DNA of 64,000 bases from contig OZ237759.1 in NCBI GenBank assembly GCA_965178125.1, positions 372,001 through 436,000 on the forward strand, given 5' to 3'. The notes beneath the pieces are model-generated. The model was not told the origin of the DNA and searched no databases. It was given only the letters and a program-made list of their open reading frames with translations. This document shows, one piece after another, positions 1 through 64,000 of this stretch. Every line of letters begins with the position of its first letter. Positions within the stretch are counted from its first letter, which is position 1. The stretch is from Bilabrum cf. latius (taxonomy: Eukaryota). The translations under genes and the position numbers were made by a program.

Positions 1-883
1 CAAACACGTCCTTGCCCCCTCGGTACACCACCAGGTTGCAGTCTCCCTGCATGCGCAGCTCGACCCCCTCGCCCGCTTTCAAGGCATCCCCGGCCCGCAG
101 CACCTGCCCCGGAGACAGCACGTCGCGGTCGGTCACTTGGTGGTATGACGATTGCAGGGCCCCTGCATCGCATTGCAGACTGTGCACGTCCTCCCGCACC
201 TCCAGATCGTAGTAAAAGTACCCCGCACGATTCGGAAGGTGCGTCAAATATTCGGTGCTCCATAGCAGCTGCGCGCCTTCCTGAAGGAGAACGGCAACAC
301 TGTCCCCCTGGACCAGAAACGTGTCGACTTTTGGTGTGAAGACAGAGGATTGCACACGCCAGAGGTACTTACCTGTATCCGTGTCGATGATGGCCAGGTC
401 TCCATCCGTGCTGCACGATGCATCGGTCAAGATCAACGCACAGTGGTTGGCCTGCTCCGAGCCGTCGGAGTTGCCCGAGTAGAACTAGTCCCCACTGGGA
501 TGGCCAATACTGTCATACTCTCCATAAACGACCAGCTTGCAGTCAGCCCGGAGCCACACCCTCGTCGGACCCTTGGACAAGGCGTTATCAAGCATGGTCA
601 TGGCGGAATGTAGAATCTCGCCCCTCCGGAGTCTGTCGCCCTCAGCCGGCTTCCTCGAAGCCAAGGCCTTGACATCGCAAGAGTACGTGTCAATTTTGTC
701 AATGTTCAGGAGTGCCTCCCACCTGGTGCGGCTATGTTGCCTGCTGCTGGCGCGGACCGAGGCCAACGACGTAGATCTAGAGCCAGCGCTGCGAAGGTGC
801 TGCTGGCCTGCTGCTCGTCGCCCGTGCACAGTTACCGCCGAGCAGGCGGCGAGAGCTACCAATATTGTAACGATTGATTGCAT
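1..883 (-). CDS. Secreted bulb-type (B-type) lectin repeat protein, 3'-truncated by the window edge
   Basis: ATG at 883 with a hydrophobic signal peptide. The frame continues through TAG at 485-487 to MQGDCNLVVY (QxDxNxVxY motif) at the edge. Collinear paralog of 34853-36508. Confidence 0.8.
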
Positions 884-1407
884 CCCTATAGATCTGAGGT
901 TGGTGCAACCGTTGTGTTACTTCACTGCAGTGGGCGGCAAGGAAGTCGCGAGTGGCCGCCGCGCCGCGCCGGCGGCACTGGCAGCGGAACCTTCAAGTTG
1001 GGCTGCGGCGGACGGCGGCCTTGTACGAGCCAAACTTTCGGCTTGGGCCTGGGAAAACTTCGTCCAAGCATTGCATTTATATTCAAACAAGATTTGCCGC
1101 GATGTCAGAGATCACGCCCAAGCGGAACTCTCGGCTCGGGCGCGGTTAAAATTTATAAACACAATCGGCTTGGGCGAACTTGTACCAGATCAATTCAAAA
1201 GTTTGGCTCGTGCACGACCGCCGTTCGCCACTGACAAGGCTCCGCGGCGGCGCCCCGTGGCAGCGGGGGGTGGGGCGACCTGACGCGCACTGCGAGTAAA
1301 TAAATACTCACAAAGTAACGCAACCGGTGGCAGTGGCTGCGCATCTGCGGACGAGTTCTAAAGACAAACTTGTTGATCACATACAGAAAGCCACTGCCCC
1401 GCCATAA

Positions 1408-4400
1408 TCACCGGAGCTTCGCCATGGCCGCCTGGACCGCCCCGGCAGCTCCCTTCTTGCCGTTGCACCTCCCTGCGAGGTAGCTTGTCGCCTTGGCTCC
1501 CAGCAGCCGGATCTCATCCCTGTGGCCCGCCAGCTTGGTGGCCATGCAGGCGACCACCAGGGCAGTGACCCATACGCTCCTGACATCCTCCTTGCTGAGC
1601 CCTCCCGCCCAGGGCGCGGCAGACGGCACATCTGCGAGGATCGCCTTAACCGCTCCCATGTCTCTGACCATGAGGATTGCGCGCAGCTGCTCGTCAGTGG
1701 CCACGAAGGACCCGTCGGCCTGCTGCGCCTGCACCACCTGGTCCAGCGACCTTGCCACCTCCGCTGCACTAGGCCCCCCCGCGGCCCCCTCCTCCGCTTC
1801 CTCCTCCTCGGCCTCCTCGATGGCATCGTCAGTGTCGTCCTCGTCCAGCGCCCCGCCGCGGGACAGCCGGTCCGCGCTGGCCACCGAGCTAAAGTCGCTG
1901 TGGTCACTGCCGGCCTCGGCCACGGCCATGCCGTCGGGGATGGCAGCCGCCCAGCTTCCGCCCAGAGCCATCGAATCCAGCTCTGCACCTGCTCCTGCCC
2001 CTGCTGGCGCCATGCCCGGCCTAGACAGAGCTACTGGCATGTCCCTGTGTCTGCCCTTGGTCTCAAGCTCTGCTGTAGCCGCCATGGGCTACATTGCTGA
2101 AGCTGGCATGCCCCTGGATCTCGCCTTGCTCTTCTTCATGCTCCTGGGCATGGCCCCAATCGCCATCGCCTGGCTCACCGCCACCTCGCCGCGTGCACCA
2201 ACTGAGTACTTCTCCCGCCCTCCTCCTCTCCTCCGTTGAACCTCCCGGTACCCCCCAAACAGCTGCTGCTGCTGCTGCTGCTGGGCTGCACTGGAAGAGC
2301 TCGAGGGGTGCTGCTGATGCTGCTGCTCGGCCTTGGGCTTTACCTTGACCGTCTTGAGCGCATCCGCGAGAGCTCCCTCCACCGTACGACCGACGGCGAC
2401 GATGGAGGTCTGCGAGGTCACGATCCCAGCCGCCAGCGCCAGCTCCAGGGCCTGACGAGTGAGGCCAGGGGCACCGGTCCCCGCCTCTTTGGCACTGGCT
2501 TGCAGTTCCTTGCACACGGCATACGCCGCCGCTGCAACCACCGCACCGGGGCCAGGGGGCGCCCCCTCGCCCTCCGCCTCTGGGGGCACCCAGCCCTCGG
2601 GGGCCGATTCCTCGGCCAATGCCGCCGCCGCAGGTGCAGCTTGCCCCCCGGCTTTTCCAGCCTCCACGCTTGCGGCCACTTTGTCCTCTTTATCGCCGGC
2701 CTCGGCGCCGCCTTCCGGCCCTCCACCAAACAGAGCGTCAAAGTCGTCCTCTTCCTCGCCCGCCTCGGCCGCCTTGTCCAGCGCGGCCGCGGTGGCTGCC
2801 GATTCGGCGCCCAGAGACAGCTGCACGTTGTTGTTGCTCACGAGCGCCTCCGCACCACCGTGCCCTGCACCCGACGATGGATCGCTCGCGCCTCCTGCCG
2901 CAGATGCACCGGCACCATCGCCAGCTGGTCCAGCCAGCCTCGCGTCCACCTACCACTCCAGCGGGCCGTCGGGGCCCTGGGCAGAGACCTTGACCGTGGC
3001 AGACTCGGGGAGCGAGCCCCCGTCCCCGGGTGTCTTGAGGATAGCAAACAGCTGCAGCCGCTGGCCAGCATACACCGCCTTGTTGGTGCCTGCCTGGTAC
3101 TGGATGAACGGCGCCAGCTCGCCCCAGTCCACGTTCAGCCCGGTGATCCCAGGGAACAGCACCCTCTGCATGGCCCGCGCCACCACGGGCTGCAGCCTGG
3201 TCTTGTCGCGCACCATCTCGGAGGCACCCTTGGAGGCATCTGCCACTCCCTTGACCAGAGCTTCGGAGGCGCCCGCGCCGATCCCGATCGTGAACACGCG
3301 CACGCCCAGACGGTCCTAGAAACCACCCGCGGCGGCCACCAGCTCGGCCGTGTTCCGCACTGCCCCGTCGGTCAGCAACACAACCTGCTTCGACCTGTTT
3401 TCGTGCACCTCTGGAGGCACGTCGGCCAGACCGCTCCCCGCTCCGGGCCCCGTCCGCCTGCCTCCCCTGTGTCCAGGTCTCGGGGCACCCCTCATGCGAC
3501 CGCTCTTGTGCTCCTTGCCGAAGCCCATCCTCAGCTCCCCGCTCTCGCCCACCTGGTCCAGAGACAGCGCGCCCGCTGCTACCCGGAGCGGCGTCAGGAT
3601 CCGCGTGCCTCCCAGGCTTGGCTTCATGCTCGCCACGAATTTGCGTGCTTTGGCCAGGGCTGCCTGGTCGTACGGCCTCGCTCCCTCGTGGAAACAGGGC
3701 AGCACCTTGGACCCGAAGGCCAGCACCTGGAAGGTCGCAGAGGGCGGGAGGGCTCTAAGGGCCAGCTGAAGGGTGTTCTTCATCTGAGACATGCGGCCCT
3801 GGTTCCGCATGCTTCCGCTGCAGTCGGCCACGAACGTCACCTCGGTGCGAGGCCCATTGGCGAAGCCCGCGCCTGGCGCAACGTTGGGGACTAAGGAGAG
3901 GCCGAGCGCGGCCGCGGGCGTGGAGGTAGGGCCGCCCTTGGACTTGACCGAGGTCGGCCACGTCTCCACCGCGGTCTCGGGGGCGCAGGCCGCACTCGTC
4001 ACAGCTCTGGCGCGGTAGTCCGCCGTGGCCCCGCTGCGGGGAGGCTGGAAGCGCACGAGGGCCACTTTGCCCTCGTCCAGGATGCGAGTCTCGGCGCCTG
4101 CCACCTCTACCTTGACTTCGGTGATGGGGGCCGCGGAGCGGAACCGCATGGTGACCTGCGCGGCGCCCAGCATCTCGCCCTCCTTCCCCTTGGCCTCTGT
4201 GTCCTATGCAGCGGCCGAGGCGGCGGCGGCAGGCTCGGGCCCGGTTGCCTCGTCCTCCTCTTCCTTCGCCGAATACCGAGGAAACAGAGCCACTGGGACC
4301 ACTGCTTCAATTCCAACGCCTCGCAAGTTTGTAGAGCTTGCATTGAAGCCCGAAACGCCGCATGGCGCGGCGTACTTGACCACGACGGTCGCCTCTGCGC

Positions 4401-5153
4401 CTGGCTCGAGATTCCCGAGGCTCATTCGGAACGTGTCCGACGAGTCAGGACTCGCCTGCGGGAAGCTAGTTAGTCCAATCAATAAATGGGAGCAAAATGT
4501 TTTCCAAATGGGGTCCAGCGCGCGAGAATCACCACAAACACCGTGCAAACCGGCAGTCGGAAGCTCGCTTGCCGTGCGACTTGCGATTCCGACAGCTTGC
4601 ACGTGATATTACAATCGCAATTCCTTTGAGATAAGGTAACTTGCTGCTAAACAAGCCGTTGTTACGTGGATCGTATGGTACAACCGCGTTCTTGGATGAA
4701 CAAGGCGATTGATTGCTTGGTAGCCAAGCACCCCGAGAACAAGCTCAGCTTGGATGCACCATGGACTTGAAAGCGTATTTTTGTGCCGCCATGTAAACTT
4801 ACTTCGAGCAATACAGCCTACCGTCCGGAGGCGATGCTGTCGTCGTATTCATCTGCGGCTGCCTCAGATCCCTTCACCACACCAACGACGGTTCGACCTC
4901 CCATCTTGGCCAGCAGCCCACACAGGGACGCGTCCTTGATCATAGGAAGCTCAGCATCAATCTCAATCGCAGTCTTCTCGTCAGAGTTGGACACGGTATA
5001 CGAGCATGTCAGCATCGTCATGGATCCCACGACATCCGCGAAGATCTTGTACTTTGCAGGCTGAACTTCCTCTCGGGGTGCAGGAACCGCTGGGATTCGG
5101 CCAGCGTCACCCTCTGCAGGCAGTCGTTTGGCTTTGAGCGAAAATTTACCCAT
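1408..5153 (-). CDS. VIT + von Willebrand factor A domain protein (VWA5A/BCSC-1-like)
   Basis: VIT-like EYDDSIASGR*AVLLE|ASPDSSDTFRMSLGNLEPG; vWA motifs FVADCSGSM, LLTDG, VFTIGIG. Intron about 4456-4802. In-frame TAGs at 4818, 4204, 3316, 2950, 2089. Ends TGA at 1408. Confidence 0.85.
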
Positions 5154-5285
5154 TCTATTTATCCTTGGTAGCAAAAAGAAATGCCAGGAAGCCTATTATC
5201 GGTTCGGCCAGACAGCCCAAACCGGAACTCGAAGTTCCAGGCGAGAACGCACCAAAAGTGATGCTTGGCCACCGTAGCACGACGA

Positions 5286-6885
5286 TCAAAACGGCATGTG
5301 GGGGTCATAGCACACGCCCCCTTTGATGTCGCACGCCTTCCCCGACGGGCAGCAATGCTGGTGGTCACCGCAGTTGGCTGCATCCGCCTCTGGGCAGCAG
5401 GCCCACATGCCTGTGGTCAGCTGGGCGCAGGTGTTGCCGGCTGGGCACGTGGCCACACCATCCGGGCAAACCACGGCCGCGCCTTCATGTGATACATCCG
5501 TCGCGATAACGATTTCCTCCCCGCTGGGATCGGTGTCAGCCTCGTGGAACAGTGCAGGCTTGGAGCAGTCCGCCCCAGCCCACCCGCTCCCGCACTGGCA
5601 TGCAGTGTCGTTCAGCACGCAGCGCCCATGCCCAGAGCACTTGCTCGCCTGACACTGACACCGCTCCCGCAGCACCCCGCTGGCCCACGGCTTGAACGTC
5701 CCCTGGTAGTACTCCCTGAGGGCCTTCATGCCCACCCCCCCCACCGCGGGGTCACCCCACACGAGCACCGCAGCAACGGAGGGAAACTCGAACGGGATCT
5801 AAAAGTCCGCCTCCAGGTCCTTGATAGGCAGCCAGAATGGCCCCGCTCCCGCCCTCATCCAGCTGAAGGGCACCACCTCCAGCTGACGACCGGTGGCCTG
5901 CAGGGTCTGCTGCACGATCCTCTCGGACTCGTTGAGCAGCTGTCGCACGAAGGTGGCGTTGTTGGGCCCGTAGGGAATCTTTGCCTTGTTCTTCAGGTAT
6001 AGCACAGGAAACAGCGCATCAACCTCGTTCCAGAGCCACTGCAGCGCATCGTTGTGAGCCTGTTGCGCGGGACCCGCCTCCGGGCTCTGGTAGCTGTGCC
6101 ACAGCCGGGCCACCGTGTCGTAGAAACCCACCTTGGCACTTGGCCTCATCTTTTTAATCGTCTGGATGGTCGTGAGGTAGTACTCCCTCGATGCAGACTC
6201 GAACTGCGCCTGCGCCGCCAGCTGCACTCTGGTCATGTTGCTCCTCCAGTCGGGGTGCTGGGCGAGCACGATCTCCATCGAGGCGTTCATGTAGCCCCCG
6301 AACAAGAACTTGTCCCACACCGGCTGCCAGCCCTCATAGTCCAGGCCGATGTAGCCGCTAAAATCCTTCGGCAGCGTCATTTCAACGGCTCGCTGCAGCT
6401 TTTCGACGTGCCCGGAGAGGCCGCCCGTCAGGTTCTGAGGGACGCCGCCGTTGTCGAAGCGGTAGGGGTTGCCCGGCGTGCCCTCGCCGTACGCTGAGGG
6501 GTGCGTGCCGTACGTTTGGGCACCCACCCAGCTGGCTTCGGCTCCGTTATCAGTCCCAGTGTATCTGCGTAATCGTACAATAGCGTTCGTTTGCAGCTAC
6601 ACGTTCACGCACGAGCTGTCTAGTGAATGCAAATGCCGGCTTGACTTACCCGCAACCACCAGCCTGTGTTGCAAACGCCGGTATCCCAGAAAAATTTAAG
6701 CCGGTATTTTGAGGCTCAAAGTTGGTGTTCATGATGAAAGATTGGAACGCGACCCTGCCATCCGGACAAATCGTTGGCGGTGAACTGGCTATGTTGTCCG
6801 CCCCTGTGAAATCAATCAATGACGTATTCTACGCCAACGACAAGGATACAACAGTTACTAGCGTGAGCACTGCTTGCTTCCGCAT
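5286..6885 (-). CDS. Secreted hyaluronidase-like GH56 protein with EGF-like and granulin domains
   Basis: Signal peptide MRKQAVLTLVTVVSLSLA followed by TAG (6829). Intron 6565-6649. LPKDFSGYIGLDYEGWQPVW resembles the GH56 catalytic DxE motif; CSGHGRC; granulin Cys pattern WACCPEADAANCGDHQHCCPSG. TAG at 5799; TGA at 5286. Confidence 0.8.
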
Positions 6886-7021
6886 TGTGTATTGGCGTGG
6901 CGACCACGAAACACAGAGACTCGGAGTGCGACAGTTTGCTCCGATCGAATACGCTGATGCCTCGTTCGCAGAACGGATCTTCGGTCGCCACTCGGCACTC
7001 ATTAACACACCTACTACAACC

Positions 7022-8418
7022 ATGGCTGAAGTGAGTTGAGCACTCATTATTGTTTTCAAGATTAAGTGTTGATTCCTGTGTCCATTGTGCCGCAACTACC
7101 CTGTATTGCGGTGGTACGGTCATCTGCTAGTCCGCACGCGGCAACTTCGCGCCAGCGCTAGTATGCACGCATGGTTGAAACTCACAGTTTAACGGGACTA
7201 TTGAGAACAAAATATACATGCTCACATATCTGACGCTACAGATCCTCTTGGGGTGTGTTTTGGGCCGAGATTCTGCTTGGGTAGACAGCAGGTCGGTTCG
7301 TTCTCGACGAGCAGAACCTGTTGATCCTGCCACCCTTCTCTTTTGGATTGGATTGCACGAACTTTTCCCATGGAACCTTGCATTCATTGTTATTGACAGT
7401 CTGATGTCCGATCGTATGATATCCTTTCCGTTGTAATCCATCGGCGCAGGCAGGAGACTGGAAAGCAGCCGCGGGGGAAGTCTTCGCCGGGGACGAGCCG
7501 GGGTGCATCGACATCTCGGACCAAGAGATCGGGGACGAAGGAGTGAATGAACTGTCCAAGATGATCATGGGTGCCCCCGACAAGGTCATGAGCATCTTTG
7601 CCATGCGGTGCGGCATGTCAGCTGACGGCCTGGCCACGCTCTGCAAGGCGCTCGCCGCGGTGCCAGAGCTACGCATGGTGGACGTGTCGGGCAACGAAGT
7701 TGGACCCGAGGGAGCAGCCTCCATCGCTGCTCTGATATCAGAGGGCAGCGCGGAGAACATCGTGGCCGGCGAGTGCGGGCTGGGAGACGAGGGTGCCGCC
7801 GCCATCGCCGGCGCGCTAAAGGGCAACGAGAACGTGGGGCGACTCAACCTGCCCGGGAACGGGATCGGTGACGAGGGCCTCGCAGCTCTGGCGGACATGT
7901 TCTCCTCCAACAAGATGTGTGGTGCCGTGGTGCTGGGCGACAACGAATTCGGGGCGGAGGGAATGACCGCCTTCGGGGAGGCCTTTGCCGCCAGCGAGGT
8001 GATCGAGATGCTGCGGCTCAACAACATCGGGGCCGATGCTGCGGGGGCCTTTGCGGAGGCTGGGCTGGCGGGGAACACGGGCTGCTACGAGCTGTGCCTG
8101 GCCGACTGCGGCATGGGCCCCGAGGCCATGGGCAAGGTGGCAGAGGCCCTCAAGGCCAACAAGGGCGTCATCGAGCTGGACCTGTCAGGAAACGGCGACT
8201 GCGGGGATGAGGGGGCGCTGGCACTCGCTGCCATGCTGGGTGCGAACTCCACTATCGAGAGCCTGGACCTGACCGGCTGCGGCATCGGCAACGAGGGCGC
8301 CACTGCCCTCATCGAGGCATTCAAGGCCAGCGGTACGCTCAGCAGCCTGACGCTGGACGACAACGCGGCAGACGATGACGTGATGGCGCAGCTCGAGGCG
8401 GCGGCTGAGGCCAAGTGA
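7022..8418 (+). CDS. Leucine-rich repeat protein (RI-like/NLRC3-like LRRs)
   Basis: Micro-exon ATGGCTGAA (7022-7030), intron 7031-7449, then 28-aa LRRs such as LNLPGNGIGDEGLAALA. Ends TGA. Confidence 0.85.
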
Positions 8419-8677
8419 AGCGAGATCTCGCGCGCGCATATACGTAGAGACAGACAGCTAGTAGCTGCGACTCGGGAATGTGCCAGTGGCCCCCCATCTG
8501 CATGTTGAAATGCTTGTCAACTTAATCACGCAATAGGCACTCGCTACCACCGCGCTACTCAAGGCCTGCCTAATACCCTGCGCCCCCCACTCGTCATCCG
8601 TAAAATAGAGAGTGGAACTGGCTCCCGCGAGAGCCGTCGCGCAGGTCCACTTCGAAGCACAGGTATCGACAGAAGCA

Positions 8678-9567
8678 ATGGCGGTGAGTTTGTTCCTAGC
8701 GGTATTCACATGAAGTCATCAACCGTACGTTAAATCATCCGGTCCTCGCTCGTGTCGTGCATCATGCCGCGCCCGCGGATCCGGCGACATTGGATGGAAG
8801 TGCAGCTATTCGCTCGGCTGCTCCCCGCGGTTCGATCATCTGCGCATTGGAGGAACCCACAAAAGGCCTGCAGGACTATTATATGCCATTTCACAAGTTA
8901 CAGGCTAAGTTTCATCGCGAGCAGCCTTCGCACGGACGACTGCGTTGCGACCACGCCTGGGTCTGCTACCCCGCTTCTGGTTTACTCGGATCGGTCGCGC
9001 TTGCGAGAGGCATATGCCGCTCTTTTATGTCAACAGGCTACATTGAGCGCTCATTGATTCCATTCGTATTGGTTGTGCGAAGGTGCGATTCCTCTTGTCC
9101 TGCAGGCATTCCTAAATGCAGTGAAGGAGTTTTTTGCCGATGAGGAGCCAGGATGCGTTGACGTCACCGACGAGGATATCACGGACGATGATGCGGTGGA
9201 GCTTGCAAACATGGTGGAAGACATGCCTGAGCAGGTGTCCAGCTTCCTCGCGAAGAATTGTGGGCTCACTTCTACCGCGATTACCACCCTAGCAGACGCA
9301 CTCACCAATACAGATGTCGTCGAAGTGGACCTATCGATGAACCCTGATTGCGGAGACGACGGAGCAATGGCACTCGCAAATATGTTGGAGGATAGCCCGA
9401 TGCTGGAGACTCTCAACCTGACTGGTTGCGGCATCAGCAGCGAAGGTGCGACCGCACTGATTGAGGCATTCAAGGCAAACGAAAACCTCACGAACCTCGT
9501 ACTAGAAGACAATGATATTGACGACGAGCTTCTCGCTGAGTTAGACGATGAGATTGAAGGTGACTGA
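8678..9567 (+). CDS. Short RI-like LRR protein, tandem paralog of 7022-8418
   Basis: Micro-exon ATGGCG (8678-8683), intron 8684-9105. Shares EPGC-D, DCGD-GA and EGATALIEAFKA with the upstream gene. Ends TGA. Confidence 0.8.
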
Positions 9568-9732
9568 GTGGATGGTGCAGTTCGTGATGAAGCAGCGGAT
9601 TCAAGTGCAACTGCAACTGCAGCCAATCAGGCGGGCACTGGCAGGAGTGCTGCTAGTAGTGATAGCACCGCACTAGCTCACGTGTTCAATTCCAGAAAAA
9701 TATCATACAGATCAATATTCCATGCATGTCGC

Positions 9733-12700
9733 TCATTCGTCATCAGCTGAATTGCCAGAAAGGCTCCATAGCTTGCCGTACAGCTCGCACCTGCCGAGCA
9801 ACTCGTCGTGCGTGCCGGCGTCCACCACGCTCCCTTGGTCCATGACCACGATCTGGTCACTGGACGCCACGGTGGCCAGCCTGTGCGCGATTTGCACCGT
9901 GGTGAATCCCACGTGCCCCTGCTTCGCCTTGGTGGTCAGCTCCTCGATCGTCCGCATCACCACCTCCTGTGACCTGGAGTCCAGCGCCGACGTGGCCTCA
10001 TCAAAGATCAGCAGCTTGGGCTTCCGGACCAGCGCCCTGGCGATGCAGATCCTCTGTTTCTGGCCTCCGCTCACCTTGGCCCCTGAGGCGGACCCCACCT
10101 CCGTGCTGTACCCCTCCGGCATGGTCCGAAGGTTCTCCACGAACTCGTCCGCGTTGGCCAGGCGGCACGCATCTCGAACGGCGGGCAGCACCCCGTGCGG
10201 GGCCCTCTCTTGCCTCCACGCGACCAGCTCACCCGGCGACGTATCCACGGCATCATCACCACCTGTGGCGTCGTCATCACTCCGAGGCCTCCCGGCGGCC
10301 TTGCCATCGTCCCCGGCAGGCATGCCGTACGCGATTGAAGACCCTACCGTGCCCGGCAGAAGCACTGGCTCCTGCTGCACGAAGCCGAGGGCCGCCCGCA
10401 GCGATGCGGTGTTGATGGTCTGTACGTCCATGCCGTCGAAGAGGACCTTGCCCTTCTGAGGGACGTACTGCTTCAGCAGCAGCTTCACGATGGTGCTCTT
10501 GCCCGAGCCGGAGGGTCCCACGAGCGCGTTGACCGTGCCTGCCTTGAGGGTCAGGCTGACGTTGTTGAGGACCCATTCGTTGGGACGGGTGGGGTAAGCC
10601 AGACTCACGCCCCGGAGCTCCACCTCCCCCCTAACCTCGGCGGGGTTGAGCATGATGCCCTCCTGGCTCAAGGGGTCGATGGGCTTGACGCGGTCGATGA
10701 GGGAGAAGATGCTGCGCTTGGCGGCCTCGGCGTGGGAGGCGTCCGTCCCCTGCGAAGCCGCTGCCCCTGCGCCAAAGGCCCCCCACATGAGCGTGAACAT
10801 GGCTGCCAGCAGGTCGCCGATCGCGATGTGTCCATCCCGCACGAAGATGGCCCCGACGTAGAACACCACCGCGAATACGGCAAACTGGGCGCACTGACTG
10901 ATCCCGTAGCTGAATCCAGCTGTCCATGCCCTCACTTTGAGCGGCCCCATGGCGGCTTCTCCTGCCTTGCGGAACAGGTTCAGGATGGAGCGGTGCATGG
11001 AGAACGCGTGCACCGTGCGGATGTTGGCCACAGCCTCGCCGGCGACGTCACCGCTGCCCTCGTACTCGCTTCCGGTGCCGTCCGAGCCATCCTTGTTTGC
11101 CTGCTCTTCCAGCATGCCCGCCACAGCGAGGGCGGGTGCCAGCGCCAACACCAGGAGAGTGATCCTCCACGACCTGGAGAATGCCAGCGCCACTCCGATC
11201 ACCATCGAGAAGAGCGTCTGCACGTACAGGGCATATTTTTCTCCTAGAGTAGCCCGAATCGAGGCGCAGTCGCCTGAGAGACGTGCCGCCAGCCGCCCCG
11301 TGCTGTTCCTCCTCTCGTCGAAGAAGCTTGGTTCGCAGCGCAGGATCGCCTCGAAGTAGTCCACCCGGAGCCTCCTCGTCATGCGCTCCCCCACTACGCC
11401 GAACGCCCAGAACTGGCCGAGCTGGGCGAAGATCGACACGACACCAACACACAGGAACACAATCATGTACGTCAAAGACTCGCGCTCGAGAGTCTCGTCG
11501 TCCTTGTACAGCACCTCCACCAGATCGCCGAAGCCGTATCCAATCAACGGAAACACCGCTCCGTTGAACGCGGCGCATGCGAGTCCAAGCAGCAGAATGG
11601 GCCAGTCGTCGCGCGAGTACTCCCACACGCGCCACGCCCCAGGGTCGGGCAGCTTCTCATCTTCCTTGCGCAGCTGCTGGTCAAACTCATCGTCGGGAAT
11701 GACCTCGTCGCTGGCCTCAAGCTTAGCCGTTGCCTTCGGGGCGTCGGAGCTGGCGTCGTCGGACTGCACGTCCCCAGGTGCCACGCGCCGGGGAGACTCC
11801 TTGCCAGTGTGACGAGAGGACGATTTGGTGGTGGACACGTGCACCAGAGCAGTGCTTGCAGACGCAGCGCCCGTGTCTGCATCATCTAGGGTGGTAGAAC
11901 CGGCGGCTCCTCCGACGGATGCTTCGCTTCGGCCGATGTCACTGCCGCTCTTCACAGCCGCAGGCCCGATGTCGCTCTCGCTCTCGCTGATGTTGTCCCT
12001 AGCAGACGCTCGGTACAGCCTGTAGTATTCCCCGTCGTGATCCTGCATGAGATCCTCGTGGTTGCCCTGCTGCACGATCCTCCCGTGTTCCATCACCACG
12101 ATCTTGTCGGCTCCCTTGACCGTGGACAGCCGGTGCGCCACGATCACCTGGGTGAAAGGCCGCCCTTGTTCCCTGGCGTCCCTCCTCATGGAAGCGAATG
12201 ACTCCTGCAGCATCTTCTCGCTGTGGGTGTCCAGGGCACTCGTGCTCTCGTCGTCAAGGAACACGCGAGGTGCCCGGATGACGGATCTCGCGATGGCGAT
12301 CCTCTGCTTCTGGCCCCCGCTGACGGTGCTCCCGCCCTCTCCCACGTACGAGTCGTAGCCCTGCTTGAGCTGCGTGATGAAGTCATGCGCCACCGCCACC
12401 TTGGAGGCGTGCTCCACCTCGCTCTGAGGGATGCCGTCGGCGTTATTATCGGCGGATCGCCCGAATTTGATGTTCTCTCCGATGGAAGCCATGAAGAGGG
12501 CGGGCTCCTGCTGCACCACCCCGAGCACGCGGCGGTACGAGTTCACGTTGAGGCTCCGGATGTCCTGCCCGTCCAGCTGCACCTGTCCCGACTGCGGGTC
12601 GTACAGCCGCTGCAGCAGCTGCAGTGCGGTGCTCTTGCCAGACCCGGAACCGCCCACGAGCGCCACGGTCTCGCCCGGCTGGATCTCGAGAGAGAACTTG

Positions 12701-14444
12701 TCGAGTACTTTGTGCTCTGGTCGGGAGGGGTAGGCAAAGGTGACGTCCTTGAAGCTGAGCGCGCCCCTGACCCTGTCCAGGCCCACCTTGTTCCCCGCTT
12801 CCGAGTCCGTGTTAATCTCTGGGCACCGCTCCATGAGCTCGATCACCATGCCCACCTTGGTCCTTGCAGTCGAAAACCCGGCGATGTTTGGTGCGATCTG
12901 CGCCAAGCTAAAGACGCCTATAATGACCGAGAAGAGCACCCTGGTGGCTGTCCCGCCCGAAGTGCACTCGGTGGGCGGCAGCGGCTGCCTACACGCCTCG
13001 CTGTTCTACCGGTCCTGCACGACAAGCCAGCCCCCGAACCAGTACGTCACCCCGAACGTCACGCAGAACATGCAAAAGAACGTTCCCTGACCCATGCCGA
13101 AGTACATCTATTTCTTAATGCCGGCATCTTCGGCCCCTTGCAGCTGGTTGCTGTACCTCTGCAGCTCTGTCTTCTCCCTGCCGAAGGCAGCAACGGTGCG
13201 GATTGCGGAGATGGCCTGCGTGGCGACCTGTCCCGCCCGTGCGTACGCCGCTGACGCCTCTTGCTCCAGGCCGCCCCTCGACCACTCCACCAGGCTGCCG
13301 CCGAGAATGGCCACGGGAAGGGTGCCGAAGACCAGGAGCGCCATCTTCCAATTAAAATAGAAGCCTGCTGCAATCCCTATGAAGAACGAGGTCCCGTTGT
13401 GGATGCCCTGGCCCAGCTTGGAGCCGATGCCGTTGCGGATCTGTATGGTGTCCTCTGCCATGGTGCCAGCGACTGCTTCCGCGGGATGCGTGTCGTAGTA
13501 CTCTGCCGGCTGGCGGAGTAGGGCTCTCAAGTAGTCCTCCCGGATACGCATGGTCTGGTTGTTCGCGGCAATCATGAACAGAGTGGTCTCTGCGTACGAC
13601 GCGACGAAAGTGGCCGCGCACACGATACCGAACAGGCTCGATAGGAAGCCAACATCCTCCAAGAGTTCGTCCTGCAATGAAAGAACTGATAACAAATGGA
13701 CCGTTTGTATTTGGCGTGACGGGTTCGTGCGGTCTTCTTCGCCGTCACGTTGCTGAGTTGCTCTTTCGATGACCCGCGATGAGCTATAAATTCTCGTCGG
13801 CAGCTTTAGCAACACAAAGCAGAGAAAAGGCCAGCTATTGTTCCACATCATTACATCAATGATCTTAAGTGTTGCGCCTTACCTGATTTCCAGCGATTTG
13901 GTCGATCATGGAGCCTGCGCCGATGGTGTCAAAGAATGGCGGCAATCGAGTGCGCAAGATAGGTGTGTGAATTTTGACCACCGATTTCTGGAGGTTAGTT
14001 GATTAAACTGTCAAATGGATTGAGAATGTCCTGCTCGTGAGTGGTAGCGATCGTGCGGTCTTGTCGAATGACATCGCCAGCAGCTGCGGGGGCATCGTGG
14101 GCCTGGCAGCTCGCCACAACCGCGGCCATGTCTCACCGAGCAGTACAGCCATCCCTGGAAGCGCAGCGCCATTGACCTGCATATAGTAGGGTATAGGTAA
14201 TAAATACACTGCTATGATGCGGACCAACCATCCGCTTGGGCCTTGTAGGGGCCAGTTGGACCCGCAGCCTGCGCATAGCCGCAGCTAAACCCGCAGCCTG
14301 CAAAGCCGCTCGAGGCCGTCTCACCAGAGCGAGTACGAAGCCGATTGACATGAGGACAGCATCAAGCGAGTCTGCCCATTGGAAGAGTTCGCAGACAGTA
14401 GCGCCTCTTGACTTGGCTATTCCTCCAGTTTCTTTCTCTGGCAT
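9733..14444 (-). CDS. ABCB1: Full-length ABCB (MDR/P-glycoprotein-like) transporter
   Basis: Two TMD-NBD halves with Walker A (GGSGSGKS, GPSGSGKS) and VSGGQKQRI signatures. N-terminal ELFQWADSLDAVLM; three 5' introns. In-frame TAGs at 13108 and 13006; TGA at 9733. Confidence 0.93.
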
Positions 14445-14565
14445 TCTGAATGTCTGAGTGTGAAGTGAGGCTGTCGCCAACACCGCACAGCGAACTTTTG
14501 GGATTCGGAGTAATGAACGTTCGTCAAGCTGCAACAGACACGTCAATTGGCTTTAATGGCAAACT

Positions 14566-16525
14566 ATGCTGCGTGGATGGAGACAATTGAATTTTAAACG
14601 ATTGTCATGGAATACATGTGTTTGTATGCGCAAGCTATCGGGCCAAGTACCGTCCGGTCCTTTTGATAATGGTGGGATATTGGGTGATGCTTGTCTGTCA
14701 TTTGTCAGTCAGCGAAGAATGTTACGATTATCCGGTGCCCCTCGCAACGTTCGCAGAGAAACGAATATAGAATAGAGACTAGTCATTCAATCATGCAAAC
14801 AGGAAGCCACAAAGTCGAGCTCGTGTCATCCGGTAGCATATTGCTTCAATGCTCGTCGACAGAGTAGCCGTAAGATGAAGTCAAGACCGCCTCAAATGAT
14901 ATGGTGGTCAAGCAGTGCATATTATGAAGCAACTTAACTGGCATGCGAATCGCCTTGTCTCACAGGATGCGTCTCGTACCTTTCCAGTGGCAGCGGAGCT
15001 CACAGCTCATGCCGGTGACTGTACAAGGCTCCTGCTGCCAGCAGCATTCCAGCCTGGTGTTACAATGAAGACAGTATGCGCAGAAAGTACGTTGGCTAGT
15101 GCGTCGGATGAGCTCGTGGAGCAGCCGGATGGCCGCTGGCCGGGGTCGCCGTTTGGGATCCAGCGCTTGTTCGTGTGCGACCCTTCGGCAAGGGCCCTGC
15201 AGACCCACAGGCAGGAAATGTTCGCCGCTGCCGGCAGTGACCCCTAGCAAGCAATCGCTTCCGTCCTGTCGGAGGGTATCGGCGTCGCTGAGATCTCCAG
15301 GGGCAGTGACCCGGTGGCCCAAGTGGTGCACATGCAGGCAGACGAGACAGCCGGATACCTCCCTTTTGGAGACAGCTCTCTCGATCTACTAGTCTCAACC
15401 GGTGGCCTGCACTGGTGCAACGACCTGGAGAAAGCGCTCAAGGAGTGCATGCGGGTCCTGAAACCGGACGGGCTCTTCCTAGCGGCGCTGCCTGGAGGGC
15501 ACACCCTCCCTGAGCTCAGGTCCTCCATCGAGCTGGCGGAGCAGGAGCGGAGGGGGGGAGCATCGCCGAGGGTGGCGCCCTCAAGAGACCCCGATGCGGT
15601 CACCAGAAGCCTGCAGGCGGTCGGGTTCGGGCTTCCGGCAGCTGACACCGAGTTCCTGCAGCTGGACAGCGAGCCCTCAGAGGGCGGACCTGTAGATGCC
15701 ATGGAGCTGCTGGGTGAGATGGGGGAGGGGCCCGCGCTGAGAGGCAGGGAACAAGGGGGCCTCGGCGGGATGGACGTGATCCTGGCTGCAGCGGCGGTGC
15801 AAACTGCAATGCATGGAGGCGGTGCGGCGGCTGCTGCCCTGCAGGCGTGGGAGGAGGAAGGCAGGAGCTTTGGGGTGAGCTAGGCGGCTCTGCAGGTGGA
15901 CGGTGCTAGGTCTGGCGCAGATGAGGGAGCCAGCTCTGATGTTGTTGATGAGGATTATGATTCCCAGGAGGCAGCGGTGCCTCGACCGGGTGCATCAGAT
16001 CCGATCCCGGAGGGGGCAAGTGAGGAAGAGAAGCAATTCATGGCCAGGATGCAGGATTGGGCGGCGCACGGCCCGCCCGACGCCGAAGAGCGACTGTACC
16101 GGCGTCCCGATGACCAGGCCAGGGCTGGGGCACCTGCTCGGGCGCTGAGGCGAGCCTCTGAGGGGGATGAGGTGGGGGACTGGATGGCCCGGCGGATCGT
16201 GGAGGGCGGTGTGACGACTACGATGCAGATCATCTTCGCTCTGGGATGGAAGCCTGCACCCACCCAGCAGGCCCCGTTGCCTAGGGGCTCCAGGCCGCGG
16301 GGGTTCGCGCAGCGGGGCGGCGAAGATGAGGAGGAAGACGATGGACAGGAGGGTGGGGGCCAGGGCGATGAGTGGGGCGGGCTGGATGCGGTGCTGGCAG
16401 AGTACGAGGACTCTGTGGCAGAGGTGGAGGCTGAGAAAAGCGGGAGTCGAGGCGGTGGCAAGGGGGCTGGTAGTGGCGGTGATGGTCGTGGCACTACAGG
16501 CGGTAAGGGTGATGGCCAGCCATGA
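14566..16525 (+). CDS. NDUFAF5: Mitochondrial complex I assembly factor NDUFAF5 (SAM-methyltransferase fold)
   Basis: LHWCNDL, LKPDGLFLAA, TLPELRSSIELAEQERRGG and QIIFALGWKP motifs. The spliced N-terminus reads PFDNEKRI*NRD...MLVDRVADASRTFP. Five in-frame TAGs; ends TGA. Confidence 0.88.
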
Positions 16526-16593
16526 GGTAGTGCAACTGCAGGCATATCACGAGAATTCACACATGGGATGATATTATCCTCCCCATTATAGCG

Positions 16594-18642
16594 TCACACC
16601 ATCCCGAGCAACCCTGCATGGGCTCCAGCTGCCCCTGAAACAACATCAGAATCATGCGCCACTCTATGAGACACCGACGGACTCATCCACACCGACACGC
16701 CAGCCACTGCGATGCCCACCAGAAACGCCGCGTCGAAGGCTGCGTGAAACCATCCGAACCGCAGCGGGCCAAGCATCGCCTCCAGCTCTCGCCTGTGCCA
16801 GGCGGGCACCTGCATACGGAGCAGCACCAGCTGTCCCAGCGTGAACGGGATCATGGCAAGCGCCAGCCACATCGCGCTCATCCCCAGTGTCCCCGCTGCC
16901 ATTCTCCTCCTGGCACTCGCCTCCGTCAGTCGATCCAGCGCCTGCTCGGGGCTGCCCTCCAGCAGCTTGGGCAGGCTGGGGCCTGGCTGCTTGGACGATC
17001 TCTTGCCGCGGCTGCCAGCGGGGCCAACTGCGGCTCTGCCACCGCTACCACCGGCGGTGGGTGAAATAGTGATAGTCGACCCGACCCCAAGAGCAGCAGC
17101 CAGCTTGCGACCGTTGGTGACAAGTCCCCTGAGTCCCACCGCTACTAGCGTAGCCACCACGCACAACGAAGCAGTCTCGAGGGCCCAGCCGAGGAGGCTG
17201 CCGCCACCACCTGGCCCAGACCCAGCCTCACCAACCTCAATTGTACTGCCCCTGTACTCTTCGAATACGCCTGCCGACTGTACCAGTCCTACCGCGCGCA
17301 TCGTCCGAGTTGCCAATAGCGCCGCAGTGGTCAGCGGGTCGCGCTCAGGCCGTCTTCCCGTGGCCAGGTTGAATGCAGCGAGGCAAGCCCTCGCGGCACC
17401 GACCAGAGCCAGACCCATCCCCGCGGTGCTCTTGGTCCACCCGAGCCAGCTGCCGCTCCGCATCTCGATCGCGCGATCTAGCTGCTCATCCCATCCGGCC
17501 AGATCGATGATGGCTGCCTCGAGTCCTGCCCGCGTCCCGATGGAGCTCACGTCGGCCAGCTCCACCGAGGCCATGCCAGTGGAAACTGAGGCGGACATTC
17601 GGCTGGGACTGGCCTTCTCCGACGATGTCACGAGCTACAGTTCTGCACACGATGCCATGAGTCTAGTGGTTTGGCGCAGCTGCATAAGCTGTCCGGCCGT
17701 AGGGTGCTGCTGCATGTCTTCACCTTGGTGAGATGAAGGCCACTCCTGCTAATAGGCCCAGATCGAGGCATGCCTGAAACCTGCACTGGCACCACTTCGC
17801 TGGTGGTCGGATGTTTCGCCCTAGCCGCGATTGCGATTCCCATTTCGGTGCCTTGCATGTGTTCGCGGTTCTGTATTTACGGCAAATGCTGGCTCTGTGT
17901 GCTGCATGCGGTGTGCTGCATTGTTGGAGATGTGCCCAGGCTTGGCCGGCTTATCGCCGCGGAGAGCCGAGGATCTGGACACTTCCTCAGGGAGTAGGGC
18001 CAGTACTTGACGAATGGCATGCTACGCTCCTGATGCGGTGGTCAGTGGTGAAGGCTGCCAGCGGTGCACCCACTGTGTTGGAGTGAGCACAGCGCCAAGG
18101 CCAGAGAGGAAACCGCCCAAAATGGCACCGAGCGAGCCGACTCTGCCGACTACATTTATGAATTGGTTCTAACCCTATCGTTTCTCGTGGTCGTGCTGGG
18201 CGGGATGCCGACAATCCGGACCGTCTACGTTGCAGCTCCATGGAAGCACAGCAGTCACTCCCAGCGTCACACAAGCAATAGCAGTACTCACACAGAGCCA
18301 CAAAGCGAGTTGCGCACCTACTGAGCGGTCTGGCGAGCCCAAGCCTAGAGCAGCTGGCACGGCAGCTATGAAACACACTAGCAAGATCGCTGCATCGGCT
18401 TGCCACATCCATAGTCTGCTCGCTACATCACCGAGCCCCGCGAGCATTGCCGGAATAAGAAGGAGTGAATGGCCACAAATGACTAAGGTAAAAACGAATA
18501 CGCACATTCTTCCAGCAAGCGGCCACGTTGCGAAACGCACAAATGGCAACAGTCTTGTAGTTGGCAGACGTTCCAGCCACACAAAGGCAACAATCGCCGG
18601 AGGTCCCAATAGCAAGGGCAGCATCCATAAAACTATCTCCAT
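16594..18642 (-). CDS. GPR89: Golgi pH regulator / GPR89 (GTG)-like multi-pass membrane protein
   Basis: VVGRVGSLGAILGGFLSGLGAV, ERDPLT, LVLLRMQVP and FHAAFDAAFL resemble the GPR89 family. One continuous frame when about six TAGs are read as sense; TGA at 16594. Confidence 0.75.
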
Positions 18643-19026
18643 CGCGCATTCACGGCATATCCAGCAGCGATGGCAGAAATGGTCAGGAAATCGGTGCCAT
18701 CATGATGTGACGATTGATTCTTCGCATGCTGCTTCAAGCTGCAGCTTGCTAGCAGCTACGTGTGACACGCATTATAGATATGGTCTGCGCAACACTGCAA
18801 TGCACTCCTCTCCGTCCGCCCGTACTCTCCCCGTTATGTCTCCGTTGCTCCCGTGTCCCCCCACTGAGGTGCCGAGAAGGGGGGGAGGCGGTGAGAGAGC
18901 AACGTGTTCGGATGCACGGGCGGGGGAGACATTCGGAGGGATCTGCTGAAGGAAGCCAACCAAAGTGGCACATGTCTCTGCGTTCGCCCTATTTCCGCGA
19001 GTGGCTTCGATCCAACCCCTCAAAAA

Positions 19027-19927
19027 TCAAGCGAACGGGTTCTGTTCACTCACCCCGCCCTCCTCCACGTCCCCCGTGTCCGCCTGATCCGGCGTGCCGT
19101 TCAGGGGATTCGTCGTGGCGCTCGCGCCTGCCTCATCGCCCCCGTACTCGCTGCCAGGCGCCCCGCTGGATATGTCAGCTGACCCCTGGGTATTGCCAGA
19201 GGCGAAGGTCGCCCGCGCGATGGCGTCCCCCTTGTTGGCCTGCTCCTTGTCCAGCAGGTACCGGGGCCCGAACACCGACAGCATGATCTGAGCGAAGCAA
19301 ATTCCAAAGAGCAAGCCCCCGGTCACCTGGCACAGAGTGGACGTGTCGATCGCGATCAGGAAGCTCCCGACGAACGCGTAAAAGAACGCCCGCCCGACGT
19401 ACGAGTGCATGAACCCGAACGGTCGGAGCACGGAATTCTGCGGATCCACGTATAATTGCAAAACAAGGAGACTTGAATTGCTGCAGCGCAGCAGTTAGGC
19501 TTCATGAACGCGAACCGGTTCAGATTTCAAGTAGAATCTGAGATCCCTCACGTTGATATCTTTTAACCTAATTTCACCCAGGATTGTTAGAAGTCCCATC
19601 AAAAACAAATACAGCAACGTCACTCCAGAATAAAACTGCGGCGGTAGATCCAAGCAAAAGGTCGATTCGTTGCTCAAGCCATCCATTTGACCGAACAAGG
19701 CGCGCATTGCAGCTTATGTAGGCATTAAATCTCACATCACTCTAGGACGGTAACTAATCCCGTTTCACTTCTTCATCCTAGGCTCGCCGGTGCAGCTAAT
19801 CAAATCCAAAGCCCGCCAAGACACACATGCCGGCTCCAACGATTCCACTGATCACCTAAATTCCAATGTCGAGATAAATGCATGCAGGGCTAGCCGCAGC
19901 ACCCGCGGGAGCAGCCTTAGAGCTCAT
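19027..19927 (-). CDS. COPI-associated (TVP15-like) Golgi membrane protein
   Basis: GLLTILGE and FGFMHSYVGRAFFYAFVG motifs, hydrophobic helices, two inferred introns, TAGs in exon 1; TGA at 19027. Confidence 0.7.
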
Positions 19928-20277
19928 TCCAACCAAGGCCTCTCTGCGATGGAAGCTAGGTAAGCTATGCACTGATTCAATATTGGAGATTCGCGACGAC
20001 GGAGTCCGCAGAGATGTGAGAGGCAAGCCGAACCCCGTCGAAAGTATAGGGGCCAATGAAGCAGATCGGAATGTTACGACTCTCACTAGCGAAGGGATGG
20101 ATTTAGGGGTTGCTAGATCTGTTCGGACGCGTCGAATCCGCACCGCACCGCCGGCCGCCGGCAACTCTCAAATGACACGCTACCGTTGCTCTAAATCAAA
20201 CCCATAAAGACCTGTGGAAATGACTATAGATTGAATGAATGTGTGAGCAGACTGGTAGAGGATATAATCTTGGCTAA

Positions 20278-21876
20278 ATGGAGCACCAATCGCCGCAGAT
20301 TAGGCTCGAATCAGACCCTTTGGTGAACGGAAGTCCGATTGGATCACTCATGCCAACTGCAAGTGGGGGTGATATCGGCACTGAAGATGAGTTTGAGGAT
20401 TTTTCTGAGGATGAAGGCAAGCATGATGGTAGTGCAACAAAACAGCTGGCCACTAATGGAGGCAGTGGAGGCGAAGGGTAGGTACGCTCTACATCTGAAG
20501 AGACGCGTGGCCCTGCCAGCAAATCCGCAGCGTTGGCCGAATCTGGTGGCAACAGTGTAGGCGATGGTGCGCAAGCACATCAAGGCAAACCAGCAGGCGC
20601 GATGCCGGTGCATTGGCGCCCATCGTGGCAGCGAGTGGAAGCGCACTTGTCCCTGGCCAAGCAGAAGAAACAGGATGGCAACGAAGCGTACAAGAACAAC
20701 CGGGTCGACGAGGCCATACTTCATTACTCCTCCTCTGCATCGGCCGTCCACGCACTTGAAGGGGTATTAGCCGATTTAGAGAAGGCTGGTGTCGGCCATC
20801 TGCCGTCGAGACCGGATGAGGACACCGCCCTCGAATCCATCGAAGAGGGCAGGAGCTGGCGTTCTCCCGCTCGGTCCATGGACGAGACGCCATCTGCTGG
20901 TGCGTCTGCGCTCGGCCCCTCCCTTGCATCTCCTGTGGAGGAGGCCATCGCGAAGGAGATGAAAGCGACAGATGGGTCCTCGGCAGCCGCGGATGCGCCC
21001 ATCACAGCGGCGGCAAAGGCACAAGGAACACCCGATGCCGCAGAATCTGGTGCGGGGGCACTCGCGGCGGCATCAAAGACGAGTGCCGGGACCGGCGCCG
21101 CGCAAAAGCGTAGCGGAACCGGCGCCGCGCACGAGGGCCGCACCAGCGGCGAGTACCTTCAAGAGCTCCGCTCGATGGTGGCCAAGGTGTACGCCAACCG
21201 GGGCCAGGTGAAGATGAAGAAAAAAGAATGGGCCGAGGCCATAGCGGACTGCGACGAGGCACTGGACCGCGACCCCCGGTACTTGAAGGCGATGCTGCGG
21301 CGGGCCACGTGCCTGGAGCGGCTGGAGCAGTGGGAGGACGCAGTGGAGGACTGGCAGGACGTGCTGAAGACTGACCCGAGAAGTGCCGAGGGCCGCGCGG
21401 GGCTGGCTCGTTGCGAGTCCTAGAAGAAGAAGAAGGAAGAGGGCATGAAGGAGGAGATGGTGGGCAAGCTCAAGGACCTCGGGAACATGGTGCTGGGGAA
21501 CTTCGGGCTGTCCGTGGACAACTTCGAGCTCAAGTAGGACGAGAGCGGGGGGTACAGCGTGCAGTTCAACCAGAATCCGAATCCGAAGGGGGGCGGCGGC
21601 AAGGGAGGTGACGGGGGAGGGGGAGGTGGAGGTGGAGGGGCGGCCAGCGGCTCTGGTGCCAGAGGGGGAGCGGGTGCAGAGGCGAAGACCGGTGGTTCTA
21701 GCGCTGGAGCTGGAGCCGGTCCAGGAGGCAGTGGGTTCAGTTTCTAGTTCGACACCTCTAAGGGCAGTGGAGGTGGGGCACCCGGCGATGGCTCCAAGTC
21801 GGGGACATCGTACCCTTGTCCTCACGAAGAGTGGGAGGAAGAGGATGAGGACATTCTGGAGGATGATGATGTTTGA
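20278..21876 (+). CDS. TTC1: Tetratricopeptide repeat protein 1 homolog
   Basis: Three TPRs ([25 protein letters not shown]) plus the TTC1-type C-terminus [36 protein letters not shown]. TAGs at 20479, 21421, 21535, 21745; TGA at 21874. Confidence 0.85.
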
Positions 21877-22055
21877 TTGGATAGTGAACAGCTCGAGAAT
21901 GTAGGCTCAATCGTTGGGCTTGAGGGCTCGAATCGATTCAAACGCGAGCAGTTGCAGTTTGGGCGCTGCCCGGTTCCGGTTCCTGGGCACATCCTGGATC
22001 ATCAAGCGTTACTTTGGTGGCAGTCCTCGGATTGTTTCTGGTATTGAATTGCGTG

Positions 22056-22320
22056 CGCGTCAAAAGTTCCGTCCGGCAGGCGATGGTGCGCGGCGCCCTT
22101 CGAACCCCATCGCCTGCCGATAAAATCGTCCTGGCCGCGGGCCATCGCGGGGCGATGAGAGCGCAAGTTGTCGCCTCCCATCGCGGGGCGATGCCTTAGC
22201 CCTCATCGCCCGCCGATGGCCACCGATGGCCGCCGGCGGGCGTCGGCGGCCGATGAGGGCCGAGCCATCGCCCCGCGATGGGAGCCGGCGGCCATCGGTG
22301 GCCGTCGGCGGGCGATCAGG
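22056..22320. repeat. CATCG/CGATG-rich palindromic block with nested inverted repeats
   Basis: 22175-22193 is the exact reverse complement of 22266-22284. 22205-22237 pairs with 22284-22316 with one mismatch. Confidence 0.8.
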
Positions 22321-22609
22321 AGTATCCTCCCGAAAGTGCTCTCGCACCGATCTAGATCCCTTCTTCCCTCCCGAAGTAACGTGCGATTTTGATATACCGG
22401 AGCAGACCGGGCCGACGGCGAGGGTTGCAGGCATCCGGTTTGCCAGAAAGCGTAAAGTATTTAGTCCGTGCGAGCGAAGCATTGGTGTCTGGGATGAACA
22501 AAATATGTCTGTGATGAACGCCCGCAAAAGCGCGCTTCATTGCAACGTCAACTCCGTGATGGCAGGGGGCCCGAGCTTGGCGCCCTACCTCGGTCGGGTT
22601 CTGTGTCCC

Positions 22610-23246
22610 TTAGTACATGGCTTCGTGCCTACCGCTGCCGTCACCGTCATCGTCGCTTTCTTCTGCGCCACTCATCGTGTCGTCGTCGGCCATCTCTTGC
22701 GCCTCGGCCTCCGCGGCCCCACCCGTTGCCGCCTCAGGCTGCGGCGCTGCGGGCAGCCCCTGGTCGGCGCGATCCAGAGCCAATAGGACATTATCAGCGT
22801 CCAGATATTGCTGGGTGGCTCGGTGTACCGCTGCCACCAGGCGGCTGTCGTGCTCGCTGCTGCTCGGTGGCAGCGCCATGCCCGAGCAGTCCTTGCCTTG
22901 CTCGTAGTCGAACGACATCATCTTTCCCAGCTGTGCCCTGCCGTCTACCAGAAGGCTGCCGGCCTCCATAGCGCTCCGAACCCGCTTGTGTCCGGCTCTC
23001 GCAGGCCCTGCGGCGGCCTCGAGCTCGTGGTGTTGCTGCTGGTCGCGCGGGGCGCCCGGCGCGCGCTGCCCCGTTCTCACCCACATTTGCCCTCTTCCTT
23101 ACCGGCTATTCTTTGTCATCGGTTTTTATGCAAGTGCCGGCACCAGGCGAGCCGGGAGGCGGCCCAGTCAGAAGAGTTGAGGTGGCATGCTGGACTGCTC
23201 TCCTGTCAGGCTAGTTGCCCCCTCCACGCCGGAGTCCACGGTCCAC
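22610..23246 (-). CDS. Hypothetical protein (last exon; 5' end unresolved)
   Basis: GC-rich coding-like frame with an acidic C-terminus, possible splice acceptor at 23247, two in-frame TAGs. Ends at TAA (22610-22612). Confidence 0.45.
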
Positions 23247-24114
23247 CTGTCAGGCTTGCCGTTCGGCGAACTTGTGTACAGCAAGCACAAAGCCTGATAC
23301 GAATGTAGAACATGAGCAGCATGCATGCTATAAGCAATTATGGGGGGAGGGGAGGCAAATTCATGCCTCCATGAAGTAACGTGTATGTTCGGGTGATCCG
23401 ATCCATTTTCCACTTCTGTATTTGGGTAGTCGCCACAATTGAATCGACAAAGCAACCGAGATCAAACCAATGCTACCAATGCTCGCCTTTCTTAGTAGTT
23501 GTAACTACAAAGCACGCGCTTTCGGGTCTTGGTGCTATATTTCAAGACGCAGGACGGAGGTTAAGACCATGCAATCGACAGTCCCGGTGCAGCCCAAGAA
23601 TGCCACAATCCGTGAGCAAATTCGGTCGTACCTGGTACACTTCGGTTCCATTAAGATCGATAATACAATGAAAATGAAAATGGTATTGTATTTACGTCGT
23701 GTCATTACTGTGCAGGGAAGTTATGCTTGAGTGAGCACGATGCAAACTGCAACTGTGATACGTTCTGCCTTGTGCAGAACATGTGAGTGCAGTTCCGACA
23801 TGATATTATTGTCTTTTAAGCTTGCAGTCTTGTTTCTGTTGGAAGGCGCAGTCATATCACAGCCGGTAAACTACAAAGAGACCTGCTGCGGCGGCTGGAA
23901 CGAGCAGAGCAGCGGCAGAGCGTCAGTGCACGCACCCAATCGTGAAGCGGCACCATCTACAGCAAAGTCGATAAGTACAATTTGCATGTTCCGGAAGCCG
24001 CGAGCAAGGCAACGGCTGCACAGCGGCGGCTATCAGATGTCCGACATGCGACACATCACTATCGAGCCAGCCGCAGCGAGGAGACAGAGGGGAGAGAGGG
24101 AGAGAGAGAGGGGT

Positions 24115-24840
24115 CAGCCACAGCACAAGTACGAGGACAAGGACGAGGCAGAGGAAGAGGAGGAGGAGGAGGCACAGGGGGACAGCCACAGCGCAAGTAC
24201 GAGGACGAGGCAGAGGAGGAGGAGGAGGAGGAGGCACAGGGGGACAGCCACAGCACAAGGACGAGGCAGAGGAGGAGGAGGAGGCACAGGGGGACAGCCA
24301 CAGCACGAGGACGAGGACGAGGCAGAGGAGGAGGAGGAGGCACAGGGGGACAGCCACAGCACGAGAACGAGGACAAGGACGAGGCAGAGGAAGAGGAGGA
24401 GGAGGAGGCACAGGGGGACAGCCACAGCACGAGAACGAGGACAAGGACGAGGCAGAGGAGGAGGAGGAGGCACAGGGGGACAGCCACAGCACGAGAACGA
24501 GGACAAGGACGAGGCAGAGGAGGAGGAGGAGGCACAGGGGGACAGCCACAGCACAAGTACGAGGACGAGGCAGAGGAGGAGGAGGAGGAGGAGGCACAGG
24601 GGGACAGCCACAGCACGAGGACGAGGACGAGGCAGAGGAGGAGGAGGAGGCACAGGGGGACAGCCACAGCACGAGGACGAGGACGAGGCAGAGGAGGAGG
24701 AGGAGGCACAGGGGGACAGCCACAGCACGAGGACGAGGACGAGGCAGAGGAGGAGGAGGCACAGGGGGACAGCCACAGCACGCGGACGAGGACGAGGCAG
24801 AGGAGGACGAGGCATAGGAGGCGTACGATGCACAGGAGGA
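24115..24840. repeat. Purine-rich minisatellite, about 12 units of 50-70 bp
   Basis: Unit GAGGCACAGGGGGACAGCCACAGCAC followed by variable (GAGGAC)n and (GAG)n runs. Confidence 0.95.
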
Positions 24841-24841
24841 C

Positions 24842-25370
24842 AGCCACACCACCACTTGCATCCTCGAGCCAACCGCACCGAGGAGAGGGAGGGAGGGACA
24901 GAGGGGGCGAACGATGGGGGGCCAGCTAGCCACACCACCACTTGCATCCTCGAGCCAACCGCACCGAGGAGAGGGAGGGAGGGGCAGAGGGGGCGAACGA
25001 TGGGGGGCCAGCTAGCCACACCACCACTTGCATCCTCGAGCCAACCGCACCGAGGAGAGGGAGGGAGGGGCAGAGGGGGCGAACGATGGGGGGCCAGCTA
25101 GCCACACCACCACTTGCATCCTCGAGCCAACCGCACCGAGGAGAGGGAGGGAGGGGCAGAGGGGGCGAACGATGGGGGGCCAGCTAGCCACACCACCACT
25201 TGCATCCTCGAGCCAACCGCACCGAGGAGAGGGAGGGAGGGACAGAGGGGGCGAACGATGGGGGGCCAGCTAGCCACACCACCACTTGCATCCTCGAGCC
25301 AACCGCACCGAGGAGAGGGAGGGAGGGGCAGAGGGGGCGAACGATGGGGGGCCAGCTAGCCACACCACCA
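24842..25370. repeat. 86-bp tandem repeat, 6 near-identical copies plus a partial copy
   Basis: AGCCACACCACCACTTGCATCCTCGAGCC starts at 24842, 24928, 25014, 25100, 25186, 25272 and partially at 25358. Confidence 0.97.
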
Positions 25371-25605
25371 GCACCAGTATATTCGGACTACCGCTGAGCT
25401 TAGGAAGGTGTAGTGCCACGGTCGTGTGGCCGGAAAATCGGATCGGATCGCGAGTATTGGGTGGTCGCAACCCATGAACTGAATCGCTTTATTGGGCTGA
25501 GACATGGCCACCAGGAGTCACAATCATTGCGCATTATACAATTAGTATCAATTCTGAATCATTCGCACTAAGCAGCAAGGTCCAAAGCCGGGATTACGGG
25601 TTTCG

Positions 25606-25835
25606 GTCTCATCGCCCCACGAGCGGCGCCGGCGGGCTCCGGCGCCCATCGCGCCGCGATGCGGGGCCTACTATCGGCGGGCGATGGGCACCGATGATCA
25701 GCGGCCCATCGGGCAGCGATGATCTTCGATGCCACCGAATCATATCGCGGAGCGACAAAGGGTACGAATTATCGCCCCGGCGATGGGCTACGATCGGTCG
25801 CCAGCCGACCGGCGCCGCGCAGGGATTTTGACGCG
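25606..25835. repeat. Second CATCG/CGATG-rich palindromic block
   Basis: Same motif vocabulary as 22056-22320. Ends in TTTTGACGCG, the reverse complement of CGCGTCAAAA at 22056. Confidence 0.6.
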
Positions 25836-25901
25836 AAAACTCTATTTTCTCTCTCTCTCTCTCAAGCGCGTCACGAATCTGAGCGTCTTCTCCCAGAACA
25901 C

Positions 25902-28900
25902 ATGGCGGCAACCACCGCGATCAAAGTCCGTTTCGGAGAGCAATCACTCCGACTGAACCATCCAAGCTGCCTGACCTTCGATTCGTTGCAGAAGGCATGC
26001 TTAGAGGGGTTCGAAGGCATCAACCAGGACTCACCTCCGTCGTTGTGGTATCTTGACGATGACGGGGACAAGTGCATCGTCTGTTCTGACGAGACATTCA
26101 AAGGCGCCATCGAGTTTGCCTCAAACTCAATGGATGCCACATCCAGACGTGAAAAGGCGCAGTTGACGTTGCACGTGCCGACAGAAAGATCAGCAACCGG
26201 CTCGGATCCAGCCCTTCTGGCAGCCGCAGAGCCCAAAATCGCAGTGCCCAGAGATGCGCTTGTCTCACCAATATCCGTGCAGCTGTATGCAGATGGCAAA
26301 TCACTAGGCGTCCGCATGCTCCCAACGGGAAACGTTCGATCCACGCTCACATCGCTGGTGAGGATTCATAATCTTAGGCGCTGTTCGCCCCAGTCCCTAT
26401 GGGATAGAAGTATCATTTCTAGGGCGCATCATTGCTAGCACACATTGTTTGCCCACATCGCAGCTTGGACTCCTGTCCCTGGCCGAGACCAGCCTTGCCC
26501 CAGAGCTTGCTTCGCTCTTGGAGGGGCATTCGAACGCAGATGGCGAAAATCGACCGTTTGCGGTGGAGCTGCACGCGAATTCGAGGCGACTCGTGTCCGA
26601 TCGCGAGCTAGCAGACGTGCTGGAAGCTCATTTCGGCGCACCACGCGGGGTCATCTCGGCCTCAGGCAGCGCAGCGGCATGCTCAGCCAGAGGCACCAGA
26701 GCATCCCCGGGCCTCTGCTTCCAGCTGGTGGTCCGTTGGCAGGACGGTGCCACTGCTCCCATGCACCGCGGGGAAGACTGCATGGGCCGGCAGGTCGATT
26801 TGAGTCCCCTGTCCGCCCACCACGTGAGGGACGGGACCAGCGCGCTCGCCCTCCAGGAAGCGGTTGCAACCAACTACCCGGAGCCAAAACGGCGCGCGAT
26901 CCTGGCCAAGACCGACACGGGCCGCGTTTCAGATGCTCTTCAGGGCCTGTTTCGGGGCAGAGCGCCCGACCCGGCGGGGGGCACATCGCTTGAGGCTGGC
27001 GACACGGTGGACACGCACCAGGCAGGGGCTCGCTTCAAGCCGCTCGCCAAGATCTCCGAAGCTGGCGCTCGGCGGTTCCTGGGCTTGCCCCCAGTGAAGG
27101 ATGGGGAGGGAACAGGGAAGATGAAGCAACAGAGCACTCGCCCAGATCCCGCCGAGCAGGTGCTCCAGGCCGCGGTGGAGGCGAGCGTGGACCCGGAGGT
27201 GTCCCCCGAGCGGTTGCAACTGGCGGCCCTTTCGGCACTCGAGTCGGGCAGCCCCCACCTGGGGTTTGAAGGAGGCGATGGAGCTGCCGCTGCACTGCGG
27301 GCCCGCATCCGGGAGGAGAAGGAGGGCAAATCGAGGGATATCACCCGGGACCCGCAGCCGCTGCACCCCGTGAGAGGGGGGGGCACTTCCCACCCCCAGT
27401 CCGGGGAGGTTCCGCTGGCGCCGCGCCGCGACGGGGACGTCCCTTCCGTGGGTCTGGAGCTCCGCGCTGCCGCCAAGAAGCTGCACGCGTTCCCCCCAGC
27501 CCCACCGGGGTCGCACCCCACCCCTCCTACCGGCAAGGGGCTGCTCCTCAGGAAGCTCGACTGCGACGTGGTGGTAGCGGGGTGCGGTTCCGCAGGGATC
27601 GGCGCCGCGCTTCAGGCCGCCAGGAACGGCGCCAAGGTGGTGGCGATCCACGGCAGGCCCGTGCTCGGGGGCAATGCCTCCTCCGAGGTGAGGCTGGCCA
27701 TGGTGGGGGCGGATGTGAGCGGGCACAGGGGCGTGGCGCTGCAGACGGAGGCCAGGGAGAGCGGTATCGTGGACGAGTGCAGGCAGGACCAGAGCGTCGC
27801 TAACCCTTAGTTCTGCCCCGAGATGGAGGACCTCATCTTCCTGGACAAATTCAGGGCAGAGCCAAACATGACCCTCCTGCTGAACACCTGGTTTACGGGG
27901 GTGGACAAAGAGCCCGCGGGTGATGCTGGTGTGACGAGTGGAACGTTGCCCGAGGGGGCGGGTGACGCCGTGACGACGGCATACGCCACCAACCAGATCA
28001 CTTAGGAGACCTTCGCCATCAGCTGCAAGGCCATCATCGACACAACTGGGGACGGCAGGGCGATGGCGGAGGCCCAGGCGGACTGGACCCAGGGCAGGGA
28101 GGCGTCGTCCACGTACGGCGAGTCCAACGCACCCCCCGAGGCAGATACCCTAACAGAGGGGACGTCTCTGGCCTTCCATGCGGTAGACATGGGCAGGCCC
28201 ATGCCATTCAAGCTGCCGCCCACATTCACCCGGCGCTTCCAAAAGGACGATTTCGAGTACAGGCACCTGAGCCGGCTGGACTACGGCTACTGGTGGGTAG
28301 AGATGTCCTTCCCCTGGGACTGCGTGAGCGACGGTGAGACCATCCGCAAGCACCTGAGCGAGGCTCTGCTCGGGGTGTGGGACTACATGAAGAACAGCGG
28401 GGAGTTCGACGGCAAGGGCATCGAGAACTACGCACTGCAGTGGTTCGGGTGGTACCCCTGCAAAAGAGAGGCCCGCAGGCTCGTGGGCATGCACGTGCAG
28501 ACGCAGCAGGAGCAGGCACCGGTGCCAAAGCTGTACCCCGACGCGGTCAGCTACGCAGGGTGGCCGCAGGACCTTCACTCCCCGTTCGGAGTGAACGATC
28601 CTACGCTTCCACCCAACCACGACGGAGCAGTGCCGTACCTGTACAGCACCCCTCTCCGGAGCCTGTGCGCTGGACTTACCGTGCCGAATCTGCTGGTAGC
28701 TGGCAGACTGGCCTCTTTCTCACACGTGGCCTACGGCTCCTAGCGGGTCATGGCGACGTGCCAGGCCATGGGGCAGGGGGCGGGTGCTGCCGCAGCCTAC
28801 TGCATTCACAAGGGCGTGACACCGTACGAGGCCGCCTAGGACCCAGACGCCGTGTGGAGCATCCAGCAGCAGCTTCTGAGGGACGACAAGTTCATCATTG

Positions 28901-29895
28901 GGGTGGTCAATGCGGACCCGAGGGACAGGGCCCGCACCGCCAGCATTGCCGCCAGCACCGAGCAGGACGGCAGCGAGGCCAAACTCGTCATCTCGGGGCA
29001 GACTAGGGCCGTGGATGGGAAGGGGGGTTGCTACTCGGGGCAGTGCCTGCAAGGGACCAATCGGTGGAGGAGCGCAACCCTGCCCGCCACTTTGACCATG
29101 TCTTGGACCCAGGAAGACGCCTTCGAGCTGGGCACGGTGCAGCTGGTCCTGGACACTGGTTTGCACCGGCAGTGCACCTTCTCCATACAGACCGAAACGG
29201 AATCCGTGGAGAACTGGGGCAGTCCTCAGCCCGAGGTGCTGCAGGATTACTCGATCGAGGTGCTGCAGGCCGGGAGCGGGGCCAGTGGAGCGGACTCGGG
29301 ATCAAAGGCATCGGGCGGGTCCGGTGGTACGGACAACTGGGTAGAGGTGCTGCAGGTCACAGGCAACCACCAGCGGCGGGTAGTGCACTCGATGCAGATG
29401 GCCGGCTCCAAGATCGTGGGCCTCCGGATCAACTGCACGCGGGCGGCGGTCATAGACGAAGCTAGGATCTGCGAGGTTAGGGTGTATGCAGTGGGCGAAG
29501 ACGGGCCGTTTCCCTCCAAGGAGCGGGCGATCGACTTCGAGAGGGCCAGCATCGCGAATGCGCTGGAGATGGCGCGGAGGAAGAGGGCGGTGGGATCTGT
29601 AGAATGTACTGCGGCGGGCGACGCGGCACCGCCGGCTCCTGCATCCGGGGCGGGAGCGGGAAGCAGTGCCAGTGCGGGCGGGTCTGCCTCGCGACCAGAG
29701 GACGATGCTGATGTCGCCTCGCTGTCGCTGGAGATGCAGGCATCAGCTGCCAGGCTCCGGGCCATGCAAGCCGATCCTTGGGCCGGGCCGGGGAGAATCG
29801 TTGCAGATTCGGAGCCGGAAACCCTCCGCCTGGCCCTTCCGCCGGCAGGTGCCCCCTTCGCCGATGCAGCCTGGAAAGAAGCCATCGGGTCCTGA
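25902..29895 (+). CDS. PB1-domain / FAD-dependent oxidoreductase fusion protein
   Basis: PB1 motifs IKVRF and WYLDDDGDKC. Intron 26358-26463. Then DVVVAGCGSAG, RPVLGGNASSEVR, IDTTGDG, KREARRLVG and SHVAYGS*RVMATC. TAGs at 27808, 28003, 28741, 28837; ends TGA. Confidence 0.85.
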
Positions 29896-30040
29896 GGGCG
29901 AGTTTGCCACTGTGTGTGCGTGTTTCCTCATGTTTGCGTGTAGACAAAGCTAGTCTGACTACATGTTAAATAATGCCATCGTGAATTTCACAATAGTAAG
30001 CTTTTCACAGTTGAGGCAACCAGAGCGCCCAGCAGCCACG

Positions 30041-31390
30041 TCAAAGCGTCGGGCCCTTTCCGATCACGACTCCGCTGCTAGCCCCCCCAACACCCGCGGG
30101 CGCTGCCGCCACCCCGAATCCGGCAGCGGCCTATGGAGCGGCTGCCCCACGGCTAGCCCCCACCCCGCTCGGCCATGCCTTGTTCTCGCCCTCCAGCGCC
30201 TCGTTGATTCTCCGAGCCACCGAGGCGGCTCCCCCCTCGTCCTCGTGGGGCGTGAAGAGAATGTGCGTGCGGATCCGCGAGTTGCACTGGCACCCACAGC
30301 ACGTGGGTGTGACCAGCTCCCCGCTCTGGTGCTTCCTGAGAGTGTCTGCGTAACTGGACCCAGGGCCCGCCTGATTAGCGATCTCTTCCAGCGAGAGAGG
30401 GTAGGACTTCTTCTTGCGGTAGTGGACCATCAGGATGGGCCGGGTCTCGAGCACAACGTGGTCTTCGGGCTCGCTTTTTGCGCAGGCGCAGCAGTTCGTG
30501 AAGGTTCCCCTGCAGCAGAAGGACACATACCCCACCGTGAAGGCCGTCCGCTGGGGGGAGCAGCACCGGCCGCTGGTAGTCCCACCGTGGCAGCAACCAT
30601 TCGCGTTCGACTCCTGCATGTCCTCCGTGGTGGCGGGTCGGGCCCTGATCACAACCGATGTGCGGATGGTGTGCCAGCGGGGCCCGCACCGGAGCATGCA
30701 CCTGAGGCACGGCAGGTTGCTGCACAGAATCCCGTGGGCTCCGCCGGGCGCCGAGTGCTCGTCACCCACGATGGGCAGCACAGGGTCTGGGATGAAGTAG
30801 GGAGGCAGCTGCGTGTAGTCGGGCTCTGCGGACTGTCCCGGCTGAGGGGCGGGTGGACGGCAGCAGACGCAGCTGCCGGGTTGCTGGCTGCCGCTCGCTC
30901 GCTCCGCCGCGCGACGATTTAGCTCCGCAATTCCATCTGGGTGAGGCATTGCAGTCACTCCAATTCCAAATCCTACTGCGCCACCCGCAATTCGAAGCCG
31001 GCGTGCGTAGCAAGGCACCAGAAAGATCAGTAGGGTGCCCCACACTGCCATCTGAATGATCGGGTTCATGAGCTGCGTCCACCACCTGAACGGTGTTTTG
31101 CACTCTGTTGGGAAGTTATCGTCGTCAGCATTCGTGCTTGGGCACGGGTTGCCTTCACTGTCAGTCGCAGGCTTGGCCGTATCGTCTGTCAAAGACGCTG
31201 CGATAGCAGTCGCAACGAGTCCCAACGATGACAGCAAGAGCAGGCTCGAGACCGAGAGCAAGCAAAGTTGTTGGCCCTATGCTTCCTTCAGCCGAATGTC
31301 AGCAGATGCTGGCGTCTCCAACAGGCGCATCGACGCGTACCGATACTCGCGAACAATCCCAGAACCGTGCAGGAGAGCTCGGGTAGCCAT
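30041..31390 (-). CDS. Hypothetical Cys-rich membrane protein
   Basis: Long frame with two hydrophobic segments and CC motifs. TAGs at 31277 and 30131; TGA at 30041. Start uncertain (31390 or 31330). Confidence 0.6.
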
Positions 31391-31661
31391 AGCTCCTTGC
31401 AGTCCATTTTCTGTGTCTGGCGCACGCGCTGGTTCTACTAGTTGTTGACTTCCATACTTCTTGGGTTTAGAATCGTTCGTAAACATTTTATGTGCTTTAT
31501 TATGGTAGTTCGAAGCTTACGAGCTCCGGATTCTCGATTTCCGGGGGAATGTCGCGGAAACGCGCGGTGCGAACACTGCCCAGAGCTTTCCAGGATCAGA
31601 CTCGAACAATGGCGACATGATTCCCGCTTTACTGAGCATGCTTTCATGATGCTCATACCAA

Positions 31662-33416
31662 TCAGTCGATGATCTGCTCCAAGACGCTCACAAGCCCGGC
31701 CCACCGCGAGGCAAGGGGTCCGGGTAGCAGCTCCGCAGCTGCACTCATCACACCTCTGGCCTCCATGGCCTCCGCGAGTAGCAGCGCCGGGAGCCTTTGC
31801 CTCGGGTCGAGTGCCTCGTTGCGGGAACAACATGTGACCCCCGCGGCGGCCGAAGCAGCAGCGAGCACCTGGTCGGCTGCTCCTCTCCGCAACGATGTGA
31901 CGAGTGCATCTGCGCACGCGGTGTACGCAGCGTCGGGTCTGTGCGGGGCACTTGCTCCGCCGGCATGTGCGAGCACATTCGCCAGAGCAAGCGCTCCGCG
32001 GATTCCCAGCTCGCCAGGCACCTGCATGCCAGTGGCCCGCGGCGGACCCCCATGTGGCCCGTGAGTAGCGGGTGCGTCGGCGGTCGAATCTGTGGGCACA
32101 CTCCCCGTTGAGTATTGTGATTTGCTGGCCCCTGGCTGCGGTGGTAGCAGACCCGCAAGCTCAAGCGCGTTCTACCAACGGTCGCAACTAGCCAGTGCAC
32201 TCATGACGCGGGTCGTGTTGGGCACGGGGTCGTCAGCAGATGCTGTGCCCGTCGCCTCCTTGGCTAAGGATGAGGAGACAGCTGCGGGAGATGGTTTCTC
32301 GTCAATCTGAGGGTGCCCGATGTACGAGTCCTCGTACGCCTTGCTCCAGTACTGCAGGCGCAGGTCCCTCAGGGAAACCGCCCTGGCCACGAGCGAGCAC
32401 AGCTCCTCTGTGTTCCCGGGGGCCAGCCCTGCCCCGTAGAGGTACAGGCTGGTCAGCGATGGAGACCCGCAGCCTGCCCTGACGAGTGCGAGGGCGGCCC
32501 GGGATCCGATCGGCCGAGGCAGGTCACTTCTCTTGTACCGGTTGTGGTTGTTCGCGATGGAAAGCTTCCTCAGGGTCAGACTCCTCTCGACCAGCTGGGT
32601 CCTGACCGCATCGACAGCCGCCTCGGTAAAGAGCGTGCAGTTGTTGAGCGAGAATGACCGAAGTGCAGGGCACTGCGCTGCACCAGCGGCGAGGGCGGTC
32701 ACGCCCTCCACGGAGCCGGGCCAGTCGAGGGCACAGCTGGAAAACTCAACGGATACCATGGACCGCGAGGCGCCTATGGCACGAGCGAGTGCCACGAGGG
32801 GCGCGCCGCGGTAGTCGTCCGTCAATGTAACGTGCTATACGTGCCCCGCCCTTATTAGTGCGGCAATCCCATCTGCTACCTAGCCCGCCAGCTCGCCCCC
32901 GCTGCCTCCGACTGCCGTTTCCTCTGCGGCTCCGCTGCCGGCTGGTGGCGGCGGCTCTCGGTCCTCTGGCAGCATGTAGTTGAGCGTGAGCCGCTTGACA
33001 GCCCTCGCCGCGATCGATTCAAATAAATCTTGTACTTCTCGCTTACTGGTGCACTCACAGCCGTATAGCATCAGGGAGGTGAGCGATGGGCAGCTGCGCA
33101 ACACCTTGCATATGCCTTCCAGAACACCAGCGATTGGTCGTCGGGACCACCGCACCTCAAAATGTTGCAGGCATGAGCACTGTGCAGCTACTATGCATAG
33201 ACGTGTGAAGCAGTCGTCAGCGACATCATTCACGTGTCGAAGCGAAATGTGTGTCACCGTTGCCTTTTCACCGGATGGAGCGACAGCAAGATTGGCAGCC
33301 ACTGAATCTACGTCCCGCGCGGTTGCCTCCTTAGCCACAAACTCAATACGTCCGATGTCCATCCCCCCTGCGATCCTGCGCTGAATGCCTTCCACCCGGG
33401 CAGATGCCTTCGACAT
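31662..33416 (-). CDS. Divergent RI-like LRR protein
   Basis: CPSLTSLMLYGC, CPALRSFSLNNC, LRKLSIANN, SLTSLYLYG. Three track ORFs join in one frame through TAGs at 32880, about 32835 and 32172; TGA at 31662. Confidence 0.7.
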
Positions 33417-33606
33417 ACCAGTTTGCAATTGGAGTCTTCCGCTGCAGTGGGTACTTGTTCGAAATAATATAATGGAGGCAACCTCGTGGACACTCCAAAG
33501 AAATTGACAAGAGATAGAATTTGATCACGAACTACGCAAACTATGTCACGGGTTTAACTGCGACCACACGCCGGTTTTTTTTTGGTCGTTCCAGAATCCG
33601 GATCGA

Positions 33607-33804
33607 CAACCGGCCGCCGCCAGGTCTGTCTATCCTACTACTAACACGCAAACTGGTCAAAGCAATGAAATCACGCAAATCAAGAGCGATCCGATTTCCT
33701 AGTTCCGGCGTACCGCACCTCGAAATCGTCGATCCAGACCACTGGCAGGCCGCAGCCGAAGATGCGGAATTGCAGATCACCGCCATTCAAGTCGGTCTCT
33801 GTGA
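33607..33804 (-). pseudogene. Duplicated 3' fragment of the 37087-40209 gene
   Basis: About 85% identical by eye to 37013-37200. Encodes GDLQFRIFGCGLPVVWIDDFEVRYAGTRKSDRS-TGA plus 3' flank, with no upstream gene body. Confidence 0.75.
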
Positions 33805-34852
33805 ACACCGTCTGGCTGTAAAGGATTTGCCGCTCGCTGCGTGCGGGACGCTGGGCTCAACGCAATCGCAGTGTACCGCATCATGGCTGGGGGCCGGGTG
33901 GCTGTGGCCGAGGCCGCGGAGCTCTTCCTGCGGGGCAGCAGCCGGAACAACTTGAAGTTGAAGTTGCTGCAGTAGGCCAGGGGGTCGGAGGAAGCTGCTG
34001 GTCAAGTTGGACTGCTGGTGGGCAGAGGCGCATCTCCAGAGGCAGCGGCCCCTTCAAAGTTTGGATAGGTAGGGGGATGGGGCGGCCGCAGCCACGAGGG
34101 CGAAAGCGAAGGCGGAGGAGATCGTTGATCCACTCGAGGGCGCACTCTGCACAGCAGTGGGGCTCCGCGAGTGAAAGCAGTAGGGAGGCAAGAAGCAAGC
34201 AATGGGTGCGATGCAGAAGCATACTTGTGAAAGGAAGAAGTACGAGCTGGCGGAGGGAGAGGGGCAGCAAGCCTTGGGCGGGGCCGACGCAGTGGGACCG
34301 GCGAGTGCCGGCCGCAAGCGGGGACTAGACCCACCGAGGACGACCCACTCAACTGGAGGGGAACCCCCAAGAGGAAACAGTAGCAGGAAACGACGATGGC
34401 GTGGAAGACGCGAGAGACGAGAACGATTCGGGCCCGCAGGCGCGTGAGGAGGAGGATCTGACCGGGTAGGATGACTGACCCCGGCGGCCATGGCAAGATG
34501 AGCCAAACGAGAGGGTAGGAAGAGCAGTGGGAGGTTCGAGTCATTTCCTGATGCTTGCCCTGAACCACGAGCCCGACCCGGCCAAGAGACAAAGGCGGCC
34601 GTCTGCGAAGCACAGGATGGGCTCCACGATCAGGTGCCGTGACGCTCCGTCGGTGACAATCAGTTGCCAGAAAAACTTCTGAGAATCTTTGTATGGTTTC
34701 CACACCCTCCGCGTTATTCTGGTTATTCTGGCAGTGGTTCGCGTCACACTGGCAGTAAAATGGCAGCGCGTGTCTCCTCGCCTACTAGTACTCACACATT
34801 TCTTTGCCGCCTACTGCATCAGTGCGAAGTGATACAACGGCCCATCACAGGA

Positions 34853-36508
34853 ATGCCATCAATTGCTTCAAGTTTGGTGGCTTTCGCCGCCTGCTCGGCG
34901 CTCAGTGTGCACGGGCGACGAGCAGCAGGCCAGCAGCACCTTCGCAGCGCTGGCTCCACGTCGTCGGCCTCAGTCCATGCCAGCAGCAGGCACCATAGCC
35001 GCATCTACTATGCGATGGACCTCAAGCTTGACAAAATTGACATGTACTCTTGCGATGTCAAGGCCTTGGCCGCGAGGAAGAAGCCGGCTGAGGGCGACAG
35101 GCTCCGGAGGGGCGAAATTCTGCATTCAGCCACTGCCCCGTTCGGCAACGCCTTGTCCAAGCGTTCGACGATGGCGTGGCTCCGGGCTGACTGCAACTTG
35201 GACGTCACTGCCAATGGCAAGACGGGATTGTTCGTCTCGGGCATCCAAGAGGAGCATGCTTTCCACTGTGCGCTGGTCTTGACGGATGCAACGTGCAGCA
35301 CGGATGGAGACCTGGCCATCATCGACACGGATACAGGCAAGTACCTCTGGCGGGTGCAATCGTCTATTTTCACACCCAAGGTGGACACCTTTCTGGTTCA
35401 AGGGGACGGCAATACCGTTCTCCTCCAGGAAGGCGCGCATCTGCTGTGGAGCACCAAGAACGATGGCCACGGAGACGTCAACGGTAATGGGAAGTTCCAC
35501 TTCGATCTGGATGTGCGGGAGGACGTGCACAGTCTGCAGTGCGATGCAAAGGCCCTGGAATCTTCGTACCACCAAGTGACCGACGGCGATGTGCTGTCTC
35601 CGCGGCAAGTGCTGCGGGCCGGGGATGCCTTAAAAGCGGGCAAGGGGGAGCTGCGCATGCAGGGAGACTGCAACCTGGTGGTGCACTTTAGGGGCTTTGT
35701 ACAGTATTCGACCTACACGAGAAGCAAGGGTACCGAGGGGAAGTGCGTACTCATCATCACGGGGGACGGGTGCGACACCTAGGGGGACTTGGCCATCGTG
35801 GACAGCGCCTCCGGGCAGTACATCTGGCGGGTGCCTACCTCGCTGATGGACCCGGGTGCAGACACCCTTCGCCTGCAGGGGGACGGGAATGCCGTTCTGT
35901 TCCAGCAGGGAGGTGCTATCGCGTGGGCGACGAGGGATGCGGAGGTTACCTTCGGCAATGGTTTCAAGAAGGCGGCGCTGCAGGCGGCCATCGAAGGGGC
36001 GGTGCATCGCTGCGACCCCAAGGCGCTTGCTAAGCGACCTGCCGCCCGGGGAGACCAGCTGTGGGACTCCGAGGTGCTGGCCATGGGGCAGTCGCTCCAG
36101 CTGGAGAGCAAAAGCAAGGCCTCTCTGACGGTACAAGACGGCTGCAACCTGGTGGAGACGAGACATGACGGAGACATCAACTGGTACACGGATACCCAGG
36201 GCAAGGCCCAGAAGTGCGCACTCGTCATCACGGGGGAGGAGTGCGACCGTACGGGAGATCTCGCTCTCGTGGACATGGGCAGCGGGGAGTACCTGTGGAG
36301 CATCGAGACGTCCTACATGCGGCCCACGGCCAGGATGTTGATTCTTCGGGAGTACACCTTGTACCTGAACCAGCAGGCTTCACTCTCCAGTATCTGGTAG
36401 TCGAGTTACAAATCTCGAGACACGAGCTCTCCGCCGCTCCCTGAGGGATACCCGGATACTAGGTTCGAAAAGGTGTTCAACTATACACGCAACTCCTAGG
36501 ATTATTGA
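34853..36508 (+). CDS. Secreted bulb-type lectin repeat protein (three modules)
   Basis: Signal peptide; three modules with ADCNL/QGDCNL/QDGCNL and GDLA..D..G.Y.W. TAGs at 35780, 36398, 36497; TGA at 36506. Confidence 0.8.
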
Positions 36509-37086
36509 GGGGGTTGCTTCTGTTCGGGCTACGTAGTCGTGACCCGAAGAACAGCACAGGTGGCATACGATTCCAACGATGCCAATCCGCGTCAAGCTCG
36601 GAGATCCGGCGGCATGCAGCGCTCGGACTGCTACTAGCCGGATACCTCTGTGGCGTTTTGCTTCATGTTTGTGCGATCATGTTGGTAGTTCGAGAGGTGG
36701 GCGTGCAGGAGCCTTGTCACTTGGACTGCGAGGTGTACGACGCAACGACTTTCCTCTCCCCACACACGGACTAGGTGTTGCAGCGCTCATCGTCTTCGCA
36801 GAGCCATCCTCATCGCACAGTTGGTGAGGCCAAAAATGAGTTCATCGAGATCACGTGTTGGGCACAGTACCCGCTCGAGGGGCAGGGTCAGATTCGACGC
36901 GGTGAAGCGGACGAGAGAGTGCGATTGAGGGGGCACACGCAGGAGCGCGACTACTACTAGACTAGTAGCAGGGGTGGGCTAAGAGGGGATGAGGGGGGAG
37001 TAGCCTAGACCGCAACCGGCCGCCGCCAGGTCAGTCTATACTTGCTAGCAACACGCAAATTGGTCAAATTAATGAAGCCACGCAAA

Positions 37087-40000
37087 TCAGGAGCGAACCG
37101 ATTCCCTAGTGCCGGCGTACCGCACCTCGAAATCGTCGATCCAGACCAGACCGCAGCCAAAGATGCGGAATTCCAGATCGCCGGCATTAGCCTCTGTGAA
37201 AGAGAGGCCCGTGGCGTTCAGCTGCACCCACGTGAACGGAGGAATGTCCCTGTTCTAGGGCAGCTCCAGCCAGGTCGCGTTGCCCGAGATGAGCCGCATT
37301 CCCACCGGCTCAAACCGGAAGTGGAACCCGCCCTTGGGCGCCAGCGAAGTCTCCATGGGCAGCAGGCCCCTCATGACCCACATGCTGACGTCATAAAGCG
37401 TGGTGGGATCGGACCACTTCGGAAAGGTGTACAGGTTCAGGCCCAGCCTCTCACCCTCCGCGCTGGCCCCAGGTCCCGGGCCTGTGATCCGCATCGAGTG
37501 GAAGCCAGAGTGCGCCATCCTCCCATCCGTGATCATGGCCGTCTTTACGTACGGAAAGTTTCCCGAGTTGGGGTGCATGGGGTACAGCAGCCCCGTGTAG
37601 TAGATGGGATACCCCGCCTCCGACCAGAACTCGAAGGAGGGGTTGGCCGTGATGCTGGTCCCGAGGGGGGGCTCGTCGGACCACCCCGCGGGCCGCAGGG
37701 GGGCGTCCTGGGGAATAGACTCGGAATCGGAACCCCAAGCGAGTCCTTCACTCATGGCCTCGACCTCCTCGTCCTCGAAACGGCGCAGCTGCATCCCTCC
37801 ACCACTGCCCCCGCCCCCGCCCCCGCCGCGCACTAGAGACCGAACCCCGGCAGTGTCCAGGCTATGCGACCCCAGCTCCCCGACGTCGCGCCCCTGCCGC
37901 TGAAGAGACCCTGCAAGGAGGGAAGGCTGGGGAGTGGTCCCGTTGGGCCCCGCGTTGGCCCTGGAGCAGTTGAACCTGTAGGCCCGTATGCCGATCCCGT
38001 TGATGGCCTCGCTGAGGTTGCCCCCGCTGGTGCTGCTGACCTGGAGCAGTCTGCGCTCCAGGGGCACCGTCACATTGACCACGTCATCTGGTCCGAGGGT
38101 GGACTAGATCTACGCCAGACGGTCCGAGTGCAGAGTGAAGGTCGCTGGAGCCCTCTCGGTGTTGATGACCCGCACCAGCACGCACCCGCTCGAGTCCTGG
38201 CTCTCACGCGCGACCACCACGGCCGGCTCCACGCCCCCCGGGGGGACGACCCTGGAGCCCTCGATCGCCAGCTCCAGGTCGTTGTTGATGGCAGACTTGT
38301 CCACGTCGAAGGGCTGCCTGCTCAGCTCGACCCCCTGCAGGGCTGCCCTCCTGATCGCCCCTTCCACCGAGCCCGACTGGGCAGGGATCCGCCCCCACCA
38401 GGCGAAAGGCATCACCCCCGACGCGCCGAACATGAAACTAGCGAGAACCTGAAGGTGGGAGGCCTCTGCCACCGTGCCCGGCACCGTGTAGTAGGACCAC
38501 TGGAACCCTTGGGCAGACACCCAAGTGGGTGTATACGACATGGGCCAGCCCACTCTCTGGATGAGCGTCCTGACGATCGAGCCGATGTCGCCCCCGAGGT
38601 TGTAGCTCTCGTAAGCAGGCAGATCGAAGGCGACGCCGTCGAAGCCCTCGTCGTACGGGGCGTAGAATCGCCAGGCCGTACCCGCGTTGGCCACGGTGGA
38701 CAAAGTGGGGTGGTGCGGATCTTTCTCCTTGACGTACTGGTACACTGCGTGCGTGTGCACCGGATCCAGGTTGGTGGTGTCGTCGCTGATGTACCAGAAA
38801 GCCAGCGCGGGATGGTCCTTGAGCGTGCTGATGGTGCGGTTCATCATCGCCCAATCGGCAGTCAGGTTGCTGCTGCTGCTCGACGCCCGCAGCCGGCGGC
38901 GGGCAACCCCCTCGTATGCGGAACCGGCGCCGCGCATGCTGTCCCCGAGCGGGGGTCCTAGGAGCTCGTCGTCCTGCTGGGGCAGCGGCTCGTCGTCATC
39001 CGCCCCGTAGTCCGGCTCAAACAGGGGCAGCGAGATGGTGGCCATGTCGATCGCCACCCTGAGGCCAGACGCGTAGGCCGCGTCAAGCGTGAAGACCGCC
39101 TCGCTGAGGTACTGCCCGTGCCTGGCCCAGTAGGCCGAGCCCCCCCCGGGGCTGAGATAGGGCATGACCACCTCGACTCCTCGCTGGGCCATGCGCCGGT
39201 AGAGACGGCTCTCGTACGGCCGCAGCAGGGTGGTGTTGTGCCCCGAGGTGATGTACGCCTGACCCACTCGCTGCATCCTCCAGTCGGGGCCCATGGCGTA
39301 CATCTTCGTGTACCTGTCCATGCGCACCTAGTTCGGCGTGTGCGTGTACCGGAGCAAGCGCACCGGCCGATCCACGTGCGTCGGGGCGCCATCACCTCTG
39401 CACGCACTGGGCACAAGCACCCGCACGGTGAGCGTGTCGTTGAAGGGCGGCTGGAACAGGTCCGGGTTGGCCTGGGGACTCAGGCTGAACAGGACCAGGT
39501 GGATCGTCTCGTTATCGGCCGCTGCCCCTTCGATCTGGCCCAGCACCGTGTCGCCGTGCATGACCTGGATGGTCACCGCTGGGTCTTGCTGGCCTCGCGG
39601 ATCGCTGGCGCAAAGAGCGCGCCGGCGGGGCGGGGGCGATTTGGCCGTGCAGGAGGCAGGGAACCCGGCAGGGCATGCCATGGACTCTAGCTGGCTGGCG
39701 AATCCGATGACGGAATTTGAGCTAGCTTTTCCGGATCTGCCGTTGTCGCTTCTCGCGTCTGGCAGCGACTCGATCAGGTTCGAAACGCGCACGATCGCGT
39801 CGGCAGAATCCTCCAGCTCCGTGTAGAGGCCGAGGCGGATCTGGGCATCAACTAACTGGACAAACGTAAACATAACTTGAGATTGGGACCAGTTCCCGGA
39901 CGTGATGTTGTTTGAAACCTCGACAACCAACGGACCCTCCACTGGCATGGGGGGAAAACTCTTGCATACTATGTGGTTTGGCGACATGTAGGTCGCTGGA

Positions 40001-40209
40001 ACTACGTACGGAATCATTCCGTTCCGGATGTGTTCGCCTCTGATCCGACAGCCGGGCTCTTCATTGACAAAGCCGATCCCGGTCGCAGTGACGTCGTAGC
40101 CTCCCCGTACAGACCCCCTGGTTGGCGACAGCTCCGTGACATTCACGGCTGCAGCTGAATGCAAGAAGTACATAGCTACTGGCATCACCGCTTTAAGAAG
40201 TCCCGACAT
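37087..40209 (-). CDS. Secreted IPT/TIG + glycoside-hydrolase-like barrel + CBM-like protein (paralog A)
   Basis: Signal peptide; IPT-like LSPTRGSVRGGYDVTATG; KDHPALAFWYISDD; C-terminal ANPSFE...VWIDDF. TAGs at 39328, 38110, 38104, 37255; TGA at 37087. Confidence 0.75.
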
Positions 40210-40321
40210 TTTGCAGCAAGTTGTTGGATCGAGACCAACCATTTGGTTTAACGAGGTTCCGCAACATTTCGCGGCGCCGACGATCTTCGCAAGTCGTGTT
40301 TTCATCATACAATTATCGATC

Positions 40322-43300
40322 ATGAGGTTGACTATTGCCGTGATCGTTCCTACTTTTGTTTTGGCTAGTACGTATAGCTCAAAATCCCAGATGAATCTGC
40401 AATAGGGCGCCCCTGAGGTGTCCAGTCTTTCGCCGGCAGTCGGCTCGGTCCGCGGTGGTTTCAATGTTACAGTGGAGGGCTCAGGTTTTCAGAATGTGCA
40501 GCCTGGATGCCGTATCGATGGTAAAGGTGGTTTAATTTATGGCTTTCATGATAAGGTGTTTCCAGCAACCTTCGTATCGAGCACAAAGGTGATCTGCTCG
40601 GCTGCGCCTGCTCTGTCAGTCGAAGGCGAAGTCCATCTTGAGGTTTCGAACGATATAGGTGCTACAGCTCCCGTGTGGTCATCTTCGAAGCGTATCTTTA
40701 ATTTCGTTCAGCTAGTGGACGCATCCATCCGCCTGTCTCTCTACACGGAACTAGAGAGTGAAGCAAGTGCAGTCGTGAAAGTATCGAGGTCTATCAGCTC
40801 CGTACCAGATACGATTGCGAGCGCGTCGAGCTCAAATTCCGTCATCGGATTCGCCAACCAGCGAGAGTCCATGGCATGCCCTGCCGGGTTCCCTGCCTCC
40901 TGCACGGCCAAATCGCCCCCGCCCCCGCCCCGCCGGCGCGCTCTGTGCGCCAGCGATCCGCGAGGCCAGCAAGACCCAGCGGTGACCATCCAGGTCATGC
41001 ACGGCGACACGGTGCTGGGCCAGATCGAAGGGGCGGTAGCAGATAGCGAGACGATCCACCTGGTCCCGTTTAGCCTGAGTCCCCAGGCCAACCCGGACCT
41101 GTTCCAGCCGCCCTTCAACGACACCCTCACCGTGCGGGTGCTAGTGCTCAGTGCGTGCGGAGGTGATGGCGCCCCGACGCACGTGGATCGGCCGGTGCGC
41201 TTGCTCCGGTACACGCACAAGCCGACCCAGACTCGGATGGACAGGTACACGAAGATGTACGCCATGGGTCCCGACTGGAGGATGCAGCGCGTGGGTCACG
41301 CCTACATCACCTCGGGGCATAACCGCTCTGACCTGCGGCCGTATCAGACCCAGACATACCGCATGATGTCTCAGATGGGGGTCGAGATAGTCATGAGCTA
41401 CCTCGACGTGGAGGAGCCCACCGGCTGGGGCCCAGAGGGGCCAACGTCCGCAGGGTGGTACTTCAACGAGGTTGCGTTCCACCTCGACGCGGCCTACGCG
41501 GCGGGTGTCAAGGCAGCCATCGATTTCAGCAGCCTGATTTTGAATGTCTACACCCCAGGACGCACGGCTGACGATGACCTGCCCTTGCCTCAGCAGGACG
41601 ACGACCTGCTGAGCCCGGGGACGGGGGGGGCGGGCCGGCTGCTGCGTGGTGCTTCGGATGAAATCATTGGCGGCGTGCAGGGAGCCAACACGACGTATTT
41701 CTGGGCCATGTACGAGCGAATCGTCACTACGTTCAAGGACCACCCCGGGCTGGGCATGTGGTACATCAGCGACGACACGGTGCTAAACAACCCCGCCTAG
41801 CAGCACAGGGCCTACGCGCTGATCAGGGGGCTGGACCCGCACCATGCTGTCCTGAGCTCCGTGGCTGGCTCTGGAAACGCGTGGGAGTATCAGACAGATG
41901 CAGACGAGGGGTTCGATGGGGTTGGCTTTGACATTCCTGCCTACGAGATGTACACACTTGACGGTGACGTGGCCATACAGCGGTACACGGTTCCAGCCAA
42001 CGGCTGGCCCATGACCCACACCCCGGGATGGATCTGCACCCAGGGGTACCTGCACGCGGCACACTTCACGCACAGGGAGGTCATAGGGGAGGCGGCCACG
42101 CTGCAGAGCTTCATGTCGTACATGTACGGGTCACAGGGGTTGCTGGTGTACGCCATGTGGGGCAGAACAAAGGTGCAGAGCGCACCAGTGGTGGAGGCCA
42201 TCCGACGGACCTCCCTGCAGGGGGTCGAGCTGAGCAGGCAGCCGTTTGACGTGGACAAAGCGGCGAACAACAACGACCTGGAGCTGGCGATCGAGGGCTC
42301 CAGGGTCGTCCCCCCGGGGGGCGTGGAGCCGGCCGTGGTGCTTGCGCGTGAAAGCCAGGACTCGAGCGGGTGCGTGCTGGTGCGGGTCATCAACACTGAG
42401 AGGGCTCCGGCGACCTTCACGCTGCACTCGGACCGTCTGGCGTAGATCCAGTCCACCCTTGGACCAGATGTCGTGGTCAATGTGACGGTCCCACTGGAGA
42501 TGCGCCTGCTAAAAGTGAACAGCACAACCGGAGGCAACGTCAGCGAGGCCATCAACGGGCTGGGGGTCAGGGCCTACAGGTTCAACTGCTCCTGGGTCGC
42601 GGCGGGACCCAACGGAACTATCTTCGGGTACGGGTCGGAGCCAGCACCCCCCGCGGAGTAGTCGCCCGCAGCAGCCGGTTCGCTCGACCTGACTCAGGTT
42701 GAGCTCAGCAGCAGCGCTGGGTAGATCCAGGCACTGAGCCCCGAGTAGCGGGCCAGAGCGGCCCCCTCCTTCACCATACAGGACATGCGGAGGGAAGAAG
42801 ATCGGATCAACGAGGTTGCGACCGGTGTGGGTGTCGATTCGGTTGCAACCGGCGACTCGCCGCACGACCTTTCGGCCCCGCCCCCCCCCGGCTTCAACCT
42901 GAACGCCAACCCGAGCATGGAGCTGTGGACGGAGGCGGGCTTTCCCCTCCTGTACTCCGGGAAACTGTTCCCTGCCAATACCAATAACGGCCCGCAGCCC
43001 GTGGCTATCTCATCGATGGTCACCGACGCCAGGGCGGCCCACACAGGGGTACGTTCCATCAGGCTGGCTGGGCCCGGGCCAATGCGGGGTGCGAGGGGCG
43101 AGCGGATTCTCCCGAGCCTGAAGGGCTTCACGAACTCCACGGACCCTAGCGCGCTGTATAACGTGAGCGTGTGGGTGATGCGGGGTGCCCTGCCACTCGA
43201 GCACTCCCTTGCGGGGCCCGGCGGATTCCACTTCCAATTCGAACCTGTCGGGCTGCGGGTCGAGGCGAACAGCGTACCGTGGGTGGTGCTGCCGCAGACC

Positions 43301-43465
43301 AGGGAGGCTGCGCCTGCGTTTCAGTGGGTGCAGCTGAAGGCAGATGGAGTGTCGTTCGGTCCTGACTTTCCAGGGGCTCCGGGCGTGGAGATGTGGATCT
43401 CAGGGGCGGGCAGGCTTTGGGTCGATGATTTCGACATCGTCTTTGCTGGGTTCCAGGGCGATTGA
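40322..43465 (+). CDS. Secreted IPT/TIG + glycoside-hydrolase-like + CBM-like protein (paralog B)
   Basis: Collinear with paralog A (KDHPGLGMWYISDD, LWVDDF). TAGs at 40403, 41798, 42443, 42659, 42722, 42746; ends TGA. Confidence 0.78.
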
Positions 43466-43772
43466 GTGGGATTTTTTACGGACGATGCTTTGCTTGCCAC
43501 TTATACTAGTATGTGATGCTTTTAGGGCTATTAGCTGCGCTTGAGCTCGAATCAGAGGCATCGCGGTCCCCATCCGATCGGCACACCTGCAGCACCCCGA
43601 GCAACTGCACTTGGGAAACCGATGACCAGCCGAAGCATGCCCAGTCACGGTAGGAAAGCCATAGCAGAAGCACAATGAATGACGGCTCGATACAAGCGAA
43701 GCAAGCAAGATTTTGCCATCAAGGGCCGGCCCCCAGCAGCCACTGGCAATGCAACTGCAAGGCCAAGTCGAT

Positions 43773-46325
43773 TCACTTCCGTGTGCCGGCATACAGCGCC
43801 ACTGCACCCTGGCCGCCGTCCCTGGGCACATAGCCAGCATCAGGGCTGTCGTGAACCAGGGTCACGTTGCCGGATTTCGTCCCCTGCGTGACCATGTTCA
43901 TGATTCCCACGCTCTCGGGCTTGTGAAACTCGCTAATCACCTGGAAGCTCGCGCTCAGGCTGGACGTCTCATCGGCGTAGAACGCGGGGTCCGTGATGGG
44001 AGTGCCCGAAGTGTCGTACGCAAACACGCCCAATATTTCCGTCTTGCCTCCGTCCACGGTGTGCACCAGCCCGCCCTCTCCCCTCTCCGTCTTGAGGCCG
44101 AGCACCCAAAGGTTGCCTCCGCTGTTGAGCACGTCCAGCCGGGTGTTCTCGGTGTTGAGCTGCCTGGCCCAGACGTTCTGATTGTGGAAGTAGAAGGGTC
44201 CACCCACCACGTCGTCCAGATACACAGCACCCGGGGTCCAGTCTGGCAGGGTCCCATTGTTGTACCCTCCGGTGAGGATGCTCATGTTCCATTCCGGGTG
44301 CCACGCACTGTCCGTCGCCAGTCCGCTGTAGTCGCGGAATGCCACAGCGCGCTTGGACCGATGCCAGTAGTTGAGCGGGCTGTGGCTGCCACCGAGAGGA
44401 GACGTCAGCCTGTCAAAGATCACGGGCGGGTCGTTTTCATCGCCCTCATCGATGCAGATAGAGCCGTTTCCCATGAGAGCCCCGCCGTACCCGCCCATGA
44501 AGCCCACGACTCGCCGGACCGTCTTCGGGATGCGCACGTCTTGAAGCAGCCAGTACACGGGCGCACCGATGCCCTTCCCCCGTGGGGGGTCTCCCGGCTG
44601 GGGCCAGTACACCGTGGTGGCCCCGCTGTCCAGAGCCTCCTGGAACGAGGCCGAGCAGTCGTACAGCGAGCCAGACTTGTAGGCCGGGTGCTCGTACGAT
44701 GCGTTGCACCCTTTGGCCGCGTTGGCCCACTTGGACTCGTCGGGCTCCTCAAAGGTAGGGGTCTCCTCCACCGGCAGCCCCATGGACGTGTTCCCCCGGG
44801 CATCCGGAATCAAAACAACCGCAGGCACGGATGCGAACTCGTCGATGTGGTCCGTGTCCCTGACGAGTGCAGTCGTCGTGTAGTTCCCTGGGAGGCCCGT
44901 CACGTTGGCCACCCCGGTAGAATAGCCGGTCAAGCTGATGTTGCGGGCGAACAGCACCGTCTGCACGTTTTCGGGGTCCACGGTGTTGTTCCTGAAGCAG
45001 GGCTCGAAGTCCTTGCTGAGGATGCTCATGGCCATGGCTCCACCGCACGTCTCTTTCTTGTCCCCGTCGCACGGCGTATCGCACTTGTCGGACGGTGCGT
45101 CCGTCGCGCCTGACGCGTTCCTCGCCGTATCAAAGTCGTGAAAACAGTGGCAGGCGCAACCCCCGCCGAGAGCCAGGTAATTGTACCCTTTGCCGCTGCA
45201 GCAGCCCATGCACTTCTCGATGGTCAGGCCGCTCCCGCTGGGGCAGTCGGCCATGCACTGAAACAGGCTGTTCGGGCTGGTCACCGACCAGCAACCGTAC
45301 GACTTCATCTGGCACGTGGGCAGCTGATAGAGTTCCCTCGACGCGGCGGAGGCGCGAGAGCCGGTGCCAGCATCGAGGAGCTTCGTACGCCCATCATCTA
45401 GCCTGTCCTCGCTCGGCCAGAACGAATCGTCCAGCGAGATGTTGGTGTTCAGCAGCATGGCAGGTGCATTGCACGATGCCGTTCCCGAGCACTCGAATTC
45501 CGAGTCAATGATGGTGACGGCGGAGTTCGCCAAGGGCACCGCGAACGCAGCCACGGATGGGTCCCCCTTCACCACGAGCCTCCTGAAGAAAGTCACCTGC
45601 TCATCGGCGAGCACGCCCACAAACTTGGGATTCTCGATCGTGACGCGCTCGTAGGCGAGGGAATCCACAGACTTGGAGATCGCCAGACCGATGTCGAAGC
45701 CGGTGATCGTGACATCAGTGGTGATCATGGGTCCGATTTGATCCGAGAACGACTGGTCCAGCCCGATGGCGGCGTTGCTGTCTTCGGATCGGATATTCAC
45801 GCGCCGGATCCACCCGACGTTGTTGGCGTTGAAGCGAAGGCCCACGGCACCCGGGTTCTTGGATCCAGTGGATACGGTAAGATCCTGGATTGCGTCGTGA
45901 AAGTTTTGCGCGGGCGAGCAGCCCAGCGAGATCACGGCAGCCCGGCTCGATTCGTTGGTCGGATTCTGCGCATCCGGGATGCTGTCCTGGAAACGAATGG
46001 TGGTTTTGTCCTGCCCTGCTCCCGCTAGAATCGTGAAATCCGTAAGACAATGTCCGCGCGTGTGCGTCTTGATTGGTTCGCTGGTCAGGTAGGTGCCTTC
46101 TGGAAAGTAGAAATAGCTAAGCGGCGTCGAGTGGTTGAAGAGTAGGGCGAATGCAGCAGCGTTGTCAGTCTTTCCGTCGCCTTTCAAACCCCAGTCTAGA
46201 ACATTTGTAACGTTCGAGTCTGCTGGTATCACTGGATTGTCCGTGGATGCGATTCCAGATGCGATTCCACTGCCGGAAGCTGCGAGCACAAGTGCGCATG
46301 TAGCAGCAAGTGTACCGGGGGTCAT
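43773..46325 (-). CDS. Secreted pectate_lyase_3/GH55-like beta-helix protein with an internal WSC domain
   Basis: Signal peptide; NVLDWGLKGDGKTDN, YFPEGTY, VWARQLNTE, LWVLGLKTE; WSC-like YGCW...CDTPCDGDKKETCGG. Uninterrupted 850-aa ORF. Confidence 0.82.
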   Translation of the reverse strand: MTPGTLAATCALVLAASGSGIASGIASTDNPVIPADSNVTNVLDWGLKGDGKTDNAAAFALLFNHSTPLSYFYFPEGTYLTSEPIKTHTRGHCLTDFTILAGAGQDKTTIRFQDSIPDAQNPTNESSRAAVISLGCSPAQNFHDAIQDLTVSTGSKNPGAVGLRFNANNVGWIRRVNIRSEDSNAAIGLDQSFSDQIGPMITTDVTITGFDIGLAISKSVDSLAYERVTIENPKFVGVLADEQVTFFRRLVVKGDPSVAAFAVPLANSAVTIIDSEFECSGTASCNAPAMLLNTNISLDDSFWPSEDRLDDGRTKLLDAGTGSRASAASRELYQLPTCQMKSYGCWSVTSPNSLFQCMADCPSGSGLTIEKCMGCCSGKGYNYLALGGGCACHCFHDFDTARNASGATDAPSDKCDTPCDGDKKETCGGAMAMSILSKDFEPCFRNNTVDPENVQTVLFARNISLTGYSTGVANVTGLPGNYTTTALVRDTDHIDEFASVPAVVLIPDARGNTSMGLPVEETPTFEEPDESKWANAAKGCNASYEHPAYKSGSLYDCSASFQEALDSGATTVYWPQPGDPPRGKGIGAPVYWLLQDVRIPKTVRRVVGFMGGYGGALMGNGSICIDEGDENDPPVIFDRLTSPLGGSHSPLNYWHRSKRAVAFRDYSGLATDSAWHPEWNMSILTGGYNNGTLPDWTPGAVYLDDVVGGPFYFHNQNVWARQLNTENTRLDVLNSGGNLWVLGLKTERGEGGLVHTVDGGKTEILGVFAYDTSGTPITDPAFYADETSSLSASFQVISEFHKPESVGIMNMVTQGTKSGNVTLVHDSPDAGYVPRDGGQGAVALYAGTRK

Positions 46326-46629
46326 CTCTAGGTGGCACGAGTATGAAGCGATTATTCAAGAAGACTCTCTCCTTCAAACCAAGTGAAACCTAGCGGAGAA
46401 GTGCAAGATATGTCGAAGCCGCCCTCGACGCGCAGTGCGGATTTACCCAGATGCTTGCAACTGCAACTACCCGGATTGCAACTGATTGGATGCGCACCAC
46501 GCACCAGCATGGCACCCTTCACAACTATTATCATATTATCGTATCGTGAGTTGCAGTGCGGGCAAGGCAAATGAGCAGTTCACTTGTCTAAGCACAGAAC
46601 CCGTGCAGGTCGCCAGGTCGCCTCCGTCT

Positions 46630-48017
46630 TCAGCCGAGCATCGCGATCGCGCTGGATTCCCTAGCCCTCTGGCTTGCCGCCGTGGTGGCCCTCCTCGCAT
46701 CCATCGAGGCAGCGCTCGCCTCTCGACCCCTGGCAGAAGACTCCGCCACCGCCTGCTGCCTGGTCAGGGAGCCCCCCGCCCCCAGCACGCCCCCCGTCGG
46801 AAGCACGCTCGACGCTCGCATGGAGGCCGCCAAGCCGGAAGCAGGAGCCGGCCGTGCCCCCGCCGCAAGCCTCTGCAAACCGGAAGTAGCCCCCCCCAAG
46901 TCCCTCCGGCGCACCACGTAGCCCCCCGCGCCGCCCATCCCCAAGCCTCGCAACCGGCCGCCTCCAACCCTGCCGACGTCGCCCGCGGCAACCGACGACA
47001 CCCCACCCGCACTCCTCACACGACACCACACCGGCTCATCCCCTTCGCCGTGGGTCCACGTGGTGGGATGTCCCCTGCTCCTGGCACTGGTCCTCGTCGT
47101 CGTTGCGCCCGACCGCGCGCTGGCCCTCGCGGTGGTCCCACCGATCGCCGCACCTGACGTCACCGGCCTCCTAGTTGTTCCCTGGGACCCACGGCCGCTG
47201 TAATGTCCCTAATGCTTGCTCTCCGACTCGCGCGCCACTCCCCCAGCCCTGCTCCCGGGCAGCTGCGGCAGTCTCGTTGTTGAAGAGGAAGACGTGGTGC
47301 GCGGCGGCTTGCGGAACCGCCACCCGCCACCGGGCAGTGTGAGCGCGGCGCCCAGCCCTTGCACTCTCTTGTTCAGCGGCAGCAAGTCGTGCGGAGCATG
47401 CCCCGTCCTGAGGATGGCTTCGGCGTCCGATGCTCGCCCGCGAGCAGCTGCTTCCTCCGCAGCCGAGCGCAAGTACGTGGCTCTGCCACGGTTGGCGTTC
47501 CGTTGCGCTGCACTGGGATCGCTGAACCACGCTCTTGTCTCTCTAGATAGCCATAGGTCTTTCGAAAGCGGGTCCATTGGATTGACGTCGTTGGACTTGT
47601 CGGATGGCCTGTGCATGCTCTCTGCCAGTCGGCCGCGGGCAACTGCGGCCCCAAACTGGACCTGGCGCCTTTTACTGCTATGATAGAGACGGTATTGCCT
47701 GTCTCGCTCAGTTTCTTTTGCTACCCTTTCTCTACACTTGGCCATCTTGTCTTGTAGTGCCAGGATCTGCGAGTTGCAGTTGGGCGAGCTCTGATTGCAA
47801 GATACGAATACACACGCTCAGTTCCAATAAACAACTAAGCTACCAAAATTCTACTCACTCGCTATTCATATCTTTTGTTTCTACGCATGTTCCTTGCGGC
47901 TTTCGGATCACTGGAATGCGAGACAGACCCTGGCATCATCCCGCGAGGTCTTGTACTGCCAAAAGCCAAGGGCTCCCACGCTTTGCCCGCATCTCGCTTT
48001 GACGAATTACTACTCAT
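46630..48017 (-). CDS. Hypothetical basic low-complexity protein
   Basis: Inferred exon 1 (MSSNSSKR...RYE*R), GT-AG intron about 47767-47858, then a frame through TAG at 47209 to TGA at 46630. Confidence 0.55.
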
Positions 48018-48229
48018 TAGTTTATAGAATAGAATGCAAGTCAGATTTGTGTCTATCTACTTATCAAATAGGCTTTTTGCGACCCATGATCTACATATCC
48101 GTTCGCAATCCATGTGACGAGAGCCGTCAGCCAACCGCACCACCACACCTACCGCGGAAGCGACCACCCGCATATGGCCACGACCAGGGATGACCACTAC
48201 GAATACCTCATGGATGAGGCTCCCTCATT

Positions 48230-49451
48230 TCACACTCGCTCGCCCGAGTGATATCCATCGGGGCCAGCAGCCTGAGTGCCCTCTGGCCCACTGGACCTGC
48301 TAGATCTAGATCTAGTACTACTGCTACTAGTCACCGCAGCAGCCCTCACCGCCAGGCCCTTCTCCGAATGCTCCCTCCTCAGCCTCGCGACCAGAAGCGC
48401 AGACAGCACCCCCGTGGTGAGCATCACCCGCAGGGGGGCATACCAAACAGGCAGGAGGGCCGATTCCACGAGGGCGAGGTCTCCCAGAAAGACGCCGAGG
48501 AAGCCCGCACCCAGGGCGTCGTAGGCGGTGGGTGCCACCACTCGGTTGGAAGGGGGCAAGGGCGGGGCCTGACACATCGTGGTCGTTGCATCAGCTGATG
48601 GATCGCCCCCGGCTGCGACCTTGCTCTACCCCGCTGTGCCTGCGCTGCCAGTGCCGCCGGCATCCTCCAGCACAGCGGCATCCTGTGGAAACCAGCGGTC
48701 GAGCACCTGCTTGGGGAGGAGCACCGGCCTCCGATACCACGACTAGCAGTCGGGCATGGGACCGGTGATATCATCAGGACGGATGCCTGTATCGCTTGTC
48801 GGATTGGGGCTCCACGTGGCGCCGCAGTCTGCAGAGGTCGTCGTGACAAACCACGCCAGGATAGCGGGCATCACGCTCGTGCCGTACACCAGAGCACCGC
48901 GACCGATGGGGAGTCTGGTCATGGCAGCACTCCAGTGGATCGCACTCATGAAGGAAAGGATCACCGCGCCATACTGTAGCATCCACCGAGCAGCCTGCGA
49001 ATTGGCAACAGAGACGAAGGCAAACGCAAGTCTGTGTGCTTCATGCGGAAAAAGCAGCGCGTTCTACGACCACTATCGCATGAAATGACCTCACATCTCG
49101 ATTACTATGCACTTGCAACGCATCAGATGTCGATAGACCCAAGCCGTCCCCAATCCTTCGCACAAGCTGGTTGTGCAAGCCTCGCAGCGTTTGGGTGATG
49201 CCTTTCTTCCCGTCTGAAGCCCCTTCGTCCGAATCGTGCAAAGCAGCAAAGTGTACAAAAGGGTATAGTCCACCTAGACCAAGCAGTATTGTTACCATGG
49301 GCGGACGAAGACGGGAAAAGCCAGTTGGCTCCGACATCCAGATGTTTCGTGCCACGGGGCTCGCATGCAAATCGCGTCGCACAATCCGTGACTTCTGAGT
49401 CTTTTTAAAATGGAACCATATTGTTCGCAGAGACTGCCTCGACGCTCGCAT
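48230..49451 (-). CDS. DUF3429/TMEM69-like membrane protein
   Basis: LGLGGLYPF, YGAVILSFMSAIHW and LLPVWYAPLRVMLT motifs; one intron; two TAGs; ends TGA. Confidence 0.8.
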
Positions 49452-49973
49452 TACACTGGGTCCAAACCAGATACTGCGCTACGCACAAAACGAGTTGCCG
49501 CAAAACGAGTTGCCGCAAAAATCCACAATGGATTTAAAAGAATAAAAACCATAGGTAACCGGTCAGACTGTTGTCAGGGCTCACCGCCAGCCCGTAGGCG
49601 GCGGGACGTTCATCGAAGGCAAAGCAGCGACCGCCAAGCAGCCGTAATCTGCCCGCCACACCTCCCGTGTCGGCCCGTCCAACTCAATTCGTCCTCCAGG
49701 TTGGATAGTTCGTCAAGTTCGAAGGGAACAAGAAGAAAGAAGACACTATGTAATGATCCTGAAAGAATCTGGTCTTAATTATCCATTAGCCGAATGGCTG
49801 TATTTATATTGGAAATGGTGAATCGTTAGTCGACACAAACGGGACTGCTCAAAGCTTGCCACGTCAACTTTGGTGTTCAAGCCCCACCTAGCTAGTAGCC
49901 TCCCGCACCCGCGAGAACTAACGCAGCAATTCGAAGTAAACGAATGAAAAACATCAGAATCACACTTATACAA

Positions 49974-51360
49974 TCAGGACAGCTTCTATCTGACCACCCT
50001 GTCCGCCTCGGACCCCGCATCCAGCACCCCTGCATCGAACACCAGCGAGGTCAGCCACCACACCGCAAAGAACACAGGAATCAGCACGGACAGGTACTGC
50101 CCCCAGCCCTGCAGAAGCATCTCTGACACAGATGGTCGTACCCACACCGGCTGTGGCGAAACGCGGGCGTACATGCGCATGGAGAACGCCCGCGTTCTCC
50201 TCAAAGCGGGGAAGGCAGCCTCGGCAGCAGCCGCCGCCGTCCCAGTCAGCGCAAGGCCCTCCGCACCGTACGGACGGGGTCCAGACCCCGTCTCTGGCGT
50301 CCACGCCACATCAGGCTAGAACTAAACGGTAAAATTCCTGTCGTGGTACCTCCTGAGCAGCTGCTCGGGGCTCACCTCTGCCTGCCCGTACACCCTCGCA
50401 AAGTCCACTAGGTCGTTGCCTCCCGTGGGATCCAGGAACCCATCCGCTACCCTTAGAGGTTGCCTCTGGCGAAGCACCAGCTCTCCGTCAGCGTACAGGC
50501 TCGCAGCGGGTCCCCCCGCCTGCGCGTGCATGACCATGAGCGCGTCGGTTCTCAACCGCGCCCTGTTGTGCAACCGCACCCGCAGCGGGGCGGCGGCGGA
50601 CACGCCCGTGATCACTTCGTCTCGCTGCATCGGAATGCTCGCCTCAATGAAGAGCGCCTCTGCGCGGGCGTCGCCTCTAGAATCCTCTTTCCGCAGCTGC
50701 GCGTGATGCAATCAACAGGAGCGATAGTGGATGCAATCGAAAGGAGCGATAGTGGGGAGCACGGGTGAGTGGGATTGGACGCCGCGAGAGACAGGGGCCA
50801 GCTGTTTAGATGCGGTGGCTTAGCATAGCTAGCAAAAGGGCCCATAAAGCTGCGCGCAGCCCGCATTGCTAAATTAAGGCCAACTTGGCTGCACCCGGTA
50901 GCGCGCCCTTCTCACACGAACTGTCATCGGCCGGAGCTCAACTCCGAGCACATCGGTCACGTACTCGCGATTGCTCCATCCTACCTGGAACGGAACTCTC
51001 GCTGTAGGTCCGCCTACAGCATCAGCGGTAGTGTTGACCACCCTGTATCCGTTTGCTAGCACAATCAAGTCATCCGTGGCCACAATATCCGGCTGCTCAT
51101 ACTACACGTACTCCCGCAGCCAGAACCGTCCGGAGAAGGAAACAAGATACGCTGGGATTACAATGATAGCTACTATCGACAGGACGCAAAAACAACAGGG
51201 CAAGCTCGCTTCCGAGGCGCGATACCGCCTAGCTAGTGGCTGGCAGTTTACCTGCGAAAATACCGGTGGTTTGGGGGGTCAACTTCGGATTTCTTCTACG
51301 CAAAGCATCCTATGTATATATATGCATATAATTTTACTATCTACTTACAGTAATCGGCAT
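49974..51360 (-). CDS. TMEM231: Ciliary transition-zone protein TMEM231
   Basis: MPIT|VNCQPLARRYRAS, FWLREYV*YEQP, DGELVLRQRQPL, RRYHDRN and WGQYLSVLIP; two introns; four TAGs; TGA at 49974. Confidence 0.85.
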
Positions 51361-51477
51361 TATTGGGCACTCAATGCGCAGGTTTGTGGATCGTTTGAAA
51401 CCGTCCCGAAGCGGTTGCAACCTGCAAATTGCCCGTTCGGCGCAGGACTGCAAATTACGTCGAACTCAAAGGTCGGT
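51361..51477. promoter_or_regulatory. Putative 117-bp bidirectional promoter with a central GGTTGCAACC palindrome
   Basis: Lies between divergent ATGs at 51360 and 51478; the palindrome at 51413-51422 is at the midpoint. Confidence 0.45.
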
Positions 51478-53168
51478 ATGGCGTTTGCGGAGGCGTATGG
51501 TGTTGATACTTTTGAAGATAATGGCGAGGCATAGCTGCCACAGCCAGCCGGTCCTCCGCCAGACCCGGTGTCGTCCATTGTTGGAGCAGAAGGAGAAGCC
51601 CAGATCTCGTTACTTACCCCAACCAGACTGCAGGAGCCCGCAGAATTCCATTCTCCTCCACGAGCATCGCATCCTACACATGGTATTAGGACGACCACAT
51701 TCATAGTGAACCAGCTCTTTGCTAGGCTCAAATCAGATGCAAGGTGAGTACGAGTTGCCGTTGCGCAGACGCCCATTTTGTAGTACGCATGGGAACGGTG
51801 CCCTTGTGTTCGGAACCATGTTGATGAAGTTCAAGATACACATGTACTCGCGCGCAGGCCGGTCGTCCACGGATCTAGCCTAAGCGCAAAGGCGGACTAT
51901 TCAATGCTATCAGCGGCGAGCAAACGCTCTGGCGATAGGCAGGCATAGGCAGTGCAATAGTTCAACCTGGGAGTAACGAACGATAATAATGAAAAGTACA
52001 GGAAAGCAATCGAAGTGAGCCATAGGAAGGTTGTTGTAACAGGCATTTCCTGCAATCCATGGTACGCGGCCGTGCAACCAAAATTACGTACCGATGTTGT
52101 CTAGCCTGCTGGAACGCGTCGCAGTGCTACAAGAAATTTCTACTGGCATGCCCCGCCGCTCCCCAACTCCGATGTCTGGGGCTGAACGCCATCGCGATTT
52201 CGCACGAGTGCGCCGGAGACCTCACCAAAGCGCTCGCATACCACGCCGAGCACGCCAAGGTCGCGACCGATAACCGGAATAGAGTCGTGGCACTGTGCAA
52301 TGCCGGGCTCGTGCATAGGAAGCTGGGCAACCTCCCCGATTCAGACGCCTGCTTCGAGAGGGCGCTCTAGTTCGCGCAGGGAGGTTCCGCTGGTGGCGGC
52401 GCCGCGCACGAGGGCAAGGGTCCCGGTGGTGACGCTGGTGGGGACGTCCCCGCGGATCCAGCTGGTGAGATGCTGGCTTGGGGGCAGCTGGGACTGAACG
52501 CGTCGCTGCGGGCCAGCAGGGGGAGGGCGGCTGTGGCCTCGCTGGCGGGGGCGTCCCCTGCCGCGGTGAGGCAAGTGCTTGTGGCGCCCCCTGTGACGAG
52601 TGAGGGGGTAGGCATCGACAGCAGCCGCAGGGGCACGGCCAGCACCCCTTCTGGAGAGGGTGCATCGCACGGCGGTGGCGAGCTGGCCTCGTGCGCTGGG
52701 GACAGCTCTGACCCGGAGAGGGCGGAGCGAGGCATCGCTGCTCTGGGCACGCAGCTGCAGATGCAGCAGGCTTTCGACGATCCGAGGAACACGGGGGCTG
52801 TGTTGCAGGCGCTGGGCGTGCTGGCCCAGTCCCAGGGGGGCCACGACGACGCCGCGAGGCATTTCGTGGATGCATGCGAGGCGGGCACCGCTGCGGGGGA
52901 CACGGTGCGGGCCATGGCGAGCAGGTGCTCGGCGGGGGTTGCAACCGGGGAGGCCAGGCTTGCTGAGCTGCTGGAGGAGCGAGCCGCGGCGGCGTTCGAG
53001 GCTCGGGCAGAGTCGCTCGAGGTGCAGCTGCGGCTGGCTGCGATGCGGGAGGAGGAGCTGAAAGCGAGCAAGCAGGCCGAGGAGGGGAGGGCCAGGCTGC
53101 TGGAAGCGAAAAGGAAGGTGGTTGCGGAAGCGGCGGCATCGCGCAAGCCTGGCAGTACGGTACGTTGA
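51478..53168 (+). CDS. TPR-repeat protein
   Basis: Spliced FNLGVTNDNNEKYRKAIE|CYKKFL and ALCNAGLVHRKLGN; two introns; four TAGs; ends TGA. Confidence 0.72.
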
Positions 53169-53332
53169 ATGTTTAGGGGATACATAGCGCGTTTTCAGGT
53201 TGACTTTGTGCTCCACCGAACCACGAGAGCGAAAGCCACGCCGGGCGTTGGCGAAGGTTCCCATCGGCGAGGGTTCGCAGCCTGAGAAATCAATAGAATC
53301 TAGGGCCTCCTGCAGCGCAAGCTGCTGTTGCG

Positions 53333-55774
53333 ATGCCACGTCTTACTGCGTGTGTGTTTATTTGCTTTATGCACTAGTTAGTGCAATCGCAGATCGTATT
53401 GAAGTCTGGAAGTGCCCGTGACATGGCCAGAGCTGGCGATACATCGATAGCTAGGAATGGGGTCATTGTCGAAGAATTTGATTTACCCAGTGTTCTATCG
53501 TTCTCCGAACGGAGCTTTGCCGGGCCGAATGAGCACGATGAACTGAAGGGGAAGGCGAGCCTGCTTCGCTGGATCACTGCTAACGGCGGAGCGATGATTA
53601 GCTTGAACGTGAAATTGTCCGGATCTGCAGGATCACTTGTTCAAGCCTCCAAATCTTTTGGTCCCGGCGAGCCAATGGTCCGTATTCCGCCACACATTCA
53701 GATTCGGTCTGAGACGGCCTGGAATACGACCGCGCTCGTTCCAGCCTTGCGCCTTCTATCGCCGAGAGGGCCTGCTTGGAAAACTGATTACGCTAGCCAC
53801 GAGTATAAAGAAAGAATTGCAGCAATTGGAGTGCCAGAACATGATCAAGATCGGGTCGCCAAGCTGGGGAGGTACACCATCGAGAACCTGCTTCTCCTGT
53901 ACCATGCCTATGTTCACCGCGGGGACTCGTTCTTTGCCCCTTTCGTAGCATCGCTGCCAGTCAACCTAACTTCATCCATGTTCTTCGATGACAGTGCAAG
54001 GTAGCTCGCAAGCGTAGTTGGCCTCTACGGGAGCTACTGCAAGGAGTACGACCGCATTGTAAGAGGACTTGCTCGGCTCGTGGATGGGCCACTCCACGTT
54101 GCCGCTCCGGAGGCATTTCCAAAGGAATCCGATATCACGGAGGTTGAGCGCCGAATGCGCTGGGTGCTTGGCATCAGCCTGTCCAGGTCCCACGGCGGAA
54201 GATTCAAGGCAGGCAACACAATCGTGGAGTTCGACCGGTAGAAGAACGAGACCAGGCGGTACACGGTACAACGGGATGACCCGCCCGCCATCGTGCCATT
54301 TTCACTAGCAAATCATGGGATCGCCGGGATCATGCCATCCGGGGTCATCCAGACGATGCAACCTGGACTAGGCACAGCCTACGTGTGGTCTGCTGGCCCT
54401 GCCGGCTTGCAAGAGGGAGATGAGGTGAGGCACTGCAGTCCGGGCCATCTATTGCATGTTCCTTTGTATCGATTGGCACGTTTGTGCTCTCGTGCTTGCT
54501 TACGTGTACATGCCTGTCTGCCACTAGTCGGTGACAAGCACCTCCCACCTCGATTCCCACTGCTCGCACCATTCGCTTTCCCGCCGCACCAAAGGACCCC
54601 TCCATCATACCGCAATATACCGCAGCTACTACAGAGCTATCACAACATACATCATCAGATGCAGACTTGGCGGTGGGCAGGATCCTACGGGTTCATACCT
54701 GCCCCGATGGAGCGGTCTCACAGGGACGTGCCACCGAGTGCCATGCCCAGACTGGCCCCCGTCCCCGAGGCACAAACCACAACCTACAACGGTCAACCAT
54801 CGCAGCGAAACACACCGAGCACTGGAAGCGTGGATCCATTTAGAATCCGAGGACAGTCTGGGTCTAGCCTGGTGGAGATCCCCACTGACCCTGACACCGA
54901 GCAGCAGCTGCACCCCTCCCTGCCTGGGTCCAGGGGCTTCAGCGAGGCCGACTCGTTCATCTTCTCATTCACCATCAGCGTGCCCACCTCGTCCGCAGAA
55001 GGTGGCATCCAGGCCAACGCCCTCTTGGGCGCCCTCCTGTCCCAGACATGGCTGGACGATGCCGGCAGGCGAGCGGTCACCCGGGCACAGGCACAGCTCG
55101 CTGCAGCCGAGCCTGCTGCGGCCGAATCAGGCGATGGCGAATCCGCCGCCGCTGCTGCTCATGACAAGGTGACGTTCACCCTTGGCGGTTCATCTGTCTT
55201 CGTGCTGTCCAACCAGTCGTGGGACCGCGGCATCGTGGACATCGCGAGGGCCGCCACCGCCACGCCCCAGGAGGTCATTTCGGGCAGGCTGCGGGATGCG
55301 CTGGACGCAGGGGAACCGGTGAGCCTGTGCAGCGAGCACAAGGCACTGAGAATCATCGCTAGCATTGCCAGGAACAGTAGGAAGGAGCAGTTCCAAGGGG
55401 TGAAAAAAGTTCTCGCCGAGCACCCGGCACTGGGGTTCGATCCCAGGAACTGGTCCCCGACGGCCCACGTGGCATACGACATGCACCTGTCGGATTTTCG
55501 CGCCGCGCTGTTCTTCGAGCGGTTCGCGGCCGAGCTGTGGGCCGGTCTGCTGCTATCGAGCGGCAGCAGTGGTGGGAGGGGTGAGGGCGATGCCTATGAG
55601 GGTGCGGGTGTGGGTGATGCCGACGATCCGGGGGCGGTGGATGGGGAGGGGCTGTCCCCTGGCATGCGGTCTCGCCGCGAGGCGGCTCATCGAGCCCGGG
55701 GCAGAGGGGTGGGTCCTGAAATCCTGCGCGCTCCCGTGGGGGACGTTATGCCCAGCATTGAGGGGCTGTGCTGA
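53333..55774 (+). CDS. SET-domain (Rubisco-LSMT/SETD3-like) protein
   Basis: LLRWITANG, GEPMVRIP, SFFAPFVASLP, IVPFSLANH, GDE|LLQSY and YGFIP; intron about 54425-54625; TAGs at 53375, 54002, 54239. Confidence 0.72.
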
Positions 55775-56106
55775 AGGGCGAGAAACTGCCACTGGCTCAC
55801 TTGGCAGCTTGAGTGCTGACGTAGGCGGTGCATGCTCAGTCGGTGCGTGCTCAGTCGGTGGCTGGTTGACTGTAGCTGGCCTGGCTACGGGGCTGGATGG
55901 AAGCAGGGGGGGACCAGACATCTCCCCAATGTTGTATGTTGATATGATTTCTAGTAGAGACAGCTACGAACAATGTCATTCTGAATATGCTTCAGTACGC
56001 CATCCGGAGCCGAGCCACCAACTTGAAGATTAGCAAAGATCGCAGTTGTAGGCGTTGCAAGTTCACATCTCGACAGCCCAGGTGGAGATCTAATGCACGT
56101 AGACCG

Positions 56107-57549
56107 ATGAACGCGAGGTTGAGGCTGGACGATTCGTAGGCCAAGCGTAGACGAAAACCCAAAACCTTCACAACACCATGTGTAGCGTTTGGAGTCCTGG
56201 TTGGCCTGTCATTCGTTGCAACGGCATACCTATCTGGATGGCTCAATATATTTGCTCGAAATCAGGACTCTGGTCAGCATGAAACATGGTACCACGCTTT
56301 CTTTGGGGGGGAAGGCGGACGAGACATAGCCGATGTGCTCGATGAGTATTTTCAGCCAGGTGGCTGCTATGAGTGTGCAAAATTGGATGTCCAGGCTGGA
56401 TCAGCAGACTATACTCAAAGTAGTAGTGCAGCATCATTGCATCCTGCGGACGATTGGACCAAAATGATCGCTGTAGCATCTGACTGCCGCAACCGAGCGA
56501 GGCGTGCGATCGCACGGGCTACATGGGTCCCAGCAGCGAGACGGCTAGGTTTCGACGTAGCTTTTGTCGTAGGATCTCATTCAGAATGTGATCGCCCGTC
56601 TGTACCCGACGAAAGTGCAGATCAGCCGGGACAAGAGGCTGCGGATGCACGCATCGTCTCAGAGATCGACGCGGAGCGAGCCGCGAACGGTGGCGACGTG
56701 GTGGGCCTTCCAGTGCCTGAGAGCTATGCGAACCTACCGAAGAAGACGTTGCTACTGATGCAATGGGCCGCAGACCACAGCCCGCCCATCGATCTCCTGT
56801 TCAAGGCGGATGACGACGTCTTCGTGGATGCCGCTCGCCTCCTGCAGCGGTTGAGGCTGCTCGCCGACAGGGACATCAGGCAAGGAGCAGGGACGTACAT
56901 GGGATATTTCCACAACGACTCGAAGCCAGACCCCAGGCCGGGCTCCAAGTGGAGCGACCCGGTCTACGAGGCCACGGTCGGGGAACAAGCCCCCTACATG
57001 CCTTACGCCGCAGGGCCATTCTACGGTCTGAGCCAGCCGGCGATCGCGTTCTTAGGGAGGGCGGGTGCGGCAGGCGCCCTTCGCACGGATTGGAAGAATG
57101 AGGACGTGTCGGTGGGCCAATGGCTGCACGGCACTGCGGTGCATCGGCACCACGAGGAGGGCGTGCTCAGGTACCTGGAGGGGTCGACGAGGGACAGGGG
57201 CAGGGTGCCGTATGCGCTGCACATGCAGTCCTATCAGGAGGCGCTGCCGGGGATGGGGGTGGAGATGGAGACGGGGGTTGGGAGTGGTGTGGCGGGTGGT
57301 GGAGGTGACGGTAGCACAGGGAGTGGTGGAGGTAGGCTGGCCCAGCGGGCTGTGCGGGGGGTGCATGGGGGTTCGAGCGGGAGCAGGGACGCGGGGGCAG
57401 CTAGTGGGAGTGGGAGGCTGTCCTATCGCTCGGAGCAGGGTGGCTTGTCTCGTTGGGAGCGTGACGAGTGGCTGGCCGTTGTGGCGGATGCAGTCGCGGC
57501 GAGGGTGGCGGGAGGCGGGCTCGTGAGGGGAAGGTGCTGCGGTTCTTGA
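56107..57549 (+). CDS. GT31 family (beta-1,3-galactosyltransferase-like) glycosyltransferase
   Basis: Type II TM anchor; RRAIARATW, ESYANLPKKT, LFKADDDVFV, PYAAGPFYGLS and NEDVSVGQW motifs. Confidence 0.88.
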
Positions 57550-57720
57550 TCGTGCCATCTGCGCTGCTTGATTGTTCTATCTGGGTCACCAGGCGATTTT
57601 CACTACCGGATTGGCAAAGTTGATTATTGCGAACCTTCGCTGCGGTTCGTTTTTCGTGAAGCTGTTCTGGCCGTGCTCAGCAGCACACCTTTTGACCCGC
57701 AGATTGTGTAATTGAATGAC

Positions 57721-60700
57721 ATGAACCATGATACGATTGGTGAACTATTTGACAGTATCGACACGAACCAATGTGAGTTGATTCCTTTGAATATAGCGCA
57801 GACGAGAAATGCACGGACCGCAACTTGCGTACCGGCCAATCGTTCCACTCTGTACTCAACGGGTCGCAGCCGGGTATGTCAGCCGCGCTGAGGCGCGGAA
57901 AGGTCTTGCCGACTTGAAAGTACCATATACATCATCCTAGCTCGATGCCTTTGTTCGTGGGCTTGACCACGATAACGACGGCATCATTTCCCGGGCTTAG
58001 TTCATCTCGTTTGTGCTAGTTCGCCAGGAAGCGATGCGCAACGCATTCATGCAGCTTGATACCAATGCGGACGGGAAAATTACCCGCAAGGATCTCCGCG
58101 CCGTTGCGGAGCGCCTCGGGTACCAGCTGTCTGCGAGCGAGCTGGACCAAGTTCTTGCAGTCGCCGATACCGATGGTGTCGGTGGTGTGAGCTTCGAAGA
58201 GTTCGCCTCCCACCTGCTGCTGGTGGGAGACAGTCACCCGGAAGGGACTTTCGAGCAATGGCTGGCCCACAGCGCCGTGGTATTCGAGGCAGACACGGTG
58301 GAGGTCGTCGCCGAGGGCACAGCCGACGAGCCCTGGTGGATCGCTCCCTCTTCCGGGGCACTCGCAGGCATGTGCTCAAGGACGCTCACGGCACCTTTCG
58401 ACCGTCTCAGGACGGTGCTCCAGGCCTGGGACATGCAGCCCATGCAGGCGCCCGCCCCCGCCGGAGCCACTGGCGGTGGGACTGGCACTGCCGCTCATAG
58501 CCACCCGGTTGCAACCGGTTCCGCGCCAGGCCGGCCCCCGCTGGCAGTCTACTCACCGTACCACCCCCTGGCAGCCCGAGCACTTGCTCGAGGAGCAGAT
58601 GCTCCTGTGCTCGCTTCTGCCATGAGAGAGGCGGCCCGCGCTGAGCACAGGCCCTCCCGGCCCACCGGTGCTTACTCGTCACACCGGGATCTCGCGGACT
58701 CGTCACACCTCTCCGACGGACGAGGCACCCAGCACAAGGAGGGCATGCACGCTGCCTCGGGGAGCAACTCCGCGAGCAGCAGCAAGACGGCCGCCGCCGC
58801 GGGGTCGCAAGAGGCCGCGCCGCGACCGCCCAGACGGAGACGAGCCGCCGCGGCGACCGGCCTGCCGCCCGAGGCCCTGGAACCTCAGCACCACCAGAGC
58901 CACCGTCCCAGGGAACACATGAGACCCGCATTCGAGGGCACACTACCGCACGGGGATGGCAAGGGCCGATAGGGTACAGGCCACGACCCAGGGAACACAA
59001 AGGACGCCGCTGCCTCTGGCGAGCGCCCCCGCGCCAGGAAGCGCCCCCGGCGGCCCCCCGCAATGCACCTGGTCAACCCGGTGGATAGGGCGGTTGCAAC
59101 CGGCAGGCTGGAGCGGGCCCCGGTCGCGCCTGTGGCGGGCTGGTCCCACCACTCTGCCGTGGGCGATGGTGTGACGAGTGAGGCCGGTCTAGGGCAGGCA
59201 GCAGCAGAGCTATCCCGGTCCAGCGGTGCGCTGGCTCGGGAGGCGGCTGCTAGTCGGGCGGGAGGGGTGGCCGGCGGGGTTGGGGCTGATGCTGGTGCTG
59301 ATGCTGGTGCTGGTGCTGGCCGCCCTGGGCTGGGCGTGGGTGCCGGAGACGCGAAGATTCCCCGTGCCGGTGACGCTCAGCTGGCATGGCGAGGGGGTAT
59401 TGAGACGGCGGGGCTGCAGTCCAGGAGGGCCGGGGGGCGAGGAGCTGCGGGGATGGGGCTGGGGGCGGCGCACCACCATGCAGTGCAACTCGAGGGCGAG
59501 TAGGCGTGGAGGCCCGCGGCCCATGCTGGCGGTCATGCTGGCACGCAGGTGTACCGCTTTGGTGCTGGTGCAGGGGCAGGGGGCGGCGGGGGAGACAGCT
59601 TCACTCAGCTGCTGCGCCAGCTGCAGATCGAAGCAGAGAGCGGGGCACTGTCCGCAATCGCTGTTTCTAGGGGACACGGGGCCGGTGCAGGACACCACCA
59701 ACACGGCCAGTACGAGCACAGCGGGAATGGAGCCAAGCAGCACGGGAATGGGCTGCGGCATTTCGGCGGCTCGCATGGCATGGAGTGGGAGATCGTCTTT
59801 GGACAGGAGGCGGGTGTGGGTGCATCCTCCTCCTCGTCCTCCTCCTCCTCGACTTCTCACCGAGGTGGTCATGGAGGCGTGGGTGCATCCACCGGTGGAG
59901 CTGCCCACCGCGAGTGGCTGCATCAGCGACACGGGCATTCGGAGCAGGGGCACGGGCACCACAGGTCTGACCAGTGGCTCCCCCGGTCGTCCAAGGAGGC
60001 CGCTCGCAAGGCAAAGAGGCACGGGAGGGGCGAAGGGGGCACTCCGTGGAGAACTAGGCCAGCGAGCCACGGGAAGAGCTACGATGCCGATGCGGTCGCA
60101 GAGAAGGAGGACAGGAGGGCGAAGAGGTCGGGCAGCCAGAGAGGCATCCCGAGGGGCCAGCGGTCCTTCCCGCACGTCCAGCCGTCGCAGGTCATGCCGG
60201 AGGGCATCCCAAGGCACCTGCCTCGCCCTCAGGGCCAGGTGGCTGCCCAGGCACTGGCTCTGGAGGTGGCCAAAGCGGGTAGCCAGGCGGCTAAAGCGGG
60301 CCATGCCGCAGCCCATGCAGCGGCTCGCACCAGCGCCGCGATCCCTGCGTCTCGAGCGACAGCCGCCGCCGCTGCTCAAGCTGCCACCAGCGCCGCAACC
60401 GCCGCGCAGTCAGGGATCACCGACGCAGCGGTGTGGGTGCACCAGCAGTCCGGCATCAAAGGTTTCTGGCGCGGCAATGGCGTGAACGTCCTGAAGATCG
60501 CGCCCGAGACTGCGGTCCGGCTGGGCTGCTTCGAGCAGCTCAAGGGCATCGTGAGCCATGACCCCGACAACATCAAGCCACCGGAGCGGTTCCTGGCCGG
60601 TGCGCTGGCAGGTGTAGTGAGCACACTCATCATATACCCCCTTGAGGTGATCAAGACGAGGCTGGCGCTCTCCAGCTCGCAGCAGTACGCGAGCGTGCTC

Positions 60701-61183
60701 CACATGGTGCGGTCGATCCAGCAGAGGGAGGGGTGGCGGGCCCTCTACAAGGGCATGGGGGCCTCCATCATGGGCATTGTTCCCTACAGCGGCACAGAGC
60801 TGATGGTGTTCTCTCTCCTTCGAGACGCGTGGTCGGCACGGTATCCTGATAGGGAGCCCGGGGTGCCCACTCTCCTCATGAGCGGGGCTGCGGCCAGTGC
60901 CTGCGGGCAGCTGGTGAGCTACCCCTTGCAGCTGGTGAGGACCCGGTTGCAGGCGCAGGGGATGAAGGGGCGCCCTGTGCTTTATAAGGGGGTCTTGGAC
61001 TGCTTTCGAAAGACCCTGAAAGCTGACGGGTTCCTTGGTCTGTACCGTGGGATCGCCCCCGGCTTCATGAAGAGCATCCCCTCGTGCATGATCAGCTTCA
61101 CCGTGTACGACTCGGCGCGGTCGCAGCTGAGGAGAATGCAGCCCAAAAAGGGAGGCGGCAAGAGGGGGAGGCGGCAGTACTGA
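57721..61183 (+). CDS. EF-hand Ca2+-binding mitochondrial carrier (SCaMC / ATP-Mg/Pi carrier-like)
   Basis: Four EF-hands, then carrier signatures PFDRLR, PLEVIKTR, PLQLVRTR and FWRGNGVNVLKIAPE. One 5' intron; TAGs at 57938, 57988, 58970, 59501. Confidence 0.88.
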
Positions 61184-61363
61184 ACGATCCAAGGATCGGA
61201 TTTGATCACGTCAGTGGATCAGATCAGCGCAGCGTTAGTCCAGATTGGACTATCATGCGAAGGAAAAAAGATGATTTTATTTACATGCGATGCGTGCAAG
61301 ATGTCATTGAACACGTTAACTAGCTTGAAGTGGATACTTTTTATTGCCAAACAACATAAAATG

Positions 61364-62143
61364 TCATGTGGCACCTGTCGATGGAGCCTGTCCCGATGCC
61401 TCGCTGGACTCTTGCACCATGGACTTAGCGGGTGTTTCTTCCACGGCATGATGCGTTGACTGCAATGCGGATTCTGGTGCATGGGCGGGTCGGTCCTTCC
61501 CTTCGCTGGCATCGGTTCCACCGCTGGCCCCGGAAGGAGCAGGTGCTGCTGCTTCCAGTGCACCGCCTGTCATTGCGCGAGCAGTAGCAGATCCATCCAC
61601 ACCGTCGGATTCGCCGGACGGGAACGATGTCGAATCGTATAATCGAACACTTACAACTCCACAAGGTATCGTTTTTACTGGCTCCCATCCCTTCACGCTG
61701 AACATGTGCGTTACGAGACGAGCGCCGGCGAGCACGGCTCGGCGAAGTAGAGGCCTGACAGCACGCAATCCTTCCGGTTTCAAGTAGCAAAATATAGCAG
61801 TTGGATCACGCCCTACAATATCCCTCCAAGGTGTTTCCATGCCATCCCCATGAACGATTGATATGCTGGCTGCTGTGCTAGGCTCGCCTGGTCTGCTAGT
61901 AATCGCTTCCTGTGCCTTCTTGACGAGGCTCTCGTCGCATTCAATACCAATACACTCGCATTTGTACTTTGCCGCAGCCGCAAGGAGAACTCTACCATCG
62001 CCGCACCCAACATCCATCAGCAAATCCGAAGAGTTGAGGTCCAGGAGTTCAAACGCTATTGAAACTGCATCAGTGCGAGTTGGATTGAAGGGGGCCAAGC
62101 GGTGCTCTGGAGGTATACCATGAAATGAAGCAACCGACGCCAT
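61364..62143 (-). CDS. Class I SAM-dependent methyltransferase (FAM173-like)
   Basis: LAPFNPT, LMDVGCGDGR, IGIE, IFCYL and GARLVTHMFSVKGW motifs; ends TGA. Confidence 0.8.
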   Translation of the reverse strand: MASVASFHGIPPEHRLAPFNPTRTDAVSIAFELLDLNSSDLLMDVGCGDGRVLLAAAAKYKCECIGIECDESLVKKAQEAITSRPGEPSTAASISIVHGDGMETPWRDIVGRDPTAIFCYLKPEGLRAVRPLLRRAVLAGARLVTHMFSVKGWEPVKTIPCGVVSVRLYDSTSFPSGESDGVDGSATARAMTGGALEAAAPAPSGASGGTDASEGKDRPAHAPESALQSTHHAVEETPAKSMVQESSEASGQAPSTGAT

Positions 62144-62377
62144 CAAGAATGGTTGGCTTTGTCCTGAGAGTATTGAATGGTTCGGGTCAACAGTCGGTCA
62201 CTGCGGTGCAGTTGCAGTTCGTGGTGATGATGATCCCTCGAAGCTCTTATGGCGCCGAGATAGCTCAAGTGGAGATTCATACAGCATAAACAATATGATG
62301 GTTTACATACAACAAGTTCCTGCAGCTCTTCCTTCCGATCCCGCCCCTCACTACTAGTAGGGCAAGTAGCACGCTCG

Positions 62378-64000
62378 TCACCCTACAACCAACCGCGACT
62401 TGGCCCGGTTTTCGGGTGAAAATCTGTCCATGCTCTGCATGTGCTTCAGCGCACTTGCCTGGGCCATCCTCTCCGCGTGTCTCTGGGTCGACTGCCGCCG
62501 AAGACCGCTCACTTTCTGGGCCTGCCCCGCCATGTGGCCATGGATCCCAGCGGCGGTCCCACTCCCAGGCGACCCCTCAGGCTGCGACTGGCCCGCACCT
62601 GCACCCGCACCCTCGCCGCTGCTGCTGCCGCTACTACCTCCGATTCCGATTCCGAGTTGTCTCCCCGCCTCCGCCTGCCTGGCTCGCTCCGCCTCCAGCT
62701 GTGCCCTCAGCTCAACGTACTAGGCCCGGAGCGCTGCCGTAGACGCGTCCCCCGCAGCCTCGGGGGACTGGTGCTGCGGAACATCCTAATGCGCGGCGGC
62801 GTTCCGGGTCCCGCCGTGCGGAGGATGATACTGCTGCTGGCCTGCCAGATAGCCTGCCGGTGCGTGCGGAACATGCTGGTGCGCGGCGCCGGCCCCCGGT
62901 GCAAAGCTCTCCGGTGCCCTTGGTGAGAACACGTAGGTTGCAACCGGTTCGGCCTGCGGCTGGGGCGCGCCCCTAGGCTCTAGTGGGGGCTGGGGTTGGG
63001 GGTGGGGGTGAGATGCATGGAGCAAGTGCTCGTGCTCGCTCTGCTGAGAATGCTCGCCCTACCGTGCCGGGTATTCCGCTGGCGCAGCATGACCCATCCC
63101 TTCGTTGTCTCCTCCCCGGGTCCCTGCACCTCCATGCACTCCCGCCTTGGCACCAGCTCCTCGTCCTTGCCCCTGCTCCTGCCCCTGTCCCTGCCCCTGT
63201 CCCTGCCTGTGTTCATGCTCGTGATCGTGCCGGCCACCCGAGCTCGCTGTCCCCCGGATCTCTGCGGCGGCCGCTCCGGACCGTCTGCGGGAGGCCTCCG
63301 TGCTGGCCAAGTAGGATCCGGAGCCGGAAAACTTGCCCTGGCTCTTGGATCCGGCGCCAGAAGCCAAAGAGCCGGCGGAGGCGCCTTTTGGCACGAGTTC
63401 CGCGCTGGGCGCCTGCAGCAGAGAAGCGAGGTCTGGCGAGGCAGAGCGGCCGGTGTTGGCACTCGTCACACCGTTTCCACTATTCATCCTGCTTACCATG
63501 GGCCCCCCGACGGCGGCATCGACCTGGCTCCTGAGCGCGCCCACCATGCCGAGCAGGTCCGCTGTGCTGTCAGGGGCCGGCGCGCCTGTGGAACGTCCAA
63601 GCTCGCCATCCCCCTGCTCCATCTCCTCCTGCTCCTGCTCGTCCATCTCGTCGTCGGACAGCGTCCTCTCCCCCCCCTGCCGCAGCAGCCCGCTCACCTC
63701 CGCGCTGTACATGGACCAGGCCGTGCCCACCAGGACCTTGCTGTCCCTCCCCGCGTGGCTGTACTGGTGGTGGGCGGAGGACGACGCCGGTTTGGACACC
63801 CCGGCTGCGTGCCTTTGGCCAGGGGTCATGTCGCCTGCGCGCATGGCTGCCGTGGACTGCTTGGGATGATGATGATGATGCGTTGCGAAACCGGTCGGTG
63901 CGCGGCGCCCCGGAACAGCCCTCCCAGCACCGTTGAGAAACTCCACCGACGGAACCAGCCCGCCGGAGCTATTGCGCGGCGCCCCTCCGGAACCGTCCAG
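62378..64000 (-). CDS. Hypothetical low-complexity protein, 5'-truncated by the window edge
   Basis: Single frame through TAGs at 63059, 62786 and 62720 to TGA at 62378. Confidence 0.6.

Follow-up and report, generated by a model that had tools for sequence, protein, structure and literature searches.

In-frame UAG codons in a GC-rich eukaryotic nuclear genome segment are very probably read as glutamine, with genes terminating at UGA

The window (the whole 64-kb stretch of DNA that was analyzed) is ~60% GC, with a GC3 of 0.80. The gene identities proposed in the first-pass annotation are confirmed by Pfam matches to ABC_membrane/ABC_tran, VWA/VIT, TPR, TM231, Mito_carr, FAD_oxidored, and methyltransferase families. 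The features on which the analysis draws are the following.

1408..5153, minus strand: VIT-VWA gene (Pfam VIT, 2e-11, and VWA_3); exon 1 spans 4803-5153 and contains a TAG (4818-4820), with a GTAAGT intron after it; further TAGs, at 4204, 3316, 2950, and 2089, are in the ORF that lies downstream (1408-4608)
5286..6887, minus strand: GH56 hyaluronidase, EGF, and granulin gene (Pfam Glyco_hydro_56, 1e-33, and Granulin; PDB HYAL1, 9.5e-27); TAGs at 5799 and at 6829-6831, the latter in what is probably a first exon encoding a signal peptide
9733..13878, minus strand: ABCB full transporter (Pfam; PDB ABCB1, 2e-236); TAGs at 13108 and 13006; stop TGA
20278..21876, plus strand: TTC1-like TPR gene (Pfam TPR_1); TAGs at 21421 and 21535 in coding context and at 20479 and 21745 in low-scoring context
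25698..29895, plus strand: PB1 and FAD-dependent oxidoreductase gene (Pfam PB1; FAD_oxidored, 1.6e-63); exon 1 ends at 26356 and exon 2 begins at 26463; TAGs at 27808, 28003, 28741, and 28837; stop TGA
26357..26462, plus strand: spliceosomal GT..AG intron of 106 nt, its splice joint present in contigs of runs X5 and X6
37087..40488, minus strand: TIG-domain paralog A, TIG_A (Pfam TIG); TAGs at 39328, 38110, 38104, and 37255; stop TGA
39881..43465, plus strand: TIG-domain paralog B, TIG_B, with a signal-peptide-like start near 40322; TAGs at 40403, 41798, 42443, 42659, 42722, and 42746; stop TGA
43773..46355, minus strand: pectate-lyase-like and WSC gene, 860 amino acids; no TAG; stop TGA
49974..50711, minus strand: TMEM231 exon (Pfam TM231, 1.8e-18); TAGs at 50322, 50316, and 49986
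57791..61183, plus strand: EF-hand and mitochondrial carrier gene, SCaMC-like (Pfam Mito_carr, 1e-65, and EF-hand_7); TAGs at 57938 and 57998; the first carrier repeat is split in two by a ~2.2-kb segment in which several frames are open

When TAG is treated as a sense codon, nine ORFs of at least 800 amino acids are obtained, compared with two under the standard code, two with TAA as sense, and four with TGA as sense. Long ORFs delimited by TGA and TAA number 18 and contain 62 TAG codons, with at least one TAG in 17 of them; the pectate-lyase-like/WSC gene has none, so TAG is not found in every gene. Twenty-seven of the 62 are in a clearly coding context, which we define as a neighborhood of ±25 codons that scores as coding in that frame only, and all three TAGs of the TMEM231 exon are in coding-like context. 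The best-supported coding segments, 5515 codons in total, contain 17 TAG (3.1 per 1000 codons), 0 TAA, and 0 TGA. A test that is independent of ORF definition gives the same picture: among all stop triplets in the six frames, those flanked on each side by coding-like sequence in one and the same frame are 16 of 895 TAG, 0 of 390 TAA, and 0 of 1604 TGA. The first-pass annotation had reported about 70 in-frame TAGs in intact genes that lack frameshifts and in-frame TGA or TAA. Such TAGs are indeed present inside homology-supported genes, far above chance; the full-length alignments contain no frameshifts, and the frames are interrupted by TAG alone. The figure of 70 itself was inflated because it took in intronic, upstream, and low-complexity TAGs (for example, one in the intron that follows 4803).

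Homologous proteins indicate which residue these codons specify. At oxidoreductase TAG 27808, 80 of 94 homologs have Gln. The columns at 28003 (62 Glu, 30 Gln) and 28741 (65 Thr, 27 Gln) are more mixed, and their Glu and Thr majorities come from distant, mostly bacterial homologs; the seven closest among the homologs listed have Gln at all three positions. TTC1 TAG 21535 is opposite Gln in 4 of 4 homologs, and TIG_B TAG 42746 is opposite Gln in the close relative P0143. Homolog residues are available at 17 of 20 TAG sites, and the column log-odds summed over these 17 are +20.2 bits for Gln, −11.3 for Thr (the next best), and −20.0 for Glu, with Leu, Ser, and Tyr all negative. With locally close homologs only, Gln has +20.1 bits and the next residue, Ser, has −8.1. 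Some sites do not fit Gln, namely ABCB 13108 (23 Gly, 13 Ala, 2 Ser, and 1 Tyr in 39 homologs) and TTC1 21421 (Lys, Lys, Met, and Lys), and columns are variable at oxidoreductase 28837 and at TIG_B 41798, 42659, and 40403. ABCB 13006 is within an insertion relative to homologs. A PDB search with the VIT exon gave one weak match, the PARP4 VIT domain (E value of 0.005), with Gly at the place of TAG 4818, a result that speaks neither for nor against the proposed VWA5A counterpart, GHQAFLLE.

The two TIG paralogs, which are 56% identical over 1081 positions, permit a comparison of codons. TIG_A TAGs 39328, 38104, and 37255 are aligned with CAG in TIG_B, and the fourth, 38110, is aligned with TAG; at well-conserved paralog sites the codon aligned with TAG is CAG every time. 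Four sequence contexts singled out earlier, ANP-TAG at 27808, NFELK-TAG-D at 21535, GR-TAG-AVLLE at 4818 in VIT-VWA exon 1, and SLSLA-TAG at 6829 after a signal-peptide-like start, are correctly positioned, and the first two are the Gln columns described above. Glu is canonical at position 12 of the EF-hand loop, and a TAG at this place in the carrier gene had been raised as a counter-signal. This observation is real, although it is one site against many and its position is 57998-58000 rather than 57988. The loop, DHDNDGIISRA-TAG, with TAG at its 12th place, was read directly from the sequence; Pfam did not call it as an EF-hand, and in a PDB search with the EF-hand part this first loop was unaligned to any real EF-hand.

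The same TAGs are found in contigs from four runs belonging to three studies, and no other letter is listed at any TAG site. A contig of run X6 (record 16) is spliced at GT..AG from 26356 to 26463 and matches all of 26463-28138, TAGs 27808 and 28003 included, with 0 differences. Run X5 also contains the spliced form, and its records 12, 13, and 14 cover 10 more TAG sites with 0 differences. The joint is absent from X1, and by coordinate arithmetic removal of 26357..26462 joins both ORF frames in phase. Contigs of X5 to X7 have strongly uneven depth, unlike X1; these are assembled contigs whose RNA nature is only guessed (X5 is flagged "probably DNA"), as none of the runs listed is recorded as RNA, and stretches that the contigs leave uncovered carry no weight here. 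If the spliced X6 contig is RNA, which is a guess, it suggests that UAG is kept in mature mRNA, neither edited nor spliced out.

A metagenome scan with one protein query recovered a single related locus, L001, a contig of 3.9 kb that is 55% GC and has ~60% protein identity to the window. Its two TIG genes lie head to head; the 701-codon gene has 6 in-frame TAGs and the 611-codon gene has 5, and neither has an in-frame TAA or TGA. Two of these TAGs are opposite CAG in the window, and one is opposite GAG (Glu) in TIG_B. Judged by these reading frames, the use of UAG as a sense codon is common to the window organism and the related organism.

Since the TAGs lie within intact and apparently expressed genes, at positions where relatives have Gln, the most likely reading is that UAG specifies Gln in the nuclear genes of the window and that these genes end with UGA, and we hold this with high confidence. 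The original proposal of UAG as a Gln codon is thus borne out by homolog columns, paralog TAG/CAG pairs, retention in the spliced contig, and a relative that also has in-frame TAGs. On this reading, UAG makes up ~7% of Gln codons in the confident coding segments (17 TAG versus 193 CAG and 23 CAA). The source would be the nuclear genome of an aerobic, cilium-bearing, GC-rich, intron-poor eukaryote in which UAG is an ordinary Gln codon, UGA ends genes, and UAA is probably not a sense codon. The one basis for calling this organism cilium-bearing, or a flagellate, is the TMEM231 gene in the window, which suggests a cilium. By analogy with such codes elsewhere, a tRNA-Gln with anticodon CUA would decode UAG, and eRF1 would recognize UAG poorly or not at all. 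A tRNA gene scan found none within the 64-kb window or in L001, and eRF1 is not among the genes identified by Pfam in the window. An Rfam scan detected only a U3 snoRNA.

That the TAGs are untranslated, through pseudogene decay, systematic C>T assembly error, RNA editing to CAG, or hidden introns, has in its favor that part of the TAGs first listed sit in introns or noncoding stretches. We regard it as extremely improbable: frames with full-length alignments are broken by TAG and never by TGA or TAA, identical TAGs recur in the four runs, the spliced contig retains two of them, and the 60%-identical relative bears TAGs at different places. That UAG stands for Glu, Leu, Ser, or Tyr rather than Gln, on the model of lineages in which it was reassigned to another residue, is also very improbable. 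Glu would be favored by the EF-hand-like loop at 57998, the L001 TAG opposite GAG, and the Glu found in most distant homologs at 28003, whereas the summed log-odds are against all four residues, the 27808 column has Glu in 0 of 94 homologs, and only CAG faces TAG at well-conserved paralog sites.

The status of UAA is a closer question. TGA closes 18 of 18 long ORFs and TAA closes none, as would be expected if both UAG and UAA specified Gln, with UGA as sole stop and TAA unseen in genes merely through high GC. This excess is only mildly unexpected otherwise, because TGA outnumbers TAA by ~4:1 in frames at large. A code with both UAG and UAA as Gln is described as the commonest variant (PMC5304391 and PMC11687900). 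We nevertheless consider it unlikely here, since no in-frame TAA was found in the 5515 confident codons, in the both-flank test, or in the L001 ORFs, a result of low power at high GC. On the assumption that TAA:TAG follows CAA:CAG, the expected number of TAAs is ~2.0 for the window and 3.0 for L001, and the chance of finding none in the two combined is ~0.007. In addition, a TAA at 22610 closes a coding-like ORF on the minus strand (22613-23098) that is of unknown family. Because no in-frame TAA was found, we lean toward UAA not being a sense codon. A further alternative is a context-dependent code of the Condylostoma type, in which UAG would be ambiguous, being sense within genes but also ending translation close to the 3' end of some mRNAs. 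In 2 of the 18 ORFs (the B-lectin gene, TAG 36497, and TM231, TAG 49986) a TAG is located 3 to 4 codons ahead of the closing TGA, where ~0.3 such cases are expected for the last five codons of 18 ORFs at 3.1 TAG per 1000 codons, and this makes occasional termination at UAG possible. The other 16 ORFs reach TGA without a nearby TAG, and the homology-supported C termini of ABCB, TIG_A, and TIG_B end at TGA, so we judge an ambiguous UAG to be rather improbable.

Codes that read UAG as Gln are already known, and the present case looks like a further one. Those that keep UAA as a stop, the pattern of NCBI table 15, are described from the fornicate Iotanema spirale and from the ciliates Hartmannula sinica, Trochilia petrani, and Protocruzia tuzeti. 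As in the window, UAG alone is Gln in these organisms, with no in-frame UAA or UGA, and UAG is a minor Gln codon (~7% here and ~8% in Iotanema, PMC5304391). The stop codon is different. In those organisms UAA is the main stop, in 86.9 to 98.3% of genes in phyllopharyngean ciliates with a reassigned UAG and predominantly in Iotanema, whereas every long ORF end seen here is UGA and none is UAA. GC content is also different, at 60% here versus 27.4 to 53.6% across Phyllopharyngea, and a further difference is that the window carries many genes on one 64-kb piece. An anaerobic fornicate would seem ill-suited as the source because of the mitochondrial carrier and complex-I-assembly-type genes in the window. 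UAG is likewise uncoupled from UAA in Rhizaria sp. exLh and TARA phyllopharyngean MAGs (both Leu), Scotinosphaera (Ser), and Oligohymenophorea sp. (Glu), but the UAG residue in those lineages is Leu, Ser, or Glu rather than Gln.

UAR is read as Gln (NCBI table 6) in many ciliates, in Dasycladales/Cladophorales/Trentepohliales, in Hexamita, in Streblomastix, and in Amoeboaphelidium protococcarum. These codes share with the window a stop-to-Gln reassignment and a UGA terminator, and Amoeboaphelidium and the ulvophytes are aerobic nonciliates, as the window organism appears to be; they differ in having sense TAA, of which we found none. TGTAA is the green-algal poly(A) signal, and it is not enriched downstream of the stops in the window, which lends no support to an affinity with green algae. 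The best protein matches are scattered among sponges, Vitrella, a foraminifer, a choanoflagellate, and Cymbomonas, the last of these being among the distant TIG relatives. The oxidoreductase is 59% identical to sponge proteins, ABCB is ~40% identical to proteins of animals, fungi, and amoebozoans, and the best TTC1 matches are 49 to 51% identical to animal TTC1 over 37 to 39% of the query.

Nuclear code changes are rare, and differing fates for UAG and UAA are rarer still. The listings, abstracts, and passages searched yielded no report of a GC-rich nonciliate with UAG as Gln. We raise, tentatively and with more doubt than belief, the possibility of an independent, unreported origin of UAG as Gln in a GC-rich, aerobic, cilium-bearing lineage outside ciliates and metamonads. 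In such a lineage UGA would be the sole practical terminator, with UAA left almost unassigned; in every UAG-only code described, the situation is the reverse, UAA being the main stop. Environmental relatives with ~60% protein identity and the same code would be present in public databases only as UAG-cut fragments. A GC-rich, UGA-terminating case would bear on how UAG is lost as a stop, whether by infrequent use, by GC pressure, or because a tRNA-Gln(CUA) captures it, and on whether eRF1 can cease to recognize UAG when UAA is scarcely in use. Standard-code gene calling truncates the proteins of this organism at every UAG, and the right table is therefore needed for annotation, orthology, and phylogenomics of the lineage. 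Such pieces are already in public collections: the proteins P0145, P0159, and P0146 terminate exactly at L001 TAGs, which is the expected product of standard-code gene calling.

The window has a GC content of ~60% over its 64 kb and carries about two dozen eukaryotic genes, which contain few introns and are distributed over both strands. The features identified by Pfam, and one by Rfam, are as follows:

VIT-VWA protein
GH56 hyaluronidase with EGF and granulin modules
LRR_6 proteins (two)
9733 to 13878, minus strand: ABCB full transporter
class-I methyltransferase (called NDUFAF5 in the first-pass annotation)
Golgi-pH-regulator-like membrane protein (weak match)
COPI-associated protein
20278 to 21876, plus strand: TTC1-like TPR protein
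25698 to 29895, plus strand: PB1 and FAD-oxidoreductase protein
B-lectin repeat protein
37087 to 40488, minus strand, and 39881 to 43465, plus strand: two head-to-head TIG-domain paralogs (TIG_A and TIG_B)
pectate-lyase-like/WSC protein
DUF3429 protein
TMEM231
GT31 galactosyltransferase
EF-hand mitochondrial carrier
second methyltransferase
49558 to 49776, minus strand: U3 snoRNA gene (full-length match to Rfam RF00012 at 54.7 bits), flanked by the genes for DUF3429 and TMEM231

The ~1.7 kb from 23731 to 25517 is open in all six frames and consists of repetitive, charged, low-complexity sequence with E/R/G-rich repeats, for which no family match was found. The first carrier repeat of the EF-hand/mitochondrial-carrier ORF is split into halves by ~2.2 kb of GC-rich sequence (58420 to 60700) that has several frames open on both strands and may be an intron or a disordered insert.

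Under the standard code, the window contains 2 ORFs of at least 800 aa, compared with 9 when TAG is read as sense, 2 when TAA is, and 4 when TGA is. TGA triplets are nearly twice as frequent as TAG, yet reading them as sense yields only these 4. The 18 long ORFs delimited by TGA or TAA hold 62 in-frame TAG codons. We scored their surroundings by codon log-odds, trained on 5515 codons from the best-supported segments, which contain 193 CAG, 23 CAA, 17 TAG, 0 TAA, and 0 TGA codons and have a GC3 of 0.80. The surroundings of 27 of the 62 TAG codons score as coding in their own frame only. The other 35 are in introns, upstream regions, low-complexity inserts, or weakly scoring genes, and the "about 70" in-frame TAG codons of the first-pass annotation is therefore too high for a secure count. 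A flank test that is independent of how ORFs are drawn, in which all stop triplets in six frames were screened for the presence of coding-like sequence on both sides and the absence of TGA or TAA within 30 codons, was positive for 16 of 895 TAG, 0 of 390 TAA, and 0 of 1604 TGA triplets. In-frame TAG codons within genes are real.

The residue read at UAG was assessed from homologs. In the FAD oxidoreductase, the column at TAG 27808 is Q in 80 of 94 homologs (D in 6, N in 5), and TTC1 TAG 21535 faces Q in all 4 TTC1 homologs found, so that both sites stand at Gln positions, as had been proposed from the sequence alone. Among the 94 oxidoreductase homologs, the column at TAG 28003 is E in 62 and Q in 30, that at 28741 is T in 65 and Q in 27, and 28837 lies in a variable loop; at 27808, 28003, and 28741, the 7 closest homologs among the matches listed all have Q. 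TTC1 TAG 21421 faces K/K/M/K in the 4 homologs. TIG_A and TIG_B are 56% identical over 1081 positions, and TIG_A TAG codons 39328, 38104, and 37255 are opposite CAG in TIG_B, while 38110 is opposite TAG. Six TIG_B TAG codons in badly aligned or variable stretches are opposite AAA, GCT, CAC, GCA, GGG, and GGG. Among closer TIG relatives, drawn from an exhaustive protein search of public databases, Q is found at 39328 (P0142 and P0145), at 38110/42443 and 38104 (P0148), at 42746 (P0143), and at 37255 in P0143 and P0147, whereas P0144 has S there and P0166 has A. ABCB TAG 13108 is contrary to Gln (G in 23, A in 13, S in 2, and Y in 1 of 39 homologs), and ABCB TAG 13006 is inside an insertion.

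Column log-odds with pseudocounts, summed over the 17 of 20 sites having any homolog residue (with the paralogs' shared TAG entered twice), give Q +20.2 bits, followed by T at -11.3, A at -12.0, and E at -20.0. When only locally close homologs are used, Q has +20.1 and the next residue, S, has -8.1. A counter-signal had been raised in an EF-hand-like loop, DHDNDGIISRA-TAG, in which TAG does occupy the twelfth place, at 57998 rather than 57988. The canonical residue at this place of an EF-hand loop is Glu. The loop received no Pfam call, and a PDB search gave no alignment to a true EF-hand; this single site does not outweigh the remaining sites. The reading of UAG as Gln is well supported, with Q the sole residue of positive summed score and with the TAG/CAG pairs between the paralogs.

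The top database matches of TIG_B are short pieces of 69 to 424 aa, several of them from one metagenome contig. The matching metagenome contig, L001, from a related organism (3877 bp, 55% GC), has two TIG genes head to head, like the window, in open frames of 701 and 611 codons with 6 and 5 TAG codons and no TAA or TGA. The longer gene is 60% identical to TIG_B; of its TAG codons, two correspond to CAG, one to GAG, and one to GGG/CCG in the window genes, and window TAG 39328 corresponds to CAG in L001. The ends of P0145, P0159, and P0146 coincide exactly with TAG positions in L001, and these proteins are artefacts of standard-code gene calling. This relative shares the in-frame TAG feature. 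The paralogs in the window have near-identical protein stretches despite their overall divergence, and distant TIG relatives are ~830 to 900 aa, one being a Cymbomonas protein. A 58-codon ORF (33683 to 33856, minus strand) ending in ...VVWIDDFEVRYAGTRKSDRS-TGA copies the TIG_A C terminus and is probably a gene fragment.

TGA ends all 18 long ORFs and six more coding-like ORFs from the flank test, including the homology-supported C termini of ABCB, TIG_A, and TIG_B, and we conclude that the working terminator is UGA. UAG may also have a minor terminating role, since two ORFs carry TAG 3 to 4 codons ahead of TGA (36497 and 49986). No sense TAA was seen in the window or L001. If TAA:TAG equaled CAA:CAG, ~2.0 would be expected in the confident codons of the window and 3.0 in L001, and the joint chance of zero is ~0.007, assuming this ratio and whole-length homology-supported ORFs. 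UAA is probably not a sense codon. It may serve as a stop codon; TAA ends one coding-like ORF (22613 to 23098, minus strand) that belongs to no known family. Three further TAA candidates were antisense shadows of TAG sites.

According to PMC5304391 and PMC11687900, UAG=Gln codes in which UAA still terminates occur in Iotanema spirale, Hartmannula sinica, Trochilia petrani, and Protocruzia tuzeti, and UAR=Gln codes (both UAG and UAA) occur in many ciliates and some ulvophytes as well as in Hexamita, Streblomastix, and Amoeboaphelidium. The code is of a kind already known; the dominant stop of the described UAG-only codes is UAA, whereas that of the window is UGA. There is a fair chance that the code arose independently and has an unusual pattern of termination at UGA alone. 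Ciliates and metamonads seem a poor fit with the GC content, long-contig gene density, and aerobic mitochondrial genes of the window; an aphelid, an ulvophyte, or an undescribed lineage is a possible source. Best matches are scattered among sponges, Vitrella, a foraminifer, a choanoflagellate, and Cymbomonas, and TGTAA is not enriched downstream of stops in the window. By analogy with the cases described in PMC11687900, a tRNA-Gln with anticodon CUA would decode UAG while leaving UAA alone, and eRF1 would no longer recognize UAG. A scan of the 64-kb window found no tRNA genes.

We compared positions 26001 to 46000 with assembled contigs from four public sequencing runs, X1, which is DNA-like, and X5 to X7, whose RNA nature is a guess (X5 is labelled "probably DNA"). 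Depth in X5 to X7 ranges from 0 to >1000 across adjacent genes, a pattern that resembles transcripts, and X1 is flat except in the multi-copy lectin region. Contigs from X5 and X6 join 26356 to 26463, skipping 106 nt with GT..AG ends, and X1 is unspliced; the splice joins the PB1 and oxidoreductase ORF frames exactly in phase. X6 record 16 carries this splice and then spans 26463 to 28138 with 0 differences, so TAG 27808 and 28003 are present in the spliced molecule, which agrees with the expectation that TAG is kept in mRNA. X5 records 12, 13, and 14 cover ten additional TAG sites with 0 differences, and no alternative letter is listed at TAG sites in this interval in any of the four runs.

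By far the highest depth in X5 to X7 relative to neighbours is at 30003 to 31336, where X1 is normal; the ORF at this peak (30041 to 31516, minus strand) has no Pfam family match. The PB1 domain and the PF12831 FAD oxidoreductase share one spliced reading frame (25698 to 29895), and the closest homologs of the oxidoreductase, from a mostly bacterial family, are in sponges (55 to 59%). In the B-lectin repeat gene region (34672 to 36672), X1 depth is 10 to 14 times that of the surroundings and several variant contigs are found, which indicates a member of a multi-copy family.
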